From assembly GCA_964355075.1 (NCBI GenBank), contig CAYHCF010000006.1, positions 32,821 through 96,820 of the forward strand: a stretch of DNA of 64,000 nt. Direction: 5' to 3'. Both the position numbers and the translations under genes were made by a program. This DNA is from an uncultured Chitinophaga sp. (GTDB taxonomy: Bacteria > Bacteroidota > Bacteroidia > UKL13-3). Of this stretch, positions 1-64,000 are shown in pieces. Position 1 is the stretch's first letter. Every line of letters begins with the position of its first letter. The notes beneath the pieces were generated by a model. The model was not told where the DNA came from and ran no database searches. It saw nothing but the letters and a program-made list of their open reading frames with translations.

Positions 1-1118
1 AACGTGGATCCAGGTTTTGCCTTGGGATCCCGGTAATGACTCCATACAATATTAAAGGTTGTGGTTTTACTGAAGTTTTTGTCTTCCGGCAACCCGTTTT
101 TATTTAAAGCATAATTGGCCGAAAAATATCCGGCATACCGATACCGGTAGGAGTAATTTGATTTTCCGCCTAATTGCCAACTCAAATTTGCAAAAATATC
201 TCCCAGAACAGCAATGTCCAGATGCTCCCCCAGACCCAAATAATAACCGCCTTGCCGTAAAAAATACCCTCTTCCCGGTGCGTTTCCATATGCCGGAATG
301 ATGAGGCCTGATTGTTGCCCGGTTTTAAGCGGAAAAATTCCAAACGGCACAATCAATGGCGTTCTAATATCGGCAATAAACAAATTTGCGGGTCCGGTAA
401 TCACCCTTTTTCCGGGAATAAATTTTAATTTTGATGAGAATATATAAAAATGTGGATTTTCTTCACTGCAGGTTGAATAGGTTGCGTCACGTATGTAAAA
501 ACTATTATTCTCATCACGCTTTACCTTTTCTCCTTTAATATAACCTTCCCCTTCCTGCGTTTTAAACTCTTTCATGATCCCTCTTTTTGTCTCGTAATTA
601 AAGGTGGCTTCTTCTATATTGTATTCAGATGAACCCTGCTTGAAATTCGGCGTATTTATCTTTTTACCGCTGCTGTCTAATTCCCCGATTGCATTTACCG
701 AATTATTCGCCAGATTGATGATAATTCTGGCCGATTTAATATTCAGGTCCTCATATTCAATCTTTGCATTACTGTACAGAGAGGCAGTTTTTTGGCGGGT
801 AGAGTAAACAATCGAATCCTTGGCGAAGTACTTTACTTTTGTTTTAATGGCTGATGGACCACGAGGTAAAAAGTTACTGTCAATTATTAATGAATCATTT
901 TCTGGCGTTTTAATCTTTTTAATGGAATCGTCAAAAATGTAATTGCTTGAAAATAAGGAATTTCTATTTACGGATTTTATATAGTTTGCAGAAATACCTG
1001 CAAAACCGTTTACTTTTGCATAACAATTGCTTGTTTCAAAAAAAAACGGTTCCACAGCCATAAGTATAAAAAAAGTGATTATACAAATGATAAATTGCGT
1101 TCGTGGTAACTTTAACAA
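1..1118 (-). CDS. LptD/OstA-like outer-membrane LPS-assembly protein, N-terminal part (gene runs off the left edge)
   Basis: Absent from the ORF track because it runs off the window edge. My own minus-strand translation is open from 1202 down to base 1 (...RTQFIICIITFFILMAVEPFFFETSNCYAKVNG...FYIRDATYSTCSEENPHFYIFSSKLKFIPGKRVITGPANLFIADIRTPLIVPFGIFP...GYYLGLGEHLDIAVLGDIFANLSW...). A signal-peptide-like stretch lies upstream of ATG 1061, so the start is probably TTG 1118 or ATG 1202. The product call is from recollection of Bacteroidota LptD-like proteins. Confidence 0.6.
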   Translation of the reverse strand, partial: MLKLPRTQFIICIITFFILMAVEPFFFETSNCYAKVNGFAGISANYIKSVNRNSLFSSNYIFDDSIKKIKTPENDSLIIDSNFLPRGPSAIKTKVKYFAKDSIVYSTRQKTASLYSNAKIEYEDLNIKSARIIINLANNSVNAIGELDSSGKKINTPNFKQGSSEYNIEEATFNYETKRGIMKEFKTQEGEGYIKGEKVKRDENNSFYIRDATYSTCSEENPHFYIFSSKLKFIPGKRVITGPANLFIADIRTPLIVPFGIFPLKTGQQSGLIIPAYGNAPGRGYFLRQGGYYLGLGEHLDIAVLGDIFANLSWQLGGKSNYSYRYRYAGYFSANYALNKNGLPEDKNFSKTTTFNIVWSHYRDPKAKPGST

Positions 1119-1123
1119 TTGAT

Positions 1124-1984
1124 ATGAAAATATATTTTTCAAGTTTGCAGGCAAAGCTAAACAAAGTACTGAATTTACCGAAACGCGAAATAATCGTGCC
1201 ATTTGTGTGCTTTTTGGTACTTTTTGCCTCCGCTTCTCACCCAAACGAAAAAAAAACTTTTAAGAAAACAATTTCAACCATTGTAATTGATGCCGGTCAT
1301 GGGGGTGGCGATCCGGGATGCATAAGTGCCGGGATTAAAGAAAAGACGGTTGCACTTACCATGGCATTGGCTTTAGGTGTCAAAATCAGGGAACAAATGC
1401 CGGATGTAAAAATTATATATACACGCTCAACCGATAAATTTGTGGAGCTTTGGGAGCGGGCTGAAATTGCAAATAAGAACAATGCTGATATTTTCATTTC
1501 CTTACATTGCAACTCAACTAAGAACATTGCAGTTTCTGGAACCGAGACTTTTGTAATGGGTCTGCATAAAGCTCAGGATAATCTTGAAGTGGCTGAACGG
1601 GAAAACGAGGTAGTGTTATTGGAAGACAATTATAGTCAGAGATATGAGGGATTTGACCCCAATTCACCCGAATCACATATCTATCTCTCCATGTTTCAAA
1701 ATGCTTTTATGGATCAAAGCATTAAAATTGCCGCTAAAATTGAAAATCAGATTTCATTAGCCAATAAAAGATTGAGCAGAGGCGTTAAACAAGCTGGTTT
1801 TGTGGTGTTATGGAAAACAAAAATGCCAAGCATATTGATTGAAATTGGCTTTTTAAGTAATAAAAAAGATCGTGATTATTTAACCAGTTCAAAGGGCGTT
1901 GAGGATATCTCTTCTTCTATTGCCAATGCCATCGCCGATTATAAGAAATCTTACGAATCTTCTTCAGGGATTAAGATTAATTAG
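1124..1984 (+). CDS. N-acetylmuramoyl-L-alanine amidase (Amidase_3 family)
   Basis: ORF 1103-1984. Motifs VIDAGHGGGDPG, FISLHCNS and ETFVMG, plus the C-terminal LIEIGFLSN, are typical of AmiA/B/C-type zinc amidases. ATG 1124 (MKIYFSS...) is preferred over GTG 1103. Confidence 0.9.
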   Translation: MKIYFSSLQAKLNKVLNLPKREIIVPFVCFLVLFASASHPNEKKTFKKTISTIVIDAGHGGGDPGCISAGIKEKTVALTMALALGVKIREQMPDVKIIYTRSTDKFVELWERAEIANKNNADIFISLHCNSTKNIAVSGTETFVMGLHKAQDNLEVAERENEVVLLEDNYSQRYEGFDPNSPESHIYLSMFQNAFMDQSIKIAAKIENQISLANKRLSRGVKQAGFVVLWKTKMPSILIEIGFLSNKKDRDYLTSSKGVEDISSSIANAIADYKKSYESSSGIKIN

Positions 1985-2058
1985 TTTTAAAAGAGGCAAA
2001 TTCCTTATTTTTGACGTGATTATACAAGAAACGGTGTAAATTTATACATTCCGCTTAA

Positions 2059-2190
2059 GGTATTCAGTAATCGGTAGAAGAAAAGTAATTGGTATAGTTA
2101 TTACCGATTACCGTAGTTCGACAGGCTCACTATGACGGCAAAATTTGTCATTCTGAACTTGAAGGGACCGAATACCGAATACCGAATACC
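2059..2190. repeat. Heptamer-word repeat cluster (GTAATCG / GTATTCG family, both orientations)
   Basis: ggtattcagtaatcggta at 2059-2076. Its inverted copy taccgattac at 2102-2111 complements 2067-2076. A tandem run of about 3.3 copies of TACCGAA lies at 2168-2190. Confidence 0.8.
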
Positions 2191-2323
2191 TTTTCAGGTA
2201 AATGGCCGAATTTATCCCGTTTTCAGTATTATTAGTTTGGAATTTGGACAAGACTATCAAACCGCCCTTATAGTGGGTAGTTTTGGTTTTAGCTATTCAA
2301 TAAATGTTGAGCCCTATATCTAA

Positions 2324-3346
2324 ATGATGAAAATATCAAAAGAATTAAAAATCGGATTATTTGCCGCCATAGCTTTGGCATTTTTGTATTTTGGTTACAA
2401 CTTTTTAAGGGGAAAAAGGCTTTTTGGTAATTCAAAAACCTACTATGTTGTTTATGGAAACATAAGCGGTGTTGTAAAATCAACTCCTATCTATTACAAA
2501 GGATTGAAGGTGGGAATGATTGATAAACTGGAACTTATAAAGCTTCGGGACGAAAATAAAATTCTTGCTACCTTAGTGATTGACGACGAAATCATCATAT
2601 CAAAAAGTAGTGAAGCTAAAATTATCAGCCAGGATTTATTAGGTGGAAAATCCATTTCAATGATTGTCCCCGATTTGAAGGAGCCTTTAGCTGAAGGAGA
2701 TACTGTTTTGGGAACCGACGAAACAAGTTTAACCGCCTCCATTTCTGAACTGATGACTCCTATAAAAGAGAAAACAGAAAATGTGATGGTATCCTTAAAT
2801 AATGTACTGATTGAAATTCATAAGGTAATGAAAAACAAGGGCACCGATAATTTATCGGCTGGTATCGGTGATTTATCTGAAACACTCAAGAATCTAAATT
2901 CGGCCTCCACCACCCTTAACAATATGCTCAAATCAGAAAGTGTAAAAATCAGTAAAGTTCTTGCCAATTTCGAATCTATTTCTTCCAATATCAATGCGAA
3001 TAACAGTAATATCAATTCAAGTTTGGGCAATATTAAAAAACTCACGGATTCCTTATCGCAAGCTCCTTTAAAATCAACCATTGAACAATTGAACCGAACC
3101 TCTCAGCAACTTGCCATCATCACACAGAAGTTAAATTCAGGAGAGGGAAGCGCCGGAAAATTGATTAATGATAAACAGCTTTACGATAATTTGAACCAGT
3201 CAACATTTGAATTGCAGGCCCTCTTAAAAGACATGCGCGAATACCCGGGTCGTTATGTAAATGTTTCCGTATTTGGAGGTGGAGCAAAAAGTGCAGACAA
3301 AAAGCGTGAAGCCGACCTGAAGAAACAATCAAAAATGAGTAAATAA
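2324..3346 (+). CDS. MlaD/MCE-family lipid-transport protein
   Basis: 340-aa ORF with an N-terminal TM helix (LKIGLFAAIALAFLYFGYNFL), an MCE-like beta domain (YYVVYGNISGVVKSTPIYYKGLKVGMIDKLEL) and a long Asn/Ser/Leu-rich coiled-coil tail. Confidence 0.8.
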   Translation: MMKISKELKIGLFAAIALAFLYFGYNFLRGKRLFGNSKTYYVVYGNISGVVKSTPIYYKGLKVGMIDKLELIKLRDENKILATLVIDDEIIISKSSEAKIISQDLLGGKSISMIVPDLKEPLAEGDTVLGTDETSLTASISELMTPIKEKTENVMVSLNNVLIEIHKVMKNKGTDNLSAGIGDLSETLKNLNSASTTLNNMLKSESVKISKVLANFESISSNINANNSNINSSLGNIKKLTDSLSQAPLKSTIEQLNRTSQQLAIITQKLNSGEGSAGKLINDKQLYDNLNQSTFELQALLKDMREYPGRYVNVSVFGGGAKSADKKREADLKKQSKMSK

Positions 3347-3350
3347 CTTT

Positions 3351-3572
3351 ATGAGCAAAAACAATAAAAGCTTACTAACATTTATTCTTGGAGCCGCAAT
3401 CGGTTCAGCCCTAACCTACTTGTTTACCAGCCAAAAAGGAAAAGCTATTTTAAGTGACGCCAAAGAAAAGAGCCGCGATATGAAGAATACCATGAAGAAT
3501 GAAATGGTGAAAGGGAGATTTTTGTTTGAAACTTTAAAGAACTGGTTGAATCGAAATGCATCCAATACTTGA
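3351..3572 (+). CDS. YtxH-like small membrane-anchored protein
   Basis: 73-aa ORF starting 4 nt after mlaD. LLTFILGAAIGSALTYLFTSQKGK followed by a charged helix matches the YtxH pattern. Confidence 0.6.
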   Translation: MSKNNKSLLTFILGAAIGSALTYLFTSQKGKAILSDAKEKSRDMKNTMKNEMVKGRFLFETLKNWLNRNASNT

Positions 3573-3647
3573 GCGTTTTCCTACCGCAGAAAATTTAATC
3601 TAATAGTAAGGGAATCCATCTTGTGGCGGAACATACTGACAGCACAA

Positions 3648-4955
3648 CTATCTTTCCTTTTGTTCCAACAACCATTTCCAAACAGGTTTAATGATAATTC
3701 GGCGGCCTTCCGCAGTTGTTTCGTATTCTTCATCCTCGGTAAGTATGGTTCCTTCATTCAACCCATATGTATCAAGGGCTTCCTTTAATCCTTCCAGTTC
3801 CCGCTTTTTGGTCTCTTCATCCTGCAAGGCACGGCATACTTGTATAGCTTGGCTGATGTTTAGTCCATCTTTTATTACGAAGTCACATTCCTTTTTCCCC
3901 TGATGGAAATATACCTCATTCCCCTTTCGCAACAATTCAATAAAAACAAGATTTTCAAGATACCGTCCATAGTCTTCCGAAATCCTAAAGGAGGTATTGG
4001 TAAGTATTCCATTGTCGATGCAGTAAACTTTGCGGCGATTGGCAAATTGCCTGTTCAGTGAGTGGTTGTATTGAAATACTTCGAACAACAGAAAAGTATC
4101 TTTCAGGTATTCGAAATACTTATCGGCCAGATCGTATGAAAGTGTGAGTGATACTCTTACTTTATTCAGGTTAAATGGTTTGGCTATGTTGGATAATAAA
4201 TAAAGTGCTACTTTTTTAACGCTGTCGTAGTTTTTGAGGTTGTAGCGGGCTACTATATCTTTCAGGATAATGGTTTCGTAATACATGATGATTTCCTGCC
4301 GCCTCAAATTCTCGTCAAGAGAACATGCTTTCGGGAAACCGCCCCCTTTGAGGTACTCATAGAGGGCTATTTTATAAACTAATTTCTGTGTGATCAGTGA
4401 AATTTTGTCTGGTGTAGGCTGATCCTTAAACAGAAGGTACTCCCTGAAACTTAGTGGAAAAACATTGATAGCAAGAAACCTGCCGCTTAGGGCTGTGCCA
4501 AATTCGCGACTAAGAAGTTTTGAAGATGAACCAGTTACATAAAATTGCGCCCTTTTTAGTTCATAACCTGTAAGTACCCATTTTTCCCATTGCGCTACAT
4601 GCTGCACTTCGTCCAGAAAAATATGTGGCTTTGTTTCGTTGTTGACAAACTCTTTGTAAACCTCAAAAATCTGTTCCAGCAATTCGCTGTTCAGCTCACC
4701 GTCGAAACGTGGGTCTTCAAAATTAACGAATAGCACCTCCTTTTTATTCACCCTCATGCCGGCCAGGTGCCGGATATGGTTGATCAATAATGTTGATTTC
4801 CCTGATCTGCGGATTCCTTTCAGCACGATAATTTCCCCGGTTGACAGGTAATTATTTATTTTTTCCTGGTATTCGTCCCTTGTAAAAAACTCCGGAATTG
4901 GTTTATCCCAGTAGTTCCAGTCGTTAAGTATGCCGAATAATTTATTCTTGTCCAT
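3648..4955 (-). CDS. AAA-family ATPase with C-terminal DUF4143 / PD-(D/E)xK-like domain
   Basis: 435-aa ORF with Walker A VLKGIRRSGKST and Walker B IFLDEVQ. The C-terminal ENLVFIELLRKG...KECDFVIKDG...AIQVC resembles the AAA_14+DUF4143 family. Confidence 0.8.
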   Translation of the reverse strand: MDKNKLFGILNDWNYWDKPIPEFFTRDEYQEKINNYLSTGEIIVLKGIRRSGKSTLLINHIRHLAGMRVNKKEVLFVNFEDPRFDGELNSELLEQIFEVYKEFVNNETKPHIFLDEVQHVAQWEKWVLTGYELKRAQFYVTGSSSKLLSREFGTALSGRFLAINVFPLSFREYLLFKDQPTPDKISLITQKLVYKIALYEYLKGGGFPKACSLDENLRRQEIIMYYETIILKDIVARYNLKNYDSVKKVALYLLSNIAKPFNLNKVRVSLTLSYDLADKYFEYLKDTFLLFEVFQYNHSLNRQFANRRKVYCIDNGILTNTSFRISEDYGRYLENLVFIELLRKGNEVYFHQGKKECDFVIKDGLNISQAIQVCRALQDEETKKRELEGLKEALDTYGLNEGTILTEDEEYETTAEGRRIIIKPVWKWLLEQKER

Positions 4956-5132
4956 GGGGTTTGCATTTGCAAGTTCAAAGATATAAATATTTCTGTTAAC
5001 TGAAACAATAACATATAAAAATTTTCATTATACAGAATTTTTGTTGAGTAAATAGCTCCAAATTATCAAACATTAATAGTTTGTATGTTAAATATATTCT
5101 TGTAAAATTGAAGTGGGAATTGGAGCCTATGC

Positions 5133-5414
5133 TTGTTTAACCTGGCATCCGGATTTCCGTGCCCGGGTTGTGGAATGGGTCGTGCTACGCTTGCCATATT
5201 AAATGGCGATATCCCACTATCATTTTCTTATAATATTCTATGTATTCCATTTACTTTTACAATAATTATTTCACTCTGCTGGGCTGCATTTGATCTTTTT
5301 ACCGTACAAAAAACTTTCTTAAAATTTATTAAACAAGACCTGAAATTAAAACATAAATTCTTATTATTTGGACTCATTCTGACTGACTGGACACTAAATA
5401 TAATCCGACTTTAA
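5133..5414 (+). CDS. DUF2752-family membrane protein, apparently N-terminally short
   Basis: 93-aa ORF with the CPGCGMGRA motif followed by two hydrophobic helices. The only start is TTG 5133, and an in-frame stop lies at 5109. A Cys codon at 5130-5132, where the family's first conserved Cys would fall, lies upstream of any usable start. Confidence 0.5.
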   Translation: MFNLASGFPCPGCGMGRATLAILNGDIPLSFSYNILCIPFTFTIIISLCWAAFDLFTVQKTFLKFIKQDLKLKHKFLLFGLILTDWTLNIIRL

Positions 5415-5421
5415 CTTATAT

Positions 5422-5529
5422 ACTTTCCTGCTTTCCTATTTCCTATTTTCTACTTTCAATTTTTCATTTCCCATTTCCCATTTCCCATTTTCCATTTTCC
5501 ATTTTCAATTTCCCGTTTTCAATTTCAAA
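5422..5529. repeat. Tandem heptamer tract (~15 units, ATTTYCM)
   Basis: ...ctttcct atttcct attttct actttca ... atttccc atttccc atttccc attttcc attttcc attttca atttccc gttttca atttcaa. It fills the whole spacer between convergent DUF2752 and GH31 genes. Confidence 0.9.
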
Positions 5530-5530
5530 C

Positions 5531-7927
5531 CTACCTCAGTATAATCCTTTTAAATAGCTTATCTGCTTTTATTTTGATGGTTCCTACGGCAAAATTTCTT
5601 TCATTCAGTTTGTTGATTTTTCCATCAATTACATATTCATTGCAATCGAATGGCATGCCATGAAATACTACTTTATAGTTCTTGTAGCTCGATTCATAAT
5701 TGCCATCTTCCAGGATATGTGAAATAATCAGGTTTTTAGTGTTTCCACTCACATAAAAACGGTGTTGATTGCAGATTCCGGCCTTGTAACCATAGTTATC
5801 CCCTGCATCTTCGTATAACATGCTCAGCACCTCGCTGTCTTTCGTATAATATACATGAAGGGTTAATTCGGTCACTTCGATTTCTCCCACGTATTGCATT
5901 TTTGGGAAGTAAGGGATAACAGCACCGGCCCGGATAAAAACAGGAATCCTGTCAATCGGACAAGTAATATTGTATTCCTTATTACCTTTATAACTGTGAT
6001 CATTCCATAAGTGATACCAGAAACCCTTCGGTAAAAAAACAGTCCTTTCGTTTGTACTTGGATGCAAAACCGGGCAAACTAAAATATGGTCGCCAAAACC
6101 GAATTCGTCCATACGGTTCAGGGTATCCAGATTCTCTTGTTCCAAATAGGCCAAAGGCCTGATTATGGGTGTTCCATAAGTGGTATGTTGCCAGAATGAA
6201 GTGTAAATATAGGGTAGTAATTGGTATCGTAGATGAAGAAATTTTTTGACAATAAACTCATACTTACTTCCGAAGCTCCAGGGTTCCTGATTAAATTGAG
6301 TCTCATTTCCTGCACTGTGTGTCCTGAAAAAGGTATGGAAAGTAGCTAATTGAATCCAACGGGTATATAGTTCTCCATCAGGTTCCCCGATAAAACCGCC
6401 CACATCGCTGCCGGCAAATGATATTCCAGAAACTGCCAATCTTTGACATTGTACATTCGCGATCCAGAGATGTTCCCAGGTGGCGGTATTATCTCCTGTC
6501 CACACACTGGAATAACGTTGCAAACCACTATATCCCGAACGGGTAATTACAAAGGGTCTGTTAGGCATCAAAAATTTTCTTAACCCATGGTAGGTCGCCC
6601 TTGCCATTTGCATTCCGTAAATATTATGCGCCTTCCTGTGGCTGCAATGATTCCCGTCATAATTATGTCTGACATCCTCCGGGAAGGATCCGATTTCAAA
6701 AACTGCCGGTTCATTCATATCATTCCAAACTCCTCTAACGCCAACGTCAATTAGCCCTTTAAATAAACCGCTCCACCATTCACGTACCAGTGGATTGGTG
6801 AAATCGGGAAAGTGGCATTTACCAGGCCAAACATCTCCTTCCATCAGCGTACCATCTGCCCGTTTACAAAAATAATCTTTCAAAATACCCTGCTGCCAGA
6901 TATCGTAATTTTTATCAATTTTAATACCCGGATCAATAATTACTACGGTTTTAAAACCTATATCTGCCAATTCTCTCAATAGTTTTTTCGGTTCAGGAAA
7001 ATGTTCCGGACTCCAGGTAAAACAACGAAATTCATCCATGTAATCGATATCCAGATAAATTACATCACAGGGGATTTTACGATATCTAAACTCTTCGGCA
7101 ATTTCTTTGACTTTGGTATCCGGGAAATAACTCCACTTACATTGATGATAACCTAAAGCCCATAATGGAGGGAGCTCATGAGTGCCGGTTAACAGTGCAT
7201 ATTGCTCAACTACATTTATTAAATCAGGGCCATATATAAAATAGTAATTCATTTCGCCGCCGCGCGCCCAAAAACTTAATATTTCATTTTGCTCTTTGCC
7301 AAAATCAAAAATCGTTCGGAAGGTGTTGTCAAAAAATATCCCGTATCCTTGTTTTCCTTCACTGTGTAATCCGGTGTAAAATGGAATGTTTTTATATAAA
7401 GGATCCTGATCTTTTTCAAAGCCGTAAACGTCCTGTCCGTAATTTTCAAAATATTTTCCCCGGATATTAAACTCAGTGGGTTTATCACCCATACCATAAA
7501 ATACCTCATCAGATCTTATTTTTTTACTGCAATAGTTGATTTTTCCACCTTTTTGAAGATAATGTTGCCAGTGAAATCCCATCTCATCTTCAAGTATGAT
7601 CTCGCGGTTCTTATCCATTAAGGTAATGGCCAGATTTTTTTTATTGATCTTACAAATTACCCGGGTAGTTTCTATTTCATAATAACCCTTGTGTTCACTG
7701 AAGTTTACCGATATTATCTGTTCTTTAAAAGATATATTTATAGCATAAGAAAAATCTTTTTGAAAAAAACCATCGGCTGCATACCTGAACCTGAAAATTT
7801 TGTCCGTTTCAAGTTTTATTTCTAAAATTGTTTCCTGTGTATAAAAATAATAGAAGTTTCCCTCTTTCCGGTATGATAAAACCTGACCGGGATAATATTT
7901 TTCAGAATACTTAGATTTTGCCTGCAT
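5531..7927 (-). CDS. Glycoside hydrolase family 31 alpha-glucosidase
   Basis: 798-aa ORF with the GH31 nucleophile region GVWNDMNEPAVF, the acid/base-region-like SGYSGLQRYSSVWTGDN, and FAGSDVGGF. Confidence 0.9.
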   Translation of the reverse strand: MQAKSKYSEKYYPGQVLSYRKEGNFYYFYTQETILEIKLETDKIFRFRYAADGFFQKDFSYAINISFKEQIISVNFSEHKGYYEIETTRVICKINKKNLAITLMDKNREIILEDEMGFHWQHYLQKGGKINYCSKKIRSDEVFYGMGDKPTEFNIRGKYFENYGQDVYGFEKDQDPLYKNIPFYTGLHSEGKQGYGIFFDNTFRTIFDFGKEQNEILSFWARGGEMNYYFIYGPDLINVVEQYALLTGTHELPPLWALGYHQCKWSYFPDTKVKEIAEEFRYRKIPCDVIYLDIDYMDEFRCFTWSPEHFPEPKKLLRELADIGFKTVVIIDPGIKIDKNYDIWQQGILKDYFCKRADGTLMEGDVWPGKCHFPDFTNPLVREWWSGLFKGLIDVGVRGVWNDMNEPAVFEIGSFPEDVRHNYDGNHCSHRKAHNIYGMQMARATYHGLRKFLMPNRPFVITRSGYSGLQRYSSVWTGDNTATWEHLWIANVQCQRLAVSGISFAGSDVGGFIGEPDGELYTRWIQLATFHTFFRTHSAGNETQFNQEPWSFGSKYEFIVKKFLHLRYQLLPYIYTSFWQHTTYGTPIIRPLAYLEQENLDTLNRMDEFGFGDHILVCPVLHPSTNERTVFLPKGFWYHLWNDHSYKGNKEYNITCPIDRIPVFIRAGAVIPYFPKMQYVGEIEVTELTLHVYYTKDSEVLSMLYEDAGDNYGYKAGICNQHRFYVSGNTKNLIISHILEDGNYESSYKNYKVVFHGMPFDCNEYVIDGKINKLNERNFAVGTIKIKADKLFKRIILR

Positions 7928-8024
7928 AAGTTACTTTTCGGATTGAAATTTTTTAAATAGGAAACTAGTCGTATTTTGCCCGTGCAATCTAATCATAGTT
8001 TCTGAAAAGTTAAATATTGAACTT

Positions 8025-9320
8025 TTGAACAAAAAAAGAATTAAGACCTTAATGTTTGGATGGGAATTTCCACCAGTGATTTCGGGTGGATTAGGAGTTG
8101 CGACCCTCGGCTTGTGCAAAGCATTAGCACCATTAGCCGATGTAAAAATGATCATCCCCAAGAGTATTCCTGATTTTAATATTCCTAATATTGAATTGAT
8201 TGGACTTAACAGTATAACTGGCAGACAATTGAAAGATCTTTTTCAAAAAGAATCTTACTATACCTTTCAGGAAAGCAAATACAATAACGGTTTTGGTTTT
8301 GGCCCATATACACGAATACCTGAAAATGAATTCATTAATCAAAAATTTTATGATGTTTTTCATGAGGATATTAAGCCTTTTGAAATTGACGATTTATATG
8401 GGGGTGATGTCATAAAAAATGTGATTGAATTTGCCAGGATATCTGTACAATTATGCTTAAGGAAGAAATTTGATATCATTCATGCACATGACTGGATGAC
8501 TTTTTTGCCTGCAATGGAGTTGAAAATTCGTACAGGTAAACCCCTGGTATTACATATTCATTCAACCGAATACGACCGATCGGGCGAAGACAGTATCAAT
8601 TGGGTATATGATCTGGAAAAAAGAGCCATGGAATTGGCCGATCGGGTAATAACGGTCAGCCATTATACCGGCGAAATTTGCACCAGACATTATGGAGTTG
8701 ATCCTAAAAAGATTATGCCGGTTCACAATGGGATTGAAACGATCATGCATACGGTTAAGAAAAGTCCTATTGATGAAAAATTGGTTATATTTTTTGGAAG
8801 GGTAACCATGCAAAAAGGTCCTGATTTTTTTGTGGAAGCCGCAAAGTTGGTTTTACAAAAACATGAAAACGTGAAATTTGTGATGGCAGGAAGCGGTAAC
8901 TTATTGAATTCTATTATTGAAAAATCGGCTGCTTATGGTTTAGGAGATAAGTTCTTTTTTACAGGATTTTTGAACAAAAAGATGCTCAACGAACTATTGG
9001 CAATTGCCGATGTTTATTGTATGCCAAGTGTGAGTGAGCCTTTCGGTTTAAGTGCGGTAGAAGCCGTTCAGTATGGAATTCCTACTTTAATTTCAAAAAC
9101 CTCGGGAGTGGCAGAAGCTTTAGGTGGTGCCTTAAAGTTTGATTATTGGGATGTCCATAAGTTTGCACAATACATAATTGCCTCACTGGATTATAAGGGT
9201 TTAAAAAAAAGTGTTGTAAATGCAAATAACGAGAGCCTCAAATCTATTACCTGGGAAATTTGTGCCGAGCAGGTTATGCATGTTTATCAATCCATTTTTG
9301 ACGAATTTCCCGAAAAATGA
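8025..9320 (+). CDS. Glycogen-synthase-like retaining glycosyltransferase (GT4/GT5 type)
   Basis: 431-aa ORF with N-terminal FGWEFPPVISGGLGVA and C-terminal CMPSVSEPFGLSAVEA, flanked by GH31 and GH57 genes. The ORF starts at TTG 8025; ATG 8052 is an alternative. Confidence 0.8.
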   Translation: MNKKRIKTLMFGWEFPPVISGGLGVATLGLCKALAPLADVKMIIPKSIPDFNIPNIELIGLNSITGRQLKDLFQKESYYTFQESKYNNGFGFGPYTRIPENEFINQKFYDVFHEDIKPFEIDDLYGGDVIKNVIEFARISVQLCLRKKFDIIHAHDWMTFLPAMELKIRTGKPLVLHIHSTEYDRSGEDSINWVYDLEKRAMELADRVITVSHYTGEICTRHYGVDPKKIMPVHNGIETIMHTVKKSPIDEKLVIFFGRVTMQKGPDFFVEAAKLVLQKHENVKFVMAGSGNLLNSIIEKSAAYGLGDKFFFTGFLNKKMLNELLAIADVYCMPSVSEPFGLSAVEAVQYGIPTLISKTSGVAEALGGALKFDYWDVHKFAQYIIASLDYKGLKKSVVNANNESLKSITWEICAEQVMHVYQSIFDEFPEK

Positions 9321-9341
9321 TTTCCATAAATTAATTATAAT

Positions 9342-10553
9342 ATGCCGTCAATTTGTTTTTATTTTCAGGTTCATCAGCCATACCGTTTAAAGCCATATAC
9401 CTTTTTCGATATTGGGTCGAACCATTATTATTTTGATGATGAAAAAAACAGGGATGTATTAAACAAAGTTGCTGATAAATGTTATTTGCCGGCAAACAGA
9501 TTGATGCTGGAACTGATTGAGAAATTCCAGGGTAAATTTAAAATCTCCTACTCAATTAGTGGTGTGGCGCTTGAACAGTTTGAAGCCTGGCGGCCGGATG
9601 TTTTGCAAACTTTTATTGAATTGGCAAATACGGGTTGTGTCGAATTTATTTCCGAAACCTATTACCATTCGCTGGCGTATGTTTTTTCTAGGAATGAATT
9701 TAAGAAGCAAATAGACCAGCATCGGCTTTTAATAAAAAAATATTTTAAACAGGAACCTAAAGTTTTCAGAAATACGGAACTTCAATACGATAATGAACTT
9801 GCTAAAGTGATTGAAGATATGGGTTATGAGGGCATCATTTGTGAAGGTGTTGACCGGATTCTTAATGGCCGGTCGCCAAATCATTTATATATAGCTCCAA
9901 ATGCCAACAAGATAAAATCCTTGCTTAAAAATTACAGATTAAGTGATGATATAGCCTTCAGATTCAGTGACAGAACCTGGAGTGAGTGGCCACTTACTGC
10001 CGAAAAATTTGCTGATTGGATTCATGCGGTTGCCAAAACAGGCGAAACCATTAATTTGTTTATGGATTATGAAACTTTTGGCGAACACCAATGGGCAGAA
10101 AGCGGCATTTTTGAATTCATGCGGTATATGCCTGGTTATGTATTAAAGCATCCTGATTTCTCCTTTAAAACTGTTTCCGAAACGGTAGCTTCCTATCCGG
10201 TAAGGGATACCTACGATGCTCATATACTCACCAGTTGGGCTGATTCTGAACGTGATTTATCAGCCTGGTTGGGTAACCCATTGCAGGATGAATCCATCGG
10301 TAAAATTTATCAGATTGAAGAAGAAGTTTATCAAAGCGGAGATAAACTACTGATAGATACCTGGAAAAAAATGTTAACCAGCGATCACTTTTATTATATG
10401 TCAACAAAATACTGGAATGACGGGGATGTTCACAAATACTTCAGCCCATACGATTCGCCTTATGATGCGTATATATATTATATGAATGCATTGAGTGATT
10501 TCAGATCGCTAATAAAAAAAAAGTTCCAACCAAAATTAAAAAGTAAACATTAA
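9342..10553 (+). CDS. Glycoside hydrolase family 57 (alpha-amylase / alpha-glucan-acting enzyme)
   Basis: 403-aa ORF with the N-terminal FQVHQPYRL motif (GH57 region I), DYETFGEHQW and SDHFYYMSTKYW. Confidence 0.85.
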   Translation: MPSICFYFQVHQPYRLKPYTFFDIGSNHYYFDDEKNRDVLNKVADKCYLPANRLMLELIEKFQGKFKISYSISGVALEQFEAWRPDVLQTFIELANTGCVEFISETYYHSLAYVFSRNEFKKQIDQHRLLIKKYFKQEPKVFRNTELQYDNELAKVIEDMGYEGIICEGVDRILNGRSPNHLYIAPNANKIKSLLKNYRLSDDIAFRFSDRTWSEWPLTAEKFADWIHAVAKTGETINLFMDYETFGEHQWAESGIFEFMRYMPGYVLKHPDFSFKTVSETVASYPVRDTYDAHILTSWADSERDLSAWLGNPLQDESIGKIYQIEEEVYQSGDKLLIDTWKKMLTSDHFYYMSTKYWNDGDVHKYFSPYDSPYDAYIYYMNALSDFRSLIKKKFQPKLKSKH

Positions 10554-10601
10554 ATCCGGATAGAACCGGATTAAATATTTTTTCGATAATTTTGGAAATA
10601 A

Positions 10602-13283
10602 TTAAAGATTAAATTTAATGCCTGTATTTATCTGACGGAAACCACCTGGCATAATACCGGATGAAACCCTGTGTAAACGGGATGCTTTATACACTTCATC
10701 GCTTATGTTTTTTGCTGCAATAAAAATGCTTAATCCGTTTAAATATTTATTTTTATGTTTTTCAAATGAATAGGCAATATTTGCATCTATCGTTTTAAAG
10801 GCCGGTAAACTTCCTATTGCACCTTCTGATGTTTCATTGTTAAAATTTAAATAATCGGTAAACTGTTTTGCAACATAATTTATGTTAACATAAATGCTTA
10901 AACCCTGGTACGTATAAGTGAATCCAATGTTTAAAATATAAGGAGGTAAATAAGGTACGGTATTGTTTGAAATTCCATCCTTGCCAAAAACAAAATCCAG
11001 TCGTTTTATTTTACCGAAATCAGCAAGTTGTAATTCTGTTGTTACCAAACTATCCTGCCCGGCTGCTCCCGAATAATAAACATCAAACCCTTCTCTTTCT
11101 GCATTGATTTTATTAATCAATTCAGATAAAGTGGCATTTGTATGTTTTGCTTTTAACAGGTCAGAGTCTTTAAGCAAACCACTTAGAATTTTTCCAGTCA
11201 TCAGAGTCCCTGTTAAGTTTAGAACAATCTGATGTTTTTCACTATTTAACAATTTGTGTAAATTAAGATTGAAGGCAGTCTCAATTCCATTAATGTTTAC
11301 TGAACCTAAAGTTTGAAAGGCCTCATTTCTTCCAGCAGAGTAATAATTTATTATATTATTATTAAAATATACCACCTGAATATTGGCAAATTGATTCATT
11401 ACATCACCTCTGATTCCTGCTTCATAATTAAAACTGAGTTCAGGTTCACGATTGATAGGTTTTTCTGATGTTGGGTTTGAAACAATACCCTCTTCGACAT
11501 TTAAAAAAGCATAATCAGCGATTGGAGCAGTATAGCCTTTATATAAACCCCCGAATACATTTAGTTTGTTGGAGTGGTTGTTTATTATTGTATAGGCCAA
11601 AGCAGCACCCGGAATAAAACAGGAGTACATATTTTTTTGACTTCCAAAATATTTGTTTCCGGTATTACTGCTCATTTTTGAAATGGATAATTTATCAAAA
11701 CCTGACATTTCAACCCATTCATACCTAAAAGAAGGTGTGATTGCAATGTTACCATAGATGAATTTGCTTTTTATAAATCCCGAATAGGCACCCAATTCAT
11801 AAAATTGGTCCTTATCAATGATACCACTTCTTGCAAAACGTGATGAATCATTTTTTATCTCAACATTCGCAAACGTTTCCCAATGACCTTTTACTGTGGC
11901 TTCAAAATGAACAGCCAACTTTCCTTTTTCAATCGTATATTTTAAAGATTCTTGAATGCCTGCAACTGTGAACAAACGATTACGGGCTCTGGTACTTTCT
12001 TTGCCGGCAGCAACTTTACCTACTCTGATATAATCATCATACCCAAAACTTTTCCCGTTCAAATAAGAATATCTGTCGGTGTAAAAGTCATTACCTAAAT
12101 AGGTTTTTGCAGTTGAAGCTTTTATTAGGGTGTTTTCCTGGCGCCACCAGTCACGTTGAAACTGGGAGCCATATACTTTTGAGGACAAAACGATGTTTTT
12201 ACTTATTTTGAAATTAAATATTACATCAACTCCATACCTTTTTGTGTTCAGATCATCTGCATCAAAGGGATTTTGACGCGGGTCAACAGCAAATGTATAA
12301 GGAGTTAATGCACTGTAACTTGCTTTTGATTGCTCCTGGTGATAGTTTAATTTTACATATAGGGATGTACGGGAATTTAATTCAGTGTATAATTTTGCTG
12401 TGGTATTGAATATTGCTGATTGAGAATTTTCCTGAAATCCACCGAATTGCTTGTTTAGCACCTGTAGTTCGGCTCCTATTTTATCCCAGGTTCCACCATA
12501 GGTTATGTACTGAGAATGATAACCTTGATTACCACCGGTATAATTTATGCCCAGAGTGGGTTTGATGGGTGGTTTTTTGGTAATATAATTAATTGCCCCG
12601 TAAATGGTATTGCTCCCGTAAGCTAATATATCTGATCCTTTTAATATTTCAATTCCGTCGAGCCGGTCACTGGGTGGATTATAATAAGCTTCGGGTGCCA
12701 GGTAGGGTGCAGGTGCAATGGGTGTTCCATCTTCCATTAATAAAATATTGCAGGATCTTCGGGGATAGGAACCTCTGATACCTACATTCAAACGATTTGA
12801 TATTCCCATGTCTCCGGAAACGTTTACGCCAGACACCTTTTTTAAAATTTCTTCGGAACCAATGGGTTTGCTAAGCATTATTTCCTTTGATGAAATAATA
12901 AAATTGGAACCTTCATACTTGTATGAATAATTCGCAGGACTGACAGAAATAATTACTTCATTCATTTGAATCGCATTTTTTTTCAGCTTTACTACCGGGA
13001 TTTCAACAATTTCGTTATCGTGAACGATATTTACGATCAATTCAATTTTTTCAAATCCTAAAAATCCAAATGTGAGATTATGTACCCCAATTGAAATGTC
13101 AGAAAACAGAAAGTTTCCTTTAGAATCTGTATTTTTATTTAAGATTCCATCTATTATAACCGAAACGTTTGACATGGTTCTGCCTTCATCTTCCGTTTTA
13201 ACAACCCCCTTTAAAACCGCATGTTGTGCAAAAGTTGAAATAACCAATAGCGCTAACCCAACTGACATTATATATTTTTTCAT
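10602..13283 (-). CDS. TonB-dependent receptor with carboxypeptidase-regulatory-like N-domain
   Basis: 893-aa ORF with a signal peptide, then LKGVVKTEDEGRTMSNVSVII (CarboxypepD_reg-like), a plug region (VSGVNVSGDMGISNRLNVGIRG) and a beta-barrel ending in ...INTGIKFNL with a terminal aromatic-type motif. Confidence 0.9.
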   Translation of the reverse strand: MKKYIMSVGLALLVISTFAQHAVLKGVVKTEDEGRTMSNVSVIIDGILNKNTDSKGNFLFSDISIGVHNLTFGFLGFEKIELIVNIVHDNEIVEIPVVKLKKNAIQMNEVIISVSPANYSYKYEGSNFIISSKEIMLSKPIGSEEILKKVSGVNVSGDMGISNRLNVGIRGSYPRRSCNILLMEDGTPIAPAPYLAPEAYYNPPSDRLDGIEILKGSDILAYGSNTIYGAINYITKKPPIKPTLGINYTGGNQGYHSQYITYGGTWDKIGAELQVLNKQFGGFQENSQSAIFNTTAKLYTELNSRTSLYVKLNYHQEQSKASYSALTPYTFAVDPRQNPFDADDLNTKRYGVDVIFNFKISKNIVLSSKVYGSQFQRDWWRQENTLIKASTAKTYLGNDFYTDRYSYLNGKSFGYDDYIRVGKVAAGKESTRARNRLFTVAGIQESLKYTIEKGKLAVHFEATVKGHWETFANVEIKNDSSRFARSGIIDKDQFYELGAYSGFIKSKFIYGNIAITPSFRYEWVEMSGFDKLSISKMSSNTGNKYFGSQKNMYSCFIPGAALAYTIINNHSNKLNVFGGLYKGYTAPIADYAFLNVEEGIVSNPTSEKPINREPELSFNYEAGIRGDVMNQFANIQVVYFNNNIINYYSAGRNEAFQTLGSVNINGIETAFNLNLHKLLNSEKHQIVLNLTGTLMTGKILSGLLKDSDLLKAKHTNATLSELINKINAEREGFDVYYSGAAGQDSLVTTELQLADFGKIKRLDFVFGKDGISNNTVPYLPPYILNIGFTYTYQGLSIYVNINYVAKQFTDYLNFNNETSEGAIGSLPAFKTIDANIAYSFEKHKNKYLNGLSIFIAAKNISDEVYKASRLHRVSSGIMPGGFRQINTGIKFNL

Positions 13284-13591
13284 AAAATTTTACTTGTTTA
13301 ATGAAACATTCTTACTTTTAAATAGTTCCATATTGTGGGTTCAAAATTAAGCTATTTATATTTAGTCTAAATAAAAATAGAATGATATTTATCAGGTTTT
13401 GAAGCAAAAAAAACTGGCCATATAATTGAACAGGCTTTCCTGAAATTAGTAACTTAAGGAGGAATCAGGGGCATTATATTGGAGTATGAATAAACCAAAT
13501 GAAAAGATGGCACTGCATGTGGATTAATGACAGCAAAGAGCTCAAAGCAAATCGGCCAACTGCCAGACTAATGGATTAAATTGCCAAACCC

Positions 13592-15991
13592 TTAGTTAAA
13601 TCTGCTTGGATCATATTTTCGCATCATTTCAAATAGGATGTCAAAAATCTCCTCTGCATTGGGCTTGCTAAAATAATCGCCATCGGTACCATATGGCGGG
13701 CGATGAGCCTTTGAAGTAATGGTTATTGGTTTATCATCGAGATGTATATAAGCACCTTGTTTTTCCAAAATTTGCTGAAGAATATATGCACTGGCACCAC
13801 CGGGTACATCTTCATCAACAATAACTAACTTATTGGTTCTTTTTACACTTTCTAAAATCGAATGATGAATATCAAAAGGTAATAAAGTCTGGACATCAAT
13901 TAATTCCACACTTATTCCGACCTCTTTTAATAAAATGGTAGCTTCCATCGCAATCCTTACGGTTGATCCATAGGTAACAAGCGTCAGGTCATTTCCTTTT
14001 TCTAAAATTTCGGGAACGCCAAGGGGAACCGTGTAAACGCCAACATTATCAGGCATTTTTTCCTTCAAACGATATCCATTCAAGCATTCAATAATCAATG
14101 CGGGTTCATCTCCCATCATGAGCGTTTGATACATACCCGCTGCCTGAGTCATGTTTCTGGGGGTAAGCATATACATTCCTCTTATCGCATTTAATATCAT
14201 GCCTATAGGTGAGCCGGAATGCCAGATTCCTTCCAACCGATGTCCCCTTGTTCTAACTATTAAAGGTGCCTTTTGTCCTCCTTTTGTACGGTATTGAAGG
14301 GTTGATAAATCATCACTTAAAGGTTGAAGTCCGTATAACAAATAGTCAAGGTATTGGATTTCGGCAATGGGACGAAGTCCTCTTAATGCGGCTCCAATTC
14401 CATGACCGATAATGGTTAATTCTCTGATTCCTGTATCAAAAACGCGGCTTTCTCCATATTTGTCCTGCAATTCTGAAAAGCCCTGATTTACATCTCCTAT
14501 TTTTCCGAGATCCTCTCCAAATGCCAATACCCTGGGATCTTTATCAATTAGCTGATCAAAAAATGCAACCAGTATTTCTCTTCCGTCAACTACCTTACTG
14601 TTTTCAGAAAAGGTAGGTTTTATTTCCCGGGTTAGGAGTGTGTTCTGGTTGGATTGACTATGCAGAAAAGAACTATACCTTTCATAATTCTGAATCAAAA
14701 AATCTTTTTTCCATTGAACCAATATTTCCCTTTGCTCCATTTTTTCGCGTAAGGTTAATCGCATCACTTTATTCGCAGCAATACTAATGTCCTTTCTGAT
14801 TGGATCAGCAATGGAAGATAATGCCTCTTTTATTTCAATGATTTTTGAACCCTGACTGCTGGAAGTCGCTATTTGTTCAAAAATGCCACATACCGTATTT
14901 AACTCAGTTTTTATAGGATTTAAGTATGCTTCCCATGCATTTTTCTTCGAAATATTTACCAGAATTTTCGATTCATGCTCTATATCATCTAATTCTTTTT
15001 CTGAAGCTATTTTATTACTGATAATCCATTCTTTAAATCGCTTGATACAATCATTTTCTATCTCCCAGTCTAAACGTTCTTTATTCTTATAACGTCCATG
15101 CGAACCTGAGGTTGAATGTCCTTGTGGCTGGGTTAGTTCAGTTACATGAATGAAACAGGGAATATGTTTTTCGCGTGCCAGTTTTCCGGCCTCCTCATAG
15201 GCATTTATTAATGCAACATAATCCCAGCCTTTCACAACATAAATCTGATATCCTTCACCTTTTTCGTCTCTTTGAAACCCTTTTAATATTTCCGAAATAC
15301 TTTCTTTGGTTGTTTGATATTTGGCCGGAACCGATATCCCATAATTATCATCCCAAACCGAAACGATCATAGGAATCTGTAAAACGCCACCTGCATTGAT
15401 AGCTTCAAAAAAATGACCTTCACTGGTGCTTGCGTTGCCAATTGTTCCCCAGGCTACTTCATTTCCATTATTAGAAAATTTATTGGGTCCGATCAATTTG
15501 GCATTTTGTCGGTAATATTTAGATGCATGCGCCAATCCAACCAATCTTAACATTTGAGCGGCAGTTGGAGAAATATCAGATGAAGAGTTTTTCAGGTCTT
15601 TTAAATCTTTCCATTCTCCGTTTTCATCCAGGGTACGGGTTCCAAAGTGACCGTTCATCATTCTTCCTGCACTTGCCGGCTCAGCATCTACATCAGCATG
15701 GGCATATAATTGAGCAAAAAATTCCTGAACCGAAAGTAAACCGGAAGCCATCATAAAGGTCTGATCCCTGTAATAGCCACTTCTAAAATCCCCGTTCCTG
15801 AATGCTTTGGCCATGGCAATTTGAGGCAATTCCTTGCCATCACCAAATATTCCAAATTTTGCTTTTCCGGTTAAAACCTCTTTTCGTCCCAGCAAACTGC
15901 TTAAACGACTTTGAATAACGATCCTGTAATCTTCAAGAACGATTGCTTTATATTTATTATCAGATTGAGTAGTATTAGTAACCATATTCAT
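13592..15991 (-). CDS. 2-oxoacid dehydrogenase E1 component, fused alpha/beta subunits (ThDP-dependent)
   Basis: 799-aa ORF. The N half resembles E1-alpha (GIFGDGKE..., GNASTSEGHFFEAINAGGV). The C half resembles E1-beta (VLAFGEDLGKIGDVNQGF, RVFDTGIRELTIIGHGIGAALRGLRPIAEIQYLDY). Confidence 0.85.
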   Translation of the reverse strand: MNMVTNTTQSDNKYKAIVLEDYRIVIQSRLSSLLGRKEVLTGKAKFGIFGDGKELPQIAMAKAFRNGDFRSGYYRDQTFMMASGLLSVQEFFAQLYAHADVDAEPASAGRMMNGHFGTRTLDENGEWKDLKDLKNSSSDISPTAAQMLRLVGLAHASKYYRQNAKLIGPNKFSNNGNEVAWGTIGNASTSEGHFFEAINAGGVLQIPMIVSVWDDNYGISVPAKYQTTKESISEILKGFQRDEKGEGYQIYVVKGWDYVALINAYEEAGKLAREKHIPCFIHVTELTQPQGHSTSGSHGRYKNKERLDWEIENDCIKRFKEWIISNKIASEKELDDIEHESKILVNISKKNAWEAYLNPIKTELNTVCGIFEQIATSSSQGSKIIEIKEALSSIADPIRKDISIAANKVMRLTLREKMEQREILVQWKKDFLIQNYERYSSFLHSQSNQNTLLTREIKPTFSENSKVVDGREILVAFFDQLIDKDPRVLAFGEDLGKIGDVNQGFSELQDKYGESRVFDTGIRELTIIGHGIGAALRGLRPIAEIQYLDYLLYGLQPLSDDLSTLQYRTKGGQKAPLIVRTRGHRLEGIWHSGSPIGMILNAIRGMYMLTPRNMTQAAGMYQTLMMGDEPALIIECLNGYRLKEKMPDNVGVYTVPLGVPEILEKGNDLTLVTYGSTVRIAMEATILLKEVGISVELIDVQTLLPFDIHHSILESVKRTNKLVIVDEDVPGGASAYILQQILEKQGAYIHLDDKPITITSKAHRPPYGTDGDYFSKPNAEEIFDILFEMMRKYDPSRFN

Positions 15992-16094
15992 AGTTTCATT
16001 CCTTTACCGTCCAAACGTAAAGTTTTTTATGCATTCTTCAAAATGACCATTTCGCAGGGATTAAGTCATTTTAACTTTTTTTTAAGTTATGAAT

Positions 16095-16125
16095 TTTGTT
16101 ATTGCATGTATTGTTCTTATTTTTG
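16095..16125 (+). promoter_or_regulatory. Bacteroidota sigma-A-type promoter match (TTTG-N19-TATTTTTG)
   Basis: TTTG at 16095-16098 and TAnnTTTG at 16118-16125, 49 nt upstream of ATG 16174. Confidence 0.45.
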
Positions 16126-16173
16126 GAACGGTAATTGTTGATGAAATATAATTGTAATTTGAAATTTTTAAAA

Positions 16174-16626
16174 ATGAAAAAAATAATTTTAACCACCCTT
16201 ATCGCCTTTGGCGGTATGATTGCTGCACAAGCTCAAACACCTGATGTACAACCTGCTGCTGCTGAAAATCCAAATCAGGCAGAAGTTAAATTTGTAAAAG
16301 AAACGCATGATTTCGGGCCAATCCCTCAAGGAACGCCAGCCTCTTATTCTTTTGAATTTAAGAACACTGGAAAATCTCCCTTGATTATTACAACAGCTTC
16401 TGCCAGTTGTGGTTGTACTACCCCTGAATGGACTAAAGATCCGATTGCACCCGGTAAAAAAGGATTTGTGAAGGCTACTTTTAATGCCGCAGCTCCTGGT
16501 CCTTTCACAAAAAGCGTAACCGTAATGAGCAATGCAAAAAACTCTACAGTTATTCTTTACTTAAAAGGTGACGTAAAAGCAGCTGAAGTAAAACCTGTTG
16601 AGACAAAACCAGCTGAAGTAAAGTAA
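16174..16626 (+). CDS. DUF1573 domain protein (secreted)
   Basis: ORF 16135-16626. The ATG at 16174 gives the signal peptide MKKIILTTLIAFGGMIAAQA. The DUF1573 hallmark ASCGCTTPEW is present. A predicted promoter lies at 16095-16125. Confidence 0.85.
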   Translation: MKKIILTTLIAFGGMIAAQAQTPDVQPAAAENPNQAEVKFVKETHDFGPIPQGTPASYSFEFKNTGKSPLIITTASASCGCTTPEWTKDPIAPGKKGFVKATFNAAAPGPFTKSVTVMSNAKNSTVILYLKGDVKAAEVKPVETKPAEVK

Positions 16627-16640
16627 TTGTTTAAAAATTA

Positions 16641-16681
16641 ACCTGCACATAAATCTGTATGGATTTGTGCAGGTTTTTTTA
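16641..16681 (+). terminator. Rho-independent terminator after the first DUF1573 gene
   Basis: acctgcacataaatc / gatttgtgcaggt stem (one bulged base), a 6-nt loop, then a run of T. Confidence 0.75.
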
Positions 16682-16691
16682 TTTTTACACC

Positions 16692-17144
16692 ATGAAAAAA
16701 TTAATTGTTAGCGTTTTCGTTTCGCTGTTTGTTGGCGTAATTTCTGCTCAAACTACTGATGAAAAGAAGGATAGTGAAAGCAAAACAGTAATTGAATTTG
16801 AAAAAACAATTCATGATTTTGGGAAAATCTTTGAAGGCAGATCTGCTGAATGTGAATTTGTTTTCGTTAATAAAGGCAAAGTGCCGCTATTATTAACCAA
16901 TGTTCAGCCGGGTTGTGGGTGTACCACTCCCGAGTGGCCAAGGGAACCCATTATGCCGGGTCAAAAGTCAAAAATTAAAGCTATTTATAACCCGGGTTCT
17001 TTTAAAGGGCAATTTGGAAAGGGGATAACCGTCTATTCAAATTCAACCAATTCTCCAACCCAGCTAACTATAAAAGGAGTTGTGGAAGAAATACCAAAAC
17101 AGCCGCAATCTCCTGTAAAAATTGATGTGGGCGGAGGGTTTTAA
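16692..17144 (+). CDS. DUF1573 domain protein (secreted), paralog of the previous gene
   Basis: ORF 16659-17144. The ATG at 16692 gives the signal peptide MKKLIVSVFVSLFVGVISAQ, and the motif PGCGCTTPEW is present. The longer ORF-track start would overlap the upstream terminator hairpin. Confidence 0.85.
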   Translation: MKKLIVSVFVSLFVGVISAQTTDEKKDSESKTVIEFEKTIHDFGKIFEGRSAECEFVFVNKGKVPLLLTNVQPGCGCTTPEWPREPIMPGQKSKIKAIYNPGSFKGQFGKGITVYSNSTNSPTQLTIKGVVEEIPKQPQSPVKIDVGGGF

Positions 17145-17803
17145 CGTAAATCAATCACCTCAACTCCCGGGTATTTTATCGGATCAAATGCAAATTGATT
17201 ATCGTCGTATTTAATATTGGCAACCTGATTGGTAACGCTATAAGTATGTATGGTCCCGCTTTTCTCAAAAACTTGTGTGCTGATGAGTGTTTGATTTGTT
17301 TTATCAATTAACAGTTTAATCTTAAAAAACTTCTTTTTCTTGTCTTTTGGAGTGAGTTCGACAGAGACCATTTCCTTATTATCTTCTTTTTTTGATTCAA
17401 TTGTTTTATACAGGTAACCTCTCCCATACATGGTAAAAATATCATCTAATTTAATGGCTCCATCTTGTGGTGAATATTTATTTACCTGTACCTCGTTCAC
17501 TTCACGGGTATAAGTCCAGATTGTTTTGTTATCACAAATTATCAATTGATTGGCTATGTCTAACCTGAATTTATTGCCCTTAATTTTGATGGTTCCTTTT
17601 TGCTTTTCCTGGCTTTTTTCCTGCTTATTTTCAAGTATATAAGTGAAATCGGCTTTCATGCTCTTAAAGGCCTTATACCTTTTGGATACCCGATTGACTA
17701 ATTTTTCAGCATCATTCGGTTTGATAATTTGACCCTTTACTATTCCAATAGTTATCAGGCAAATAAATAAGATTGTAATTTTTTTCACTATGCAAATATT
17801 CAC
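17141..17803 (-). CDS. lolA: LolA-like outer-membrane lipoprotein carrier protein
   Basis: 220-aa ORF with a signal peptide. It overlaps the ftsK stop by 4 nt, matching the conserved ftsK-lolA arrangement in Bacteroidota. Size and beta-rich sequence are consistent with LolA. Confidence 0.7.
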   Translation of the reverse strand: MNICIVKKITILFICLITIGIVKGQIIKPNDAEKLVNRVSKRYKAFKSMKADFTYILENKQEKSQEKQKGTIKIKGNKFRLDIANQLIICDNKTIWTYTREVNEVQVNKYSPQDGAIKLDDIFTMYGRGYLYKTIESKKEDNKEMVSVELTPKDKKKKFFKIKLLIDKTNQTLISTQVFEKSGTIHTYSVTNQVANIKYDDNQFAFDPIKYPGVEVIDLR

Positions 17804-20307
17804 ATTTTTTTCAGGATTTCATCTAATTCCGCCTCTGTATGAATCAAAACTTCACGGGCTTTACTTCCTTTAAAGGGGCCAACAATTCCTGCTTTCTCCA
17901 ATTGATCAATTAATCTTCCTGCACGATTATACCCAAGGTTGAGCCTTCTTTGTAATAAAGAAGTTGAACCCTGTTGATGAACAACAATAATTCTGGCAGC
18001 ATTTTCAAATAGTTCGTCTTTGTTATCATTATCAAATCCTTCCCCATCGCCAACATCTTCATTTTCTGTTTGAATGAGTGGTAGCAAATAAGGCTCCCGG
18101 CCTTGCTGACTGCCAATAAACTCTGTTATTTTTTCTACCTCAGGTGTATCTACAAAGGCACATTGAAGGCGAATCAGGTCATTGCCATTGCTAAACAACA
18201 TGTCTCCCTTACCTATTAACTGGTCGGCTCCATTGGCATCTAAAATGGTTCGGGAATCAATTTTTTGGGAAACCCTAAAAGCTATCCGGGCTGGGAAATT
18301 GGCTTTAATGGTTCCGGTAATAATGTTTACACTGGGTCTTTGTGTAGCTAATATTAAATGGATTCCTATGGCACGTGCAAGTTGAGCCAATCGGGTAATT
18401 GGGTATTCAACTTCTTTGCCCGCTGTCATCATCAAATCAGCTAACTCATCAATAATCACTACAATATATGGTAGATAACGATGTTGGATTTTGTCGGTGG
18501 GCGGAAGACGCCTGCTTACAAATTTGACATTGTATTCTTTCAGATTCCTTACCTGTGCGTCTTTCAGTAAATCATACCGTTCGTCCATTTCTACACATAA
18601 TGAGTTTAAAGTATGGATGACCAATTTTGTATCCGTAAGGATGGCATCCTGATCACCCGGAATTTTGGCGAGAAAATGACGTTCAATGGTTTTATAAATA
18701 TTCAACTCTACCTTTTTAGGGTCAACCAAAACAAATTTTATTTGTGAAGGATGTTTTTTATATAATAAGGAAGCTAAAACTGCATTTAATCCTACCGACT
18801 TACCTTGTCCGGTTGCCCCCGCCATAAGTAAGTGAGGCATTTTGGCAAGGTCGGCGACAAATATTTCATTTGAAATCGTTTTGCCAAACGCTACCGGTAA
18901 ATCCATTTCCGCATTAACAAACTTTGGAGAAGATAAAACGGAACGCATCGAAACAATTGCCGGAGTGAGGTTAGGAACCTCAATGCCAACAGTTCCCCTG
19001 CCCGGAATTGGGGCAATAATCCGGATACCCAAAGCGGCTAAACTGAGTGCAATATCGTCTTCCAGATTTTTAATTTTTGCAATCCTGACTCCATCCATCG
19101 GAATAATTTCATATAAAGTAACGGTTGGTCCGATAGTCGCCGTTATGCGTTTGATTCCTATCCCGTAATTTTTGAGGGTATCCTCAATCATTCTGGTTTT
19201 TTCGCTTAATTCGGCTGTTTCAACCTTAGCCTTATTATCGCCATAATCTTTTAATAAGTCAATACCCGGATATTGATAATTACTAAAATCGAGGGTAGGA
19301 TCAAAGGGCTCATCAATGCCATAATGTGATTTTCTTTCTACCTTTTCAGGTATTTCCTCTTCAGCTGCTTCCTGAACCTCCAGAACCAAGCCACTAACCG
19401 TTGTGAGTTTGGCTGCGGGCTCTTGTGTGGGTTCAATAATAGGTTCTTCCTCCATCTCAGATTCAATTTCTTCCGGATCTTTTTCGGGATTCATTTCATT
19501 ACCGGTCTCCAAAATATTAGAAGGAATTGCTTTATCAATTAGAATAAAATCATCCGAATTTATGGGGAATTCTTCGGGTGTTACCTCATTGATATCAAAA
19601 GGCTTATCCAATCCAACCAGATCACCCGCTAAATTTTTAGCTAAGGGTTCCTTAGGTTCAAAGAAATTGATATTAAAAATTGCAATTAAAAAGATCAATA
19701 AATAAGCAACTAATGCCAATCCGGTTCCCAACGAGCCCAATAATCCTTTCAGGAACAGAAATCCATAATAGCCAAAAGATCCGGCCAAAACCGGGAGCGT
19801 GTCACCGAAAACGAAGCCCATTGTGAGTGATAACCAAATTCCGGCAAAAAAACTATAACGCAGGGTTTTAGAAATTGGAATGGGTTCTTGTTTTGTAAGC
19901 AGCAAAACACCAATTGAAAAGAAAATGACCACAAAGGCAAATGCCGAAATTCCAAATCCTTTGTAAACAAATATATAGCTGAGCCAGGCACCGGCTAACC
20001 CCAGAATATTATCAGCTAAATCTGGAGTAATTTCGGATAAAACACCCCAACTTATTGATTTTACAAGGCTTTGGTCACTTTGCCAGCTGGCAAAAAAAGA
20101 TAAGCAGGAAATAAAAAGAAACAAAGAAGACAAAATAAAAAAAACGCCCAAAGATTTTACAAAACGTTCATCCGTTAGAAATTTCAGAATTTTCCGGTCA
20201 TTAACTCCTTTGGTTTCTTTTTTTGTAGGTTTTTTCTCCTCATCAAGGGAATCCTTTTTCGGGAATTCCTTTACGTCGTCGAAGATTAATTTGTTTTCCT
20301 TTGCCAT
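17800..20307 (-). CDS. ftsK: DNA translocase FtsK
   Basis: 835-aa ORF with N-terminal TM helices, an acidic linker, a motor domain with Walker A MAGATGQGKSVGLN and VVIIDELADLMM, and a C-terminal gamma domain (QQGSTSLLQRRLNLGYNRAGRLIDQLE). Confidence 0.95.
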   Translation of the reverse strand: MAKENKLIFDDVKEFPKKDSLDEEKKPTKKETKGVNDRKILKFLTDERFVKSLGVFFILSSLFLFISCLSFFASWQSDQSLVKSISWGVLSEITPDLADNILGLAGAWLSYIFVYKGFGISAFAFVVIFFSIGVLLLTKQEPIPISKTLRYSFFAGIWLSLTMGFVFGDTLPVLAGSFGYYGFLFLKGLLGSLGTGLALVAYLLIFLIAIFNINFFEPKEPLAKNLAGDLVGLDKPFDINEVTPEEFPINSDDFILIDKAIPSNILETGNEMNPEKDPEEIESEMEEEPIIEPTQEPAAKLTTVSGLVLEVQEAAEEEIPEKVERKSHYGIDEPFDPTLDFSNYQYPGIDLLKDYGDNKAKVETAELSEKTRMIEDTLKNYGIGIKRITATIGPTVTLYEIIPMDGVRIAKIKNLEDDIALSLAALGIRIIAPIPGRGTVGIEVPNLTPAIVSMRSVLSSPKFVNAEMDLPVAFGKTISNEIFVADLAKMPHLLMAGATGQGKSVGLNAVLASLLYKKHPSQIKFVLVDPKKVELNIYKTIERHFLAKIPGDQDAILTDTKLVIHTLNSLCVEMDERYDLLKDAQVRNLKEYNVKFVSRRLPPTDKIQHRYLPYIVVIIDELADLMMTAGKEVEYPITRLAQLARAIGIHLILATQRPSVNIITGTIKANFPARIAFRVSQKIDSRTILDANGADQLIGKGDMLFSNGNDLIRLQCAFVDTPEVEKITEFIGSQQGREPYLLPLIQTENEDVGDGEGFDNDNKDELFENAARIIVVHQQGSTSLLQRRLNLGYNRAGRLIDQLEKAGIVGPFKGSKAREVLIHTEAELDEILKKM

Positions 20308-20556
20308 TATTAATAACTACGAATTTACTTATTCTTTGAGGAATTTGAATTTTATTTCTGAACTATTCACAGTGAAAGGACTCCCTATCTACTTTAAAAA
20401 ACATTTGTTTCGCATTGGAAAATGGTTTTAAGTTTTTATTTTTCATAAATATATGTCCACCAAACGAATGTCTCAATTTAGGCAATTTCATAATATCAAA
20501 TTGGATTAGGTGCATTGCAAACAATTCCTTTATTTTGATCCAAAATTAATAATATC

Positions 20557-21093
20557 ATGAATGAAATTGCTTTTCTGTTTTTGGAAATTACCAAGTACCT
20601 GATTCCCGCCTTGATTGTTTTCATCATTACTTACTATCAATTTAAAATATTTTTTGATACCGAATACCAAAAAAGAATGATTGACTTAAAATCAGAGCTA
20701 GGCAAAACCATGCAACCACTGCGTCTTCAGGCATATGAAAGGTGCGTGTTGTTAATGGAGCGAATGAGTCCTGAAAGTCTTGTGATGCGCACACATAAAC
20801 CCGGAATCAGTGCTTCACAATTAAAAATGGAATTGATTGTAGCAATTAACTCCGAATTTAACCACAATCTTTCCCAGCAATTGTATATTTCATCGCAGGC
20901 ATGGCAGGTTCTGAGAGTTGTAAAAGAAGAAATGATAAACCTTATCAATACTGCATATGCCGATTTAGGACCGAATGCAGTTGGACTTGATTTAAGTAAG
21001 GCGATTTTTGAAGAGTTAATTAAAATTGATATCGTTCCTACCCATAAAGCCCTAGTGTTTTTGAAAAAGGAATTTGATCTGGTTTTTGGATAA
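20557..21093 (+). CDS. Hypothetical membrane-anchored protein
   Basis: 178-aa ORF with an N-terminal TM helix (YLIPALIVFIITYYQF). I recognise no family. Confidence 0.6.
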   Translation: MNEIAFLFLEITKYLIPALIVFIITYYQFKIFFDTEYQKRMIDLKSELGKTMQPLRLQAYERCVLLMERMSPESLVMRTHKPGISASQLKMELIVAINSEFNHNLSQQLYISSQAWQVLRVVKEEMINLINTAYADLGPNAVGLDLSKAIFEELIKIDIVPTHKALVFLKKEFDLVFG

Positions 21094-21139
21094 ACCAACA
21101 AGTGAAAGGCAAATTTATAATACAGGAATTTGGTAAATA

Positions 21140-21360
21140 GGAATCAATTGTCAGTTCGAGCGGAGTCGAGAACGGTATTCGGTAAGTAGTAATCGGTATT
21201 CGGTAATCGGTATTCGGTATTCAGTAATCGGTAAGTAGTAATCGGTAAGTAGTAATCGGTAAACAGTAATCGGTAAGTAGTAATCGGTAAACAGTAATCA
21301 GTTGGCAGCAGGCTGGAATCAATTGTCAGTTCGAGCGGAGTCGAGAACGGCATTCAGTAA
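21140..21360. repeat. Composite repeat: two perfect 36-bp direct repeats flanking ~19 tandem heptamers
   Basis: ggaatcaattgtcagttcgagcggagtcgagaacgg occurs at 21140-21175 and 21315-21350. Between the copies lie heptads gtaatcg / gtattcg / gtaagta / gtaaaca in 14-bp super-units. Confidence 0.9.
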
Positions 21361-21373
21361 TCAATAATCGGCA

Positions 21374-21422
21374 ATTTCTAATTTTCTAATCTTCTAATTT
21401 TCTAATCTTCTAATTTTTAATC
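21374..21422. repeat. Tandem octamer tract (TTCTAATY, 16-bp super-unit)
   Basis: atttctaa ttttctaa tcttctaa ttttctaa tcttctaa tttttaatc, ending 13 nt before the mutase ATG at 21436. Confidence 0.9.
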
Positions 21423-21435
21423 AGCATTCGATAAC

Positions 21436-22986
21436 ATGAACGAAAAAAAATTCATCACCGATTCAGGGATTGAAATTAAACAATTATATACCGGCGAAGA
21501 TCATTTGGGCTTGCCGGGTGAATGGCCTTATACAAGAGGAATACAGGCCGATATGTACCGTGGCAAACTTTGGACGATGCGTCAGTATGCCGGGTTCAGC
21601 ACTGCCGAAGAAAGTAATAAAAGATATAAATATTTGCTGGCAAACGGAACCATGGGTTTAAGTGTGGCCTTTGATTTGCCTACTCAAATTGGTTACGACA
21701 GCGATCATGCCATGAGCGAAGGTGAAGTTGGAAAGGTGGGAGTCGCCATTGATTCCCTGCGCGATATAGAGACCTTATTTGACGGAATATCCCTGGAGAA
21801 AATAACTACCTCCATGACCATCAATGCAACTGCATCAACTTTATTGGCTTTTTATATTGCATTGGCCAAAAAGCAAGGTGCCGATATCAAAAAAATATCC
21901 GGTACAGTTCAAAATGATATTTTAAAAGAATATATCGCCCGTGGAACCTATATCTATCCACCAAAGCCTAGTATGCGAATCATTACTGATATTTTTGAAT
22001 ATTGCAGTAAGGAAGTGCCAAAATGGAATACCATTTCTATTTCCGGGTATCATATTCGAGAAGCAGGGTCAACAGCGGTTCAGGAAATTGCATTTACACT
22101 TGCAAATGCAAAGGCCTACTTAAAAGCTGCCATTGAGAAAGGTTTGGATATGGACGTATTCGGACAGAGACTTTCCTTTTTCTTTAATGCCCACAATAAT
22201 TTTTTTGAAGAAATAGCCAAATACAGAGCTGCCAGAAGAATGTGGGCCAAAATCGCCAAAGACATGGGTGCCACAAATCCCAAAGCAATGATGTTACGTT
22301 TTCATACCCAAACCGGAGGCGCAACTCTGCAGGCACAACAACCCGAAAACAATATTGTACGCGTTACCTTGCAGGCTATGGCAGCTGTGATGGGCGGCAC
22401 GCAAAGTTTACATACCAACGGCTTTGATGAAGCATTTAGTTTGCCAACGGAAGCCGCAGCCAGAACGGCTATACGGACCCAGCAGATTATTGCATACGAG
22501 AGTGGGGTAGTGGATACGGTTGATCCGATGGGGGGAAGTTATTTTGTGGAGGAACTTACTGATGAAATCGAAAAAGCTGCCTGGAAATACATTGAGAAAA
22601 TTGATGCCATGGGAGGTTCGGTAAATGCAATCGAGCAAGGATACATGCAAAAAGAAATTGCTGATTCAAGTTACCGGTATCAAATGGATATTGAGAAGCA
22701 GGATAAAGTGATTGTAGGTTTAAATAAATTTAATTTGGAAGATAATGTGTCTCCTCCTTTATTCAGAGTGGATGACAATATTAGATTGCAGCAAATTGAA
22801 AAAATAAAACAAATAAAAGCTGAACGCAATTCTGATAAAGTAACAGACGGCCTGAACCTATTAAAACAGTCGGCCACCGATAATAGCAATGTGATGCCAT
22901 ATCTCATTGATGCCGTTGAGCATTATGCTACGCTTGGTGAAATTGCAGATATTTTCAGAGGTGTTTTTGGAGAGTATCGAGTCTAA
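21436..22986 (+). CDS. Methylmalonyl-CoA mutase, large (catalytic TIM-barrel) subunit without B12-binding domain
   Basis: 516-aa ORF with [50 protein letters not shown] and RFHTQTGG. It ends before any B12-binding domain. Confidence 0.9.
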
Positions 22987-23071
22987 AGATCCGGGATTGA
23001 TAGAATCGGGAAACGAGACAAGTGGTCTATTGAAGTTTACCAATTGTATGCTATTGAAAATTATGAACCAA

Positions 23072-23821
23072 ATGAAAAAAAAGCATAAATTATTTTTATT
23101 TATCCTTTTAATGTGCCTGGCCTCCTGCCATTCCCAACTACAGGTTCAAAAAACGCAAAACCAAAATATAAAAATGATTTCTGACTCTTTTCCCATTTGG
23201 GATCAGAAAGCCATAGAAATGATAAAACCTTATAAGATTAAACTGGATAGTTCAATGAATGTGGTGATTAACGAGGCACCTGTTGAATTAAAAAAGGAAT
23301 TGCCGGAAGGAAGTTTGGGTAATATGGTTTGCGATATGCTGATGGATTATGCTTTAGCCCATGGACAGAAGCCTGATTTTTGTGTAATGAACCAGGGAGG
23401 GCTGCGTATTCCAACTATTTATAAAGGTCCTGTGTATGTAAGAACCATTTATGAATTGTTACCATTCGAAAATCAATTGGTATTGTTAAAAGTTAGTGGC
23501 AAAAATTGCAGACTATTATTTAATTTAATTGTCCAAATTGGGGGCACTCCTGAATCCGGGTTTCAAATGACCATCAAGGGAGATACCCTTTCAGGATTGC
23601 AAATAAATCATATTGATTTTGATGAAGCGAAAGATTATTTGGTTTTAACCAGTGATTATCTGGCAAATGGTGGCGATAATGTTGTACCCTTAAAGAATCC
23701 CTTGCAAATGATTGACCTGAATATAAAAATACGCGATGCGCTGTTCATTCAGATAAAAAGGATGAATTCAGCCGGAAAACAATTATTCTACAAAAAGGAT
23801 GGAAGAATCATTAAAAACTAA
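23072..23821 (+). CDS. 5'-nucleotidase C-terminal (substrate-binding) domain lipoprotein
   Basis: ORF 22907-23821. The ATG at 23072 gives the lipoprotein signal MKKKHKLFLFILLMCLASC. LGNMVCDMLMDYA...NQGGLR...LLPFENQLV...SDYLANGGD is typical of 5_nucleotid_C. The longer ORF-track start overlaps the mutase gene. Confidence 0.8.
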   Translation: MKKKHKLFLFILLMCLASCHSQLQVQKTQNQNIKMISDSFPIWDQKAIEMIKPYKIKLDSSMNVVINEAPVELKKELPEGSLGNMVCDMLMDYALAHGQKPDFCVMNQGGLRIPTIYKGPVYVRTIYELLPFENQLVLLKVSGKNCRLLFNLIVQIGGTPESGFQMTIKGDTLSGLQINHIDFDEAKDYLVLTSDYLANGGDNVVPLKNPLQMIDLNIKIRDALFIQIKRMNSAGKQLFYKKDGRIIKN

Positions 23822-24749
23822 TCGCAAAAATTTTATTAAGCAAACCCTTTACCTGGTTGGATTTGGGGTAATGGCGAATTCGCCGCTTCGTGTGTTCGCT
23901 CATACGGGGGGAAAAAATCTGACTGTTTTGCATACTAATGACTGGCACAGTAGAATAGACCCGTTTCCGGCCATTGATAAAAACTATGGAGGTATGGGTG
24001 GTGCCGCGCTTAGAGCAGCTGTTATTAATGGTATCCGTAACGAGGTGGGAGAACTGCTATTATTAGATGCAGGTGATATTTTTCAGGGTACGCCTTATTT
24101 TAATTTTTATGGAGGTGAACTGGAATTTAAACTCATGAGCCAAATGGGATATGATTGTGCTACGATGGGCAATCATGATTTTGACAATGGAATTGAGGGA
24201 TTTATGAAACAATTGCCTTTGGCTAATTTCCCTTTTGTAAGTGCCAATTATGATTTTTCAAAAACTTCGCTTAATGGCAAAATTCAATCTTATAGAATTT
24301 TCAGAAAAAAAGGGTTGAAAATTGGCGTGTTTGGATTAGGAATTGAGTTAAATGGATTGGTTCCGGATAAGCTTTATGGAAATACCCTTTATTTTGAACC
24401 AATTAGTATTGCCAATCGGATAGCAGCGCATTTAAAGCATCAGAAAAATTGCGATCTGGTGATCTGTTTATCACATTTAGGTTATAAGTATACCAATAAT
24501 AAGGTAAGTGACGAAATTCTTGCCCAAAAAACACAAAATATTGATTTGATAATAGGAGGGCATACACATACTTTTTTGCCGGAACCGGTAACTTACAAAA
24601 ATCTTGCTGACAAAAATGTCCTGGTAAATCAAGTTGGCTGGGCAGGGCTGCAACTGGGACGAATAGATTTCTCCTTTGAAATTTTTGACAAAAACTATTC
24701 AACAACACAATATAGCCTCATACAATTAGTAAACATTCAGAATTTATAA
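23799..24749 (+). CDS. Metallophosphoesterase domain of 5'-nucleotidase type, with Tat-like leader
   Basis: 316-aa ORF with the leader NRKNFIKQTLYLVGFGVMANSPLRVFA. It carries the calcineurin-like motifs LHTNDWH, DAGDIFQGT, GNHDFD, LSHLG and GGHTH. It overlaps the previous gene by 23 nt. Confidence 0.85.
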   Translation: MEESLKTNRKNFIKQTLYLVGFGVMANSPLRVFAHTGGKNLTVLHTNDWHSRIDPFPAIDKNYGGMGGAALRAAVINGIRNEVGELLLLDAGDIFQGTPYFNFYGGELEFKLMSQMGYDCATMGNHDFDNGIEGFMKQLPLANFPFVSANYDFSKTSLNGKIQSYRIFRKKGLKIGVFGLGIELNGLVPDKLYGNTLYFEPISIANRIAAHLKHQKNCDLVICLSHLGYKYTNNKVSDEILAQKTQNIDLIIGGHTHTFLPEPVTYKNLADKNVLVNQVGWAGLQLGRIDFSFEIFDKNYSTTQYSLIQLVNIQNL

Positions 24750-24759
24750 TTTAGTATAA

Positions 24760-24995
24760 AATTGATTTCCTTGCTGAGGTAATATTCCAGAGGACTTGAA
24801 AGCATTTATATCTTTTAATATTTTTTTTTAAATACAATCTTTGAATCAATAAAAAAATTTTTTTTTCAATTTTTTTATTGATTTATTTTTTTTGTGGTAT
24901 AAATCAGCACAAAAATTTTTTTATACCCATTTTTATAAACTATTTGTTGAAAACGTTTTGTGGTATGAAATATTTTATTGACTTTTACCTACGAA
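24760..24995. other. AT-rich dnaA upstream region; candidate replication-origin / dnaA regulatory region
   Basis: Long A/T runs. A perfect 16-bp A/T-only palindrome (24844-24859 / 24868-24883) and an 11-bp direct repeat TTTTGTGGTAT (24890-24900 and 24956-24966) whose reverse complement carries the CCACA core of DnaA boxes. Confidence 0.35.
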
Positions 24996-26447
24996 ATGAA
25001 GGAGATGATTATGACCGAAAAAACCTGCGAAAGTGTTTGGAATAACATTTTGAAATTAATCCAAGACAATGTACCTACTCAAAGCTTCAAAACCTGGTTT
25101 GAACCCATTAAGCCAATTAAGCTGGATAATAAGGTTTTAACTATACAGGTTCCAAGTCAGTTTTTTTATGAATGGCTTGAAGAACACTATGTGAGTTTGT
25201 TGAAAAAAACATTGAAACAGGAATTGGGTTTAGGTGCCCGGTTAGAATATAATATTATCGTTGAGAATGGAACCAACACTTCCAGTCCTTATGTTGTTAA
25301 TATACCTGGTAGCAGTAGCTCCAAAGCTGATTTACAACAAATCAGTGCAGGTATTAACCTTAATCCTTATATCAAAAATCCATTTGTTATTCCCGGTATC
25401 AAAAAGATAAATATTGAAAGCAACCTGAACCCAAATTTAACATTTGATAATTTTGTAGAGGGTGATTGTAATCGTTTGGCAAGAAGTGCAGGCATCGCTG
25501 TTGCTAATAAACCTGGAGGAACCTCCTTTAATCCACTCATGATTTTCAGTGAAACCGGTCTTGGTAAAACTCACCTGGTTCATGCAATCGGAAACATGAT
25601 CAAACAAAACAGTAAAAACAAAATAGTTTTATATGTACCGGTAGAAAAATTTATCAACCAGTTTGTTGACGCAATTCGTAATAATTCCAATCAGGATTTT
25701 ATGAATTACTACCAACAGGTGGATATATTAATAGTGGATGATGTTCAGTTTTTGGAAAACAAGCAAAAAACCCAGGAAATCTTCTTTACCATATTTAACC
25801 ATCTGCATCAATTAGGGAAACAGGTCATTTTAACCAGCGACCGTGCACCAAAGGATTTGAAGGGAATGGATGAGCGTTTATTGAGCCGTTTCAAATGGGG
25901 CTTATCTGCTGATTTACAAACACCTGATTTTGAAACTCGTTTAGCCATTCTTGAACACATGATGTATAACGATGGAATTACCCTTCAGCGTGAGGTGGTT
26001 GAATATGTATCGCATAATATCAATACCAATGTTCGTGAATTACAGGGTGCCCTTGTAAGTTTACTGGCTCAGGCAAGCCTTAACCGTAAAGAAGTTAACT
26101 TAGATTTAGCAAAACAAATACTCAAAAACTTTGTGAAAAATAATACACGTGAAATCTCCATTGAATACATCCAGAAATTGGTTTGTGATTACTTTACGAT
26201 TCCGGTTGAACAGGTTAAATCAAAAACGCGCAAACGCGAAATTGTGCAAGCCCGCCAAATATCTATGTTCTATGCAAAAGATTTAACCAAATCGTCTCTT
26301 AAAACTATAGGAATGCATTTTGGAGGCCGCGATCACTCTACGGTAATTCATGCCTGCCAAACCGTTAATGATTTAATGGAAACCGATAAGAAATTTAAAG
26401 CCGATATTGATGAGATCGGAAAGCGGATAAAAATGAACTTAGCCTGA
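24996..26447 (+). CDS. dnaA: Chromosomal replication initiator protein DnaA
   Basis: ORF 24978-26447 with Walker A SETGLGKTHLVHAIG, Walker B ILIVDDVQFL, sensor NVRELQGAL, and the C-terminal DNA-binding helix region ARQISMFYAKDLT...FGGRDHSTVIHA. The start is ambiguous (TTG 24978; ATG 24996, 25005 or 25011). Confidence 0.95.
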   Translation: MKEMIMTEKTCESVWNNILKLIQDNVPTQSFKTWFEPIKPIKLDNKVLTIQVPSQFFYEWLEEHYVSLLKKTLKQELGLGARLEYNIIVENGTNTSSPYVVNIPGSSSSKADLQQISAGINLNPYIKNPFVIPGIKKINIESNLNPNLTFDNFVEGDCNRLARSAGIAVANKPGGTSFNPLMIFSETGLGKTHLVHAIGNMIKQNSKNKIVLYVPVEKFINQFVDAIRNNSNQDFMNYYQQVDILIVDDVQFLENKQKTQEIFFTIFNHLHQLGKQVILTSDRAPKDLKGMDERLLSRFKWGLSADLQTPDFETRLAILEHMMYNDGITLQREVVEYVSHNINTNVRELQGALVSLLAQASLNRKEVNLDLAKQILKNFVKNNTREISIEYIQKLVCDYFTIPVEQVKSKTRKREIVQARQISMFYAKDLTKSSLKTIGMHFGGRDHSTVIHACQTVNDLMETDKKFKADIDEIGKRIKMNLA

Positions 26448-26451
26448 TAAC

Positions 26452-26487
26452 AAAATCCTCTCAAACAACCTGAGAGGATTTTTTTTG
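26452..26487 (+). terminator. Rho-independent terminator after dnaA
   Basis: aaaatcctctca / tgagaggatttt stem with a 7-nt loop, followed by a T-run (ttttttttg). Confidence 0.8.
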
Positions 26488-26513
26488 CCAATACCGGTTG
26501 AAAATCCCGGAAA

Positions 26514-26546
26514 TTGATCCAATAAAACGAAATCTTCTTATATTTG
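26514..26546 (+). promoter_or_regulatory. Weak promoter match (TTG-N22-TATATTTG) for the toxin-antitoxin-like pair
   Basis: TATATTTG at 26539-26546 ends only 4 nt before ATG 26551, which would imply a near-leaderless transcript. The TTG at 26514-26516 is at non-ideal spacing. Confidence 0.3.
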
Positions 26547-26550
26547 ATTT

Positions 26551-26835
26551 ATGAATTTACCTCCTCAACTTTTTTGGGATACCGATTATGAAAAAATTGA
26601 TTGGGATAAAAAATCCGAATATGTGATTTCCAGGGTATTGGATAGAGGGAGTTTAAAGGATTGGTTTGAAATAAAACGTTATTATGGAATTGAAAAAATC
26701 GTTGACGTTGTTAAAAATGCCCGATATCTATCAAAAAAAACAGTTTATTTTATGAGTAATGTTTTCGATATTCCTTTAGAAGAAATAAGATGCTACAAAT
26801 TAATGCAGTCCCAACCCGAACAATGGATATTTTGA
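26551..26835 (+). CDS. Small protein partner of the AbiEii-family gene (putative antitoxin)
   Basis: 94-aa ORF (MNLPPQLFWDTDYEKIDWDKKSEYVISRVLDRGSLKDWFEI...). Its stop overlaps the next gene's ATG by 13 nt. I recall similar small proteins (DUF6922-like) paired with AbiEii genes in Bacteroidota, but could not verify this. Confidence 0.6.
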   Translation: MNLPPQLFWDTDYEKIDWDKKSEYVISRVLDRGSLKDWFEIKRYYGIEKIVDVVKNARYLSKKTVYFMSNVFDIPLEEIRCYKLMQSQPEQWIF

Positions 26836-27407
26836 AGCTACTTGCTTCTCAACCCTGTTTAGAGTCCTTTTATTTAGTTGGAGGAACCGCACTTTCTCTT
26901 CAAATTGGCCATCGGCTGAGTTATGATTTGGACTTTTTTAGTTCGGGGAAAAATGATTTGGAAATGATACAAAATGAATTATTACAATTAGATCATATTA
27001 GGTTAAAAACTCGTTCAGATTATGCCTTATTTATGGAGTATGAAAGCATAAAAATTGATATATTAAATTATGGGTATCGATTCATTTATCCACCTGTTTC
27101 ATATGGAAATATAAAACTTGCTAATTTAAAGGATATTGCTGCAATGAAATTAAAAACAATAATGAACAGAGGTGCCAAGAGAGACTTTTATGATATTTAC
27201 TTTTTACTTGAGGTGTTTTCGTTGGAATATATGCTTGAACTTTTTAGAATAAAATATGAGAATATTGAGCCAATAGCTATTTATAAAAGTTTATGTTATT
27301 TCGAAGATGCTGAGGGGCAGGAAGACCCAATTCTTCTTGTTAATACTGCCCTGACCTGGGAAAGGGTAAAAAATCGAATGATTCAGGAAACAAAAAATTT
27401 GTTGTAA
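26823..27407 (+). CDS. Nucleotidyltransferase AbiEii/AbiGii toxin-family protein
   Basis: ORF 26790-27407, with ATG 26823 preferred. It has the NTase motif LVGGTALSLQIGHRLSYDLDFF and a second motif, KLKTIMNRGAKRDFYDIYFL, as in AbiEii (DUF1814) proteins. Confidence 0.8.
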   Translation: MDILKLLASQPCLESFYLVGGTALSLQIGHRLSYDLDFFSSGKNDLEMIQNELLQLDHIRLKTRSDYALFMEYESIKIDILNYGYRFIYPPVSYGNIKLANLKDIAAMKLKTIMNRGAKRDFYDIYFLLEVFSLEYMLELFRIKYENIEPIAIYKSLCYFEDAEGQEDPILLVNTALTWERVKNRMIQETKNLL

Positions 27408-27456
27408 TCCTTACACATTCGTTCACCCTTTTAGATATTAGAACAAATTCATTCTG

Positions 27457-29850
27457 CTAAAAATCTAACTTGTAATAAAACAGGGGTAAGAATCCCAGCT
27501 GATAATTGTTGCCAATGATAATTCCATTTGCATTTTTCGGGTCAGGTCCGTATGCCAAAGAAAGGATATTCCTGGTGTCGAACAGGTTAACAAGGTCAAA
27601 TGCGATTTCATGCGTAAAATGGCTTGTATTTATCTTATAATATAACCTTAAATCAAACCTGAAATAGGGTTTAAATTGTAATGAATTTCTTTGGGCATCA
27701 ACCTGTACTATTTTACTTTGTTTTAAAGTGGCTGCTGTATCTACCGGACCATACAACTGACCCCCGGCATAAGTTATTTTTGATCCTATACCAAATACAT
27801 TTTTGTCTTTAATTTTAAATTCTTTTCCAATCATACCATTGAGTACATAATTTCCATTAAAACTTGTATTTCTCCAAATATGATCGCTTCCCTGATATTT
27901 TGATTGATATAATGAAACGGTAGCCATATAAAAATAGCCGTCGCTAAAAAATTTCTCTAAAGTAAATTCTACGCCATAATTATAGGCGATCCCTTTGTTC
28001 ACCATTGAATCAGCATACAAAATCCCATTGCTTAATCCGGTATTAAGAATGGAAAACGAGGATGATTTTAATTCGACAGGTACCTTATTTAAATATTGGT
28101 AATAGGTTTCAACTTTAATGCGGGCATTTTTTGCAAATGACCAGTCATAACCCAAAACAAGGTGGTGACTGTTATACATTCCCACATTTTTGTTGATGGA
28201 AGCTGTGGATCCGTCTGACATTTTATTCTGCCCAAAATATAAATAGACGGGCATCATTTGACTATGCATACCATAACCAAAACTGATAGATGTTTTGTCG
28301 TTGATATGGTATCGTAAACCTAAACGTGGGTTAATCGCCTTTGTATTTGAATTGATAGTGGAATAAAAAAAGTTCAGACCCGCATTCAACGTTAATTTTT
28401 CTGTGAATTTGAACTTTAGCTGGGCATAAGGCATAAAAGTTGCATAAGTTTCTTGACCCTTTAAATTAATCGTATAGCCATTTGTAATTTTATTATAGGT
28501 GCTGTCAATTGAATAAATGCTATGCTGGTTCATAATTATTCCCGATTTCAGGGATGTTCTGACATTAACTTTATAATTGACAAACCAATGAACAGAGGTA
28601 CGGTTTTCTTGATAACTATTATTAGCCTCTTTCGTTGAATCTATCTTTGAGAATAAACCCGGATTCCTGAATAAAAGGTAATCATTATTGCTGTTTCCAT
28701 TTGCACTCTGGCAAATAATTATTTTAGTATATGATTTTGAATTCAGGGATTTTGAATAGGATGCTCCCAGTAGCCCCATTGCAAATTTAACCGTTTGATC
28801 ATAATTTGTATTCAGGTACAAATCCGTTCCCGGCTTATCTAAGGTACTCATTATTACTTTAATATCAGATAAACCTCCCATTGCAAAAAAACTCAGATTG
28901 GAATTGTTTTTCAGAGGGAAATTTAATTTAAAGGATAGGTCCTGATAATGTGGTATAGCTGCTGTTCCAATTTTAATATGGAGGGATTCAAATAACTGTA
29001 AGCTTGAGTAGCGATAGGTAAATAAATAGGAGGATTTTGCTTTTTTATGGATCGGGCCTTCTCCGCTTATTTCGGTACCAACAAAACCAAGTTGTGCCGT
29101 AAATTCATTTTTTTCGTTATTGCCATTTCTAAATCGAACATCAAATACACCTGCGGTACCATTTCCATATTCCGCTGGGAATGCACCCGTAAAAAAATCA
29201 GAATTCCCAATCATTTTTGCATTTAATATACTTACCGGACCACCGGTTGAGCCCGTGTTTCCAAAGTGGCTGGGACTGGGGATATCAATTCCCTCCAGAC
29301 GCCATAAAACACCCATTGGTGAATTACCCCGAACCACGATATCACTTCTCGAATCATTAGATCCCTGAACACCGGCAAAATTACTCGCCATTCTGGCTGG
29401 CTCACTCCTGCTTCCGGCATACCTTCCTGCTTCCTCCACGTTAAATGTTCGGGCGCTTACCGTTGCCATTTCATTATTGGTTTTAATTTTATCCATTGCA
29501 GTAATCACTACTTCATTAACTTTTACTGAAATTTCCTCCATTTCAATATTTAATATTAACTCCTTTGCAGAGGTTACCTCCATATTGGGCAATACCACCC
29601 GGTCATATCCGATCATCGTGATATTTATATTAATTCTGCCCAATGGAATATGCGCTATTCTGAAATTTCCTTCTTCATCGGCACTCCCACCACTCACTAA
29701 ATTTGAGTCCTTAAAAATTCTGATAACGGCTCCTGCTATCGGGAGTTTCGATTCCTTTTCTATTATATTTCCTCTGACAATTTGCTTAATTTGTGCTTGG
29801 GCTGATAGAATAATTAGAAAGGTTACAAGGGTAATAATGATTTTTTTCAT
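27457..29850 (-). CDS. TonB-dependent receptor with carboxypeptidase-regulatory-like N-domain
   Basis: 797-aa ORF with a signal peptide, VRGNIIEKESKLPIAGAVIRIF, the plug DIVVRGNSPMGVLWRLEGIDIP, and a barrel ending in FYYKLDF. Confidence 0.9.
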   Translation of the reverse strand: MKKIIITLVTFLIILSAQAQIKQIVRGNIIEKESKLPIAGAVIRIFKDSNLVSGGSADEEGNFRIAHIPLGRININITMIGYDRVVLPNMEVTSAKELILNIEMEEISVKVNEVVITAMDKIKTNNEMATVSARTFNVEEAGRYAGSRSEPARMASNFAGVQGSNDSRSDIVVRGNSPMGVLWRLEGIDIPSPSHFGNTGSTGGPVSILNAKMIGNSDFFTGAFPAEYGNGTAGVFDVRFRNGNNEKNEFTAQLGFVGTEISGEGPIHKKAKSSYLFTYRYSSLQLFESLHIKIGTAAIPHYQDLSFKLNFPLKNNSNLSFFAMGGLSDIKVIMSTLDKPGTDLYLNTNYDQTVKFAMGLLGASYSKSLNSKSYTKIIICQSANGNSNNDYLLFRNPGLFSKIDSTKEANNSYQENRTSVHWFVNYKVNVRTSLKSGIIMNQHSIYSIDSTYNKITNGYTINLKGQETYATFMPYAQLKFKFTEKLTLNAGLNFFYSTINSNTKAINPRLGLRYHINDKTSISFGYGMHSQMMPVYLYFGQNKMSDGSTASINKNVGMYNSHHLVLGYDWSFAKNARIKVETYYQYLNKVPVELKSSSFSILNTGLSNGILYADSMVNKGIAYNYGVEFTLEKFFSDGYFYMATVSLYQSKYQGSDHIWRNTSFNGNYVLNGMIGKEFKIKDKNVFGIGSKITYAGGQLYGPVDTAATLKQSKIVQVDAQRNSLQFKPYFRFDLRLYYKINTSHFTHEIAFDLVNLFDTRNILSLAYGPDPKNANGIIIGNNYQLGFLPLFYYKLDF

Positions 29851-30123
29851 AACTGAAGATTCGCTTTTTCCGGTTCAATATTAAGGAGAAAGCGATGGGG
29901 TTAAAAATTGATTGATAGGTATTGAAACTTTTTTATGGGTTCAAAATACTATTTCCTGTGGATTTGTAATGAATTCTACACTTTTTTTGTATATTTTGAC
30001 AATGTGAGTACACGATCTTGCATTTTATGCTTTATTTTGGAAGGAAAATTATTGAATTGGTTCATACCTACTCTTTATTTAATTTGCATTTTTGAAGGAT
30101 CCGTCCATTAAATATATTTATTA

Positions 30124-30630
30124 ATGAAAATTTCTATCATAGTGGCTGCCGATGAAAACTTCGGAATTGGGAAAAACAATCACTTGCTATGTCACCTTTC
30201 CGCAGATTTAAAATATTTCAAACAAATTACGAATGGTCACCACATATTAATGGGAAGAAAAACATTTCAATCCATTGGGAAACCACTGCCAAATCGTATC
30301 AATCTGGTTATTTCAAAATCCAATATTTATTTTGAAGGTTGTCAGGTTTTTAATACGATTGAGGCTGGAATTAGCTTTAGTAAGCAAAAGGGGGAGCAAG
30401 AAATATTTATTATTGGCGGTGATAGCATATATAAACAGAGTATTCATTTGGCAGATACCATTTACCTTACCCGAATCCATCATCTGTTCGATGCAGACGC
30501 CTTTTTCCCAGCTTTACTTACCTCAGAATGGAAATTAATCAGTCAAACCCATCGTGCAGCCGATGAGAAAAATAGCTATTCCTTTACCTTAGAAACCTAT
30601 ACCAGAATTACGCAGAAATTCGTATTTTGA
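30124..30630 (+). CDS. folA: Dihydrofolate reductase
   Basis: 168-aa ORF; ISIIVAADENFGIGKNNHLLCHLSADLKYFKQITNGHHILMGRKTFQSIGKPLPNRINLVIS matches the DHFR signature. Confidence 0.95.
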   Translation: MKISIIVAADENFGIGKNNHLLCHLSADLKYFKQITNGHHILMGRKTFQSIGKPLPNRINLVISKSNIYFEGCQVFNTIEAGISFSKQKGEQEIFIIGGDSIYKQSIHLADTIYLTRIHHLFDADAFFPALLTSEWKLISQTHRAADEKNSYSFTLETYTRITQKFVF

Positions 30631-30715
30631 TTGTATATTCGTAATTGTGATTAACACAATATGTCTGTTATTTAATTAATCATCAAATTGTTATAATAAG
30701 TATATAAAAGTCAAA

Positions 30716-31993
30716 ATGAATATTTTAGTTATTGGTTCAGGAGGAAGGGAGCATGCCTTTTCTGTTCAATTATCGAAAAGCAGTTTGTGTTCAAACCTTT
30801 TTATTTTGCCGGGTAATGCCGGCACTGCCCAATGTGGTACAAATATTAATATCCCGGTGAATGACTTTAAATCTATCGGTAATTTCTGCCTCGAAAACGA
30901 TATTCAAATGCTTATTGTGGGTCCTGAAGATCCATTGGTAAATGGCATAAAAAACTATTTTGAAAACATAGATTCTTTACAGAAAATACTTCTTGTAGGT
31001 CCGGATAAAAAGGGTGCCCAAATGGAGGGAAGTAAAGACTGGAGTAAGGCATTCATGTCCAAATATGGTATTCCAACCGCTCAATACAAAACTTTCCAAA
31101 ACGATACCCTTGAAGCGGGAATAGAATATGTCAAAAATCATTCCCTCCCTGTTGTATTAAAAGCCGATGGTCTGGCCGCCGGAAAAGGTGTTTTGATCTG
31201 CGAAAATCAGGATGAAGCCATTCATGAAATCCATCAAATGATTCAGGAAAAGAAATTTGGTGAGGCCAGTTCGAAAGTAGTTGTAGAAGAATTTTTGAAA
31301 GGTATCGAATTGTCGGTTTTTGTCTTAACTGATGGCAAGAATTATAAAATACTTCCATCAGCAAAAGACTATAAACGAATAGGAGAGGGGGATACCGGTC
31401 TCAACACAGGTGGAATGGGAGCCGTAAGCCCGGTTCCTTTTGCGGATGCCGCCTTTATAAAAAAAGTGGAAGAACGGATCATTATTCCTACCATCAGAGG
31501 ACTTCAACAGGAAAATATTCATTATGCGGGTTTTATTTTTATTGGTTTGATGAATGTTCATGGCGATCCAGTCGTAATTGAATATAATTGCCGAATGGGC
31601 GATCCTGAATCAGAAGTTGTTTTACCTCTGATCCAAAATGATTTTGTTGAACTCATGCTGGCAACTGTTAATGGAACTTTAAATCGGGTAGAATTAAGAA
31701 TTGATACAGCCAGTGCAGCCACCATTATGCTTGTTTCTAAAGGTTATCCGGGGGATTACGAAAAGGGAAAAGTGATGACCGGTTTCGATCAGGTAAAGGA
31801 TTCTATCTTGTTTCATAGTGGAACCATTCAGAATGAAAAGGGTGAAATTTTAAGCAATGGAGGAAGAGTGCTGGCCATTACTTCATTGGGTAATAATTTG
31901 AAAGAAGCGGTTCTAAAGAGTTTAAGAAGTGCAGAATTGATCCACTTCGAAAACAAAAATTATCGCCGGGATATTGGTTTTGAATTTATATAA
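30716..31993 (+). CDS. purD: Phosphoribosylamine--glycine ligase
   Basis: 425-aa ORF with MNILVIGSGGREHA, VLKADGLAAGKGV, GGMGAVSP, EYNCRMGDPE and GGRVLA. Confidence 0.95.
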   Translation: MNILVIGSGGREHAFSVQLSKSSLCSNLFILPGNAGTAQCGTNINIPVNDFKSIGNFCLENDIQMLIVGPEDPLVNGIKNYFENIDSLQKILLVGPDKKGAQMEGSKDWSKAFMSKYGIPTAQYKTFQNDTLEAGIEYVKNHSLPVVLKADGLAAGKGVLICENQDEAIHEIHQMIQEKKFGEASSKVVVEEFLKGIELSVFVLTDGKNYKILPSAKDYKRIGEGDTGLNTGGMGAVSPVPFADAAFIKKVEERIIIPTIRGLQQENIHYAGFIFIGLMNVHGDPVVIEYNCRMGDPESEVVLPLIQNDFVELMLATVNGTLNRVELRIDTASAATIMLVSKGYPGDYEKGKVMTGFDQVKDSILFHSGTIQNEKGEILSNGGRVLAITSLGNNLKEAVLKSLRSAELIHFENKNYRRDIGFEFI

Positions 31994-32003
31994 GATAGAA
32001 TAA

Positions 32004-33218
32004 ATGGCTGGGAAAAAGACGGCTGCAATGGGTTTCATTTTTGTGACCCTGTTGTTGGATATAATTGGATTAGGAATTATTGTACCGGTAATTCCAAAAT
32101 TAATAGCTGAATTAATACATGGTGACATGAGCGACGCATCTTTATACGGTGGCTGGCTTATGTTTTCGTATGCCATTTTTCAGTTTATGTTTTCTCCTGT
32201 TTTGGGGAATTTAAGCGATCGTTATGGTCGTAGGCCCGTATTGTTGTTTTCCTTAATTGGTTTCGGTATCAATTATATAGTTTTGGCGTTTGCTCCAAAT
32301 ATTATCTGGCTTTTTATCGGGCGAATCTTAGCCGGGATTACTGGAGCAAGTATGACAACAGCAACTGCCTATATCGCTGATATTAGCAGTCCCGAAAAAC
32401 GTGCTCAGAATTTCGGAATGATCGGAATGGCTTTTGGGTTGGGTTTCATCATCGGTCCGGTTCTGGGGGGTGTACTGGGTCATTATGGATCACGTATTCC
32501 ATTTTTTGCAGCTGCCGGTGTTTCATTTTTGAATTTTGCTTATGGATATTTTGTTTTACCCGAATCCTTATCAAAAGAAAACCGAAGAAAATTTGATTGG
32601 AAAAGAGCAAATCCTTTGGGCACCCTCAAACACCTTAATAAATATCCGATCGTGAGTGGTTTGATCGGCTCTCTGTTTTGTGTTTATATGGCTTCGCACG
32701 CGGTACAAAGTACCTGGACTTATTTTACCATAGAAAAATTTAACTGGGACGCCAAAATGGTTGGCTATTCTTTAGGTGTAGTTGGTTTATTGGTTGCCAT
32801 TGTTCAGGGAGGTTTAATCAGAGTGATTAATCCCAGAATTGGCCAGAAAAAATCTGTGATCGTTGGGATGCTATTATATATAATTGGCCTGGTATTATTT
32901 GCCTTTGCCAGCGAAAGCTGGATGATGTTTGTATTCCTGATTCCTTATTGTTTGGGAGGCATTGCAGGCCCTGCGCTTCAGGGTTTGATATCCAATCAGG
33001 TGCCGGCCAATGAGCAAGGAGAATTACAGGGCGGAATAACCAGCTTAGTGAGCGTAAGCTCCATTTTTGGCCCCTTGCTCATGACTCATTTATTCTCCTA
33101 TTTTACCGGACATACTACCCCAATTTATTTTGCCGGAGCACCCTTTTTAATGGCCGCAATTTTTTGTATCCTGAGTGTGGTAATTGCTTACAAGTTTTTG
33201 AAATCAGTGAAGCTGTAG
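32004..33218 (+). CDS. MFS transporter, TCR/Tet (drug:H+ antiporter) family
   Basis: 404-aa ORF with about 12 hydrophobic segments and MFS motif [15 protein letters not shown]. Confidence 0.85.
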
Positions 33219-33258
33219 TTTTCAGTTTATCCTAATATACGTTGCAGAAAGAAATTCA

Positions 33259-33801
33259 ATGAGCAGGGAACATTTAAAAAACATGAAACAGATTTTACAA
33301 ACACCTGTAAATAAGGGTTTGGATGTCTGGATAGCGGATACAGCGCGCGTTTTTGGAAGGGTCACCCTTGGGAATAGGTGTTCAGTGTGGTTTGGTGCCG
33401 TGCTGCGTGGCGATACGGATAGCATTAACATTGGGCATGAAACCAATATACAGGAAAATGTGGTTATTCATGTTGATCCGGGCGATCCGGTAATAATTGG
33501 TGATGCCTGTATCATTGGTCACGGGGCAATCGTTCATGGAGCTAAATTAGGGAATCATGTTTTAGTAGGTATGCATGCCACTATTTTAAACAAGGCCATT
33601 ATCGGCAACTTTTGCATCATCGGTGCCAATGCCTTGGTAACAGAAGGAATGCAAATTCCGGATTATTCTATAGTAATGGGATCACCCGGAAAAATCGTAA
33701 AACAGCTCAGCCCCGAACACATCGAAAAAGTAAAGCAAAACGCCCAAAATTATGTGGATTTAAGCAGGGAGTATTTGAAGTATTATAGTGCAGTGGATTA
33801 A
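33259..33801 (+). CDS. Gamma-class carbonic anhydrase family protein (left-handed beta-helix, YrdA/PaaY-like)
   Basis: 180-aa ORF with hexapeptide repeats and His ligands (VWFGAVLRGD..., IGHGAIVHGAKLG...). Confidence 0.9.
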   Translation: MSREHLKNMKQILQTPVNKGLDVWIADTARVFGRVTLGNRCSVWFGAVLRGDTDSINIGHETNIQENVVIHVDPGDPVIIGDACIIGHGAIVHGAKLGNHVLVGMHATILNKAIIGNFCIIGANALVTEGMQIPDYSIVMGSPGKIVKQLSPEHIEKVKQNAQNYVDLSREYLKYYSAVD

Positions 33802-35260
33802 TGGGCTGTCCAAATCGTTTTGTTTTGAGAGTAAATTCAAAGCCCAATCTTTTTCCATACTTTCGCAGGCCAAAATTTTAAGAGTCTTGCAAAAACTGTT
33901 TTCAATTTATAAACCTTATTTTAAACATATAGCCAAGCTAAGCTATCCGATTATTATTGGTCAGCTTGGAATTGTTTTAATGGGTGTTGCCGATGTAATT
34001 ATGATTGGCAAATTGGATGCAGTGAACCTCGCAGCCGCCTCCTTTGCAAATGCCATTTACTTTACCGTATGTATTCTGGGTATCGGAACCCTAACCGCCG
34101 TATCGCCTTTGGTGGCAAAATCAAAAGGTGCCGGGCACCCCAACCAGTGTGCCATTTTATTAAGGCAATCCGTCATCGCTGCATTGATTCTTTCCGTTTT
34201 TATCAGCATCATTTTGTTTCTTATTACTGAAAATCTGCAAATATTTCATCAAACAGAAAGAGTAAATGAGCTCACTAAGAACTTTCTGCATCTGCTCAAT
34301 GCCGGGACCTTTCCTTTATTGATATTTTTAGCTATTAAACAATACAGCGATGGATTGTCTATTACAAAACCATCAGCCGTCATTACGATGATTGCCTTAG
34401 GAATTAATGTTTTCTTGAACTGGGTACTGATATATGGAAATCTGGGCTTCCATGCAATGGGTCTTTTAGGAGCAGGTTTTGCAACTTCTTTTGCCCGCCT
34501 GGCGATGGCTGTTATGATGTATTTGTACGTGAGGTTTAATGCTATTTACAAGCCCTATATGCGGTTAAAACAACATGAGCAGGACACAGTGTTCTTAAAA
34601 GAGATTTTTAAAATCGGATTGCCTTCCGGCTTTCAATATTTTTTTGAACTTGCCGCATTTGCTTTTGCCGCTGTCATGATTGGTTGGATCAGCGAATATG
34701 CACTGGCCGCACACCAGATAGCTATTAATATAGCGTCCACAACTTATATGATAGCCCTGGGTATTTCAGCCGGTGGTTCCATCGCAGTGGGGGATGCATA
34801 CGGCAGACGAAATAAACTGGATTTAATCCGTTCAGGTAATGCCTCTCTTCTGATAGGTGCTATGTTTATGGGATGCTGTGCGGTCTTGCTTTTCTGCTTC
34901 AAAGAGCAAATTGTATTATTGTATATCACAGATAAAAATGTAACAGACATGGCCGTTCAACTCATATTGATAGCCGCTTTCTTTCAGTTAAGCGATGGAA
35001 TCCAATGTGTTGGACTGGGTATCCTGAGAGGCATAGGTGATACCAAAATGCCAACCGCTTTTACCATTTTTGCCTATTGGGCGGTAGCCATTCCTGTTGG
35101 TTATTGGTTAGGCTTCGTTAAAAATTTTAGTTTGTATGGTATTTGGATCGGACTTTTGCTGGGTTTAACTATTTCTGCCATATTTTTAAGTTTGCGGTTT
35201 ATAAAATTAAGCCGAAAAGTTATCGTAAGTTACCAAAGTCATTTGAAGGATATCGATTAA
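33788..35260 (+). CDS. MATE-family multidrug efflux transporter
   Basis: 490-aa ORF with 12 hydrophobic segments and typical MATE N-terminal (AKLSYPIIIGQLGIVLMGVADVIMIGKL) and C-terminal halves. GTG start at 33788; the true start may be further downstream. Confidence 0.8.
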   Translation: MQWINGLSKSFCFESKFKAQSFSILSQAKILRVLQKLFSIYKPYFKHIAKLSYPIIIGQLGIVLMGVADVIMIGKLDAVNLAAASFANAIYFTVCILGIGTLTAVSPLVAKSKGAGHPNQCAILLRQSVIAALILSVFISIILFLITENLQIFHQTERVNELTKNFLHLLNAGTFPLLIFLAIKQYSDGLSITKPSAVITMIALGINVFLNWVLIYGNLGFHAMGLLGAGFATSFARLAMAVMMYLYVRFNAIYKPYMRLKQHEQDTVFLKEIFKIGLPSGFQYFFELAAFAFAAVMIGWISEYALAAHQIAINIASTTYMIALGISAGGSIAVGDAYGRRNKLDLIRSGNASLLIGAMFMGCCAVLLFCFKEQIVLLYITDKNVTDMAVQLILIAAFFQLSDGIQCVGLGILRGIGDTKMPTAFTIFAYWAVAIPVGYWLGFVKNFSLYGIWIGLLLGLTISAIFLSLRFIKLSRKVIVSYQSHLKDID

Positions 35261-36148
35261 GTGAGCCAAAGATTAAAAGTACATATTGCTTTATTTATTG
35301 TTGCTTTGATTTACGGAGCTACTTTCACTCTGGCAAAGCTCGTAATGCCCTTGTACATTAAACCCTTTGCCTTTATTTTATTAAGGGTGGGCGTTGCATC
35401 TGTATGCATTTATTTGTTTCATCGTTATTATGTAAAAGGGAAAATTACGGATCGAAAAGATTTCTTTCCTTTATTCGTTTGTGCCGTATTTGGGATAGCA
35501 GGAAATATGCTTTTGTTTTTTCAGGGATTATCTATTACCTCCCCAATTAATGCCTCTGTTTTAATGTTGAATACCCCCGTTTTTGTATTGGTATTTGCAG
35601 TTATTATATTAAAAGAAAAGCTCACTTTTCAAATTGTCGGTGGTATTATTCTTGCAGCTTTCGGGGCTTTGTTCTTAATTGGGGGCGCCCGCTTTCAATT
35701 TGATTCCACAACAGCTTTGGGCGATTTATATATAACCATGAACGCCATTATTTACGCCTTTTACTTAGTTTATGCGAAACGTTTAATGGTAAAATATCAC
35801 CCTTTAACCGTTACGCTTTATGCCTTTTTCTTTGGGTTTATCCTGGTATTGCCATTCGGTTTGAACCAAACGCTGGAAATAGATTTTTTACATCTTCCAT
35901 TGTTTATTTGGGGATGCATTGCTTTTATTACCATAGGTGCAACTTTTCTTACTTATGTATTAAATGCTTATGCCCTAAGATATGCCAGTTCAAGTCTGGT
36001 TGGTACCTACATATACCTTCAACCGGTTCTTGCAACCCTTATTGCTGTTTCTACCGGAAAGGATGAGTTATCTGTACAAAAAATTATCAGTATGCTTATT
36101 GTTTTCGCCGGAGTTTATCTTGCATCTTATAAAAAAAGCTCAGGATAA
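35261..36148 (+). CDS. DMT-superfamily (EamA-like) transporter
   Basis: 295-aa ORF with 10 hydrophobic segments in two EamA-like halves. The GTG start directly abuts the MATE stop. Confidence 0.8.
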   Translation: MSQRLKVHIALFIVALIYGATFTLAKLVMPLYIKPFAFILLRVGVASVCIYLFHRYYVKGKITDRKDFFPLFVCAVFGIAGNMLLFFQGLSITSPINASVLMLNTPVFVLVFAVIILKEKLTFQIVGGIILAAFGALFLIGGARFQFDSTTALGDLYITMNAIIYAFYLVYAKRLMVKYHPLTVTLYAFFFGFILVLPFGLNQTLEIDFLHLPLFIWGCIAFITIGATFLTYVLNAYALRYASSSLVGTYIYLQPVLATLIAVSTGKDELSVQKIISMLIVFAGVYLASYKKSSG

Positions 36149-36244
36149 ACGCTCGTTTCTCGTTTCTCCTTCTCAAACCATTTCACAATACTCATCTCCC
36201 TTTTCCCCATAATTCCTTACCTTCGCCTTTTATAAATTGTTTGT

Positions 36245-37114
36245 ATGTTAAGATCCATGACCGGCTTTGGCCTTGCTGAAATTGATACGGAAAAGTTTAC
36301 TGTTAAACTTGAAATCAAATCTTTGAATTCTAAATTTCTGGAGATGAACATGCGTATGCCCCGCCAATGGCAACATAAGGAACTGGAATTACGAAAAGAG
36401 CTTACTAAATTAATTGAAAGGGGTACCGTTCAGGTTAATTTGAATATCTCATATAAATTGATCCAGGATAAAATAACCCCCATCAATCAGGAGGTAGTGT
36501 CCTATTACCTGGCCGAAGTAAAAAAAATGTCGGAGGCATCAGGTTGGCCCGCTGAACAATTATTAAACAATGTTTTTACCTTACCTAATATCATTCAGCC
36601 AAATGAAGAAACTCCTGCCGAAGAGGATTGGAAACAGATTATGAATGCAGCTCACCTGGCCTTTAAGCAGTTTGATGAATTTCGTTTACAGGAAGGCAAT
36701 ATGCTTGCTTCTGAACTGAGAAAAATGTGCCTGCTGATTCGAAATAAAATGGAAGAACTTACTCCTTTTGAAGAGGAACGCATTAATACGGTTAAAGAAC
36801 GTATTCTGCGCGACCTTCAAACTTTAAATCAGGAACAATTAGATAAGAACCGCTTCGAACAGGAGTTGATCTATTATATCGAAAAGCTTGATATCAGCGA
36901 AGAGAAAACCAGGCTTGCCCAACATTGCGATTACTTCGCCGAAACCATAGAATCGGCTTCAACCGGGAAAAAATTAGGATTTATCGCTCAGGAAATGGGC
37001 AGAGAAATTAATACCATCGGATCTAAATCCAATCATCATATCATGCAGCGTCGGGTTGTTGAAATGAAAGATGAACTCGAAAAAATAAAAGAACAAATTA
37101 ATAATGTTTTATAA
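36245..37114 (+). CDS. yicC: YicC-family stress-induced protein
   Basis: 289-aa ORF with N-terminal MLRSMTGFG and C-terminal GFIAQEMGREINTIGSKS, characteristic of YicC. Confidence 0.9.
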   Translation: MLRSMTGFGLAEIDTEKFTVKLEIKSLNSKFLEMNMRMPRQWQHKELELRKELTKLIERGTVQVNLNISYKLIQDKITPINQEVVSYYLAEVKKMSEASGWPAEQLLNNVFTLPNIIQPNEETPAEEDWKQIMNAAHLAFKQFDEFRLQEGNMLASELRKMCLLIRNKMEELTPFEEERINTVKERILRDLQTLNQEQLDKNRFEQELIYYIEKLDISEEKTRLAQHCDYFAETIESASTGKKLGFIAQEMGREINTIGSKSNHHIMQRRVVEMKDELEKIKEQINNVL

Positions 37115-37136
37115 GGCAAATTCATAAGTTGCAGGG

Positions 37137-37700
37137 ATGAATAAAGTTGTCATATTTTGTGCGCCATCAGGTTCCGGAAAAACCACCATTGTAAAATATT
37201 TATTATCGGTGAATCCCCTCTTATCATTTTCCGTTTCTGCCTGTACACGAGAACCAAGGGAAGAGGAGATAGCCGGAAAAGATTATTATTTTTTGTCGCA
37301 GGAAGCGTTTAAACACAGAATAGCAAATAATGAATTCCTGGAATATGAAGAAGTTTACGATGGCAATTATTATGGAACACTAAAATCGGAAATTGAACGG
37401 ATCTGGGCTTTGAATAAAGTGGTAGTATTTGATGTTGATGTGATTGGCGGACTCAATATTAAAAAATATTTTGGAGATAAGGCGCTGAGTGTTTTTGTGA
37501 AACCACCCGGCATTGAAGTGTTAAAACACCGACTCCGTTATCGTTCAACCGAAACAGAAGAAACTTTGAAGATTAGAATTGATAAAGCGGTTCAGGAATT
37601 ACAGTTTGAAAGTAAATTTGAACATGTAATATTAAATGATCAATTAGATATAGCATTGGTTCAAGCCGAAGAGTTGGTAAATGATTTTTTAAGTAAATGA
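37137..37700 (+). CDS. gmk: Guanylate kinase
   Basis: 187-aa ORF with P-loop CAPSGSGKTT, TREPREEE..GKDYYF and YYGT. Confidence 0.95.
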   Translation: MNKVVIFCAPSGSGKTTIVKYLLSVNPLLSFSVSACTREPREEEIAGKDYYFLSQEAFKHRIANNEFLEYEEVYDGNYYGTLKSEIERIWALNKVVVFDVDVIGGLNIKKYFGDKALSVFVKPPGIEVLKHRLRYRSTETEETLKIRIDKAVQELQFESKFEHVILNDQLDIALVQAEELVNDFLSK

Positions 37701-37737
37701 TCGAATTTATTACTTTGCACATCTGTAAATTATAAAT

Positions 37738-38313
37738 ATGCATATCGGACTCTTTTTCGGATCTTTTAACCCCATTCATTGCGGACATTTAATTATTGCG
37801 AATTATATGGCTGATTATGCGTTTATGGATGAAATCTGGTTTGTAGTTTCTCCCCAAAATCCTTTAAAAGCCAGTGAAGAATTGCTGGATGAAAAGATAC
37901 GGCTGCAATTATTACAATTAGCCATTCAAAATGATTCTCGTTTTAAAGTGAGCGATTTCGAATTCAGCCTGCCGCGTCCTTCTTATACCGAGCATACTTT
38001 ATCGCGTTTGAGAGCAAGTTATTCCGAACACCAGTTTACGTTAATTATTGGAGGAGATAATTATCAGGAGTTTCATAAATGGAAAGATTACCAATCCATA
38101 CTTGAACATCATAAAGTGAATGTTTATGCCCGTGCGGGAATCGCTGAGAAGCCATTAACGGCCAATCATCCGAAAATAAAATTATTTGAGGTTCCTTTGT
38201 TAAACATATCTTCAACTTATGTGAGAGAAACCATACAAGCCGGAAAATCTATCCGTTACCTGGTACCCGAATCTGTTCGATTAGAAATAATAAAGCAAGG
38301 CTATTATTTATAG
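37738..38313 (+). CDS. nadD: Nicotinate-nucleotide adenylyltransferase
   Basis: 191-aa ORF with GLFFGSFNPIHCGHL (GxFxPxHxGH) and ISSTYVR. Confidence 0.95.
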   Translation: MHIGLFFGSFNPIHCGHLIIANYMADYAFMDEIWFVVSPQNPLKASEELLDEKIRLQLLQLAIQNDSRFKVSDFEFSLPRPSYTEHTLSRLRASYSEHQFTLIIGGDNYQEFHKWKDYQSILEHHKVNVYARAGIAEKPLTANHPKIKLFEVPLLNISSTYVRETIQAGKSIRYLVPESVRLEIIKQGYYL

Positions 38314-38329
38314 GTAATTGATTTGAATG

Positions 38330-38415
38330 GCTACAAAGAAACGAAGAAACAAAAATAATTTTTTTATCCATCGCCACCTAAATTCTTAATCTTCGTTTCT
38401 TAGTTTCTTTGTAGC
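38330..38415. repeat. Inverted repeat: 21-bp arms (20/21 complementary) with a 44-nt spacer
   Basis: gctacaaagaaacgaagaaac (38330-38350) against gtttcttagtttctttgtagc (38395-38415). It lies between convergent nadD and the aldehyde dehydrogenase gene, and the arms are built from GAAAC/GTTTC heptad-like words. Confidence 0.8.
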
Positions 38416-38443
38416 GAAAAAAGGCAAAATTACTAAGTTTCCA

Positions 38444-39820
38444 CTAAAGCTTCTTCAACCAAACAGTTTTTACATTACAAAAAGCTTTCAAACCATATTC
38501 TCCGATTTCCCGGCCGTACCCCGATTTTTTTATGCCACCAAAAGGGAAACGAGAATCGCTTTTCACAATCTGATTAATCGATACCATACCGGATTCGATT
38601 TGATTCGCCATTTTTTTTGCGAGATCTAAATCCTTACTGAAAATACAGGCACCTAAACCAAAACGCGAATCGTTTGCCAGCTCAATAGCCTCTTCCATGG
38701 TTTCAAAAGAATACAAACTAACAACAGGGCCGAAAAGCTCTTCTCTGTATGCTCTTGAGTCTTTAGGAATATTGGATAGGATAGTGGGTGGAAAGAAAAA
38801 TCCGGTAAGCGGTTTTTGTTTCGATTGATAGATCATTTTTGCCCCTGCCGCTACCGAATCATTTACCTGTTGAACTAATAATTGAACTAAATCAAAACGA
38901 GCCAGGGGTCCTATGTGCGTTTCCGGTAAAAGAGGGTTTCCCAAAACAAGCTTATCCATGGCTGTGATTAATTTTTGAATAAATTCTTCAGCAATTTCAG
39001 CCTGAACCAAAAAGCGTTTTGCCGCTACGCAACTTTGTCCATTGTTTTGAAAGCGGGCAAACACAATTTGTTCCATGAGTTCATCTAAAGGGGCATCTTT
39101 TAAAATAATGCAGGGATCACTTCCTCCCAATTCAAGCACATGAGGTTTAATATATTTGCCGGATTGAGCTGCAACCTTTGATCCGGCATCTTCACTTCCG
39201 GTAAGCGTGGTGCCTGCTATCCGGTCGTCCGAAATCAAATTAGCAACAAGCTCTTCATCGGCAAAAATGGTTTGAAAGGTTCCTTCCGGGAAGCCGCATT
39301 GGTCAATAATTTTTTGTAAAGCCAAACTAGTCTGAGGGACATTGGGCGCAGGTTTTACAAGGATAACATTGCCACTCATCAGGATGGGTGCGGCACTTCT
39401 TATAATTTGCCAAAAAGGGAAATTCCAGGGATAAATTCCTAATATAACACCTAATGGTTCGAAAGAAATTCTCAATTCTGTCTCTTCTTCAATTTGATGA
39501 ATCTCAGGTTCTAATAATGGACCGCTATGGATAGCATAATACGCACATAAATTTGCCGATTTGATTATTTCAGATCTGGCCTGACTCACTATTTTACCCA
39601 TTTCTTCTGAAGCTATCCTGGCTAATGAATCTGCATTTTCAATTAACAATTCAGAGAGTTTTATAATGGGTTTAGCTCTAGCATCAAAACTTTTTTTGCG
39701 CCATAATTGAAAAGAAATGATTGATTGGTTCAATAGTTGATTGGCCTCATCAAAATGGATAAAAGAATATTCCTGCAGTTTAGCTTCTGTAAAAGGATTA
39801 ATGCTTGCATATTTTTTCAT
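38444..39820 (-). CDS. NAD(P)-dependent aldehyde dehydrogenase (succinate-semialdehyde dehydrogenase-like)
   Basis: ORF 38444-39892, with ATG 39820 (MKKYASINPFT...) preferred. It has ALDH motifs VLELGGSDP and NNGQSCVAAKRF (catalytic Cys), plus EELFGPV. Confidence 0.9.
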   Translation of the reverse strand: MKKYASINPFTEAKLQEYSFIHFDEANQLLNQSIISFQLWRKKSFDARAKPIIKLSELLIENADSLARIASEEMGKIVSQARSEIIKSANLCAYYAIHSGPLLEPEIHQIEEETELRISFEPLGVILGIYPWNFPFWQIIRSAAPILMSGNVILVKPAPNVPQTSLALQKIIDQCGFPEGTFQTIFADEELVANLISDDRIAGTTLTGSEDAGSKVAAQSGKYIKPHVLELGGSDPCIILKDAPLDELMEQIVFARFQNNGQSCVAAKRFLVQAEIAEEFIQKLITAMDKLVLGNPLLPETHIGPLARFDLVQLLVQQVNDSVAAGAKMIYQSKQKPLTGFFFPPTILSNIPKDSRAYREELFGPVVSLYSFETMEEAIELANDSRFGLGACIFSKDLDLAKKMANQIESGMVSINQIVKSDSRFPFGGIKKSGYGREIGEYGLKAFCNVKTVWLKKL

Positions 39821-39922
39821 GGGGCAAAGGTAAAGGGCTGAAAGTATTATTTGGAAAATATAAGACACAAAAAAACCACATCGTTTTGGCAATGTGGCTT
39901 TTTATCCATATGATATAAGAAA

Positions 39923-40702
39923 TTAATTTCCTCTGAAGTGAGCAGGGCGTTTTTCTAAAAAGGCTTTTGTGCCTTCAATGAAATCTTCAGAACCAAAGAA
40001 ATTTCCAAATTCGTTTATCTCCACATTATTGCCATCGGCACGTTTTTCGTAATAGGCGTTTACACAACGGATAACACTGGCAATGGCCATGGGAGCTTTC
40101 CCTTTGATTTTATTCAGAATCTCTTCGCATTTCGGAATCAATTGGTCAGGAGTTACTATATGATTTACCAGGCCTAATTGCCAAGCTGTTTGTGCATCAA
40201 TCATATCTCCGGTCATCAAAAATTCTAGGGCTCTTCCTTTTCCAATTAATTGTGCCAAACGTTGTGTACCTGCATATCCGGGGGTTATTCCCAGATTAAC
40301 TTCCGGCTGGCCAAAACGTGCTCTCTCAACACAAACACGAATATGACAACTCATGGCCAGTTCATTTCCTCCACCCAGGGCAAATCCATTTACTGCGGCA
40401 ATTACCGGTTTAGGGCAATGGTCAATAGCGCGTAGGGTAGCATGTCCTTCTTCGCTCATCCGCGTTCCTTCTTCAACATTAAAGTTTGCAAATTCGGCAA
40501 TATCAGCTCCTGCTGCAAAGGCTTTACTGCCTGCACCTGTGATAATCACTCCTCTTATATTGGAATCATTATAAATGCTTAAAACTGCATTTTTTATATC
40601 AACCAAAGTCTGAATGTTTAAGGCATTCAATTTGTCTTCCCGGTTTATGGTAATGTAAAAGATTGCATCTTTTGTTTCTGCTAAGATATTTTGGTACATC
40701 AT
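39923..40702 (-). CDS. Enoyl-CoA hydratase/isomerase (crotonase family)
   Basis: 259-aa ORF with GAGSKAFAAGADI, AAVNGFALGGGNELAMSCHIRV and GQPEVNLGITPGYAGTQRL. Confidence 0.95.
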   Translation of the reverse strand: MMYQNILAETKDAIFYITINREDKLNALNIQTLVDIKNAVLSIYNDSNIRGVIITGAGSKAFAAGADIAEFANFNVEEGTRMSEEGHATLRAIDHCPKPVIAAVNGFALGGGNELAMSCHIRVCVERARFGQPEVNLGITPGYAGTQRLAQLIGKGRALEFLMTGDMIDAQTAWQLGLVNHIVTPDQLIPKCEEILNKIKGKAPMAIASVIRCVNAYYEKRADGNNVEINEFGNFFGSEDFIEGTKAFLEKRPAHFRGN

Positions 40703-40828
40703 TGCTCTGCTTATTAATTAAAATTTTTATTGCCAAATTTATTTTTGGGCGTGCAACTATAAGGTTAATTTTAAAAAAACAAAATAACATTTGTCTTGTT
40801 TCCTTAAAAGAGGTGCCTGTGAGCACGT

Positions 40829-41239
40829 TTAATTAAAAATTCTATTGTTTTGAACCCATAAATTAATATAATCAACAATTTCATGTGTATTGGTTCCGGG
40901 AGTAAATAACTTTCCGATCCCCATTTCATTTAATTGTTCAATGTCTTCCTTAGGCAATATGCCTCCACCGGTCACTAAAATATCATTTATATTATTCTGT
41001 AATAGCAGCTCATTTAATCTTTTAAACACACTCAGGTGAGCTCCCGATAATATACTGACACCAATTACATCAACATCTTCCTGAATGGCAGCCTGAACCA
41101 CCATCTCCGGGGTTTGGCGAAGGCCGGTATAAATTACTTCCATTCCGGCATCTCTTAAGGCGGTGGCAATAACTTTTGCTCCTCTGTCATGACCATCCAA
41201 GCCAATTTTGGCAACCAAAACTCTGATAGGTCGTATCAT
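40829..41239 (-). CDS. Methylmalonyl-CoA mutase small subunit (cobalamin-binding domain)
   Basis: 136-aa ORF; [34 protein letters not shown]...[11 protein letters not shown] carries the DxHxxG B12-binding signature. Confidence 0.9.
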
Positions 41240-41874
41240 TTTTTCTTTGCTTTTTGAGTAGGTTTAATCTTTTTAAGCAATAAATAATCTTTGCCTTTTA
41301 TTTCTCTTTCAAAATAATTTAAGAAAAGGTCATCATTCATTGTAAAATATTTTAACATGCTTTGACCGCCGGCATCCATCAAAGGAGGGGTAGGTGCAGT
41401 TCCCGGCATGGTCATTATAGGTTCCATGTTTACTGGCATTTCGCGTTCCGGTAAATAAGGTTGAATACGTGAAGGTTGATTTGGGTCAGGTTTATTTTCA
41501 GTTATGGCATACGCCTTAAACCCATTTGGAACCGGTTCAATTACGGTAATATTCCACACGGCTTTAAAATCAGGGTCTGATGTGCCAATCAAAAAATAAT
41601 TATTTAGTTGATAGAGGTAATAATCAATGTTTATTCTACTTTCTTTAATGCCATCTTTGCTGATTTCTTTTATCGAATGATCATCAATAACAACTGAAAA
41701 TGAATCTGTTTTTTTTCGGGTAAAAAACCCTTCCTGCACTTCAAAGGTTCCCTGAATTTCAGGAGAATTAGCTTCCTGTTTAACACCGGGTAAGCGGTCG
41801 AATTTGGCATAATTACAACTGGCAAGAATGCCAGTGAGTAGAATGAATCCGAACAAATTTAAATTACTTTTCAT
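41236..41874 (-). CDS. Hypothetical lipoprotein
   Basis: 212-aa ORF with lipobox LTGILASC. It overlaps gltX upstream and the B12-subunit gene downstream by 4 nt each. I recognise no family. Confidence 0.65.
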
Positions 41875-43406
41875 GGTTTAGATATATTTATTGCTTTTGT
41901 TAGTCTATGGTTTGTTTTTTCTTTTCCTAATAATTCTGCAATTTCAAATAAAGGCGGGCCACCGGCAACTCCGGTTAAACAAACACGGAACAATTGTAAG
42001 AAATCTTTACCGGAAATTTCGTTTCTGACAAGTGCATTTTGATAAGCGGCTTCTATGGCATCCCGTGTAAAAGATTCCAGATTCGAAAATAGTTCAATCA
42101 AATCTTTTAATACTTGTGGAGTTTTTTCGTTCCAGCGTTTCTTAATTACCTGTTCATCATAAACTATTGGATCAACAAAAAGGTATCTGCCATAATCCCA
42201 GGTCTCTGTGGTTAAGCTAATTTTTCCTTTTATCAGGTTGCAGGATTTCAAAATATAATTTTCGTCAAAAGAATCAATCAAATCATTTTCCTTCAATGCT
42301 TTTCTCAAATACGGTGCCAAAGCCGAATCCTCCATTTTGTGCATATATTGGTGATTGAACCATTTGGCTTTAACCGGATCAAACTTGGCTCCACCCTTAT
42401 TGATACGTTCTAATGTAAAGGCCTGAACCAACTCTTCTTTACTGAATATCTCCTCATTGGTACCGGGATTCCAACCTAATAAAGCCAACAGGTTTATAAC
42501 GGCTTCCGGTAAGTAACCACTTTCGCGGTATCCCACAGATTTTTCACCTGTAGTGGGATCTATCCAATTTAATGGGAATACCGGAAATCCCAAACGATCT
42601 CCATCGCGTTTACTCAATTTCCCGCTTCCTTCGGGTTTTAATAATAAGGGTAAATGAGCAAAAACCGGCATAAGGCCTTCCCAGCCCAAACAACGGTACA
42701 ACAATACATGTAAAGGAGCCGATGATAACCATTCTTCACCGCGAATGACATGGGATATTTGCATTAAATAATCGTCAACCACATTTGCCAGATGATAAGT
42801 AGGCATTCCATCACTTTTATACAAAACTTTATCATCCATTTCATGGGTGTTAAAACTCACCCTGCCACGTATTTCATCGTGAAATTCAATTATTTCATTT
42901 TCGGGAAGTCTGAACCTTACCACGTAGGGATCACCGTTTTCCAGGCGATGTATTATTTCATCATCAGGCAGTGTTAATGAATTTTTCATGGAGGCACGCG
43001 TGATGGGATCATATTTTGCGTCTGTACCATTTGCCATCAGGCGCGCGCGCATGGCTTCCAGTTCCACAGCAGTATCAAAAGCGTAATAGGCGTGACCGGA
43101 ATCAATCAATTGCATGGCATACTGTTTATATATCGGTTTGCGATCGCTCTGACGGTATGGGGCATGCTTTCCATCACCGAAACCAATTCCTTCATTGGCC
43201 TCAATGCCAAGCCATTTCAATGATTCAATAATATAATCCTCAGCGCCTGGTACTAAACGACTTTGGTCTGTATCTTCGATGCGGATAATAAAATCTCCAC
43301 CATTCTTTTTTGCATATAAATAGTTGTAAAGGGCAGTTTTCACCCCTCCTATATGTAAGGCCCCCGTCGGACTCGGGGCAAAACGTACTCTGACTCTTCT
43401 CTCCAT
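41871..43406 (-). CDS. gltX: Glutamate--tRNA ligase
   Basis: ORF 41871-43421, with ATG 43406 (MERRVRVRFAPSPTGALHIGG) preferred. It has a HIGH-type motif and the KMSKS-type motif KLSKR. Confidence 0.95.
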   Translation of the reverse strand: MERRVRVRFAPSPTGALHIGGVKTALYNYLYAKKNGGDFIIRIEDTDQSRLVPGAEDYIIESLKWLGIEANEGIGFGDGKHAPYRQSDRKPIYKQYAMQLIDSGHAYYAFDTAVELEAMRARLMANGTDAKYDPITRASMKNSLTLPDDEIIHRLENGDPYVVRFRLPENEIIEFHDEIRGRVSFNTHEMDDKVLYKSDGMPTYHLANVVDDYLMQISHVIRGEEWLSSAPLHVLLYRCLGWEGLMPVFAHLPLLLKPEGSGKLSKRDGDRLGFPVFPLNWIDPTTGEKSVGYRESGYLPEAVINLLALLGWNPGTNEEIFSKEELVQAFTLERINKGGAKFDPVKAKWFNHQYMHKMEDSALAPYLRKALKENDLIDSFDENYILKSCNLIKGKISLTTETWDYGRYLFVDPIVYDEQVIKKRWNEKTPQVLKDLIELFSNLESFTRDAIEAAYQNALVRNEISGKDFLQLFRVCLTGVAGGPPLFEIAELLGKEKTNHRLTKAINISKP

Positions 43407-43432
43407 AATGAATGTAGGCAAAGATAAGGATA

Positions 43433-43597
43433 AGAAGCTGTCTAGAAATAATATTTTTAGAATTTTATGCGACTATTTTTTGATAGGCGAGGCGCATTTT
43501 GAAGCCAATAGCCTGCGACCTATAGGCAAAAAATGCAACGAAGCATATCGAAAAATAGGCCATTACAAAATGAAAAGATTATTTCTAGTCAGCTTCT
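43433..43597. repeat. 165-bp long imperfect palindrome with 20-bp terminal inverted repeats (MITE-like)
   Basis: agaagctgtctagaaataat (43433-43452) against attatttctagtcagcttct (43578-43597), 19/20 complementary. The inner arms are also partly complementary (ctattttttgataggc against the reverse complement of gcatatcgaaaaatagg). Confidence 0.75.
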
Positions 43598-43712
43598 AAG
43601 GAGCTTTTTAACCACCATGGCTGATTTTGTTTGTTAAATTTTTAAAATAAATTTCAAAAAATTACCATACTCGTAGTATTTTGCGCCTTCTGATAAAATA
43701 AATATTAATATT

Positions 43713-44279
43713 ATGAGTGACCCAAGATTACAGCCCTTATTAGATTCATTGAAAAATCAGATGGATCATGCCATAGCTCATGCTGTCGCTGAGTTTGCTA
43801 AAATTCGTGCCGGAAAGGCTCATCCTTCCATGCTGGATTCTGTAAAAGTTGATTATTATGGCCAATTAGTACCAATCAGTCAAATTGCAAATATCAATAC
43901 GCCCGATGCACGCTCATTGACGGTGCAGCCCTGGGAAAAAAACATGGTGCATGCAATTGAAAAAGGAATCATTAACTCAAATCTCGGCTTTGCACCATCA
44001 AATGACGGCACCCTGATTCGCATTTCATTACCCGTACTCACCGAAGAACGTAGGAAAGAGATCGTAAAAAAAGTTAAGATGGAAGCAGAAGTTGCAAAGA
44101 TTTCGGTTCGTACCATTCGTAAAGAAATTAATGAGGCCATTAAAAAAGCTCAAAAAGAGGGAGTGCCTGAGGATGATGTGAAAGTTGCTGAAACCCAGGT
44201 ACAAAAAACAACGGATGCTTTTATTAAAAAAATTGATGATTTAACTGCATCTAAAGAAGCTGATTTGATGCACGTATAA
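43713..44279 (+). CDS. frr: Ribosome recycling factor
   Basis: 188-aa ORF with RAGKAHPSMLDSVKVDYYG, the ...SNDGTLIRISLPVLTEERRKE segment and RTIRKE. Confidence 0.95.
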   Translation: MSDPRLQPLLDSLKNQMDHAIAHAVAEFAKIRAGKAHPSMLDSVKVDYYGQLVPISQIANINTPDARSLTVQPWEKNMVHAIEKGIINSNLGFAPSNDGTLIRISLPVLTEERRKEIVKKVKMEAEVAKISVRTIRKEINEAIKKAQKEGVPEDDVKVAETQVQKTTDAFIKKIDDLTASKEADLMHV

Positions 44280-44296
44280 ATACATAAAGTTCGTTA

Positions 44297-46318
44297 ATGA
44301 AAAAAATTATACCTGGGATTCCGAAATATTTAACACTGGTTTTAAAAATTGCCAGTGTTTTTTTGTTATTAGGAATTGTTGGATATTTTTCATTACGCGG
44401 CTATTTTTTGAACAAAGCAATAGAGAAGATTCAGAATAAATTAGCCATAAAATACAATACCCGACTTTGGGTGAGAGAGGCTGGTTTCAAAGGATTTACT
44501 ACCGTTTCCTTAAAAGGAATACAATTAATTCCAAATGGAAAAGATACGCTGCTTTCTGTTGATGAATTCTCATTAAGCATAAAATTTTGGTATGCGCTTC
44601 TGGCAGATATCCGGATAAATGAGGTCTCACTTAGCAATGGATATTTACAATTAGTAAAAAAAGGGAATGACAAGAACTTCGATCAGTTTTATAAACAAAA
44701 GGGTGATACGTCTTCGGTTCAATCCCAAATAAAAGAGCCACCGGATGAGGAGAAAGTAAATTATGCCAGGGTGATCTATAACCTGATTGTAAACGGGTTA
44801 AATAAAGTTCCAAATAAAGTCACCATTCATCATTTCACTTTAAAAGGAATTGATGATAACCATTTTTTGAATTTGGGAATTATTCAACTTAGTATGATTG
44901 ATAAAAAATTGAGTTCTGTAATTCAGGTTCAATCCAGTGAAGTGAACCAGCAATGGCAATTCAGTGGCTTGGCAAACCCGGGTGAGAGACAAGCGGATAT
45001 TACCTTTAGCCGTCTGGATCAGGGCAATATTGTTTTACCTTATTTGCTGGAGCGCTTCAATTTGAAAGTTGGGTTTAATTCCCTTCGTTTGCAATTGAAT
45101 AATGTCAGCTTTGATGATGATGAGTTAAGAATTAATGGAAGTGCTTCTATTGACTCCTTTATGGTGAACCACGCAAAGATTTCAAAAAGAGACGTAATGA
45201 TTCCTAAAGCTAAATTTGATTATGCCTATGTAATTGGAAGTAATTATATTTCATTGGATAGCTCTACTTCATTTGTTTTTAATGATTTCACAATACATCC
45301 TTTTATTAAATTTCAAAATGGCCCGGATACCATTTTTTATTTGAGTGTAAGGACAGAAAAAACAGAGGCGCAAAAGTTTATAAATGCCTTGCCGGAAGGA
45401 TTGTTCTCACACGTGAAAGGCATGGAAGCAACAGGAAGCTTCAGCTACAGACTTGATTTTATTTACAATGAAAATCATCCGAATGATATGGTTTTTGAAA
45501 GTAAATTGGAAAAGGATAAATTAAAAATTACCCGGTATGGGGAAGCGAACCTCAGCAAACTCAACAATGAGTTCACTTATTTACCAACTGAAAACGGCAG
45601 ATCGTTGCGACCTGTTTTTGTAGGCTTGGCGAATCCCTATTATACCCCTTTAGATCAGATTTCAACCCTACTTAAAAAAACAGTTCTAACTACAGAAGAT
45701 CCTTCATTTTACTGGCATCATGGATTTGTTACCGAGGCTTTTCGTCAATCGATCGTGAAGAATATCCGTACCGGCAGATTTAAACGCGGAGCAAGTACCT
45801 TAAGTATGCAGTTGACGAAAAATGTTTTCCTGACCCGGGAAAAAACCATTTCACGTAAATTGGAGGAAATACTGCTGGTCTTTATTTTAGAAAATAACTA
45901 TATCTGCACCAAAGACAGGATGTTTGAAGTTTATCTGAATATCATTGAATGGGGTCCTGATGTTTATGGAATAGGTGAGGCTTCTCAATTTTATTTTAAT
46001 AAGAAACCCATTGATCTTACCCTGAGCGAAAGTTTATTTTTGGCGACCATTATCCCCGGCCCAAAACATTTTATGTGGCGCTTTGGAAAAGATGGAACGC
46101 CTAAACCATTTCTTGAAAGAACCTATAGATTTCTATCCAATTTAATGATTATCCGAAATTTGCTGATACCTGAGGATACCCTTGGATTAACGCATAAGGT
46201 CGTGATTACCGGACCGGCACGAAAATACATCATCAAAAATGATTCCCTGGTTAATGATACGTTAATCGAACAGGAGCTTGAACTGCTTCATAACCCGGGA
46301 GAACGTGAAGAAGATTGA
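44297..46318 (+). CDS. Monofunctional peptidoglycan glycosyltransferase (GT51 domain) with ~440-aa N-terminal extension
   Basis: 673-aa ORF with one N-terminal TM helix. GT51 motifs occur only in the last ~220 aa: TTEDPSFYWHHGF, RGASTLSMQLTKNVFL, RKLEEILL and KDRMFEVYLNIIEWG. There is no transpeptidase domain. Confidence 0.8.
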   Translation: MKKIIPGIPKYLTLVLKIASVFLLLGIVGYFSLRGYFLNKAIEKIQNKLAIKYNTRLWVREAGFKGFTTVSLKGIQLIPNGKDTLLSVDEFSLSIKFWYALLADIRINEVSLSNGYLQLVKKGNDKNFDQFYKQKGDTSSVQSQIKEPPDEEKVNYARVIYNLIVNGLNKVPNKVTIHHFTLKGIDDNHFLNLGIIQLSMIDKKLSSVIQVQSSEVNQQWQFSGLANPGERQADITFSRLDQGNIVLPYLLERFNLKVGFNSLRLQLNNVSFDDDELRINGSASIDSFMVNHAKISKRDVMIPKAKFDYAYVIGSNYISLDSSTSFVFNDFTIHPFIKFQNGPDTIFYLSVRTEKTEAQKFINALPEGLFSHVKGMEATGSFSYRLDFIYNENHPNDMVFESKLEKDKLKITRYGEANLSKLNNEFTYLPTENGRSLRPVFVGLANPYYTPLDQISTLLKKTVLTTEDPSFYWHHGFVTEAFRQSIVKNIRTGRFKRGASTLSMQLTKNVFLTREKTISRKLEEILLVFILENNYICTKDRMFEVYLNIIEWGPDVYGIGEASQFYFNKKPIDLTLSESLFLATIIPGPKHFMWRFGKDGTPKPFLERTYRFLSNLMIIRNLLIPEDTLGLTHKVVITGPARKYIIKNDSLVNDTLIEQELELLHNPGEREED

Positions 46319-47588
46319 AAAAATTCACTATCTGTATTTTGCATTTGTTGCAGAATTGCTTCTGATATTTTATTTGAGAAATGATATGGGTTTTATTTTG
46401 AGCCCGATATTAATCTTAACTGCCGGACTCTTTTTGTCTGTTTATCCGGTTTTTTTAATAAAAGGCATACCTGTATCGAATGAAGACCGAAAAAGTGTTA
46501 TTCGAATAATCAGCAATAAAGACAAAACGCTGAACTGGATTGTATTTGCAGGTTTATCTCTTGTATTCATAGTTTGGTCGTATATATTGTTTCAGAATAA
46601 TCCAATTAATATCAGGCAATCGGATATCATACCTTTTATCAAAGAAGTTTTGGTAAAGCGGTTTTTGGCAAATGAAAATGTATATGCCCCTGTACAATTT
46701 AATGATTATGGGGTTGTATTTACGCCAAATTATTTGCCATTTCAGTGGGGACCCTTTTCAATTGCGGCCATATTGAAAATTGATTTTCGCTGGATTTATG
46801 TTTTTGCATTTTTGGGTGCAGCAGCCTACCAGAATTTTCATTTTCAAAAAAGTAAAATTGCAAAATCAAAGTTGATGGGTCTGAGTGCTTTACCTTTTCT
46901 GATCGTATTTTCAATTTATTTAAAGCAACCTGTTGATGTAGCCCATTCAATAGAAATATTAACACTTTCTTATTATTTCTTCCTTGCCACAGCTTTATTC
47001 ATTAAAAGAAATTCTGTAAAAGGTATAGCACTTACGCTTCCTTTGTTATCTCGTTATTCATTTCTGTTTTGGTTACCGGTCTATTTTTACGGTTTATGGA
47101 ATGACAATCGTAAAAAATGCATCATTACCGGATTGTTTTTTCTGGCATTTATCAGCGTATTTTTTGTAATCCCGTTTGTAATTCCCAATCCAGATTTCCT
47201 AAAATCCTTTAATAATATTTATTTGCAGGGTGCCATAAGGGAGTGGAGTGGCCAATCCTGGCAACATCCAGGAGACAAACCTTTTCAGCTATTTCAGGGA
47301 ATGGGATTTGCCAGTTGGTTTTATTGCTTTTACGAAGGCACCTTAGAAGAGAAGATTTTAGCGCTGAAATGGGTTTTGGTGGGAGTTTGTTTTTTGAGCA
47401 TGCTTATTCCAATTCTATATCATCATAAAGTACGTAAAATTATTAGCTCTGAACTTTTTGCTTTGCTATCTCTGAAGTTTTGCCTGACCTTATTTTACGC
47501 ATTTATTTTGGTACCTTACATATACCTATTCTGGATACCACTCATTGTAAGTGTAGTAATTATCAACAAAGTAAGTGTTGAACCTTAG
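46278..47588 (+). CDS. Polytopic integral membrane protein, possible GT-C-type glycosyltransferase
   Basis: 436-aa ORF with many hydrophobic segments and an acidic first-loop segment (NIRQSDIIPFIKE). The start is ambiguous (TTG 46278 or GTG 46305), and either choice overlaps the GT51 gene. Confidence 0.55.
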   Translation: MNCFITRENVKKIEKIHYLYFAFVAELLLIFYLRNDMGFILSPILILTAGLFLSVYPVFLIKGIPVSNEDRKSVIRIISNKDKTLNWIVFAGLSLVFIVWSYILFQNNPINIRQSDIIPFIKEVLVKRFLANENVYAPVQFNDYGVVFTPNYLPFQWGPFSIAAILKIDFRWIYVFAFLGAAAYQNFHFQKSKIAKSKLMGLSALPFLIVFSIYLKQPVDVAHSIEILTLSYYFFLATALFIKRNSVKGIALTLPLLSRYSFLFWLPVYFYGLWNDNRKKCIITGLFFLAFISVFFVIPFVIPNPDFLKSFNNIYLQGAIREWSGQSWQHPGDKPFQLFQGMGFASWFYCFYEGTLEEKILALKWVLVGVCFLSMLIPILYHHKVRKIISSELFALLSLKFCLTLFYAFILVPYIYLFWIPLIVSVVIINKVSVEP

Positions 47589-47674
47589 GTTTAACTTTAG
47601 TCCTTTCTAAATCCTATTCTTTTTCTGATAAGATGAGTGGTTGGTTCTACTAATTGCAATTTGAAATTATAGCT

Positions 47675-47709
47675 TTAACTTGAGGTCGCATTTTGCGACT
47701 TCAAGTTAA
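47675..47709. terminator. Perfect-looking hairpin between convergent genes (possible bidirectional terminator)
   Basis: ttaacttgaggtcgca-tttt-gcgacttcaagttaa, with ~15-16 bp arms containing one G:U-type mismatch. No long T-run on either side. Confidence 0.5.
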
Positions 47710-47761
47710 GATTAATTTGTTATCTCACGGACTGTTACCGTTTGATAATTGCCAGAAACAA

Positions 47762-48472
47762 CTACGAAGCTACAATATAAATGGACTGACTTACGGCTCT
47801 TAGCACAGGAATTCTTTCTAAAAGATCTCCAATAATAATGGAAGGCTTAACCAAACTTTCCGGAATGCCCGGAAGCAAGAAATCTCTATATGAGACCGAA
47901 ATATCAGTGAAACCAGACTGTTTTAATTCTTTGCGGATAAATGATTTACTGAATGCCATTTCATCCGGTTCAAGGTGTGCTTTTTCTCTAAAATACGGGT
48001 AGGTGAAAATTAAATGAACATAGGGGTTATAAATATTGGGTTCCCAAAAAATGATCTTCCCATTGGGCTTCAATAATTTCTTTAAATTAACCAGGGCTGT
48101 ATCCAAATGATGATACAGATGATGTAGGATGCCATTACCTACAATATAATCGAATTTCTTTTCTTTAAAGTCACCAATTTTGTTAAAATCAAGAAAATCA
48201 TATTGTAATTTTGGATGAATAAAATTCTTTCTGGCTTCCTCAATAAAGGGAACGCATAAATCGGTGCCTAATACATGCATATTGCTTTTTTGTGCGAGCA
48301 TAAATGCGATATCACCGGTACCACAACCAATCTCCAAAATAGTGCCATTCGGATCCATCTTCATGGTTTCTATCATGGCATCACATCTTCTCTCAGCCCT
48401 GATCTGCGTACTTTTACTATCTGCCCACCCCTGATTGTACCCCCTGTCGTCCTTTTTATTGTTATCGTTCAT
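47762..48472 (-). CDS. Class I SAM-dependent methyltransferase
   Basis: 236-aa ORF with motif I ILEIGCGTGDIAFMLA and post-I VLGTDL. It is the last gene of the tkt-SDR::GT2 operon, with a 19-nt spacer. Confidence 0.85.
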   Translation of the reverse strand: MNDNNKKDDRGYNQGWADSKSTQIRAERRCDAMIETMKMDPNGTILEIGCGTGDIAFMLAQKSNMHVLGTDLCVPFIEEARKNFIHPKLQYDFLDFNKIGDFKEKKFDYIVGNGILHHLYHHLDTALVNLKKLLKPNGKIIFWEPNIYNPYVHLIFTYPYFREKAHLEPDEMAFSKSFIRKELKQSGFTDISVSYRDFLLPGIPESLVKPSIIIGDLLERIPVLRAVSQSIYIVAS

Positions 48473-48491
48473 TGCAACTTATTTAACTAAC

Positions 48492-50420
48492 TCAATATGT
48501 TTTCCTATATATATTTCTTCGGATAAATTTTGGTCTGCGTTTGGTTTCCTCAAGAATTTTGGCCTGGTATTCTCCAAGAACTGAAATACCCAGCATCTGC
48601 AAGCCACCGAAAAATAAAATCAAAACAATGATAGTGGTTACCCCATGCGGATTACCCGGAAACATAAAATAAAAGATGATTTGAAGGAGAATAGCCATAA
48701 AAGAAATGATGGTTAACGACCACCCCAGATAAGTCAGCAATTCTAAAGGTACATAACTAAAGCTGAAGATTGCTTTGCGCGCCCAGGCAATATTTTTTCG
48801 CCAGTTATTGGTGGTAACGCCAAACATTCTTTCCGGACGGATATAATCTACACCGGTTTGCCTGAAGCCAACCCAGGCTCTCAGACCTCTTAAAAACTGA
48901 TCCGTTTCAGGTAGTTTAATAATTTCATTCACCACTTTTCTGTCCATCAGGGCAAAATCACCGGCATCTAATGGAATAGGTACATAACTCACACTTCTGA
49001 ATAAACGATAGAATACCTTGTAAAAAAATACCAGACTTTGCTTGCCTTCTCTTCTCACCCGACGGCCAAAAATCACATCATAACCATTCAGGTATTCTTC
49101 ATAAAAATTTTCTATTAATTCCGGTGGATCCTGCAAGTCGCCGTCAAGCAGGATAACTCCATCTCCTGTTGAGATTTCCATGCCCGATAAGAAGGCACTC
49201 TGTGAACCAAAATTCCGGGAATGTTCTATGGCAATTACATGGTCATCTTTATCTACAAGTTTTTGCAGAATCTCATTGGTATGATCGGGTGAGCAATCAT
49301 TCACGAAAATAATTTCATAATCCACAATCAGTTTTTCAAAAACCTTTGTCAAACGATCATACATAAACGGAATCGCCTCGGCATCCTTATAACAGGCAAT
49401 AACAGCCGATAATTTATGTTTGATTTTATCCTGTACCAATTTCTTTTCATACAGCGGAATAGCATAGTTTTTTTGCCAGATATACGTTTTGGAGAGTCCT
49501 TCTTTTAAGCTGGTTTCACTTTCCCAATCTATCATTTCTTTGGCTTGGGATGCATCGCCATACCACTCTTTCAAATCCCATTTTCGGTTGGGCATATCCC
49601 CCCAATGCGGATCAACTTTGAGATCAAACAAATTTTTGATTTCTGAAGCGATATCTCTAATAGTGGTTTTCTTGTTACTGGCAATATTGAGCGACCGTCC
49701 TTTGATTTTTTGAATTTGGTTTGCCGACAATAAGGTGGCCAAAATGGCATCATCAATATACACAAAGTCTCTTGAAATATCAGGCTGAACCAAAGGAGGA
49801 TAGCTTCCTTTCATTCCTTCATCAATCAGTTTCGGAATAAGTCTGTCGGGTTCTTCATAGGGTCCATAGATCGAATAGTATCTAAGATTGGTGACCGGCA
49901 TTTCCTTCAGCGTTCCATAATATTTAATCATATGAGCTGCACTCACTTTTGTTACAGCATAATGAGAGTTTGGCAAGAACGGATCATTTTCTTTTGGAGC
50001 AGATGCATTGAGTCCATATTCTGAAGAACTACCGGCATGTACAAACGCATGAATGGCATATTTGGATGAGATTTCAAGAACATTTAAAAAGCCCATCACA
50101 TTGGTTTCATAAATCAATTCAACATCATTCTGCTTACTGTAAGCACCATAGGCTACCAAATCGAAAACGGTTCTGAATGAATGCGCATCAAATAATTTTC
50201 CTACCTGTTCTCTTTTTGTAATATTACAATGTAAAATGTATTGTGGATTTATATCATCCAGGCGCCAGGGAATAAATGGCTTGCTGGTCACTGCGAAAAT
50301 ATCTTGTCTGTAATTAAGAATAGTTCTTACAAGATTGGATCCCATAAAACCTCCGGCTCCAAACACCACAATAGGGCCCTGTAGCTTTAATACCTCGGTT
50401 TTTATTTTTTCGCTAGTCAT
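48492..50420 (-). CDS. Fusion protein: extended-SDR NAD-dependent epimerase/dehydratase (N) + GtrB/ArnC/DPM1-type polyprenyl-phosphate glycosyltransferase GT2 (C)
   Basis: 642-aa ORF. The N half has the Rossmann motif VVFGAGGFMGSNL, GSSSEYG and the catalytic YAVTK. The C half has VIACYKDAE, FVNDCSPD and LDGDLQDPP, then two C-terminal TM helices ending LGISVLGEYQAKILEETKRRPKFI. Confidence 0.85.
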   Translation of the reverse strand: MTSEKIKTEVLKLQGPIVVFGAGGFMGSNLVRTILNYRQDIFAVTSKPFIPWRLDDINPQYILHCNITKREQVGKLFDAHSFRTVFDLVAYGAYSKQNDVELIYETNVMGFLNVLEISSKYAIHAFVHAGSSSEYGLNASAPKENDPFLPNSHYAVTKVSAAHMIKYYGTLKEMPVTNLRYYSIYGPYEEPDRLIPKLIDEGMKGSYPPLVQPDISRDFVYIDDAILATLLSANQIQKIKGRSLNIASNKKTTIRDIASEIKNLFDLKVDPHWGDMPNRKWDLKEWYGDASQAKEMIDWESETSLKEGLSKTYIWQKNYAIPLYEKKLVQDKIKHKLSAVIACYKDAEAIPFMYDRLTKVFEKLIVDYEIIFVNDCSPDHTNEILQKLVDKDDHVIAIEHSRNFGSQSAFLSGMEISTGDGVILLDGDLQDPPELIENFYEEYLNGYDVIFGRRVRREGKQSLVFFYKVFYRLFRSVSYVPIPLDAGDFALMDRKVVNEIIKLPETDQFLRGLRAWVGFRQTGVDYIRPERMFGVTTNNWRKNIAWARKAIFSFSYVPLELLTYLGWSLTIISFMAILLQIIFYFMFPGNPHGVTTIIVLILFFGGLQMLGISVLGEYQAKILEETKRRPKFIRRNIYRKTY

Positions 50421-50430
50421 ACAAAAAAAA

Positions 50431-51345
50431 TTAATATTTAAAAAATTGTTCTAAAGCCATTTTTAATGGTTCTCCCGCCAATTGATTTTCTTCCTGATGC
50501 CATTTCTGATCACCGTAATTACCCGAAGGATATCCATGTGCACATAAGGAATGAACCTGCAAATTATCCGGATCAATACATGGATTTTTTAATAGTTGTA
50601 AGGCCAATAATTCCCCGATTCCACCTGCTTCATAATGTTCTTCTATGGTAAGAATCTTATGAGTTTGATTGATATCATTAATCAATTCCTCAGGGAACCC
50701 TACGAGAGGAATCTGTCCAATTGCCCAGATAGAAAGATTCAAATTCAATGTTTCATTTAGTTGATATGCATTTATAATAACCGGCCCAATTCCAATGAGC
50801 ACTCCTTTTGTTCCCTTTGTCAATTGTCGGAATGGCGCAAATGGCATAGCGGATTCAGCGCGTTTGATACTGTTATTTAATCGCAGATAATTGGGTCTTT
50901 TATCTAGCACCATTTGTTGTACTGCTTCGGCCACATCTTCATTAAAAACCGGGGCATAGATCTGCATATTTTGAACGGAACGCATGAGGGCAATATCTTC
51001 TAAGCAATGGTGGGTTGATCCCATAATTCCATATCCATAGCCACCCCCGTTACCAATAATTTTTACAGGCAGATTATGAAGCCCCAACTCATTTCTAATT
51101 TGTTCAAAGGGCCTGTTTACTACAAATGGAGCAATGCTATAAACAAAAGGCATAAAACCATCATAGGCTAAAGATGCGGCCACTGAGATCATATTTTGCT
51201 CTGAGATGCCCATATTTACAAAGCGTTCTCCCATAACCCCTTCAAGTTCTTCAAATGCCATAAACCCTAAATCTCCTGTTAAAAAAACAAAAGACGGATG
51301 GGTTTCAGCCAGATTAAGAAGCGATTCTGATAATTCTTTTCTCAT
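50431..51345 (-). CDS. Transketolase-family protein, C-terminal half (pyrimidine-binding + C-terminal domains)
   Basis: 304-aa ORF with FLTGDLGF, FVNMGISEQNMISVAASLA and GSTHHCLEDIALMR. Confidence 0.9.
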   Translation of the reverse strand: MRKELSESLLNLAETHPSFVFLTGDLGFMAFEELEGVMGERFVNMGISEQNMISVAASLAYDGFMPFVYSIAPFVVNRPFEQIRNELGLHNLPVKIIGNGGGYGYGIMGSTHHCLEDIALMRSVQNMQIYAPVFNEDVAEAVQQMVLDKRPNYLRLNNSIKRAESAMPFAPFRQLTKGTKGVLIGIGPVIINAYQLNETLNLNLSIWAIGQIPLVGFPEELINDINQTHKILTIEEHYEAGGIGELLALQLLKNPCIDPDNLQVHSLCAHGYPSGNYGDQKWHQEENQLAGEPLKMALEQFFKY

Positions 51346-51351
51346 GAATTC

Positions 51352-52146
51352 CTATTGGCGGTTTAGTTCGACCTGTAATAAATCATAATCATCCTGATTG
51401 ATGGGTAAATAATGGCAGCCCAATTTCCCTTCCATATTCTTCCAACCATTTCCCTTAATCGTATTGGCTATGATAACCAGGGGTTTTACAGCCTTTTCAA
51501 ATAAGTTTTTGAGTTCAGTCAATTCTTTTATTTCATGACCATTAACGACGTAAACATCAAATCCAAAACTTCTCAGTTTTTCATCTAAGGGTTCTATCCG
51601 CATCACCTCTTCCGTTTTACCAAAGCCTTGTAAAAAGTTTCTGTCTATGATCCAAATAACATTATTTAGCTGGTGTTGATGAATAAACAGAGCGGCCTCC
51701 CAGGTACTACCTTCATTTAATTCTCCATCAGAAGTAATACAAAAGGTCTTTCTGTCGGATTTCTTTAATTTGGAAGCAAATCCAAAACCTGCTGCAATAG
51801 ATAAACCATGTCCCAGACTACCTGTTGCAAATGGAATAGCGCTGTATTTATTTACCGGGGGATGGGCAGGAAGGGTGGTGTTATTTTGATAAAAAGTTAA
51901 AATCAGGTCTTCGGTAATTTCACCAGATTCGGCAAGAACACTATATAGGCAGGCCGCTGCATGACCTTTAGATAAGATCAGTTTATCCTGTTCCTGCATC
52001 CAGTGGAATTTGCTTACTGTCAATATTTCGGCACAGGACAGACTGGATCCAATATGTCCGGCATTGGCCATTCTATACATGTTTAAAAACCTGCGCTTTA
52101 TACTTATTACTTTCGTTTGGATATTTGCGTTAATTTCAATATTCAT
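51352..52146 (-). CDS. Transketolase-family protein, N-terminal half (ThDP diphosphate-binding domain)
   Basis: 264-aa ORF with AGHIGSSLSCAEIL, SKGHAA, GSLGHGLSIAAG and ITSDGELNEGSTWEA. Confidence 0.9.
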   Translation of the reverse strand: MNIEINANIQTKVISIKRRFLNMYRMANAGHIGSSLSCAEILTVSKFHWMQEQDKLILSKGHAAACLYSVLAESGEITEDLILTFYQNNTTLPAHPPVNKYSAIPFATGSLGHGLSIAAGFGFASKLKKSDRKTFCITSDGELNEGSTWEAALFIHQHQLNNVIWIIDRNFLQGFGKTEEVMRIEPLDEKLRSFGFDVYVVNGHEIKELTELKNLFEKAVKPLVIIANTIKGNGWKNMEGKLGCHYLPINQDDYDLLQVELNRQ

Positions 52147-52267
52147 CAGTTAATTAAAAAATTTCATGACTTGTTGTATATAAGTCTGAAAATATAATAA
52201 TTTATGCAGAATAAACAAAAGTAGATTTATTCTCAGATAATTTATTTCTTCGTACATTCGATGTAGA

Positions 52268-53860
52268 ATGAAAACAATAAGCAAAAATAGTTATCTCCCT
52301 ATATGGATCGGGTTCATTTATGTTGTAATTTGTTTTTTACCCATTCTAAAAAGCGGGCTTTATTCCGATGACCTGCCTAATTTTCAATTCAAAACCTATC
52401 AACCCAAAGTTAAGAATGAAAATGCGATTCAACTTGCTCTGCCAGCTATTGAGACCTGGAAATCGGCCGGGCGTTTCACTCCGGTTTCTTTTTTCTGGAT
52501 GGAGTTTGTTTTTAAAAATGTAAGCACCATTAAGAACTACAAATTAATGATATTTATATTAAATATTATGACCGTAATTATTTTCCTTATCTACTTGCGG
52601 GCCCTTAGAGTAAAAATAAATTACGGTATTTGGCTGATATGTTTCGGTTCGGTAATACAATACCGTATTGAATTTCATGATGCCTATACGAGTTTAAATG
52701 GCATGTATCAGGTATTGGCCATTTTTATATTTGCTAGTTTAATACTCCATTGTTATTACCTGATAAAGAGGAAAATGTGGCTTTTGATTTTGTCGGCTAT
52801 TTGTTTTGTTATCAGCATGTTGATTTCTGAAGTGGGATTGCTGGCGTTTTTCTTAGTCCCGTTTTCTGCTATCATTCTGAAAATACCATTTAGAAAATTC
52901 TGGCGCAGTTTTAACCTGTACCTTATCCTGTTCATGAGTTATCTTGCTTATGTTTTCTGGCTTCGGTATCATGTACAAGATAAGGATGTATATATAGGAC
53001 TTAAAGCTGGTTTTGATTTATGGGCAATGGGAGAACTATTGGTGAAACAACTTTATGCCACACTGCCATTAACAAATCTGCAGGATAAATCGGCCATTCC
53101 CATTGTGCTTTTTCACCAATTCACTGACCTAAAAAACCTGTTAGGTGTGATTGCTATGTTTCTGTTGGGATATCTGGCTTTTCGGAGCTATCAATTACAA
53201 CCGAAAAAAGAAGAAAAATACTTTAATTTTGCTCACCTGTTCCTTTTTGGTGCCATTCTGGTATTTCCCGCCTTATTTATTTTACCATCATTAAAATACC
53301 AGCAGGAGGTTAGGTGGGGGGTAGGATATTTGCCGGTTTATATACAAAATTTCGGAACAGCAACTTTGTTCACCTGTCTGTTTGAGTACGGTTTTCATAA
53401 TTTGAAAAGGTCAGGTTCCGTATATTCAACTGTTTTTTTTATCTTTATTGTTTTCAGTACATCCATTAATTTTTTGTTTAACCATGCTTTGATAAATACG
53501 ACTTCTTATAAAATTAGTTTTCCGGCTCAAGTGCTTTATGACAGCGTGAAAGAAGGGATTTTAAAAAATTGCGATGACGGAAGTACGATAATTCTTGGCA
53601 ATGATTTTTATTATAAATCTCCGGAATCTTACCATTTACTTTTTAAGGAGATTACCGGTAAGGATTTTAAAGTGGTTGATGCAGGCACAAATTTTACCAT
53701 GTCCGATTCTTCCCTTTGTTATTATTTAGATTGTAAACCCGGGAAAAAGGTAGTGGTTTCCCTTTACAGATTGAAGGGTTCAGACAACCAGACAAAAGTG
53801 CTAAATAAAAAATTTGAAAGGGATTGTAACATAGATGTAATAAAGGAAGACGGTATTTAG
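52268..53860 (+). CDS. Polytopic integral membrane protein, possible GT-C-type glycosyltransferase
   Basis: 530-aa ORF. The first ~400 aa are almost entirely hydrophobic segments, with an acidic first loop (GLYSDDLPNFQF). The last ~130 aa form a soluble domain. Confidence 0.55.
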   Translation: MKTISKNSYLPIWIGFIYVVICFLPILKSGLYSDDLPNFQFKTYQPKVKNENAIQLALPAIETWKSAGRFTPVSFFWMEFVFKNVSTIKNYKLMIFILNIMTVIIFLIYLRALRVKINYGIWLICFGSVIQYRIEFHDAYTSLNGMYQVLAIFIFASLILHCYYLIKRKMWLLILSAICFVISMLISEVGLLAFFLVPFSAIILKIPFRKFWRSFNLYLILFMSYLAYVFWLRYHVQDKDVYIGLKAGFDLWAMGELLVKQLYATLPLTNLQDKSAIPIVLFHQFTDLKNLLGVIAMFLLGYLAFRSYQLQPKKEEKYFNFAHLFLFGAILVFPALFILPSLKYQQEVRWGVGYLPVYIQNFGTATLFTCLFEYGFHNLKRSGSVYSTVFFIFIVFSTSINFLFNHALINTTSYKISFPAQVLYDSVKEGILKNCDDGSTIILGNDFYYKSPESYHLLFKEITGKDFKVVDAGTNFTMSDSSLCYYLDCKPGKKVVVSLYRLKGSDNQTKVLNKKFERDCNIDVIKEDGI

Positions 53861-53875
53861 AGTCTGCACTTAGTA

Positions 53876-54586
53876 TTAATCGGCTTTAAACAGACCGTAT
53901 TTAAATATGCAATAAATAGCCCGCAACCCATCTTTCCAGTTTATTTTTTTTCCCTCTTCATAGGTTCTTCCATAATAGGAAATGCCTACTTCATATATCC
54001 TGACTTTGGGAATTCTGCTGATCTTTGCGGTAACCTCGGGTTCAAAGCCAAATCTCTTTTCTTTCAGATGAATGCTTTTTATCATATCTGATCGGAACAA
54101 CTTATAGCAGGTTTCCATATCTGTTAAGTTTAAATTGTTAAACATATTTGACAAAAAGGTTAGAATATTGTTACCGATAGAATGCCAGAAAAACAGGATT
54201 CTATGAGGGTTTCCGCCAATAAACCTGGAACCATAAACGATATCGGCAAATCCATCCAAAACAGGTTTCAGCAAAATATTATATTCATTGGGGTCATATT
54301 CCAAATCAGCATCCTGAACAATAATAAAATCTCCACTGGCCTCTTTTATGCCGGTATGTATAGATGCTCCCTTACCCATATTTATATTATGTTCCACATA
54401 TTTAATATAAGGTTTTGATTCCATCTGATTTAAGATAATTTCTTTGCTGTTATCTGTGGAATAATCATTAACGATAATTATTTCTTTTTCTAAATCTCCG
54501 ATTAAATTTACCGCACCAACTTTGTCTAAAATCCGGTGAATGGTTCTGGATTCATTATAAACCGGTATGATTATGGATAATTTCAT
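53876..54586 (-). CDS. Glycosyltransferase family 2 (soluble, DPM1/Ppm1-like)
   Basis: 236-aa ORF with [30 protein letters not shown] and ETCYKLF. I see no TM segment. Its start lies 2 nt after the stop of the upstream 582-aa membrane-protein gene. Confidence 0.85.
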
Positions 54587-54588
54587 CT

Positions 54589-56337
54589 TTAATTTAGTTG
54601 ATATTGTTTTTTAAAGGTAGTTATTGTTACATGTTCAGCTTTAGCAGCAAAATCCCCATCGGAATGAATAGACAAATTAAATTTTGATGAAAAAAAATAG
54701 GTCGGAACCCTGACATAAAATGCATATTGATTCATTTGGTTTGCTTGGGTTAATGGGTTCAATACCCGTATTTTGTTATGTTTAACGGAATCTCCGTATT
54801 GCAAATTTGAATGAAGGGTAGCATTTACCCAGGATTCAAGTTTAAGCGTTGTTTCAATCTTTAGCCAAAATTCGGTCTCAGAATTAAATCCCGGTTTCTT
54901 GTCAAGATTCACTTCTGCTATGGTTTGAGAGGAATCAGCAGTTAATTTTATATTGATAAGCGAATCCCTCTGGAAAATAATTTCTTTCTGATAATTCCTT
55001 TCATTACTGATCCATTCGTCGGTATCCAGCAAGCTCAAATCAAGGGGAGTTGGATCATTATTTAAATAAATTCTTTGATAATATTGTCGGTTCATATCAT
55101 AGTAATGCAAGATCATTTTATTGTACTGCTTGATTTGAAACAGGTTTACTCCAATCAGATAGAGTCCAATCAGATAAAATAAATAGCTATATTTTTTTGA
55201 GTTGATTTTATGAATAATGGAAGCCAGCGGAAGTGCAAACATCGGGTAACTTTGAACCAATGCCCTGGTTGAATAGCTGCCGCCATATCTCCAATCGGCC
55301 CAGGAAATAATTATATAAATATTAAGCAAACAGAAATAAATAACAGATTTTTTGAAAGGATACTCCTTCATAAAAAACATGCCGACAATAAACAAAATAG
55401 TAACGGAAGTATAAATAAACCAACCTTTTTCCCAACCAAATAATACCCTGAAAAATGGATTTAAAAAATACCATTTACTGCCAACATCATATATATAGGA
55501 ACCTGTAGTTATTTTCCAGTAAATAAGTTGTGGTAGTATTCCTATTATACCGAACAAAATAACGAATCCAATTTGATTTTTATGTTTCTTTACTAATTCC
55601 CATTTTTTGGTAGCTTGTTCTTTGGTATGCGTATTCCACATTAATGGAATAAACAACATGATGGCCTCAGTGGGTCGGCCAATGGTTGCCAGTCCGATAA
55701 TGAATCCACAGATGGAGGCGTCAAGGAAGCTTGGTTTATGATGCCATCGTATCGTAAAATAAATGATTAGCACATATAAAAAGAAAAGAGGGGCATGACT
55801 TTGTCCGTTATCAATAGCGGCATATTGAATGGCATTCGTTGCCAGTACCAATAGTAATAAAGTTATACTGCTGGTAGAATCACTGAAATAATTTAACAGA
55901 ATTTTACGCAACAAAAATATAGCCAGAATGAAATAGAATAAAATCCCGAATGAGACTGCATATTGGTAGGGAGGAGAAAAACCATCAGGAGGGTAATCAC
56001 TGATATGGGCAATTATATGGCCAATAATAAAAAACGGTAATTGCAAAATGGCAATTCCACCTAAGTATTTAAAAACAAAATTTCCGTTTTCCAGTCTGGA
56101 GGCTTGATATATTTTCCCGCCGGAAAGAGAATAAGTACTGTCAATAGCAGGTAGCCATTCTAATTTGGAAACGTCATGGTAAATAAATACAGCAGGCAAA
56201 TACATATAATAACCCAGCGCATCCCATGTTGTAATTTTCAGCGTTTTATCGGAACCCATTCCTGAATATATAATCCGGTACTGAATAAGCAGGATGCCAA
56301 TAATTATGCAGGAAATAAATGAATATTTATTTTTCAT
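54589..56337 (-). CDS. ArnT/PMT-like (GT-C fold) membrane glycosyltransferase candidate
   Basis: 582-aa ORF with ~12 hydrophobic segments in the first ~420 aa, the first-loop motif [13 protein letters not shown], and a C-terminal soluble beta-rich domain. A promoter match lies at 56394-56424. Confidence 0.6.
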
Positions 56338-56393
56338 GACTCATTCGGCATTAAAAGGGAATCAGATTCTGTTCTTATCCGACACACTCTTGT

Positions 56394-56424
56394 CAAACAT
56401 AATCATTTTTGTAAAATCTGCAAA
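56394..56424 (-). promoter_or_regulatory. Bacteroidota sigma-A-type promoter match (TTTG-N19-TATGTTTG) for the GT-C/GT2 operon
   Basis: On the minus strand, TTTG is the complement of 56421-56424 and TATGTTTG the complement of 56394-56401, ~57 nt upstream of ATG 56337. Confidence 0.45.
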
Positions 56425-56486
56425 ATGCATGGAAAGAGAGAGAAATTGGATTTATTGAGCTTTTCTTTAATCATATTCAAAGAAAA

Positions 56487-56494
56487 TATTTTTG
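56487..56494 (+). promoter_or_regulatory. Isolated -7 box match (TATTTTTG) upstream of the DUF2079-like gene
   Basis: TAnnTTTG match 58 nt upstream of ATG 56552, with no convincing -33 TTTG at the expected spacing. Confidence 0.3.
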
Positions 56495-56551
56495 GACATC
56501 GTAATTGAATTGATATGTTTGTATTCAACTTGGTTTACGTATAAAGGTTCT

Positions 56552-58057
56552 ATGATGATTCGGGAAAAGTCTGTTTCATGCGCCAAAATTGCCAAAGGTT
56601 ATTACCTGGTCATGTTATTTTTTGCGTGTGTATTTTGTTTGGTATCATTTGTGAATCATTACCAGTTCAGAACCTATTCATTTGATCTGGGACTGTATAA
56701 TCAGGCCATTTTTGATTATTCTCATGGAAGATTGAATCAATCAACTTTACTGGAACCTGATTTTCACCAGAGAAATCAACTGGCGGATCATTTCGATTTG
56801 TGGCTGATTTTAATTTCCCCGCTTTATTATATTTTTGGTAATTCTACCCTTTTGCTGATTCAAATACTCGCCATTCTATTTGGCGGTTTGGGTATTTCAA
56901 AATCAACTGAAACATTTAGTAACAATAAATGGATTCCCTTTCTCGCAATGATTCATTTTTTCAGTTTGTGGGGAATCTATGCTGCTCTGTCATTTGATTA
57001 CCATAGCAATGTAATCGCAGCCATGTTTGTGCCCTGGCTATTTTATTTTTTGCAACGAAATAAAAGCATTCCTGCTGTATTGATGTTTGTTTTAATTCTT
57101 ATTTGTAAGGAAAATATGGCGCTTTGGGCTGTGTTTATAGGCAGCGGTTTTGCATGGTATTACAGAAAGGATAAGTTGAAAAGAAATTTATGCCTGGGCC
57201 TTATGTTTTTTGCCATCCTGTATTTTGTTCTGGTAATGAAAATTTTTATGCCATCTTTTTCCATCGATAGCCAAAAATACATTCATTTTGACTTTAAGGC
57301 CTTAGGTTCAAATTTCATGGAAGCGATACAAACTATTCTGCAAAGGCCAATTTACGCGGCATCCCTGTTATTTGAGAGTCCGTATATTCAGCATGAAACC
57401 TATTGGATTAAAACAGAATTGTTTTCTTTTATTTTATTATGTGGAGGTTTTGCCCTGTTTTTTAATCCTGCATTTATATGGATGCTATTGCCCATTTTGG
57501 GTCAAAAATTGTTTAATGACGATTTCACCAAATGGGGAATTAATCACCAATATTCGATTGAGTTTGCACCCATACTGAGCCTGGCGTTATTTATCTGGAT
57601 TACTCAGATAAAATACAATAATAAAGTTAAAATAGCCCTGATTATGATAGCCATTACAATAGCTATGACTATCAAAGGTATGCAATCGCGTATCTCAATT
57701 TGGTATGATGAAAAGGATGAAAATATTTTCTGTATGAAACATTATCAAAGAGCCTTTGATATTAAAGAAATTCATAAGGTAATCAAACAGATCCCACCTG
57801 AATATTCTGTGAGTGCAAGTAGCACTCTGACGGCTCACCTGGCCGGACGAAAGCAAATTTATCAGTTTCCTTATATAAATAATGCTCAATTATTGTTGCT
57901 GTTAGCTGAGCCTGAAAGTTATTATCCTTTATCTGAAAGTGAATTCAAAACAAAATTTGTTGCGCTTCAGGCTGATAGCAACTATGTTTGCACGCTAAAT
58001 CACAATCCATTTTATATTTTTGTGAGGAAGGATGTTTCGTTTTCTGTAAAGGATTGA
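56552..58057 (+). CDS. DUF2079-like polytopic membrane protein (predicted GT-C-type)
   Basis: ORF 56492-58057. ATG 56552 is preferred because a TAnnTTTG box overlaps the TTG start. The motif YSFDLGLYNQAIFDYSHG recalls DUF2079. The protein has many TM segments and a C-terminal soluble domain. Confidence 0.6.
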   Translation: MMIREKSVSCAKIAKGYYLVMLFFACVFCLVSFVNHYQFRTYSFDLGLYNQAIFDYSHGRLNQSTLLEPDFHQRNQLADHFDLWLILISPLYYIFGNSTLLLIQILAILFGGLGISKSTETFSNNKWIPFLAMIHFFSLWGIYAALSFDYHSNVIAAMFVPWLFYFLQRNKSIPAVLMFVLILICKENMALWAVFIGSGFAWYYRKDKLKRNLCLGLMFFAILYFVLVMKIFMPSFSIDSQKYIHFDFKALGSNFMEAIQTILQRPIYAASLLFESPYIQHETYWIKTELFSFILLCGGFALFFNPAFIWMLLPILGQKLFNDDFTKWGINHQYSIEFAPILSLALFIWITQIKYNNKVKIALIMIAITIAMTIKGMQSRISIWYDEKDENIFCMKHYQRAFDIKEIHKVIKQIPPEYSVSASSTLTAHLAGRKQIYQFPYINNAQLLLLLAEPESYYPLSESEFKTKFVALQADSNYVCTLNHNPFYIFVRKDVSFSVKD

Positions 58058-58072
58058 TTTTATTTGTTAACC

Positions 58073-59041
58073 ATGTTTACATCGCCGCAGATTTCTTTTG
58101 TGATTCCGCTCTATAATGAGGAGGAAAATTTTGATGCGCTTATCGCACGTTTAAATCCTATTATGGATTCATTAAACAAGCTTTGTGAAGTGGTTTTGGT
58201 TGACGATGGCAGCAAGGATTTAACCCCTTTAAAAGCTGGCAATCTTGCGCTTTCCGATTCAAGATATCAGGCAGTTTTTCTTTCCCGCAATCACGGACAT
58301 CAATTGGCATTAAGTGCCGGGTTTAAAATGGCAACGGGCACCGAAGCAGTCATGGTTCTGGATGGTGATTTACAAGATGCTCCTGAGATGATTTTTGAAA
58401 TGTTGCTCAAAATGAATGAAGGCTATGAAGTGGTTTATGGGGTGAGAAAAAACCGCAAAGAATCCTGGATAAAAAAATTGGCATATTTTTCTTTTTATCG
58501 TTTGATCCAAATGCTGGCAAAGATTGATTTGCCACTGGATTCGGGAGATTTTGCACTTTTAAGCCGCAAAGTTGTGGATTACCTGAACCAAATGCCTGAA
58601 CAAAACAGATACCTGAGAGGAATGCGCGCCTGGGTTGGTTTTAAGCAAATTGGCATCCCTTATGAAAGAAGTGAAAGATATGCCGGAAATACCAAGTATT
58701 CCTTTCGCAAACTACTGGATCTTGCCTATTGTGGAATTTTTAATTTCAGTGATTTCCCGATTAAATTTATCACACGCTTAGGAATAACAACCATTTTGAT
58801 TTCGTTATTTTACCTGGTATATGTTTTGATTTCGAAATTTTTCTACCAGAATGTCCCCACCGGATTTACAGCCACCTTTATGGCTATCGTATTGTTTAGT
58901 GGTGTCCAACTTATATCTCTCGGCATCATCGGAGAATATGTTTTGAGAATATACCAGCAAAGTCAAAATCGACCCTTATTCATTATTGATAAAGTAATAA
59001 AAAATAAAACCCTTCATAATGGACAAGAACTATTATCTTGA
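58073..59041 (+). CDS. GtrB/ArnC-type polyprenyl-phosphate glycosyltransferase (GT2 with two C-terminal TM helices)
   Basis: ORF 58064-59041, with ATG 58073. It has ISFVIPLYNEE, LVDDGSKD, VLDGDLQDAP and the C-terminal LISLGIIGEYVLRIYQQSQNRPLFII. It is clearly paralogous to the C half of the 642-aa fusion. Confidence 0.85.
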   Translation: MFTSPQISFVIPLYNEEENFDALIARLNPIMDSLNKLCEVVLVDDGSKDLTPLKAGNLALSDSRYQAVFLSRNHGHQLALSAGFKMATGTEAVMVLDGDLQDAPEMIFEMLLKMNEGYEVVYGVRKNRKESWIKKLAYFSFYRLIQMLAKIDLPLDSGDFALLSRKVVDYLNQMPEQNRYLRGMRAWVGFKQIGIPYERSERYAGNTKYSFRKLLDLAYCGIFNFSDFPIKFITRLGITTILISLFYLVYVLISKFFYQNVPTGFTATFMAIVLFSGVQLISLGIIGEYVLRIYQQSQNRPLFIIDKVIKNKTLHNGQELLS

Positions 59042-59762
59042 GTATTATGAGCTTGAGCGAACCAATTGGTGGTTTAGAGCAAGGCAGGAAATAATCAGGT
59101 CACAGATCGTAAAATTATTTGGCAACAGAAGGGATTTATCCATTTTGAATATCGGAGTGGCAACAGGTGCTTCCAGTATCATGTTACAGGAATTTGGAAC
59201 CGTGAAATCAATAGAATACGACCCTGATTGTTATCGGTTTGTGAAAGAAAATGTGGATATTGACATAGAACCGGGTTCAATATTGGAACTTAGATTTAAA
59301 GCAAATTCATATGATCTGGTATGTTCATTTGATGTGATTGAACATGTTGAAGATGATAAGCTGGCAGCAACTGAAATGATGCGGGTATGTAAGCCCGATG
59401 GGTTTGTTTTTGTTACGGTTCCGGCCTTTATGAGTTTATGGAGTCATCATGATGAGGTTAACCACCATTGTCGCCGTTACCGAATGAACGAATTGAAATC
59501 CTTGTTTATTTCTTCAGGCCTTATTCAATTTTATTCTTATTTTAATTTTTTATTGTTTCTTCCGATTTATTTAATCCGAATCCTGAGCAAAATATTTCCT
59601 GTAATGTTTAAGCGCGAAGGCTCGGGTTCTGATTTTGGCATGTTTAAATCAAAAAGTTTAGATTCAATTTTACATAAATTGTTTATATTGGAGAAAGTCC
59701 CGTTAAAATTTGGAATAAAATTCCCATTCGGGGTCTCCGCGCTCCTGATCTGGAAAAAATAA
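59019..59762 (+). CDS. Class I SAM-dependent methyltransferase
   Basis: 247-aa ORF with motif I ILNIGVATGASSIMLQE and a later DLVCSFDVIEHVEDD. It overlaps the GT2 gene by 23 nt. Confidence 0.8.
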   Translation: MDKNYYLEYYELERTNWWFRARQEIIRSQIVKLFGNRRDLSILNIGVATGASSIMLQEFGTVKSIEYDPDCYRFVKENVDIDIEPGSILELRFKANSYDLVCSFDVIEHVEDDKLAATEMMRVCKPDGFVFVTVPAFMSLWSHHDEVNHHCRRYRMNELKSLFISSGLIQFYSYFNFLLFLPIYLIRILSKIFPVMFKREGSGSDFGMFKSKSLDSILHKLFILEKVPLKFGIKFPFGVSALLIWKK

Positions 59763-59782
59763 AAGCAAATGGTTTTTACGAT

Positions 59783-59823
59783 CAGTCAACTGTCAACCGT
59801 CAACCGACAAGTCAACTGTCAAT
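59783..59823. repeat. Short tandem heptamer tract (NNGTCAA)
   Basis: cagtcaa ctgtcaa ccgtcaa ccgacaa gtcaa ctgtcaa tc. It lies between convergent genes and overlaps the stop codon of the adaptor gene. Confidence 0.75.
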
Positions 59824-61186
59824 CTTTCTTTCTGGCCTCAAACAATTCTTCTTTGCTTACTTTCTTTATCATGTCGCCATGCTTGAGCGTTTTGGAAATG
59901 CTGCTGTAGGGTCCCGAAATTATTTCCTCACCTTCCTTAACTCCCTCAATGATCTGAATTACTTTATCGTCCTGAATACCGGTTTTTACCTTTCGTATAG
60001 AAGCTTTATTATTAACAACCAGGAATAAGACTTCAATATCATCTTTGCTTTTATCAACAACGATGGGTTTGGCATTATCCTTTTTTTCTTTGGTTTCAAT
60101 AGTATCTAAAGCGCTCAGAGACCTGACAGTTACTGCCTCGATAGGTGCGGCTAATATATCTTTTATGCGTTCAGTTTGAATCTCAACACTGGCACTCATA
60201 CCCGGCCTGAAAACTGATTTTCTTTTGCCAAATTTCCGGGTAAGATCATCGTAACTGCTTCGGAGTATCCTGATTTTAACCACAAAATTAGTAACCTGAT
60301 CGCTGGTGGTTAAGGCCGAAGTGGTTGCGCTATTGGCTATTTCAGTTACCAGACCTGTAAATTTCCGGTTCGGATAGGCATCCACTTCAATTTCTGCTGT
60401 ATCATTTAAACCAACTTTTATGATATCATTCTCATTCACATCCACGCTAACCTCCATATCATTCAGGTTGGCAATACGCATCATTTCAGTTCCGGCCATT
60501 TGCGAAGTACCTACTACCCGTTCGCCCTTCTCCACACTTAACTTGGATACAATTCCGCTAACAGGAGCAAATATTTCGGTTCGTGATAAACTTTTTCGGG
60601 ATTCTTTTAAAGTAGCTTCAAAACTTTTAACATTAAATTCCGCCGCATTAATGGATTGCTTACTGGCTTCAACTTCAGCTTTTGCATTTAGGAAAGCGCT
60701 TTTGGCCGCATCAAACTCTGCATCGGAGATAAGCTTTTCGGCAAATAATTTTTGATTGCGTTCAAATGATTTGGCCAATTCATTGTATCGTGCTTCCGAT
60801 TGAACCAACCGGGCTCGTGTGGTTGCAAGGTTTGCCTTGATATTATTTAAGGAGGCTTCCGATCGGTCTAATGCAGATTGATATAATTCCGGATCTATGC
60901 GAGCCATTAACCTTCCTGCAATAACTGAATCGCCTTCTTTTACATACAATTCCCTGATTTCACCTGAAACATCCGAACTTATTTTCACTTCTTTTTCGGG
61001 TTGAATCCGGCCATTTGCCGAAACGGTTTCTATAATTGTTTTGCGTTCAACCTTAGCAATGGTTACCGCTATTCCTTCCTTTTTGCCAATCCACCCGGCT
61101 TGTTTGCCAATAATGGCGAGTACAATCAAAACGCCAACCCCAATTCCTAAATATAGAAGTATTTTATTTTTTTTCTTTGTTGCCAT
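59819..61186 (-). CDS. Efflux periplasmic adaptor subunit (HlyD/MacA/RND-MFP family)
   Basis: 455-aa ORF with an N-terminal TM anchor, a lipoyl-like half-motif (ISSDVSGEIRELYVKEGDSV), a long coiled-coil hairpin and a beta-barrel domain. Confidence 0.85.
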   Translation of the reverse strand: MATKKKNKILLYLGIGVGVLIVLAIIGKQAGWIGKKEGIAVTIAKVERKTIIETVSANGRIQPEKEVKISSDVSGEIRELYVKEGDSVIAGRLMARIDPELYQSALDRSEASLNNIKANLATTRARLVQSEARYNELAKSFERNQKLFAEKLISDAEFDAAKSAFLNAKAEVEASKQSINAAEFNVKSFEATLKESRKSLSRTEIFAPVSGIVSKLSVEKGERVVGTSQMAGTEMMRIANLNDMEVSVDVNENDIIKVGLNDTAEIEVDAYPNRKFTGLVTEIANSATTSALTTSDQVTNFVVKIRILRSSYDDLTRKFGKRKSVFRPGMSASVEIQTERIKDILAAPIEAVTVRSLSALDTIETKEKKDNAKPIVVDKSKDDIEVLFLVVNNKASIRKVKTGIQDDKVIQIIEGVKEGEEIISGPYSSISKTLKHGDMIKKVSKEELFEARKKD

Positions 61187-61203
61187 TTGATCAAATCTAA
61201 TAA

Positions 61204-62655
61204 TTAATACAGGGGTTTACCTAAATAAAAATCCATAACTTTTCGTCTGAAAACCAATTCATATTTTGCCTGAGTATAATCGGCCTGAGCGCGAATGTAG
61301 CTATTTTTGGTATTTAAGTAATCAGCCATATTCATGGCTCCTAATTCAAATTGTTTATCGGCAACTTCAAATGCTTCCTTATTAGCGTCTGCATTTTCTT
61401 TATTGGCTTCAAATTTCTTGTAGGCCGATTTAAAGTCGACATAGGATTGAGCAATGCTACGGTACAAATTATTTCGTGTTAATTTTTCGCTGAGGCGGCT
61501 ATTCTCCTGATTGATCGTACTTTTTTGAATGTTGTTATTTACACTCCATCCGTTAAAAATAGGTACAGATAAATTCAGGCTTATATTACTGCCCAGATTA
61601 CGGTCGTATTGATCTTTGAAGGATATCGTTTCGTAACTTGAATATCCAGAGGGAATATAGCTGTATACTGGAATAGCAGTACTATTATAATCTCCCGACC
61701 CGATTAAGGTCTTCGTCAGTATCGGTGATCCAACACCTGTTTTACTTTGCGTGCTGTAAAATGAGGATAAACTACCGGTTAATGATAATCTTGGCGAACG
61801 CTGACCTCTGGCAATATAATTTTGAAGTTCGGCGCTTCTTTTCCTTTGTTCGGCGGCAAGTATATCAGGGCTCCTTTTACTGTATTCATCAAAAATGGCT
61901 TCAATCGTTCCTGGCTCATCAGTTATTGCAAATTGTTCGGTATTTGGCATTATGATGGTATTTACGGGATCCGGTTTTACCTCTATCATTAACCACAATT
62001 CCAGGTAAGCCTGACTAACCGTATTTTCAGCATTAACCAATTGTAATTCCTCTCCTGCAAGTTGCGCCTTTAATTGCAGGTATTTGCTTTTATTACTGCT
62101 ACCCAGATCGTACATTTTTTGTTGACGCTCAACCTGAGCTTTCGTAGCTTCAATGCGTGTTGCAGCCGAATTTTTCAATTCAATACTTTGTAAAACCCTT
62201 AAGTAAGCATTGCAAACATTTAATGAAATAGCATTTTTTGTTTGCTCAAAATCTTTTTCACTTGCTTTCACGTTTGATTCCTGTAAACGAATAGTATTCG
62301 TTGTTTGAAAACCATTAAACAGCGGCATATTGGCTGATACCCCAAATGAATTGGTTCTAAAAGAAACCCCTGCCTGAGCATTATTTGTTGAGGGGTTTAT
62401 CGCAAAACCCGTCTGCCAATTATTGGTTGCACTTCCATTGATTGACGGTAATGCGGATAATTTACTTTGGAAATAGTCTGCCTTTATACTCTGTGTAGTT
62501 AATTTTTGTTGCTGTATGGTGATGTTTTTGCTTAAAGCCTGTTCAATACATGCTTGTAACGACCATACGTTTTCAACCTGTGCAAATAAATTACATTGGC
62601 AAAAAAAATGAACACATAAAAGGATCGTATTTTTTCTTAATATTTGAACCATCAT
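61204..62655 (-). CDS. TolC-family outer-membrane efflux protein
   Basis: 483-aa ORF with a signal peptide and two TolC-like repeats rich in coiled-coil (LSLQACIEQALSKN..., ...YTQAKYELVFRRKVMDFYLG). It lies directly upstream of the adaptor gene. Confidence 0.85.
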   Translation of the reverse strand: MMVQILRKNTILLCVHFFCQCNLFAQVENVWSLQACIEQALSKNITIQQQKLTTQSIKADYFQSKLSALPSINGSATNNWQTGFAINPSTNNAQAGVSFRTNSFGVSANMPLFNGFQTTNTIRLQESNVKASEKDFEQTKNAISLNVCNAYLRVLQSIELKNSAATRIEATKAQVERQQKMYDLGSSNKSKYLQLKAQLAGEELQLVNAENTVSQAYLELWLMIEVKPDPVNTIIMPNTEQFAITDEPGTIEAIFDEYSKRSPDILAAEQRKRSAELQNYIARGQRSPRLSLTGSLSSFYSTQSKTGVGSPILTKTLIGSGDYNSTAIPVYSYIPSGYSSYETISFKDQYDRNLGSNISLNLSVPIFNGWSVNNNIQKSTINQENSRLSEKLTRNNLYRSIAQSYVDFKSAYKKFEANKENADANKEAFEVADKQFELGAMNMADYLNTKNSYIRAQADYTQAKYELVFRRKVMDFYLGKPLY

Positions 62656-62697
62656 TTCTAATTTGACTTTTTAATTTTTTTCAGCGGCACAAAAATA

Positions 62698-63318
62698 ATG
62701 TTTAAATACAGAATACCTCAACTTCTTCAATTTGTAGCAGGAAACTATACATGGAAGGTTAAAACAACAGATAAAAAGTTGTTTTTGACCTTTGATGATG
62801 GTCCGCACCCATTAATTACACCATGGGTATTAACACAATTAGCACAATATCAAGCAAAAGCAACTTTTTTTTGTGTTGGTGACAATGTCAGAAAATTCCC
62901 TGAAAACTATGCTGAAATACTTTCCTATCAACATTCGGTTGGAAATCACACCTATCATCACCTAAATGGCTGGAGAACAAATACCGAAGATTATATGAAA
63001 GACGTAAAGGAGGCTGCTCAATGGATTCATAGTCCCTTGTTTAGACCCCCATATGGACGGGTAAAGCCTGCTCAGGTAAGTAAGATAAAGCTGGATTTCC
63101 AAATAATTATGTGGAATTTTCTAAGTTGCGATTATGAACCAAATTTAAACAGGGAAAAAAGCCTAAATGCAATAAAGAAGGCTAAGGCCGGTAGCATTAT
63201 CGTTTTCCACGACAGTGAAAAAGCTTTTGAAAACCTGAAATTTTTATTGCCTCGCATTTTAACTTATTTTTCTGAGCTGGGTTTTACATTTGAATCTATC
63301 CCCTATTATAATAAATAA
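62698..63318 (+). CDS. Polysaccharide deacetylase (NodB homology domain, CE4)
   Basis: 206-aa ORF with the motifs LTFDDGPHP, GNHTYHH and RPPYG. Confidence 0.9.
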   Translation: MFKYRIPQLLQFVAGNYTWKVKTTDKKLFLTFDDGPHPLITPWVLTQLAQYQAKATFFCVGDNVRKFPENYAEILSYQHSVGNHTYHHLNGWRTNTEDYMKDVKEAAQWIHSPLFRPPYGRVKPAQVSKIKLDFQIIMWNFLSCDYEPNLNREKSLNAIKKAKAGSIIVFHDSEKAFENLKFLLPRILTYFSELGFTFESIPYYNK

Positions 63319-63320
63319 CC

Positions 63321-64000
63321 ATGTTTGAACTCATATTGTTAATTTTACTTTGGTTACACATCGTCATTCAATTACTTATTTTGGCAGCAAACAGGGTGAT
63401 AAATCAACCTGAAAGAAAAATTGCCAGCTTTCCCTTCGTAAGTATTTTGGTGGCGGCGAGAAATGAGGAGAATAATATAGAAACCTGTCTGAAAAGTTTA
63501 CTGGCATTGAATGTTCCTAAAGAGAATTATGAAATTTTGGTTGGTAACGATGGATCTACAGATCATACCCCTCTCATTGTTGAGAGACTTTCAGGTTCAC
63601 ACCCCTGTGTAAAATTATTTACGATTACCGAACAGCTGGGAACGGCGAAAGCGAAAGCCAATGTATTGGCTCATTTGGTTCATATGGCTAAGGGCGATTA
63701 TGTATTTGTTACCGATGCTGATATTCAGGTTTCACCAAATTGGGTCAGTCATATTATACCCTATTTGCTCGAACCTAATGTGGGAATAGTAAGTGGCACA
63801 ACTCTGGTCGAGGGGTCTGGATTATTTGAAAAAATGCAGGATATTGAATGGCTGTTGGCAAATGGAAACTTAATTGGGTTTGATAGTCTGGGAATAAAAA
63901 GTACCGCAGTGGGAAATAACATGGCTTTCAGCAAGGAGGCTTATTTTAAAACCGGTGGATATGAGCATATTCCATTTTCAGTAACCGAAGATTTTCAATT
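63321..64000 (+). CDS. Glycosyltransferase family 2, membrane-anchored (partial, runs off the right edge)
   Basis: Absent from the ORF track. My own translation from ATG 63321 gives MFELILLILLWLHIVIQLLILAANRVINQPERKIASFPFVSILVAARNEENNIETCLKSL...VGNDGSTDHT...VTDADIQVSPNW..., which stays open to the window end. Confidence 0.8.
   Translation, partial: MFELILLILLWLHIVIQLLILAANRVINQPERKIASFPFVSILVAARNEENNIETCLKSLLALNVPKENYEILVGNDGSTDHTPLIVERLSGSHPCVKLFTITEQLGTAKAKANVLAHLVHMAKGDYVFVTDADIQVSPNWVSHIIPYLLEPNVGIVSGTTLVEGSGLFEKMQDIEWLLANGNLIGFDSLGIKSTAVGNNMAFSKEAYFKTGGYEHIPFSVTEDFQ

Follow-up and report, generated by a model that had tools for sequence, protein, structure and literature searches.

The question raised by this locus is whether a run of closely packed genes in the window (the 64,000-nucleotide stretch of DNA that was analysed, from an uncultured Chitinophaga sp.) constitutes one envelope-glycosylation island, as a preliminary description had proposed, and what is distinctive about it. 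The gene map of that description was confirmed by the ORF map, the translations, and Pfam and NCBIfam HMM searches. All twelve ORFs were found at the coordinates given, with spacers of 6, 10 and 19 nt (TK-N/TK-C/SDR::GT2/MT1) and 2 nt (M582/GT2s), a 23-nt overlap of GT2b and MT2, and an overlap of the M436 ORF with the upstream GT51 gene. Every motif quoted was present in the translations, and the domain identities (split TK, SDR::GT2, GT2s, DUF2079, and two methyltransferases) were the same. The gaps between genes are all below 220 nt, leaving no space for a further gene. By Pfam and NCBIfam, none of the twelve genes encodes Wzx, Wzy, Wzz, an initiating phosphoglycosyltransferase, an ABC exporter, GtrA, or a nucleotidyltransferase, in agreement with the earlier view that this is not a classical O-antigen or capsule locus. 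Neither a stand-alone 4,6-dehydratase nor a nucleotidyltransferase was found in the region.

Table 1. Coordinates of genes and regulatory features, numbered from the first nucleotide of the window.
Feature	Position	Strand	Basis or remark
TK-N, 264 aa	51352..52146	-	Transketolase_N; core module
TK-C, 304 aa	50431..51345	-	Transket_pyr; core module
SDR::GT2 fusion, 642 aa	48492..50420	-	Epimerase + Glycos_transf_2; core module anchor
MT1, soluble class I SAM methyltransferase, 236 aa	47762..48472	-	Last gene of core operon
M530, GT-C-fold polytopic protein, 530 aa	52268..53860	+	AF2 + Foldseek
M436, small GT-C-fold polytopic protein, 427-436 aa	46305..47588	+	AF2 + Foldseek
GT2s, soluble DPMS/AglJ/PpgS-like GT2, 236 aa	53876..54586	-	Glycos_transf_2
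M582, PMT_2/ArnT-like GT-C polytopic protein, 582 aa	54589..56337	-	PMT_2
DUF2079-family polytopic protein, 501 aa	56552..58057	+	Pfam; first gene of plus-strand unit
GT2b, GtrB/ArnC/PgfS-type glycosyltransferase, 322-325 aa	58064..59041	+	Glycos_transf_2
MT2, class I SAM methyltransferase, 247 aa	59019..59762	+	Methyltransf_11; one TM segment
Hairpin, 17-bp stem	47674..47710	+	Terminator scan; M436/MT1 convergent gap
Divergent intergenic region, two promoter-like motifs TTTG-N19-TAnnTTTG	56394..56521	.	Pattern search

Gene neighbourhoods were compared across 80 related loci carrying SDR::GT2. TK-N (53 loci), TK-C (63), SDR::GT2 (80), and MT1 (55) were conserved in order, TK-N adjoining TK-C in 53/80, and a second methyltransferase had been added in many of the loci. 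Of the modules in the region, this set of four genes alone is conserved across Chitinophagales and in more distant lineages. Cultured carriers of the TK genes include Taibaiella koreensis and Terrimonas sp. R1. The single conserved system or island of twelve genes was therefore rejected, since only this module (53-63 of 80 loci) is conserved together; M436, M530, GT2s, M582, GT2b, and MT2 occurred only in the three nearest relatives, in rearranged order, and the DUF2079 protein was absent from 80/80 loci. In distant Bacteroidota (Hymenobacter and locus L083), GT2s, GT2b, and the M436 family were found together without TK. The region is thus a mosaic, in which generic GT2 and GT-C modules of known kind lie beside one distinctive conserved module. 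The unfamiliar gene combination noted in the earlier description comes down to the TK-N/TK-C/SDR::GT2/MT1 module.

The novelty of the region is the specialised split TK-like enzyme of the conserved module. TK-N matched Pfam Transketolase_N (2.4e-25), and its closest PDB match was the N chain of a split TK, 6yak (4.7e-46). Residues H31, H62, H95, and H245, together with the S-D-G...N ThDP/Mg motif, were invariant or near-invariant across 53 orthologues. TK-C, comprising the pyrimidine-binding and C-terminal half, matched Transket_pyr (1.6e-24), with 6yaj as the closest PDB match (1.7e-27). Alignment of TK-C to 6yaj and human TK revealed replacement of S345 by M29, H416 by G100, E423/D424 by I107/M108, and R474 by N157, whereas E49 (the cofactor Glu), H112, and R2 were kept. 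Compared with these enzymes, the window TK has kept its catalytic His residues, its cofactor Glu, and a ThDP/Mg site, but its sugar-phosphate acceptor ligands have been replaced. Both replaced and kept residues were essentially invariant across 60-63 orthologues, and similar non-canonical acceptor-ligand residues were present in all of the top-150 representatives (150/150). We propose, from these alignments, a specialised and catalytically intact split TK-like enzyme with a remodelled acceptor pocket, whose probable role is to make an unusual cell-envelope sugar. In miharamycin and amipurimycin biosynthesis, split-gene TKs have been hypothesised to attach a hydroxyacetyl branch to a keto sugar (PMC12247030), a precedent for the proposed action of the window enzyme on such a substrate.

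The SDR::GT2 fusion, 64-84% identical across the 80 loci, combines an extended-SDR epimerase/dehydratase-type domain (residues ~17-320; Pfam Epimerase, 8e-40) with a GtrB/ArnC/PgfS-type polyprenyl-phosphate glycosyltransferase domain (~335-640; Glycos_transf_2, 1.8e-26). NCBIfam scores for PgfS (239.8 bits) and ArnC (134.8 bits) were both below cut-off. The GT2 domain matched GtrB 5ekp (sll0501; 2.3e-63) and ArnC (5.6e-32) over its full length, and TM helices at 561-579 and 597-615 form the GtrB-type C-terminal pair. PDB matches of the SDR domain were GalE-type and uronate 4-epimerases and 4,6-dehydratases, at ~1e-25. MT1 matched Methyltransf_12/25/11 (1e-18 to 2e-15), and its orthologue lay 3' of the fusion in 55/80 loci. 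In six loci, SDR::GT2 was present without a nearby TK; the fusion is therefore able to work without an adjacent TK.

Distant members of the TK subfamily were sampled for context. All six lay in glycan loci, and four of the six were next to polyprenyl-phosphate-sugar machinery. Two loci (L089 and L090) repeat the TK-SDR::GT2-MT module of the window, including the methyltransferase after the fusion, with components only 37-45% identical. Elsewhere, TK was accompanied by a small GT2 and DUF2304 (L091), by GtrA (L092), by an NTP-transferase and an SDR with DegT and FdtA nearby (L088), or by an AKR where the locus also encodes a phosphoglycosyltransferase and CapD-type enzymes (L087). The SDR of L088 is no orthologue of the fused SDR domain.

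The preliminary description had counted three polyprenyl-phosphate-sugar-synthase-like GT2s, which was borne out by top PDB matches, each over the full length, to GtrB, ArnC, and DPMS and by a TM pair in two of them; by homology, all three are predicted to be polyprenyl-phosphate glycosyltransferases. GT2s, which follows M582 in a two-gene operon, matched Glycos_transf_2 (6e-32) and, below cut-off, NCBIfam AglJ (1.6e-27) and PpgS (3.5e-14). Its closest PDB match was DPMS 5mlz (1.3e-17, full length), and TM analysis of the sequence gave no TM helix; it is a candidate polyprenyl-phosphate hexose synthase. Its counterparts in Hymenobacter (L082) and L083 are 69-74% identical and again adjoin a PMT_2 GT-C. 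GT2b matched Glycos_transf_2 (1e-24), GtrB 5ekp (1e-74), and ArnC (6e-47), with NCBIfam scores of 252 bits (PgfS) and 167 bits (ArnC), both below cut-off. It carries the GtrB-type C-terminal TM pair (239-257 and 272-290) and is 61% identical to a GT2 in L083 and 43% to one in Hymenobacter. MT2 (Methyltransf_11, 1e-13) has its TM segment at 175-193. A GT2-MT pair of the same arrangement as GT2b-MT2 occurs in Hymenobacter L082 (MT 30% identical), and a weak match (27 bits) links MT2 to c4, a TM-tailed methyltransferase inside the core module of 37 other loci. M582-GT2s and DUF2079-GT2b-MT2 look like two generic modules.

Four GT-C candidates had been named, and three of them, M582, M530, and M436, are GT-C-like, as judged by a PMT_2 HMM match and two AlphaFold models with GT-C proteins as top PDB matches. 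M582 matched PMT_2 (2.5e-6; 28.3 bits, cut-off 26.1) and, below cut-off, the NCBIfam LA_3751/LA_3752 putative-glycosyltransferase family (2.5e-10). It has a large first loop with WDALGYY and a soluble C-terminal region of ~150 aa; sequence search gave no PDB match, and among the 80 loci an orthologue was found only in L047. M530 and M436 had no Pfam or NCBIfam match, and all of their homologous clusters (34 and 100, respectively) are named 'hypothetical'. Structure prediction, one of the checks suggested earlier, placed GT-C folds at the top of the Foldseek results for both, and both have conserved loop acidic residues. For M530 (pLDDT 90, pTM 0.91), the top 14 PDB matches were all GT-C (PglB at 5e-5, STT3, DPY19, ALG9, Pmt4, and AftA), and D34 and D35 in the first loop, R69, Q131, D138, and E188 were invariant. 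It was found only in L043 and L047 of the 80 loci. For M436 (pLDDT 93, pTM 0.93), the top 18 matches were all of GT-C fold (STT3 at 1.4e-2, AglB, PimE, PIG-U, ArnT, ALG9, and AftB); S106-D107 is nearly invariant, D107 being the conserved loop acidic residue. Distant M436 homologues adjoin ArnC-like GT2s, methyltransferases, and a DegT/GNAT operon, not GT51. For the fourth, the DUF2079 protein, the assignment reached only candidate status, on the Pfam match (8e-52) and a loop-1 Asp; its TM helices number at least 8, FDLGLYNQAIFD lies in its first loop, and sequence search gave no PDB match. The location of one homologue of M530 within a nuo operon counts against a glycosylation reading.

The logic of pathways pairing GT-A and GT-C enzymes is established (PMC12041528, PMC11127046), and the general scheme put forward earlier (tailoring in the cytoplasm, lipid-phosphate loading, and outer-face transfer by GT-C enzymes) fits the locus. 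As predicted from their genes, the window modules would share GT2 loading and GT-C outer-face transfer with the Gtr, Arn, and Pgf systems. We put at about even the chance that the region comprises three or more distinct modules for periplasmic glycosylation of this type, with a ThDP-modified and methylated sugar being loaded by one of them. The analysis shows which genes are present, their folds, the kept and replaced active-site residues, and the conserved gene order; we infer the lipid carrier, C2-transfer chemistry, step order, flippase, and acceptor as follows. In each module, a GT-A-fold GT2 at the cytoplasmic face would make a polyprenyl-phosphate-linked monosaccharide, which would then be flipped across the membrane and its sugar transferred by a GT-C-fold membrane enzyme to an envelope acceptor (LPS, other glycan, or protein). 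In the core module, the split TK, its acceptor pocket no longer binding sugar phosphates, would transfer a two-carbon ketol unit onto a nucleotide- or lipid-linked keto or aldehydo sugar. The SDR domain would either create the carbonyl or reduce the ketol product, one or two methyltransferases would methylate the sugar, and the fused GT2 domain would load it onto undecaprenyl phosphate. A neighbouring GT-C would deliver it outside the membrane: M530 or M436 in the window, and the PMT_2+TPR protein or another polytopic family in other genomes.

Several observations bear on this pathway. The nearest relatives of the SDR domain are 4-epimerases, enzymes that release no keto product, and this counts against its keto-product role, as does, for the pathway as a whole, the variation of the TK redox partner by lineage (fused SDR, free SDR, or AKR). 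No flippase of the GtrA, SMR, or MATE type is encoded in the island or the Chitinophagales core module; this absence, that of a nucleotidyltransferase and a stand-alone 4,6-dehydratase which might indicate the starting nucleotide sugar, and the six loci with SDR::GT2 but no nearby TK also count against the pathway. In its favour, 44 of the 49 TK loci with enough flank have a polytopic protein of 400 aa or more within ~5 kb, a count that includes the MFS transporter c7, the sole such protein in 2/44; the commonest, c5 (22/49), is the PMT_2+TPR protein, downstream on the same strand. No single conserved family supplies the GT-C beside the core module. M530 and M436 themselves lie on the strand opposite to the operon, M530 divergent from it and M436 convergent with MT1, so their pairing with the core operon is putative. 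M530 is a candidate for the core-module transferase in the window's lineage.

The promoter match reported 5' of M582, TTTG-N19-TATGTTTG, was present at 56394-56424 (-), facing that gene, and a second promoter-like copy was located at 56491-56521 (+), just 5' of the DUF2079 start. These point weakly to Bacteroidota-type promoters for M582 and DUF2079, because TTTG-N19-TAnnTTTG matches within the whole window (4 observed) equal chance expectation (4.2). For the DUF2079 gene the most likely start is 56552, the one assumed in the earlier description, within an ORF opening at 56492; for M436 it is 46305, which gives the 427 aa of the gene call, within an ORF opening at 46278. The hairpin between M436 and MT1 is likely a bidirectional terminator.

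Most of the island encodes machinery of a known kind, in which lipid-linked monosaccharides serve as donors for glycosylation in the periplasm (Gtr, Arn, Pgf and mycobacterial arabinan/mannan synthesis), and its new part is a conserved module joining a specialised split transketolase-like enzyme (TK) to a polyprenyl-phosphate glycosyltransferase. An ORF map of the window reproduced all coordinates of the preliminary description, including spacers of 6, 10, 19 and 2 nt, the 23-nt overlap of GT2b with MT2 and the stretch that the 436-aa ORF shares with the GT51 gene before it, and every quoted peptide motif was found in the translations. Pfam and NCBIfam searches upheld the Transketolase_N and Transket_pyr halves (TK-N and TK-C), a 642-aa Epimerase::Glycos_transf_2 fusion (SDR::GT2), two more GT2s, a PMT_2 protein, a DUF2079 protein and two class I methyltransferases; for the 436-aa and 530-aa polytopic proteins (M436 and M530) they gave no family match. 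A promoter-like motif was indeed present where it had been placed, but its window-wide count equals chance expectation. A 17-bp hairpin lies between the convergent M436 and MT1 genes. The window was matched by a 106-kb contig of ENA metagenome assembly ERZ4201064, and its nearest relatives are uncultured Bacteroidota/Chitinophagales MAGs.

Positions of the island genes and of other features, in the window and in related loci
Feature	Location	Coordinates	Strand	Content
dnaA	window	24978-26447	+	Bac_DnaA, DnaA_N, Bac_DnaA_C
Toxin-like gene	window	26790-27407		AbiEii-type
Acyltransferase	window	33259-33801	+	hexapeptide acyltransferase
MatE	window	33788-35260	+	MATE transporter
EamA	window	35261-36148	+	EamA transporter
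GT51	window	44297-46318	+	transglycosylase
Island	window	46278-59762		twelve genes
M436	window	46278/46305-47588	+	436-aa polytopic protein
MT1	window	47762-48472	-	methyltransferase
SDR::GT2	window	48492-50420	-	SDR fused to GT2
TK-C	window	50431-51345	-	C half of split TK
TK-N	window	51352-52146	-	N half of split TK
M530	window	52268-53860	+	530-aa polytopic protein
GT2s	window	53876-54586	-	soluble GT2
M582	window	54589-56337		polytopic PMT_2 protein
DUF2079	window	56552-58057		polytopic DUF2079 protein
GT2b	window	58064-59041		GtrB-type GT2
MT2	window	59019-59762		second methyltransferase
Deacetylase	window	62698-63318	+	PF01522 polysaccharide deacetylase
c6	L002	6872-7384		YfcE-like Metallophos_2 phosphoesterase
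c5	L002	12349-14352		PMT_2 plus TPR protein
Second ThDP pair	L089	3208-5405	-	E1_dh (204 aa) and Transket_pyr (197 aa)
M436-family gene group	L083 (also L084)	8001-12052		GT-C, 305-aa GT2, GNAT acetyltransferase, DegT aminotransferase
M530-family homologue	L085 (also L086)	8001-9596		29% identity to M530

The island is flanked by gltX, frr and a GT51 transglycosylase gene, and on the other side by an HlyD/OEP efflux pair and then a PF01522 deacetylase; these flanking genes are housekeeping or unrelated to it. As the preliminary description had it, domain searches of the twelve proteins and the immediate flanks found no Wzx, Wzy, Wzz, phosphoglycosyltransferase, ABC exporter, GtrA or nucleotidyltransferase, and the gaps between island genes are too small to hold an extra gene of those kinds. 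The island does not have the make-up of a Wzx/Wzy- or ABC-dependent O-antigen or capsule locus. Nor does it encode a dedicated flippase of the GtrA, ArnE/F or MATE type within its borders, so it differs from the Gtr, Arn and GT136 three-component systems, in which a flippase is encoded with the GT2 and GT-C. A hexapeptide acyltransferase gene elsewhere in the window overlaps a MatE transporter gene, which is directly followed by an EamA transporter gene. Because a MATE protein is the flippase of GT136 three-component systems, this MatE gene, ∼11 kb off, is a possible distant candidate for the function absent from the island.

Species-representative genomes were scanned with the fusion protein, which gave 80 loci, and these were analyzed by tblastn with each window protein and by ORF clustering. 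Nearly all come from Chitinophagales, with the cultured Taibaiella koreensis and Terrimonas sp. R1 among the carriers. Beside the fusion itself (80/80), TK-N was present in 53, TK-C in 63, MT1 in 55 and an extra methyltransferase with a TM tail (c4) in 37 of the 80 loci, in the conserved order TK-N, TK-C, SDR::GT2, c4, MT1; the fusion occurred without a nearby TK in six. A polytopic protein of ∼600–700 aa usually comes next on the same strand, most often c5 (28 loci), and 44 of the 49 TK loci having enough flank encode a polytopic protein of 400 aa or more within ∼5 kb, a count that includes an MFS transporter as the sole such protein in two of the 44. No single family of GT-C partner is conserved with the core module, and in the window M530 and M436 lie on the strand opposite to the core operon. 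That MT2 is a relocated c4 is not established, its HMM match being weak (27 bits) and about equal to that of MT1.

Conservation of the remaining genes was very different. M436, M530, GT2s, M582, GT2b and MT2 are restricted to three of the 80 loci, those of the closest relatives (L003, L043 and L047), where their arrangements differ: M582 is found only in L047, GT2b and MT2 are missing from L043, and an extra polytopic gene (626–635 aa) is inserted in L003 and L047. The DUF2079 gene was found in none of the 80. In Hymenobacter sp. DG25A and on a 3.25-Mb JGI contig, distant M436 homologues are surrounded by GT2s 43–74% identical to GT2s or GT2b, by methyltransferases and by further GT-C genes, and neither cluster has a TK. 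Since the TK module alone is conserved and M436/GT2 clusters recur elsewhere without it, the island is a mosaic, in which a conserved TK module stands beside generic GT2 and GT-C modules exchangeable between lineages. The parts list and the general logic of the earlier interpretation thus hold, but its view of the twelve genes as a single system does not, the genes outside the TK module being rearranged or missing even in the closest relatives.

Further genes accompany these modules in other loci. On the JGI contig (L083; also L084), the M436-family GT-C gene forms an apparent operon with genes for a GT2, a GNAT acetyltransferase and a DegT aminotransferase, with a pair resembling GT2s and its PMT_2 neighbor and a GT2b-like gene a few kilobases away; this Arn-like layout suggests an Und-P-linked acetamido sugar. 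In 27 loci the phosphoesterase c6 is encoded immediately 5' of TK-N and in the same orientation, often preceded by an MFS transporter (15 loci). The c5 protein has C-terminal TPR repeats as well as a weak match to PMT_2, an architecture shared by eukaryotic TMTC protein O-mannosyltransferases. A search of the window for copies of c5, c6, the MFS transporter (c7) and a further neighbor cluster (c18) found none.

For analysis of the split transketolase, TK-N and TK-C were aligned to the Carboxydothermus split TK and human TK, and columns were counted over 53–63 orthologues. The S/GDG...N ThDP/Mg motif, the catalytic histidines H31, H62, H95 and H245 of the N half, the cofactor-activating Glu (E49) and H112 were all kept as invariant or near-invariant residues. 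The acceptor side was replaced: of the residues that bind the acceptor phosphate in canonical TKs, human S345, H416 and R474 correspond to M29, G100 and N157, and only the R318 equivalent is retained, while the pair E423/D424, whose D424 reads the acceptor C2-OH, is I107/M108. These replacements are essentially invariant in the family, whereas both genuine TKs of the alignment keep the acceptor ligands. Judged against transketolase (EC 2.2.1.1), the protein therefore has the cofactor and catalytic residues but lacks the acceptor ligands and the C2-OH-reading Asp, and combines an intact ThDP site with a remodelled acceptor pocket. The halves scored 206 (N) and 87.6 bits (C) with the NCBIfam model PRK05899.2-5 (cut-off 488 bits); this models the full-length enzyme, so that lower scores are expected for halves, but their sum is still under the cut-off. 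When 1.84 billion representatives were searched exhaustively, 514 clusters scored at E ≤ 1e-30. Of the top 150, all that could be aligned (33–58% identity) had a non-canonical pocket: the H416 site was occupied by Gly with two exceptions, and neither the Glu-Asp pair nor an Arg at the R474 site occurred in any. The remodelled-pocket TK is a large, distinct subfamily and not a decaying gene.

Six distant TK members, on contigs of 30% to 58% GC, were sampled for their genomic context. Two (L089 and L090) carry the same module of TK-N, TK-C, SDR::GT2 and methyltransferase, with components 37–45% identical to those of the window. In L091 the TK is accompanied by a DUF2304 membrane protein and a small GT2, and LptD/LptFG are encoded alongside; in L092 the TK pair is followed by a GtrA-family flippase; in L088 an NTP-transferase, TK-N, TK-C and an SDR are encoded in series, with DegT, FdtA and a 4,6-dehydratase-like SDR nearby; and in L087 an AKR precedes TK-N and TK-C, the locus also encoding Bac_transf, CapD-type enzymes and several GTs. 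Each of these six contexts is a glycan locus, and polyprenyl-phosphate-sugar machinery is present in four of them as well as in the window. The module of TK, SDR::GT2 and methyltransferase points to a widespread uncharacterised class of ThDP-dependent sugar-tailoring enzymes. The SDR of L088 was checked as an orthologue of the fused SDR domain and found to be non-orthologous. The L089 locus also contains a second, different split ThDP pair, adjoining an SDR, a DegT aminotransferase and a NUDIX gene, and so has two ThDP systems in one glycan locus.

Full-length best matches of all three GT2s were to polyprenyl-phosphate glycosyltransferases, so the number of lipid-phosphate GT2s first reported stands. 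For the fused GT2 domain and for GT2b, the best PDB match was GtrB sll0501 (5ekp), at 2.3e-63 (query 8–311 of 315) and 1e-74, respectively, followed by ArnC (6e-32 to 6e-47), and hydropathy analysis placed two C-terminal TM helices in each (561–579/597–615 and 239–257/272–290). GT2s, of 236 aa and with no TM helix by the same analysis, best matched the archaeal DPMS 5mlz (1.3e-17, 1–230 of 236). With full-length homology, a GT-A domain bearing a DXD motif (LDGDLQDPP, LDGDLQDAP and QDADLEYDP in the translations) and either a C-terminal TM pair or the soluble DPM1-like form, the three are predicted polyprenyl-phosphate glycosyltransferases of the GtrB/ArnC/DPMS type. None of the window GT2s reached an NCBIfam equivalog cut-off: PgfS was the top match for both TM-bearing enzymes (239.8 and 252.2 bits; cut-off 500), followed by ArnC (134.8 and 166.8; cut-off 529), and GT2s matched AglJ (96.7; cut-off 325) and PpgS (52.8; cut-off 370). 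With scores so far under the cut-offs, the GT2s belong to the enzyme class and not to any named orthologue group. The SDR domain of the fusion is closest to 4-epimerases; its motif GSSSEYG ... YAVTK aligned in an ambiguous register and did not discriminate between epimerase, dehydratase and decarboxylase. GT2s is 69–74% identical among the window genome, Hymenobacter sp. DG25A and the unrelated JGI contig; as this far exceeds the conservation of its GT-C neighbors, it suggests a core polyprenyl-phosphate hexose synthase of Bacteroidota.

The four polytopic proteins had been described as GT-C-like. This was borne out for M530 and M436 by structure prediction with fold comparison, whose top matches were uniformly GT-C, and for M582 by a PMT_2 score above the Pfam gathering cut-off; the assignment of the DUF2079 protein is presumptive, based on a Pfam DUF2079 match (8e-52), membrane topology and the family's presumed place in the Pfam GT-C clan. 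The M530 family comprises 34 clusters (searched among 5.8 billion), with D34, D35, R69, Q131, D138 and E188 invariant over 30 sequences and D34/D35 in the first loop. Its AlphaFold model (pLDDT 90, pTM 0.91) gave GT-C proteins as all of its top 14 Foldseek matches in the PDB (PglB, STT3, DPY19, ALG9, Pmt4 and AftA; E 5e-5 to 3e-2). The M436 family has 100 clusters, every one annotated hypothetical, and D107, in the large loop after TM2, is at least 90% conserved; its model (pLDDT 93) gave proteins of GT-C fold as every one of its top 18 matches (E 1.4e-2 to 1.4), PimE and PIG-U being nearest in size and TM-score (up to 0.47). The TM-scores are modest throughout (0.29–0.47; 0.29–0.43 for M530), so that the assignment of M530 and M436 rests on the uniform match lists and the conserved acidic loop residues. 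First-loop acidic motifs are also seen in M582 (WDALGYY) and the DUF2079 protein (FDLGLY), in a single sequence each. M530, M436 and M582 are thus placed among GT-C proteins, and the families of M530 and M436, formerly just "hypothetical", are given a fold.

Sequence searches of the PDB with M582 and the DUF2079 protein gave no match, and a literature search for DUF2079 found no paper. Neither HMMs of c5 and c18 against the four window proteins (nothing significant) nor pairwise BLAST and hhalign among the four detected similarity, so that they are separate families united by fold comparison only. The adjacency of GT51 and M436 is kept in the four closest genomes and lost for distant M436 homologues; as these are not beside GT51, a functional tie between M436 and the overlapping GT51 was rejected.

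These observations bear on several explanations of the island. All twelve genes might form one pathway for building and attaching a single complex envelope glycan, in which three lipid-linked donors and four GT-Cs would act one after another. The tight packing and short spacers would fit, as would the recurrence of multi-GT2/multi-GT-C clusters in Hymenobacter (L082) and in L083/84, whose GT2s are 43–74% identical to those of the window; this is nonetheless quite improbable, given that the four-gene TK module alone is conserved in the 80 loci, that the closest relatives gained, lost and rearranged the other genes (DUF2079 being absent from all three) and that the distant clusters lack a TK. 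It is very unlikely that the split TK is an ordinary pentose-phosphate enzyme or a source of a sugar phosphate such as xylulose-5-P for a nucleotide-activated alditol or ketose phosphate. Three of the four phosphate ligands and the C2-OH-reading Asp are replaced throughout the subfamily and kept in both true TKs aligned, the genes are operonic with SDR::GT2 at a spacing of 6–10 nt and are themselves conserved in 53–63 of the 80 loci, all six distant contexts are glycan loci, and the NCBIfam transketolase cut-off is missed widely. An ordinary TK would instead be expected from the nearest solved structures, a bona fide split TK (6yak/6yaj) and human TK, from the retention of all cofactor and catalytic residues, and from the L088 pair directly 3' of an NTP-transferase gene; split TKs also serve central metabolism in many anaerobes.

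Two further explanations concern the acceptor. In an Arn-like modification of lipid A or the LPS core, the product of the fusion would be a modified pentose or hexose on Und-P, which an ArnT-like GT-C would attach to lipid A, altering surface charge or antimicrobial-peptide resistance. ArnC-like GT2s accompany a PMT_2/ArnT-family GT-C here, an SDR fused to a GT2 recalls the ArnA decarboxylase, the TK–GT2 module lies beside LptD/LptFG in L091, the M436 homologue is operonic with GT2, GNAT and DegT genes, and the PF01522 deacetylase is conserved in position, just past the efflux pair, in L003 and L043; the deacetylase family includes ArnD and NaxD, enzymes that remove acyl groups from sugars linked to Und-P. 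We consider this explanation improbable, as the window has no ArnB-type aminotransferase, formyltransferase or ArnE/F, the ArnC cut-off is missed, the efflux pump stands between the deacetylase and the island, and the commonest partner GT-C elsewhere bears TPR repeats, which points to a protein acceptor. Protein O-glycosylation of the Pgf/PMT type, by which GT-Cs would move Und-P-sugars onto Ser/Thr of periplasmic or outer-membrane proteins, draws on that same TPR architecture of c5, as in TMTC enzymes, and on the PMT_2 matches of M582 and c5, the best fold matches of M530 (oligosaccharyltransferases and DPY19) and PgfS as the top NCBIfam match of both TM-bearing GT2s. The fused epimerase-like SDR likewise parallels PgfE (PMC12041528). 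Both enzymes nevertheless reach only about half the PgfS cut-off (240 and 252 of 500 bits), no acceptor protein or sequon was identified, and GT-C fold similarity does not tell acceptors apart, so that we regard this explanation as somewhat unlikely.

A more far-reaching explanation, somewhat less likely than not, is that the split TK-like proteins with a remodelled pocket (at least 150 clusters at 50% identity) are a large class of ThDP enzymes that form C–C bonds on nucleotide- or polyprenyl-linked sugars, giving C-branched or chain-extended, often methylated sugars that are exported as undecaprenyl-phosphate monosaccharides and attached to envelopes by GT-Cs. In the mechanism proposed for the TK module, the SDR domain or another enzyme would form a keto sugar from a nucleotide sugar, and the TK-like enzyme would add a C2 ketol unit; alternatively the SDR would reduce the resulting ketone, which is equally plausible because AKR or free SDR partners are found in other lineages. 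The product would be methylated by the methyltransferases and loaded onto undecaprenyl phosphate by the fused GT2, a flippase would carry the lipid-linked sugar across the membrane, and a GT-C would pass it to LPS, another glycan or protein. Oxidation, C2 addition, reduction and methylation may instead follow loading, with the lipid-linked sugar as their substrate. Simpler sugars, of which one is methylated, would be delivered by the other two modules.

Comparison with known systems places the module more closely. With Gtr O-antigen glucosylation (GtrA, GtrB and a Gtr* GT-C) and the Gram-positive CsbB/GtcA/YfhO and GtrB/PgtC2 systems, the window shares GtrB-type GT2s paired with polytopic GT-Cs and, by implication, the addition of one sugar on the outer side of the membrane. 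It differs in having no GtrA-family flippase and in GT-C partners from unannotated families; one of its GT2s is fused to an SDR and operonic with the split TK-like enzyme and methyltransferases, which imply a heavily tailored sugar and not Gtr-type glucose. GT2s resembles mycobacterial PpgS (PpgS/Rv3632/Rv3779, GalN on arabinogalactan) and archaeal and eukaryotic DPMS in being short, soluble, DPMS/PpgS/AglJ-like and directly beside a GT-C, but scores under the equivalog cut-offs, and the window has no small membrane activator. In the L091 locus the TK is paired with a small GT2 and with a membrane protein of DUF2304, the family to which Rv3632 belongs. The Arn system (ArnA/B/C/D/E/F/T, L-Ara4N on lipid A) shares the logic of SDR tailoring, loading on Und-P by an ArnC-like GT2 and PMT_2/ArnT-like transfer, as well as a nearby PF01522 deacetylase; the window lacks the aminotransferase, formyltransferase and SMR flippase and ArnC or ArnT equivalogs, and adds the TK and methyltransferases.

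The logic of GT-A, flippase and GT-C is established for Gtr and for Pgf protein/glycan glycosylation (PMC12041528). As with the window, the Streptococcus mutans Pgf locus (PgfS GT2, PgfE epimerase, PgfM1/PgfM2 GT-C) combines an epimerase-type SDR, a GT2 and at least two GT-Cs (PMC12041528). It is from another phylum and has neither TK nor methyltransferases, and in the window the SDR is fused to a GT2 that scores about half the equivalog cut-off. The same logic applies to pentofuranose side chains (PMC11127046), where a polyprenyl-phosphoribose synthase, MATE, a GT136 GT-C and an optional epimerase (Citrobacter youngae O1/O2) resemble the window system in their lipid-linked donor, the SDR-type epimerase option and a GT-C whose C-terminal domain is soluble (PMC11127046). 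Their donor synthase is PRPP-dependent and UbiA-type where the window has a GT2, the MATE flippase is inside the locus and there is no TK.

In the literature, no TK coupled to a polyprenyl-phosphate GT2 was found described, nor a characterised example with polyprenyl, GT-C, ArnT, O-antigen or GtrA. Split-gene TKs have been proposed, unproven, to move a hydroxyacetyl unit onto a keto sugar in miharamycin and amipurimycin biosynthesis, and a further 13 predicted cases, all from streptomycetes, are uncharacterised (PMC12247030, a 2025 review). In an Actinoplanes EPS cluster, a split TK lies beside a methyltransferase and two DegT genes, with no function assigned (PMC13390465, 2026). The Streptomyces enzymes, to which the window TK is likened by published description, are likewise encoded beside an oxidoreductase thought to make the keto sugar, and the proposed C2 ketol transfer to a sugar carbonyl is that proposed here (PMC12247030); they act on nucleoside-antibiotic intermediates, whereas the window TK is coupled to a polyprenyl-phosphate GT2 in a Bacteroidota envelope-glycan context.

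If this more far-reaching explanation is correct, it would give a route to higher-carbon or branched sugars in primary cell-surface glycans, a chemistry so far hypothesised just for a few Streptomyces antibiotics. Were the TK to act on the sugar that is being loaded, many environmental Bacteroidota would carry a branched or chain-extended methylated envelope sugar, and a family annotated "transketolase" would be a glycan-tailoring enzyme. It would also provide hundreds of natural TK candidates for ThDP carboligation on ketone acceptors, a reaction sought by biocatalysis researchers, beyond the 13 Streptomyces sequences (PMC12247030). Cultured carriers such as Taibaiella koreensis and Terrimonas sp. 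R1 make genetic and chemical tests feasible.

Some minor features were also recorded. In the GT51 peptidoglycan transglycosylase, whose gene overlaps the start of M436 with its 3' end, the N-terminal region is long and weakly matches DUF748 (AsmA-like). The window contains dnaA, followed by an AbiEii-type toxin-like gene, and the chromosomal replication origin is therefore probably nearby. A homologue of the M530 family was found on many contigs inside the NADH dehydrogenase (nuo) operon, between 2Fe-2S_thioredx (NuoE-type) and Complex1_51K (NuoF-type) genes.

Follow-up and report, generated by a model that had tools for sequence, protein, structure and literature searches.

In the Arn pathway (ArnA, ArnB, ArnC, ArnD and ArnT), an SDR-type enzyme acts on a UDP-sugar, a family 2 glycosyltransferase (GT2) loads the modified sugar on undecaprenyl phosphate (Und-P), and a GT-C enzyme follows; ArnA is itself a precedent for two pathway activities in one polypeptide. 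Redox chemistry can instead take place on the lipid-linked sugar, as in the decaprenyl-phospho-ribose 2'-epimerase, whose DprE2 component is a classical SDR that needs the flavoenzyme DprE1. Epimerase and lipid loader are encoded by separate genes in PgfE/PgfS of Streptococcus mutans and LpsL/RgtE of Rhizobium. O-antigen glucosylation in Shigella and Salmonella uses the GtrA/GtrB/Gtr* proteins, with a GtrB structure available from Synechocystis (sll0501). In Citrobacter youngae O2, an SDR tailors the sugar within a three-component system, where the GalE-like ORF13 diversifies a pentofuranose on its lipid-phosphate donor for a periplasmic GT-C (PMC11127046). ThDP-dependent branching is represented by YerE, AviB1/B2-type enzymes and the split transketolases proposed for miharamycin and amipurimycin; hydroxyacetyl addition to a keto sugar after an oxidoreductase is proposed, and undemonstrated, for such split-gene transketolases, and the transketolase cases listed in that source all come from Streptomycetes and have a proposed function (PMC12247030). 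In paulomycin biosynthesis, ketoreduction follows ThDP-dependent branching (PMC4753412).

The locus described here lies within a window of 64,000 nucleotides, the whole stretch of DNA that was analysed, from an uncultured Chitinophaga sp. It encodes an SDR–GT2 fusion in an operon with a two-gene transketolase and a methyltransferase (Table 1). It resembles the Gtr* systems in its GtrB fold, DXD motif, acceptor arginines, putative catalytic Asp and two transmembrane (TM) helices, as well as in the GtrA and multi-TM genes directly downstream of proteobacterial cassettes and the GT-C genes in the window. Unlike those systems, it has an N-terminal SDR fusion, a split transketolase and methyltransferases, and tblastn, a weak test for such small, divergent proteins, found no match to GtrA in the window or in Chitinophagales loci. 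The operon includes the split transketolase and methyltransferases as integral parts, so its sugar is presumably something other than plain glucose. The Arn pathway shares the logic of an SDR-type UDP-sugar step, GT2 loading of Und-P and a subsequent GT-C step; however, the SDR described here lacks the decarboxylase motif, its fusion partner is the lipid transferase itself, and the cassette carries a ThDP enzyme instead of an aminotransferase, formyltransferase and deformylase. The C. youngae system likewise couples a GalE-like SDR to a lipid-phosphate donor, but its donor comes from PRPP through a UbiA-type synthase rather than a GtrB-type GT2, the SDR is separate and there is no transketolase. 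In the ThDP branching systems, too, an oxidoreductase works alongside a split transketolase, with methylation or reduction common downstream; in contrast to the present cassette, they act in antibiotic or CDP-sugar O-antigen pathways and none is coupled to a polyprenyl-phosphate glycosyltransferase. With DprE1/DprE2, to which the earlier note had compared the fusion, the locus shares the concept of redox on a lipid-linked sugar; the analogy failed in that the SDR half is of the extended NDP-sugar type rather than classical, and no DprE1-like or FAD-oxidase gene was found among the Pfam-scanned operon and flanking genes of the window and three proteobacterial loci.

In the literature searched, no publication specific to an SDR–GT2 fusion or a transketolase–GtrB pairing was found; a 2026 Actinoplanes paper reports a split transketolase with a methyltransferase in a different, Wzx/Wzy-type cluster, and gives no function. 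The fusion itself is common; what has gone unreported is that it almost always follows immediately after a two-gene transketolase, which points to an as yet uncharacterised route to an unusual sugar of the cell surface. We favor, with a probability of roughly 55%, the reading that the ORF encodes a functional two-domain enzyme within a conserved cassette, and that the cassette represents a Gtr/Arn-style lipid-linked glycosylation system whose sugar would be remodelled by the SDR and a ThDP enzyme.

Table 1. Position, strand and supporting evidence of the fusion gene, its operon and neighboring features in the window
Feature	Position	Strand	Evidence
436-aa multi-TM protein, no Pfam match, GT-C-like modelled fold	46278..47588	+	Hydropathy, structure model
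17-bp-stem hairpin between convergent operon end and 436-aa membrane-protein gene	47674..47710	+	Consensus scan only
Class I SAM methyltransferase, last operon gene, 19 nt after fusion	47762..48472	-	Pfam
SDR–GT2 fusion ORF, 642 aa	48492..50420	-	ORF listing, two-domain Pfam and NCBIfam matches, full-length orthologues
Two TM helices and C-terminal tail, aa 557-642, including GEYQAK(621)ILEETKRRP	48492..48752	-	Hydropathy, AlphaFold, GtrB alignment
GT-A catalytic and juxtamembrane region, aa 336-555	48756..49415	-	phmmer, residue mapping, Foldseek
Junction, aa ~305-335	49416..49508	-	AlphaFold/DSSP helix, conservation
Extended-SDR domain, aa 1-325	49446..50420	-	Pfam, PDB alignments, conservation, AlphaFold, Foldseek
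Split transketolase C-terminal (Pyr) subunit (TK-C), 10 nt upstream of fusion	50431..51345	-	Pfam Transket_pyr; PDB split transketolase 6yaj, E 2e-27
Split transketolase N-terminal (ThDP/PP) subunit (TK-N), first operon gene	51352..52146	-	Pfam Transketolase_N; NCBIfam transketolase, 206 bits
530-aa protein, at least 7 TM helices, no Pfam/NCBIfam match, divergent from TK-N	52268..53860	+	Kept in close relatives L042 and L047
Rest of glycosylation island	53876..59762	.	Pfam and NCBIfam, paralogue comparison

The fusion protein and its two halves

The ORF listing gave a single frame with an ATG start and no internal stops. Pfam matched Epimerase (PF01370) at aa 17-247 (E 8e-40), GDP_Man_Dehyd at aa 19-311 and Glycos_transf_2 (PF00535) at aa 338-500 (E 2e-26). 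The identical 642-aa protein is present in NCBI, ENA and Logan records, while the more than 120 orthologue clusters at 73-100% identity are all 625-659 aa long, with query coverage of 97-100%. We asked whether an assembly or frameshift artefact, or a decaying pseudogene, might have joined two genes. No support for such an origin was found, and the recurrence of the protein in three sources, the hundreds of full-length orthologue clusters, the 90 species genomes that encode the fusion, the conserved linker and the intact catalytic residues of both halves all argue against it, making it exceedingly improbable. The covalent fusion of an extended SDR to a GtrB/ArnC-type lipid-phosphate glycosyltransferase, as proposed in the earlier note, is genuine: the two complete modules described there correspond to aa 1-325 and aa 336-642, each of the motifs it cited was found (in the forms GAGGFMGSNL, GSSSEYG, YAVTK, DGDLQDPP and GEY...KRRP), and the ORF is uninterrupted across independent assemblies, so that the junction is no artefact.

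The GT2 half aligned by phmmer with Synechocystis GtrB (5EKP) at E 2.6e-63 and with ArnC at ~1e-31, its best NCBIfam match was PgfS, and Foldseek matched it to GtrB at a TMt of 0.74. The GtrB residues D94, D96, R122, R125, D157 and R200 (PMC4728340) align with D426, D428, R454, R457, D488 and R531 of the fusion, respectively, and R290 aligns with K621, so this position stays basic; all 7 residues are invariant in 49 fusions. They include the DXD metal/donor motif (D426-G-D428, aligned with D-A-D of 5EKP), the counterparts of the acceptor-phosphate arginines R122 and R200 (R454 and R531), and that of the putative catalytic D157 (D488). Hydrophobic helices were placed at aa 561-579 and 592-617 by hydropathy and at aa 557-586 and 594-627 by AlphaFold, which added a terminal strand at 634-638; both methods agree with the two C-terminal TM helices noted earlier. 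The juxtamembrane region and C-terminal hairpin of the GtrB family are likewise present, the former modelled at low confidence in the monomer. Homology shows the C-terminal half to be a GtrB-type polyprenyl-phosphate glycosyltransferase, predicted to transfer a sugar from an NDP-sugar to undecaprenyl phosphate at the cytoplasmic face. Its product would be the lipid-linked donor for a periplasmic GT-C transferase. In the AlphaFold model, the junction is a single unbroken helix that links the last SDR helix to the first GT-A strand (DSSP 305-332, pLDDT falling from 95 to 71). Residues P322-K327 are invariant within Chitinophagales, and Y324 and K327 do not vary even from Bacteroidota to Proteobacteria.

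The SDR half was modelled by AlphaFold at a pLDDT mostly above 90, and Foldseek matched it to extended SDRs at TMt values of 0.69-0.86. Searched as a whole, the model of the fusion had its halves matched separately, with no discrimination between epimerase and dehydratase, and no solved structure bearing both domains was among the Foldseek matches (TMq ≤0.45). The key residues of the SDR half are the Rossmann glycines of the N-terminal GxxGxxG (G21, G24 and G27, all invariant), S131-S132-S133-E134-Y135, Y154xxxK158, R193, R217-D218 and R279/D282. The triad S131, Y154 and K158 aligns with T126, Y149 and K153 of the B. cereus UDP-GlcA epimerase (6zl6). Across 128 representative SDR domains, Y154 and K158 were kept in 127-128, E134 and Y135 were invariant, and R193, R217-D218 and R279/D282 were highly conserved. 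The segments R217-D218-F219 and R279-K-W-D282, invariant in 49 fusions, align with the RDY/RDF and RkGD motifs of Thermotoga GalE, and we take them to have a UDP-binding role, as in E. coli GalE. By homology, this half is shown to be an extended SDR, predicted to be catalytically intact and bearing the Ser-Tyr-Lys triad only.

Its best PDB matches were 4-epimerases, namely WbgU together with Thermotoga GalE, MoeE5 and the B. cereus UDP-GlcA 4-epimerase, the last 3 of which served as alignment partners. No NCBIfam model came near its cut-off, the best being LegB and RmlB (~97 bits, compared to 475 and 365, respectively), and consequently no subfamily could be assigned. In UDP-GlcA decarboxylases, the catalytic Thr/Ser opens a Thr/Ser-Ser-Glu motif and the catalytic Glu stands two residues further on; the SDR has S131-S132-S133 there, and E134 falls one place later, at the usual Val. 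This bears on an ArnA-like route, in which the SDR would oxidatively decarboxylate UDP-GlcA to a UDP-4-keto-pentose before lipid loading. Such a route draws on the extended SDR placed upstream of an ArnC-like transferase in both systems and on the match of the GT2 half to ArnC. Against it are the missing Thr-Ser-Glu, an acidic residue at the Arg185 position (see below), the absence of any ArnA or UXS structure among PDB matches at E≤1e-10 and of any ArnA/UXS model among the best 25 NCBIfam matches, and a cassette in which aminotransferase, formyltransferase and deformylase are not conserved. We regard this route as very unlikely, and the ArnA/UXS analogy drawn in the earlier note did not withstand these comparisons.

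In RmlB/GMD 4,6-dehydratases an Asp-Glu (or Ser-Glu) acid/base pair directly follows the catalytic Thr, whereas the SDR has S132 and S133 at these positions and scored 96 bits against the RmlB cut-off of 365. UDP-glucuronate 4-epimerases combine Thr/Ser-Ser-Ser with a carboxylate-binding Arg185 (B. cereus numbering). The SSS motif is present, as is S183 (equivalent to T178), and 3 of the 5 top PDB matches fit that assignment; however, Arg185 aligns with E190, and the position is Asp or Glu in 49/49 fusions and 99 of the 128 representatives, so we rejected it. The NAD-ribose Asp that 4zrm, 5u4q and 6kv9 have at the end of strand beta2 is also absent, its place taken by T45; position 46 is Arg in 75/128 representatives, and Arg predominates across the clade. 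The missing Asp suggests that the SDR may use NADP(H) or an exchangeable cofactor.

The split transketolase and its cassette

The operon reads TK-N, TK-C, SDR–GT2 and methyltransferase, with intergenic gaps of 6, 10 and 19 nt. The hairpin beyond its end is likely a bidirectional terminator. Among 45 Chitinophagales loci, TK-C was found in 40, TK-N in 37 and a methyltransferase orthologue downstream of the fusion in 33; one or two methyltransferases also follow the fusion in Terrimonas and in the proteobacterial loci L082 and L083. We also examined a set of 73 metagenome and genome loci, of which those with at least 2 kb of upstream flank numbered 50. All 50 carry a transketolase subunit (TK-C upstream in 47, TK-N in 49). 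The same transketolase–SDR order occurs in Undibacterium, a Stellaceae MAG, a further proteobacteria-like fusion locus and Methylobacterium aquaticum. The operon link to the transketolase was absent from the earlier note.

Full-length fusion orthologues are encoded in 90 Chitinophagales species (GTDB), and more distant SDR–GT2 fusions were found in Beta- and Alphaproteobacteria and in Parcubacteria. Whatever rarity the earlier note may have implied, the architecture is widespread across bacterial phyla. In other loci the same SDR clade is unfused and a short GT2 gene follows it separately. Of the 73 loci, 38 are fused and the remainder unfused, the adjoining short GT2 of unfused loci lacking TM helices and keeping the lipid-phosphate arginines. 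The fusion is one of two interchangeable gene arrangements, and in either form the SDR clade is almost universally accompanied by the transketolase. Cultured hosts include Methylobacterium aquaticum MA-22A, Undibacterium spp., Taibaiella koreensis and Terrimonas sp.

The transketolase retains its cofactor machinery. In TK-N, H31, H62, H95 and N170 are invariant in ~113 orthologues and D140 (S-D140-G) is kept in 110/113; in TK-C, E49, R2 and H112 are conserved. The ThDP motif, cofactor-activating Glu and catalytic His are all present. In contrast, S345, H416, D424 and R474 of human transketolase, which presumably bind the sugar phosphate and the C2-OH, correspond in TK-C to M29, G100, M108 and a gap. 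G100 is invariant and M108 is found in 103/120; the genuine split transketolase 6yaj retains THAG and GEDG. Judged by these residues, the cassette enzyme is one that has kept its predicted ThDP and catalytic residues and lost those for sugar-phosphate and C2-OH binding. Because its substrate pocket is remodelled, we consider that it is not a housekeeping transketolase.

The remaining neighbors are those of a glycosylation island. Beyond the 530-aa protein, a candidate partner, lie genes for a 236-aa GT2 (-), a 582-aa PMT_2/GT-C (-), a DUF2079 protein (+), a stand-alone GtrB paralogue (+) and a methyltransferase (+). The paralogue (58064-59041, TTG start) shares 37% identity with the GT2 half across 301 residues. 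The window also contains several GT-C or GT-C-like genes. The 436-aa membrane protein is, from its modelled fold, a candidate periplasmic transferase that is not specifically linked to the fusion; we rejected it as a dedicated GT-C partner, as its homologues adjoin a GtrB-like GT2, DUF2079 or PMT_2 rather than the transketolase–SDR pair. In Proteobacteria (Undibacterium, Stellaceae), GtrA and a 10-TM protein are encoded directly downstream of the cassette, and in cultured Chitinophagaceae 8-9-TM proteins are.

A proposed route to the lipid-linked sugar

That the SDR–GT2 gene shares an operon with a split transketolase and a methyltransferase alters which chemistry is most likely. The SDR would supply the redox step(s) of a route that remodels a sugar and depends on the ThDP enzyme. 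A sugar hydroxyl would be oxidized to a carbonyl, on which the transketolase would form a C–C bond, yielding a two-carbon branch or a chain extension; the new keto group might then be reduced, and O-methylation would follow the keto-group stage. This carbonyl-then-C2-transfer chemistry is inferred from co-occurrence and residue patterns. The NADP(H) hint, based on the absent Asp and on T45/Arg46, fits a reductase better than an oxidase, which would leave the source of the carbonyl unexplained.

The SDR could instead be a UDP-hexose, UDP-HexNAc or UDP-hexuronate 4-epimerase feeding the fused GtrB, with the transketolase unrelated or merely co-regulated. A simple epimerase role is conceivable given that the closest solved relatives are plain 4-epimerases; the triad without a dehydratase acid/base pair and the PgfS match of the GT2 half point the same way. 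In addition, 5/45 Chitinophagales loci have the fusion with no transketolase within 10 kb, and in these 5 the neighbors are unrelated and include no aminotransferase-type alternative tailoring enzyme. Association with the SDR clade in 50/50 and 40/45 loci from at least 2 phyla, with GT2 fused or not, is hard to reconcile with a bystander transketolase, as is the remodelling of its substrate pocket. The SDR also lacks the NAD-anchoring Asp of the aligned epimerases and has Glu or Asp in place of the Arg185 of UDP-GlcA epimerases. On balance, we consider simple epimerization unlikely.

A second alternative concerns the order of events, for which the earlier note had offered both direct channelling of the modified nucleotide sugar and redox after lipid linkage; either may hold. 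The GT2 might make Und-P-hexose first, with the membrane-held SDR oxidizing or reducing the lipid-linked sugar and the transketolase acting on the resulting lipid-linked keto sugar, following the logic of DprE1/E2 or C. youngae ORF13. Genetic work has led to the inference that a GalE-like SDR tailors a lipid-linked sugar (PMC11127046), it would be natural to find consecutive steps fused, the SDR is set beside the GT-A domain by a helical linker that is rigid and conserved, and the short GT2 of unfused loci keeps the lipid-phosphate arginines. However, R193, R217, R279 and D282, the counterparts of GalE-type NDP-binding residues, are highly conserved, and the ribose-binding Asp would have no role on a lipid-phosphate sugar. 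Moreover, unfused SDRs pair with a GT2 lacking TM helices, and a Roseibium plasmid has a terminal nucleotide-sugar SDR immediately before a GtrB-like gene. This order is somewhat unlikely, though less so than simple epimerization. Since the SDR keeps the NDP-binding residues of GalE-type enzymes, we lean modestly towards tailoring of the nucleotide sugar before lipid loading.

Returning to the remodelling route, we tentatively propose, as a specific version that we consider somewhat less likely than not, a widespread, undescribed pathway in which the SDR makes a keto or aldehydo sugar and the remodelled split transketolase then builds a C–C bond on it. The C-branched or chain-extended (C8), often O-methylated product would be loaded on undecaprenyl phosphate by the fused GtrB and delivered to the envelope by GT-C enzymes.

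Should the SDR be a plain epimerase, the finding would shrink to two known activities joined in a common gene fusion. If the proposal is true, the product would be the first envelope sugar to depend on a transketolase, the pathway would be the first to build a ThDP step into lipid-linked Gtr/Arn-type glycosylation, and it would provide many tractable examples for the proposed keto-sugar-branching split transketolases of Streptomyces antibiotic pathways. Through their decoration of LPS, teichoic acids and proteins, Gtr- and Arn-type systems have consequences for phage receptors, antimicrobial-peptide resistance and serotypes. A conserved cross-phylum cassette that combines an SDR-fused lipid loader with a non-canonical transketolase predicts an undescribed class of surface sugar together with a ThDP-dependent sugar-tailoring reaction.

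An intact SDR-GT2 fusion and its distribution

The earlier note had read the 642-aa window ORF as a covalent fusion of an SDR to a GtrB/ArnC-type GT2, and this was borne out by the intact ORF, by its Pfam domains and by full-length orthologues. Pfam assigns aa 17-247 to an NAD-dependent epimerase/dehydratase domain (GDP_Man_Dehyd profile, aa 19-311) and aa 338-500 to a family-2 glycosyltransferase domain. Both hydropathy and the AlphaFold model indicate 2 C-terminal TM helices, and in the model aa 305-332 form a single unbroken helix leading from the last SDR helix to the first GT-A strand. Junction residues P322-K327 are invariant among Chitinophagales fusions, and Y324 and K327 stay invariant once proteobacterial fusions join the alignment. 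A check for a frameshift at the junction found none: the identical protein is recorded in three sources, 90 species encode full-length orthologues, and more than 120 clusters with 73-100% identity range in length from 625 to 659 aa, with query coverage of 97-100%. A frameshift or assembly artefact at the junction is excluded.

The 90 species were obtained by scanning one genome per GTDB species; the named ones are all Chitinophagales, among them Taibaiella koreensis and Terrimonas sp. R1, both in culture. When the SDR half alone was searched with HMMER against 1.84 billion cluster representatives, 455 clusters came up at E<=1e-30, with named members including Undibacterium (Betaproteobacteria) and a Parcubacteria MAG. 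Among the best 150 clusters, ~21 are 600-690 aa long with a C-terminal part matching the window GT2 half. These ~21 fused proteins are interleaved with stand-alone SDRs of ~320 aa in a NJ tree, indicating that fusion or fission happened repeatedly. The Undibacterium protein, used as query, recovered another 120 full-length fusion clusters (named: Undibacterium, Rhodocyclales and Stellaceae), and one more fusion is encoded on the Methylobacterium aquaticum MA-22A megaplasmid. In P0186, a 508-aa protein from the representatives search, an apparent GT2 fragment lies N-terminal to the SDR, the reverse order, although the gene call could be truncated. Databases label the fusions 'NAD-dependent epimerase/dehydratase family protein' or 'dolichol-phosphate mannosyltransferase', and a literature search on SDR-GT2 fusions found no paper. 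The fusion itself is widespread and already in database catalogues, though unstudied, and any implication that it is rare is not supported.

Features of the window and of compared loci (L-numbers)
Feature	Coordinates	Strand	Remark
SDR-GT2 fusion ORF, 642 aa	48492-50420	minus	ATG start, uninterrupted in ORF listing
TK-N	51352-52146	minus	first gene of window operon
TK-C	50431-51345	minus	second gene of window operon
Class I methyltransferase	47762-48472	minus	follows fusion in window operon
Hairpin, strong, perfect 17-bp stem	47674-47710		between convergent ends of methyltransferase and 436-aa-protein genes
436-aa membrane protein	46278-47588	plus	no Pfam match; called protein begins ~46305
530-aa protein, >=7 TM helices	52268-53860	plus	divergent from TK-N; no Pfam or NCBIfam match
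Stand-alone GtrB paralogue	58064-59041	plus	37% identical to GT2 half
Short GT2-like gene after unfused SDR	L089:8920-9627
Short GT2-like gene after unfused SDR	L092:8972-9655
Short GT2-like gene after unfused SDR	L117:4335-5024
Short GT2-like gene after unfused SDR	L110:10400-11110

Linkage to a split transketolase

The window operon that holds the fusion runs TK-N, TK-C, fusion, methyltransferase, with intergenic gaps of 6, 10 and 19 nt, TK-N and TK-C being the N-terminal (ThDP/PP) and C-terminal (Pyr) subunits of a split transketolase. The hairpin beyond the methyltransferase is likely a bidirectional terminator. Of 45 Chitinophagales loci spanning 20 kb or more, 40 have TK-C and 37 have TK-N upstream of the fusion, and 33 have the methyltransferase downstream. 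A second, independent set combined loci from a metagenome scan, for which the nearest unfused SDRs served as seeds, with three genome loci from proteobacteria-like fusions. It comprised 73 loci, 38 of them fused; a TK subunit was found within 6 kb in all 50 whose upstream flank reaches 2 kb or more (TK-N in 49, TK-C in 47). The window gene order also occurs in Undibacterium cyanobacteriorum, in the NCBI assembly locus L082, in a Stellaceae MAG and in M. aquaticum. Directly downstream, the Undibacterium and Stellaceae loci carry a GtrA-family gene and a 10-TM protein (the latter locus also has methyltransferases), L082 has two methyltransferases in their place, and in cultured Chitinophagaceae the operon goes on to encode two methyltransferases and an 8-9-TM protein of ~680 aa. 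On these gene orders the conserved core comprises split transketolase, SDR and GT2, to which methyltransferases, GtrA and large membrane proteins are often added.

The fusion is solitary in 5 of the 45 Chitinophagales loci (L027, L040, L061, L065 and L077; 73-75% identical), where no transketolase or methyltransferase orthologue was found within 10 kb of it; in L027 and L040, the two loci scanned, its neighbours are unrelated, e.g. peptidase M3, PI-PLC and TonB receptors. In L129, L134, L141, L155-L158 and L162, TK-N precedes the fusion and TK-C lies 2-4 kb downstream.

TK-N retains the three catalytic His and the ThDP/Mg motif with its Asn, and TK-C retains the cofactor-activating Glu (E49), R2 and H112, all (near-)invariant in about 113-120 orthologues. 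TK-C was aligned to human transketolase, with numbering via the 4kxu and 3ooy chains. Human S345, H416, D424 and R474, which bind the substrate phosphate and C2 hydroxyl, correspond in TK-C to M29, an invariant G100, M108 (103 of 120) and a gap; Carboxydothermus, with a genuine split transketolase, has THAG and GEDG at those positions. Judged by these residues, TK-N/TK-C look active but non-canonical, with an altered acceptor pocket, and would not represent a housekeeping pentose-phosphate enzyme. The SDR-GT2 unit pairs near-obligately with a remodelled split transketolase in Bacteroidota and Proteobacteria, a linkage that appears to be unreported.

Predicted activities of the two halves

Pfam, PDB matches and residue alignment agree with the domain assignments of the earlier note for both halves. 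The GT2 half matches Synechocystis GtrB (5EKP) across its full length at E 2.6e-63 and ArnC at E about 1e-31, its top NCBIfam model is PgfS, and Foldseek matched the fusion model to GtrB with a TMt of 0.74. The GtrB residues essential for function, D94/D96 (DXD), R122, R125, D157, R200 and R290 (PMC4728340), align in 5EKP with D426/D428, R454, R457, D488, R531 and K621 of the fusion, which are invariant in 49/49 fusions from two phyla. By these alignments the GT2 half ranks as a genuine enzyme of the GtrB type, and the match together with the retained residues makes loading of an NDP-sugar onto undecaprenyl phosphate a well-supported prediction. The stand-alone paralogue belongs to a separate operon (DUF2079-GtrB-methyltransferase). 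In 20 of 22 unfused TK-linked loci the SDR is followed by a short GT2-like gene, whose conserved products (226-241 aa) have no TM helices and lack the DXD and the D157 equivalent, but keep the equivalents of R122, R125 and R200, the lipid-phosphate arginines. They may be non-catalytic or mechanistically different GtrB relatives.

The SDR half is predicted to be catalytically complete, with S131, Y154 and K158 as its triad in residue-level alignment. Its nearest solved structures, at ~90 bits, are the 4-epimerases Thermotoga GalE, MoeE5, B. cereus UDP-GlcA epimerase and WbgU, with RmlB-type dehydratases scoring just behind, and it may be a plain 4-epimerase. S132 and S133 occupy the positions of Asp-Glu in dehydratases and of Ser-Glu in decarboxylases; the family-invariant E134 falls one position later, where Val is usual. 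With this Ser-Ser pair, and no ArnA or UXS chain among PDB matches at E<=1e-10, the proposed analogy with the ArnA C-domain is not supported; nor is that with DprE2, the window domain being an extended SDR. In its SSS motif and S183 the domain looks like a UDP-GlcA epimerase, but that identity was rejected on account of E190, which stands at the Arg185 of those enzymes (B. cereus numbering), the residue that binds the substrate carboxylate. Since this position is D or E in 49/49 fusions, a uronate substrate is unlikely. The Asp anchoring the NAD ribose in aligned epimerases is T45 here, and the next position is mostly Arg across the clade, which by general SDR rules suggests that the cofactor is NADP(H) or can exchange; if NADP(H) is preferred, as seems likely, the domain would more plausibly be a reductase than an oxidase. 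R193, R217-D218 and R279/D282 are invariant and correspond to the NDP-binding motifs of GalE-type enzymes, a role we assume from E. coli GalE for R217-D218 and R279/D282. Because of their conservation, we lean towards a nucleotide sugar as the SDR substrate.

Membrane partners and a possible pathway

A tblastn search for GtrA came up empty in the window and in the Chitinophagales loci, although it is a weak test for small divergent proteins. The 436-aa protein belongs to a family of ~100 clusters whose named members are all Bacteroidota. Its AlphaFold model has very high confidence (pLDDT 92.5, pTM 0.93), its 17 best PDB matches are all of GT-C fold (STT3, AglB, PIGU, PimE, ArnT, ALG9 and AftB) at weak E values of 0.02-0.9, and S106-D107 in its first loop are almost invariant; on this modelling it looks like an undescribed GT-C-like family. 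It was rejected as the cassette's own GT-C partner: it is part of the locus's conserved backbone, and its homologues elsewhere show no link to TK-SDR. The 530-aa protein is kept in the closest relatives, L042 and L047. In L166, a Bacteroidota MAG locus, the order is RRF, transglycosylase, 436-aa homologue, DUF2079 and methyltransferase; between the 436-aa protein and DUF2079, window 43713-59762 holds the TK–SDR/GT2–methyltransferase operon, the 530-aa protein and a GT2–PMT_2 pair, and looks like a mosaic glycosylation island. A Roseibium aggregatum plasmid (L168, NZ_CP045632.1) carries rfbF, rfbG, a DegT-family gene, a methyltransferase, an NAD(P)-dependent SDR, a GtrB-like GT2, GtrA and GT39, and appears to encode a three-component system supplied by a CDP-sugar pathway; comparable two-piece matches occur on Ensifer and Sinorhizobium chromids.

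Homology identifies a lipid-loading domain of GtrB type, a catalytically complete SDR, a ThDP enzyme, SAM methyltransferases and, in some lineages, GtrA, while the multi-TM protein of some lineages could be a candidate GT-C transferase. In the route we propose, the SDR would make a carbonyl on the sugar, reduce one, or both, the transketolase would form a C–C bond at that carbonyl, and the product would be methylated, loaded on Und-P, flipped and passed to an envelope acceptor. The literature offers partial precedent. For miharamycin and amipurimycin, whose sugars are branched, an oxidoreductase step followed by a split-gene transketolase was proposed but never demonstrated, and the bioinformatically listed split-gene cases are from Streptomycetes only (PMC12247030); in paulomycin, ThDP-dependent branching precedes ketoreduction (PMC4753412), and Citrobacter youngae O2 has a three-component system whose sugar is diversified by an SDR (PMC11127046).

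Tailoring may follow lipid loading, as the fusion would tether the SDR to the membrane and the short GT2 retains its lipid-phosphate arginines. We lean towards tailoring before loading, given the conserved NDP-binding residues of the SDR and the Roseibium plasmid, where the terminal nucleotide-sugar SDR is immediately 5' of the GtrB-like gene. We put the probability that the cassette is a truly new transketolase-dependent envelope-sugar pathway at roughly one in three. The cassette is best read as a Gtr/Arn-type system of lipid-linked glycosylation with sugar tailoring, to which it adds a split transketolase.
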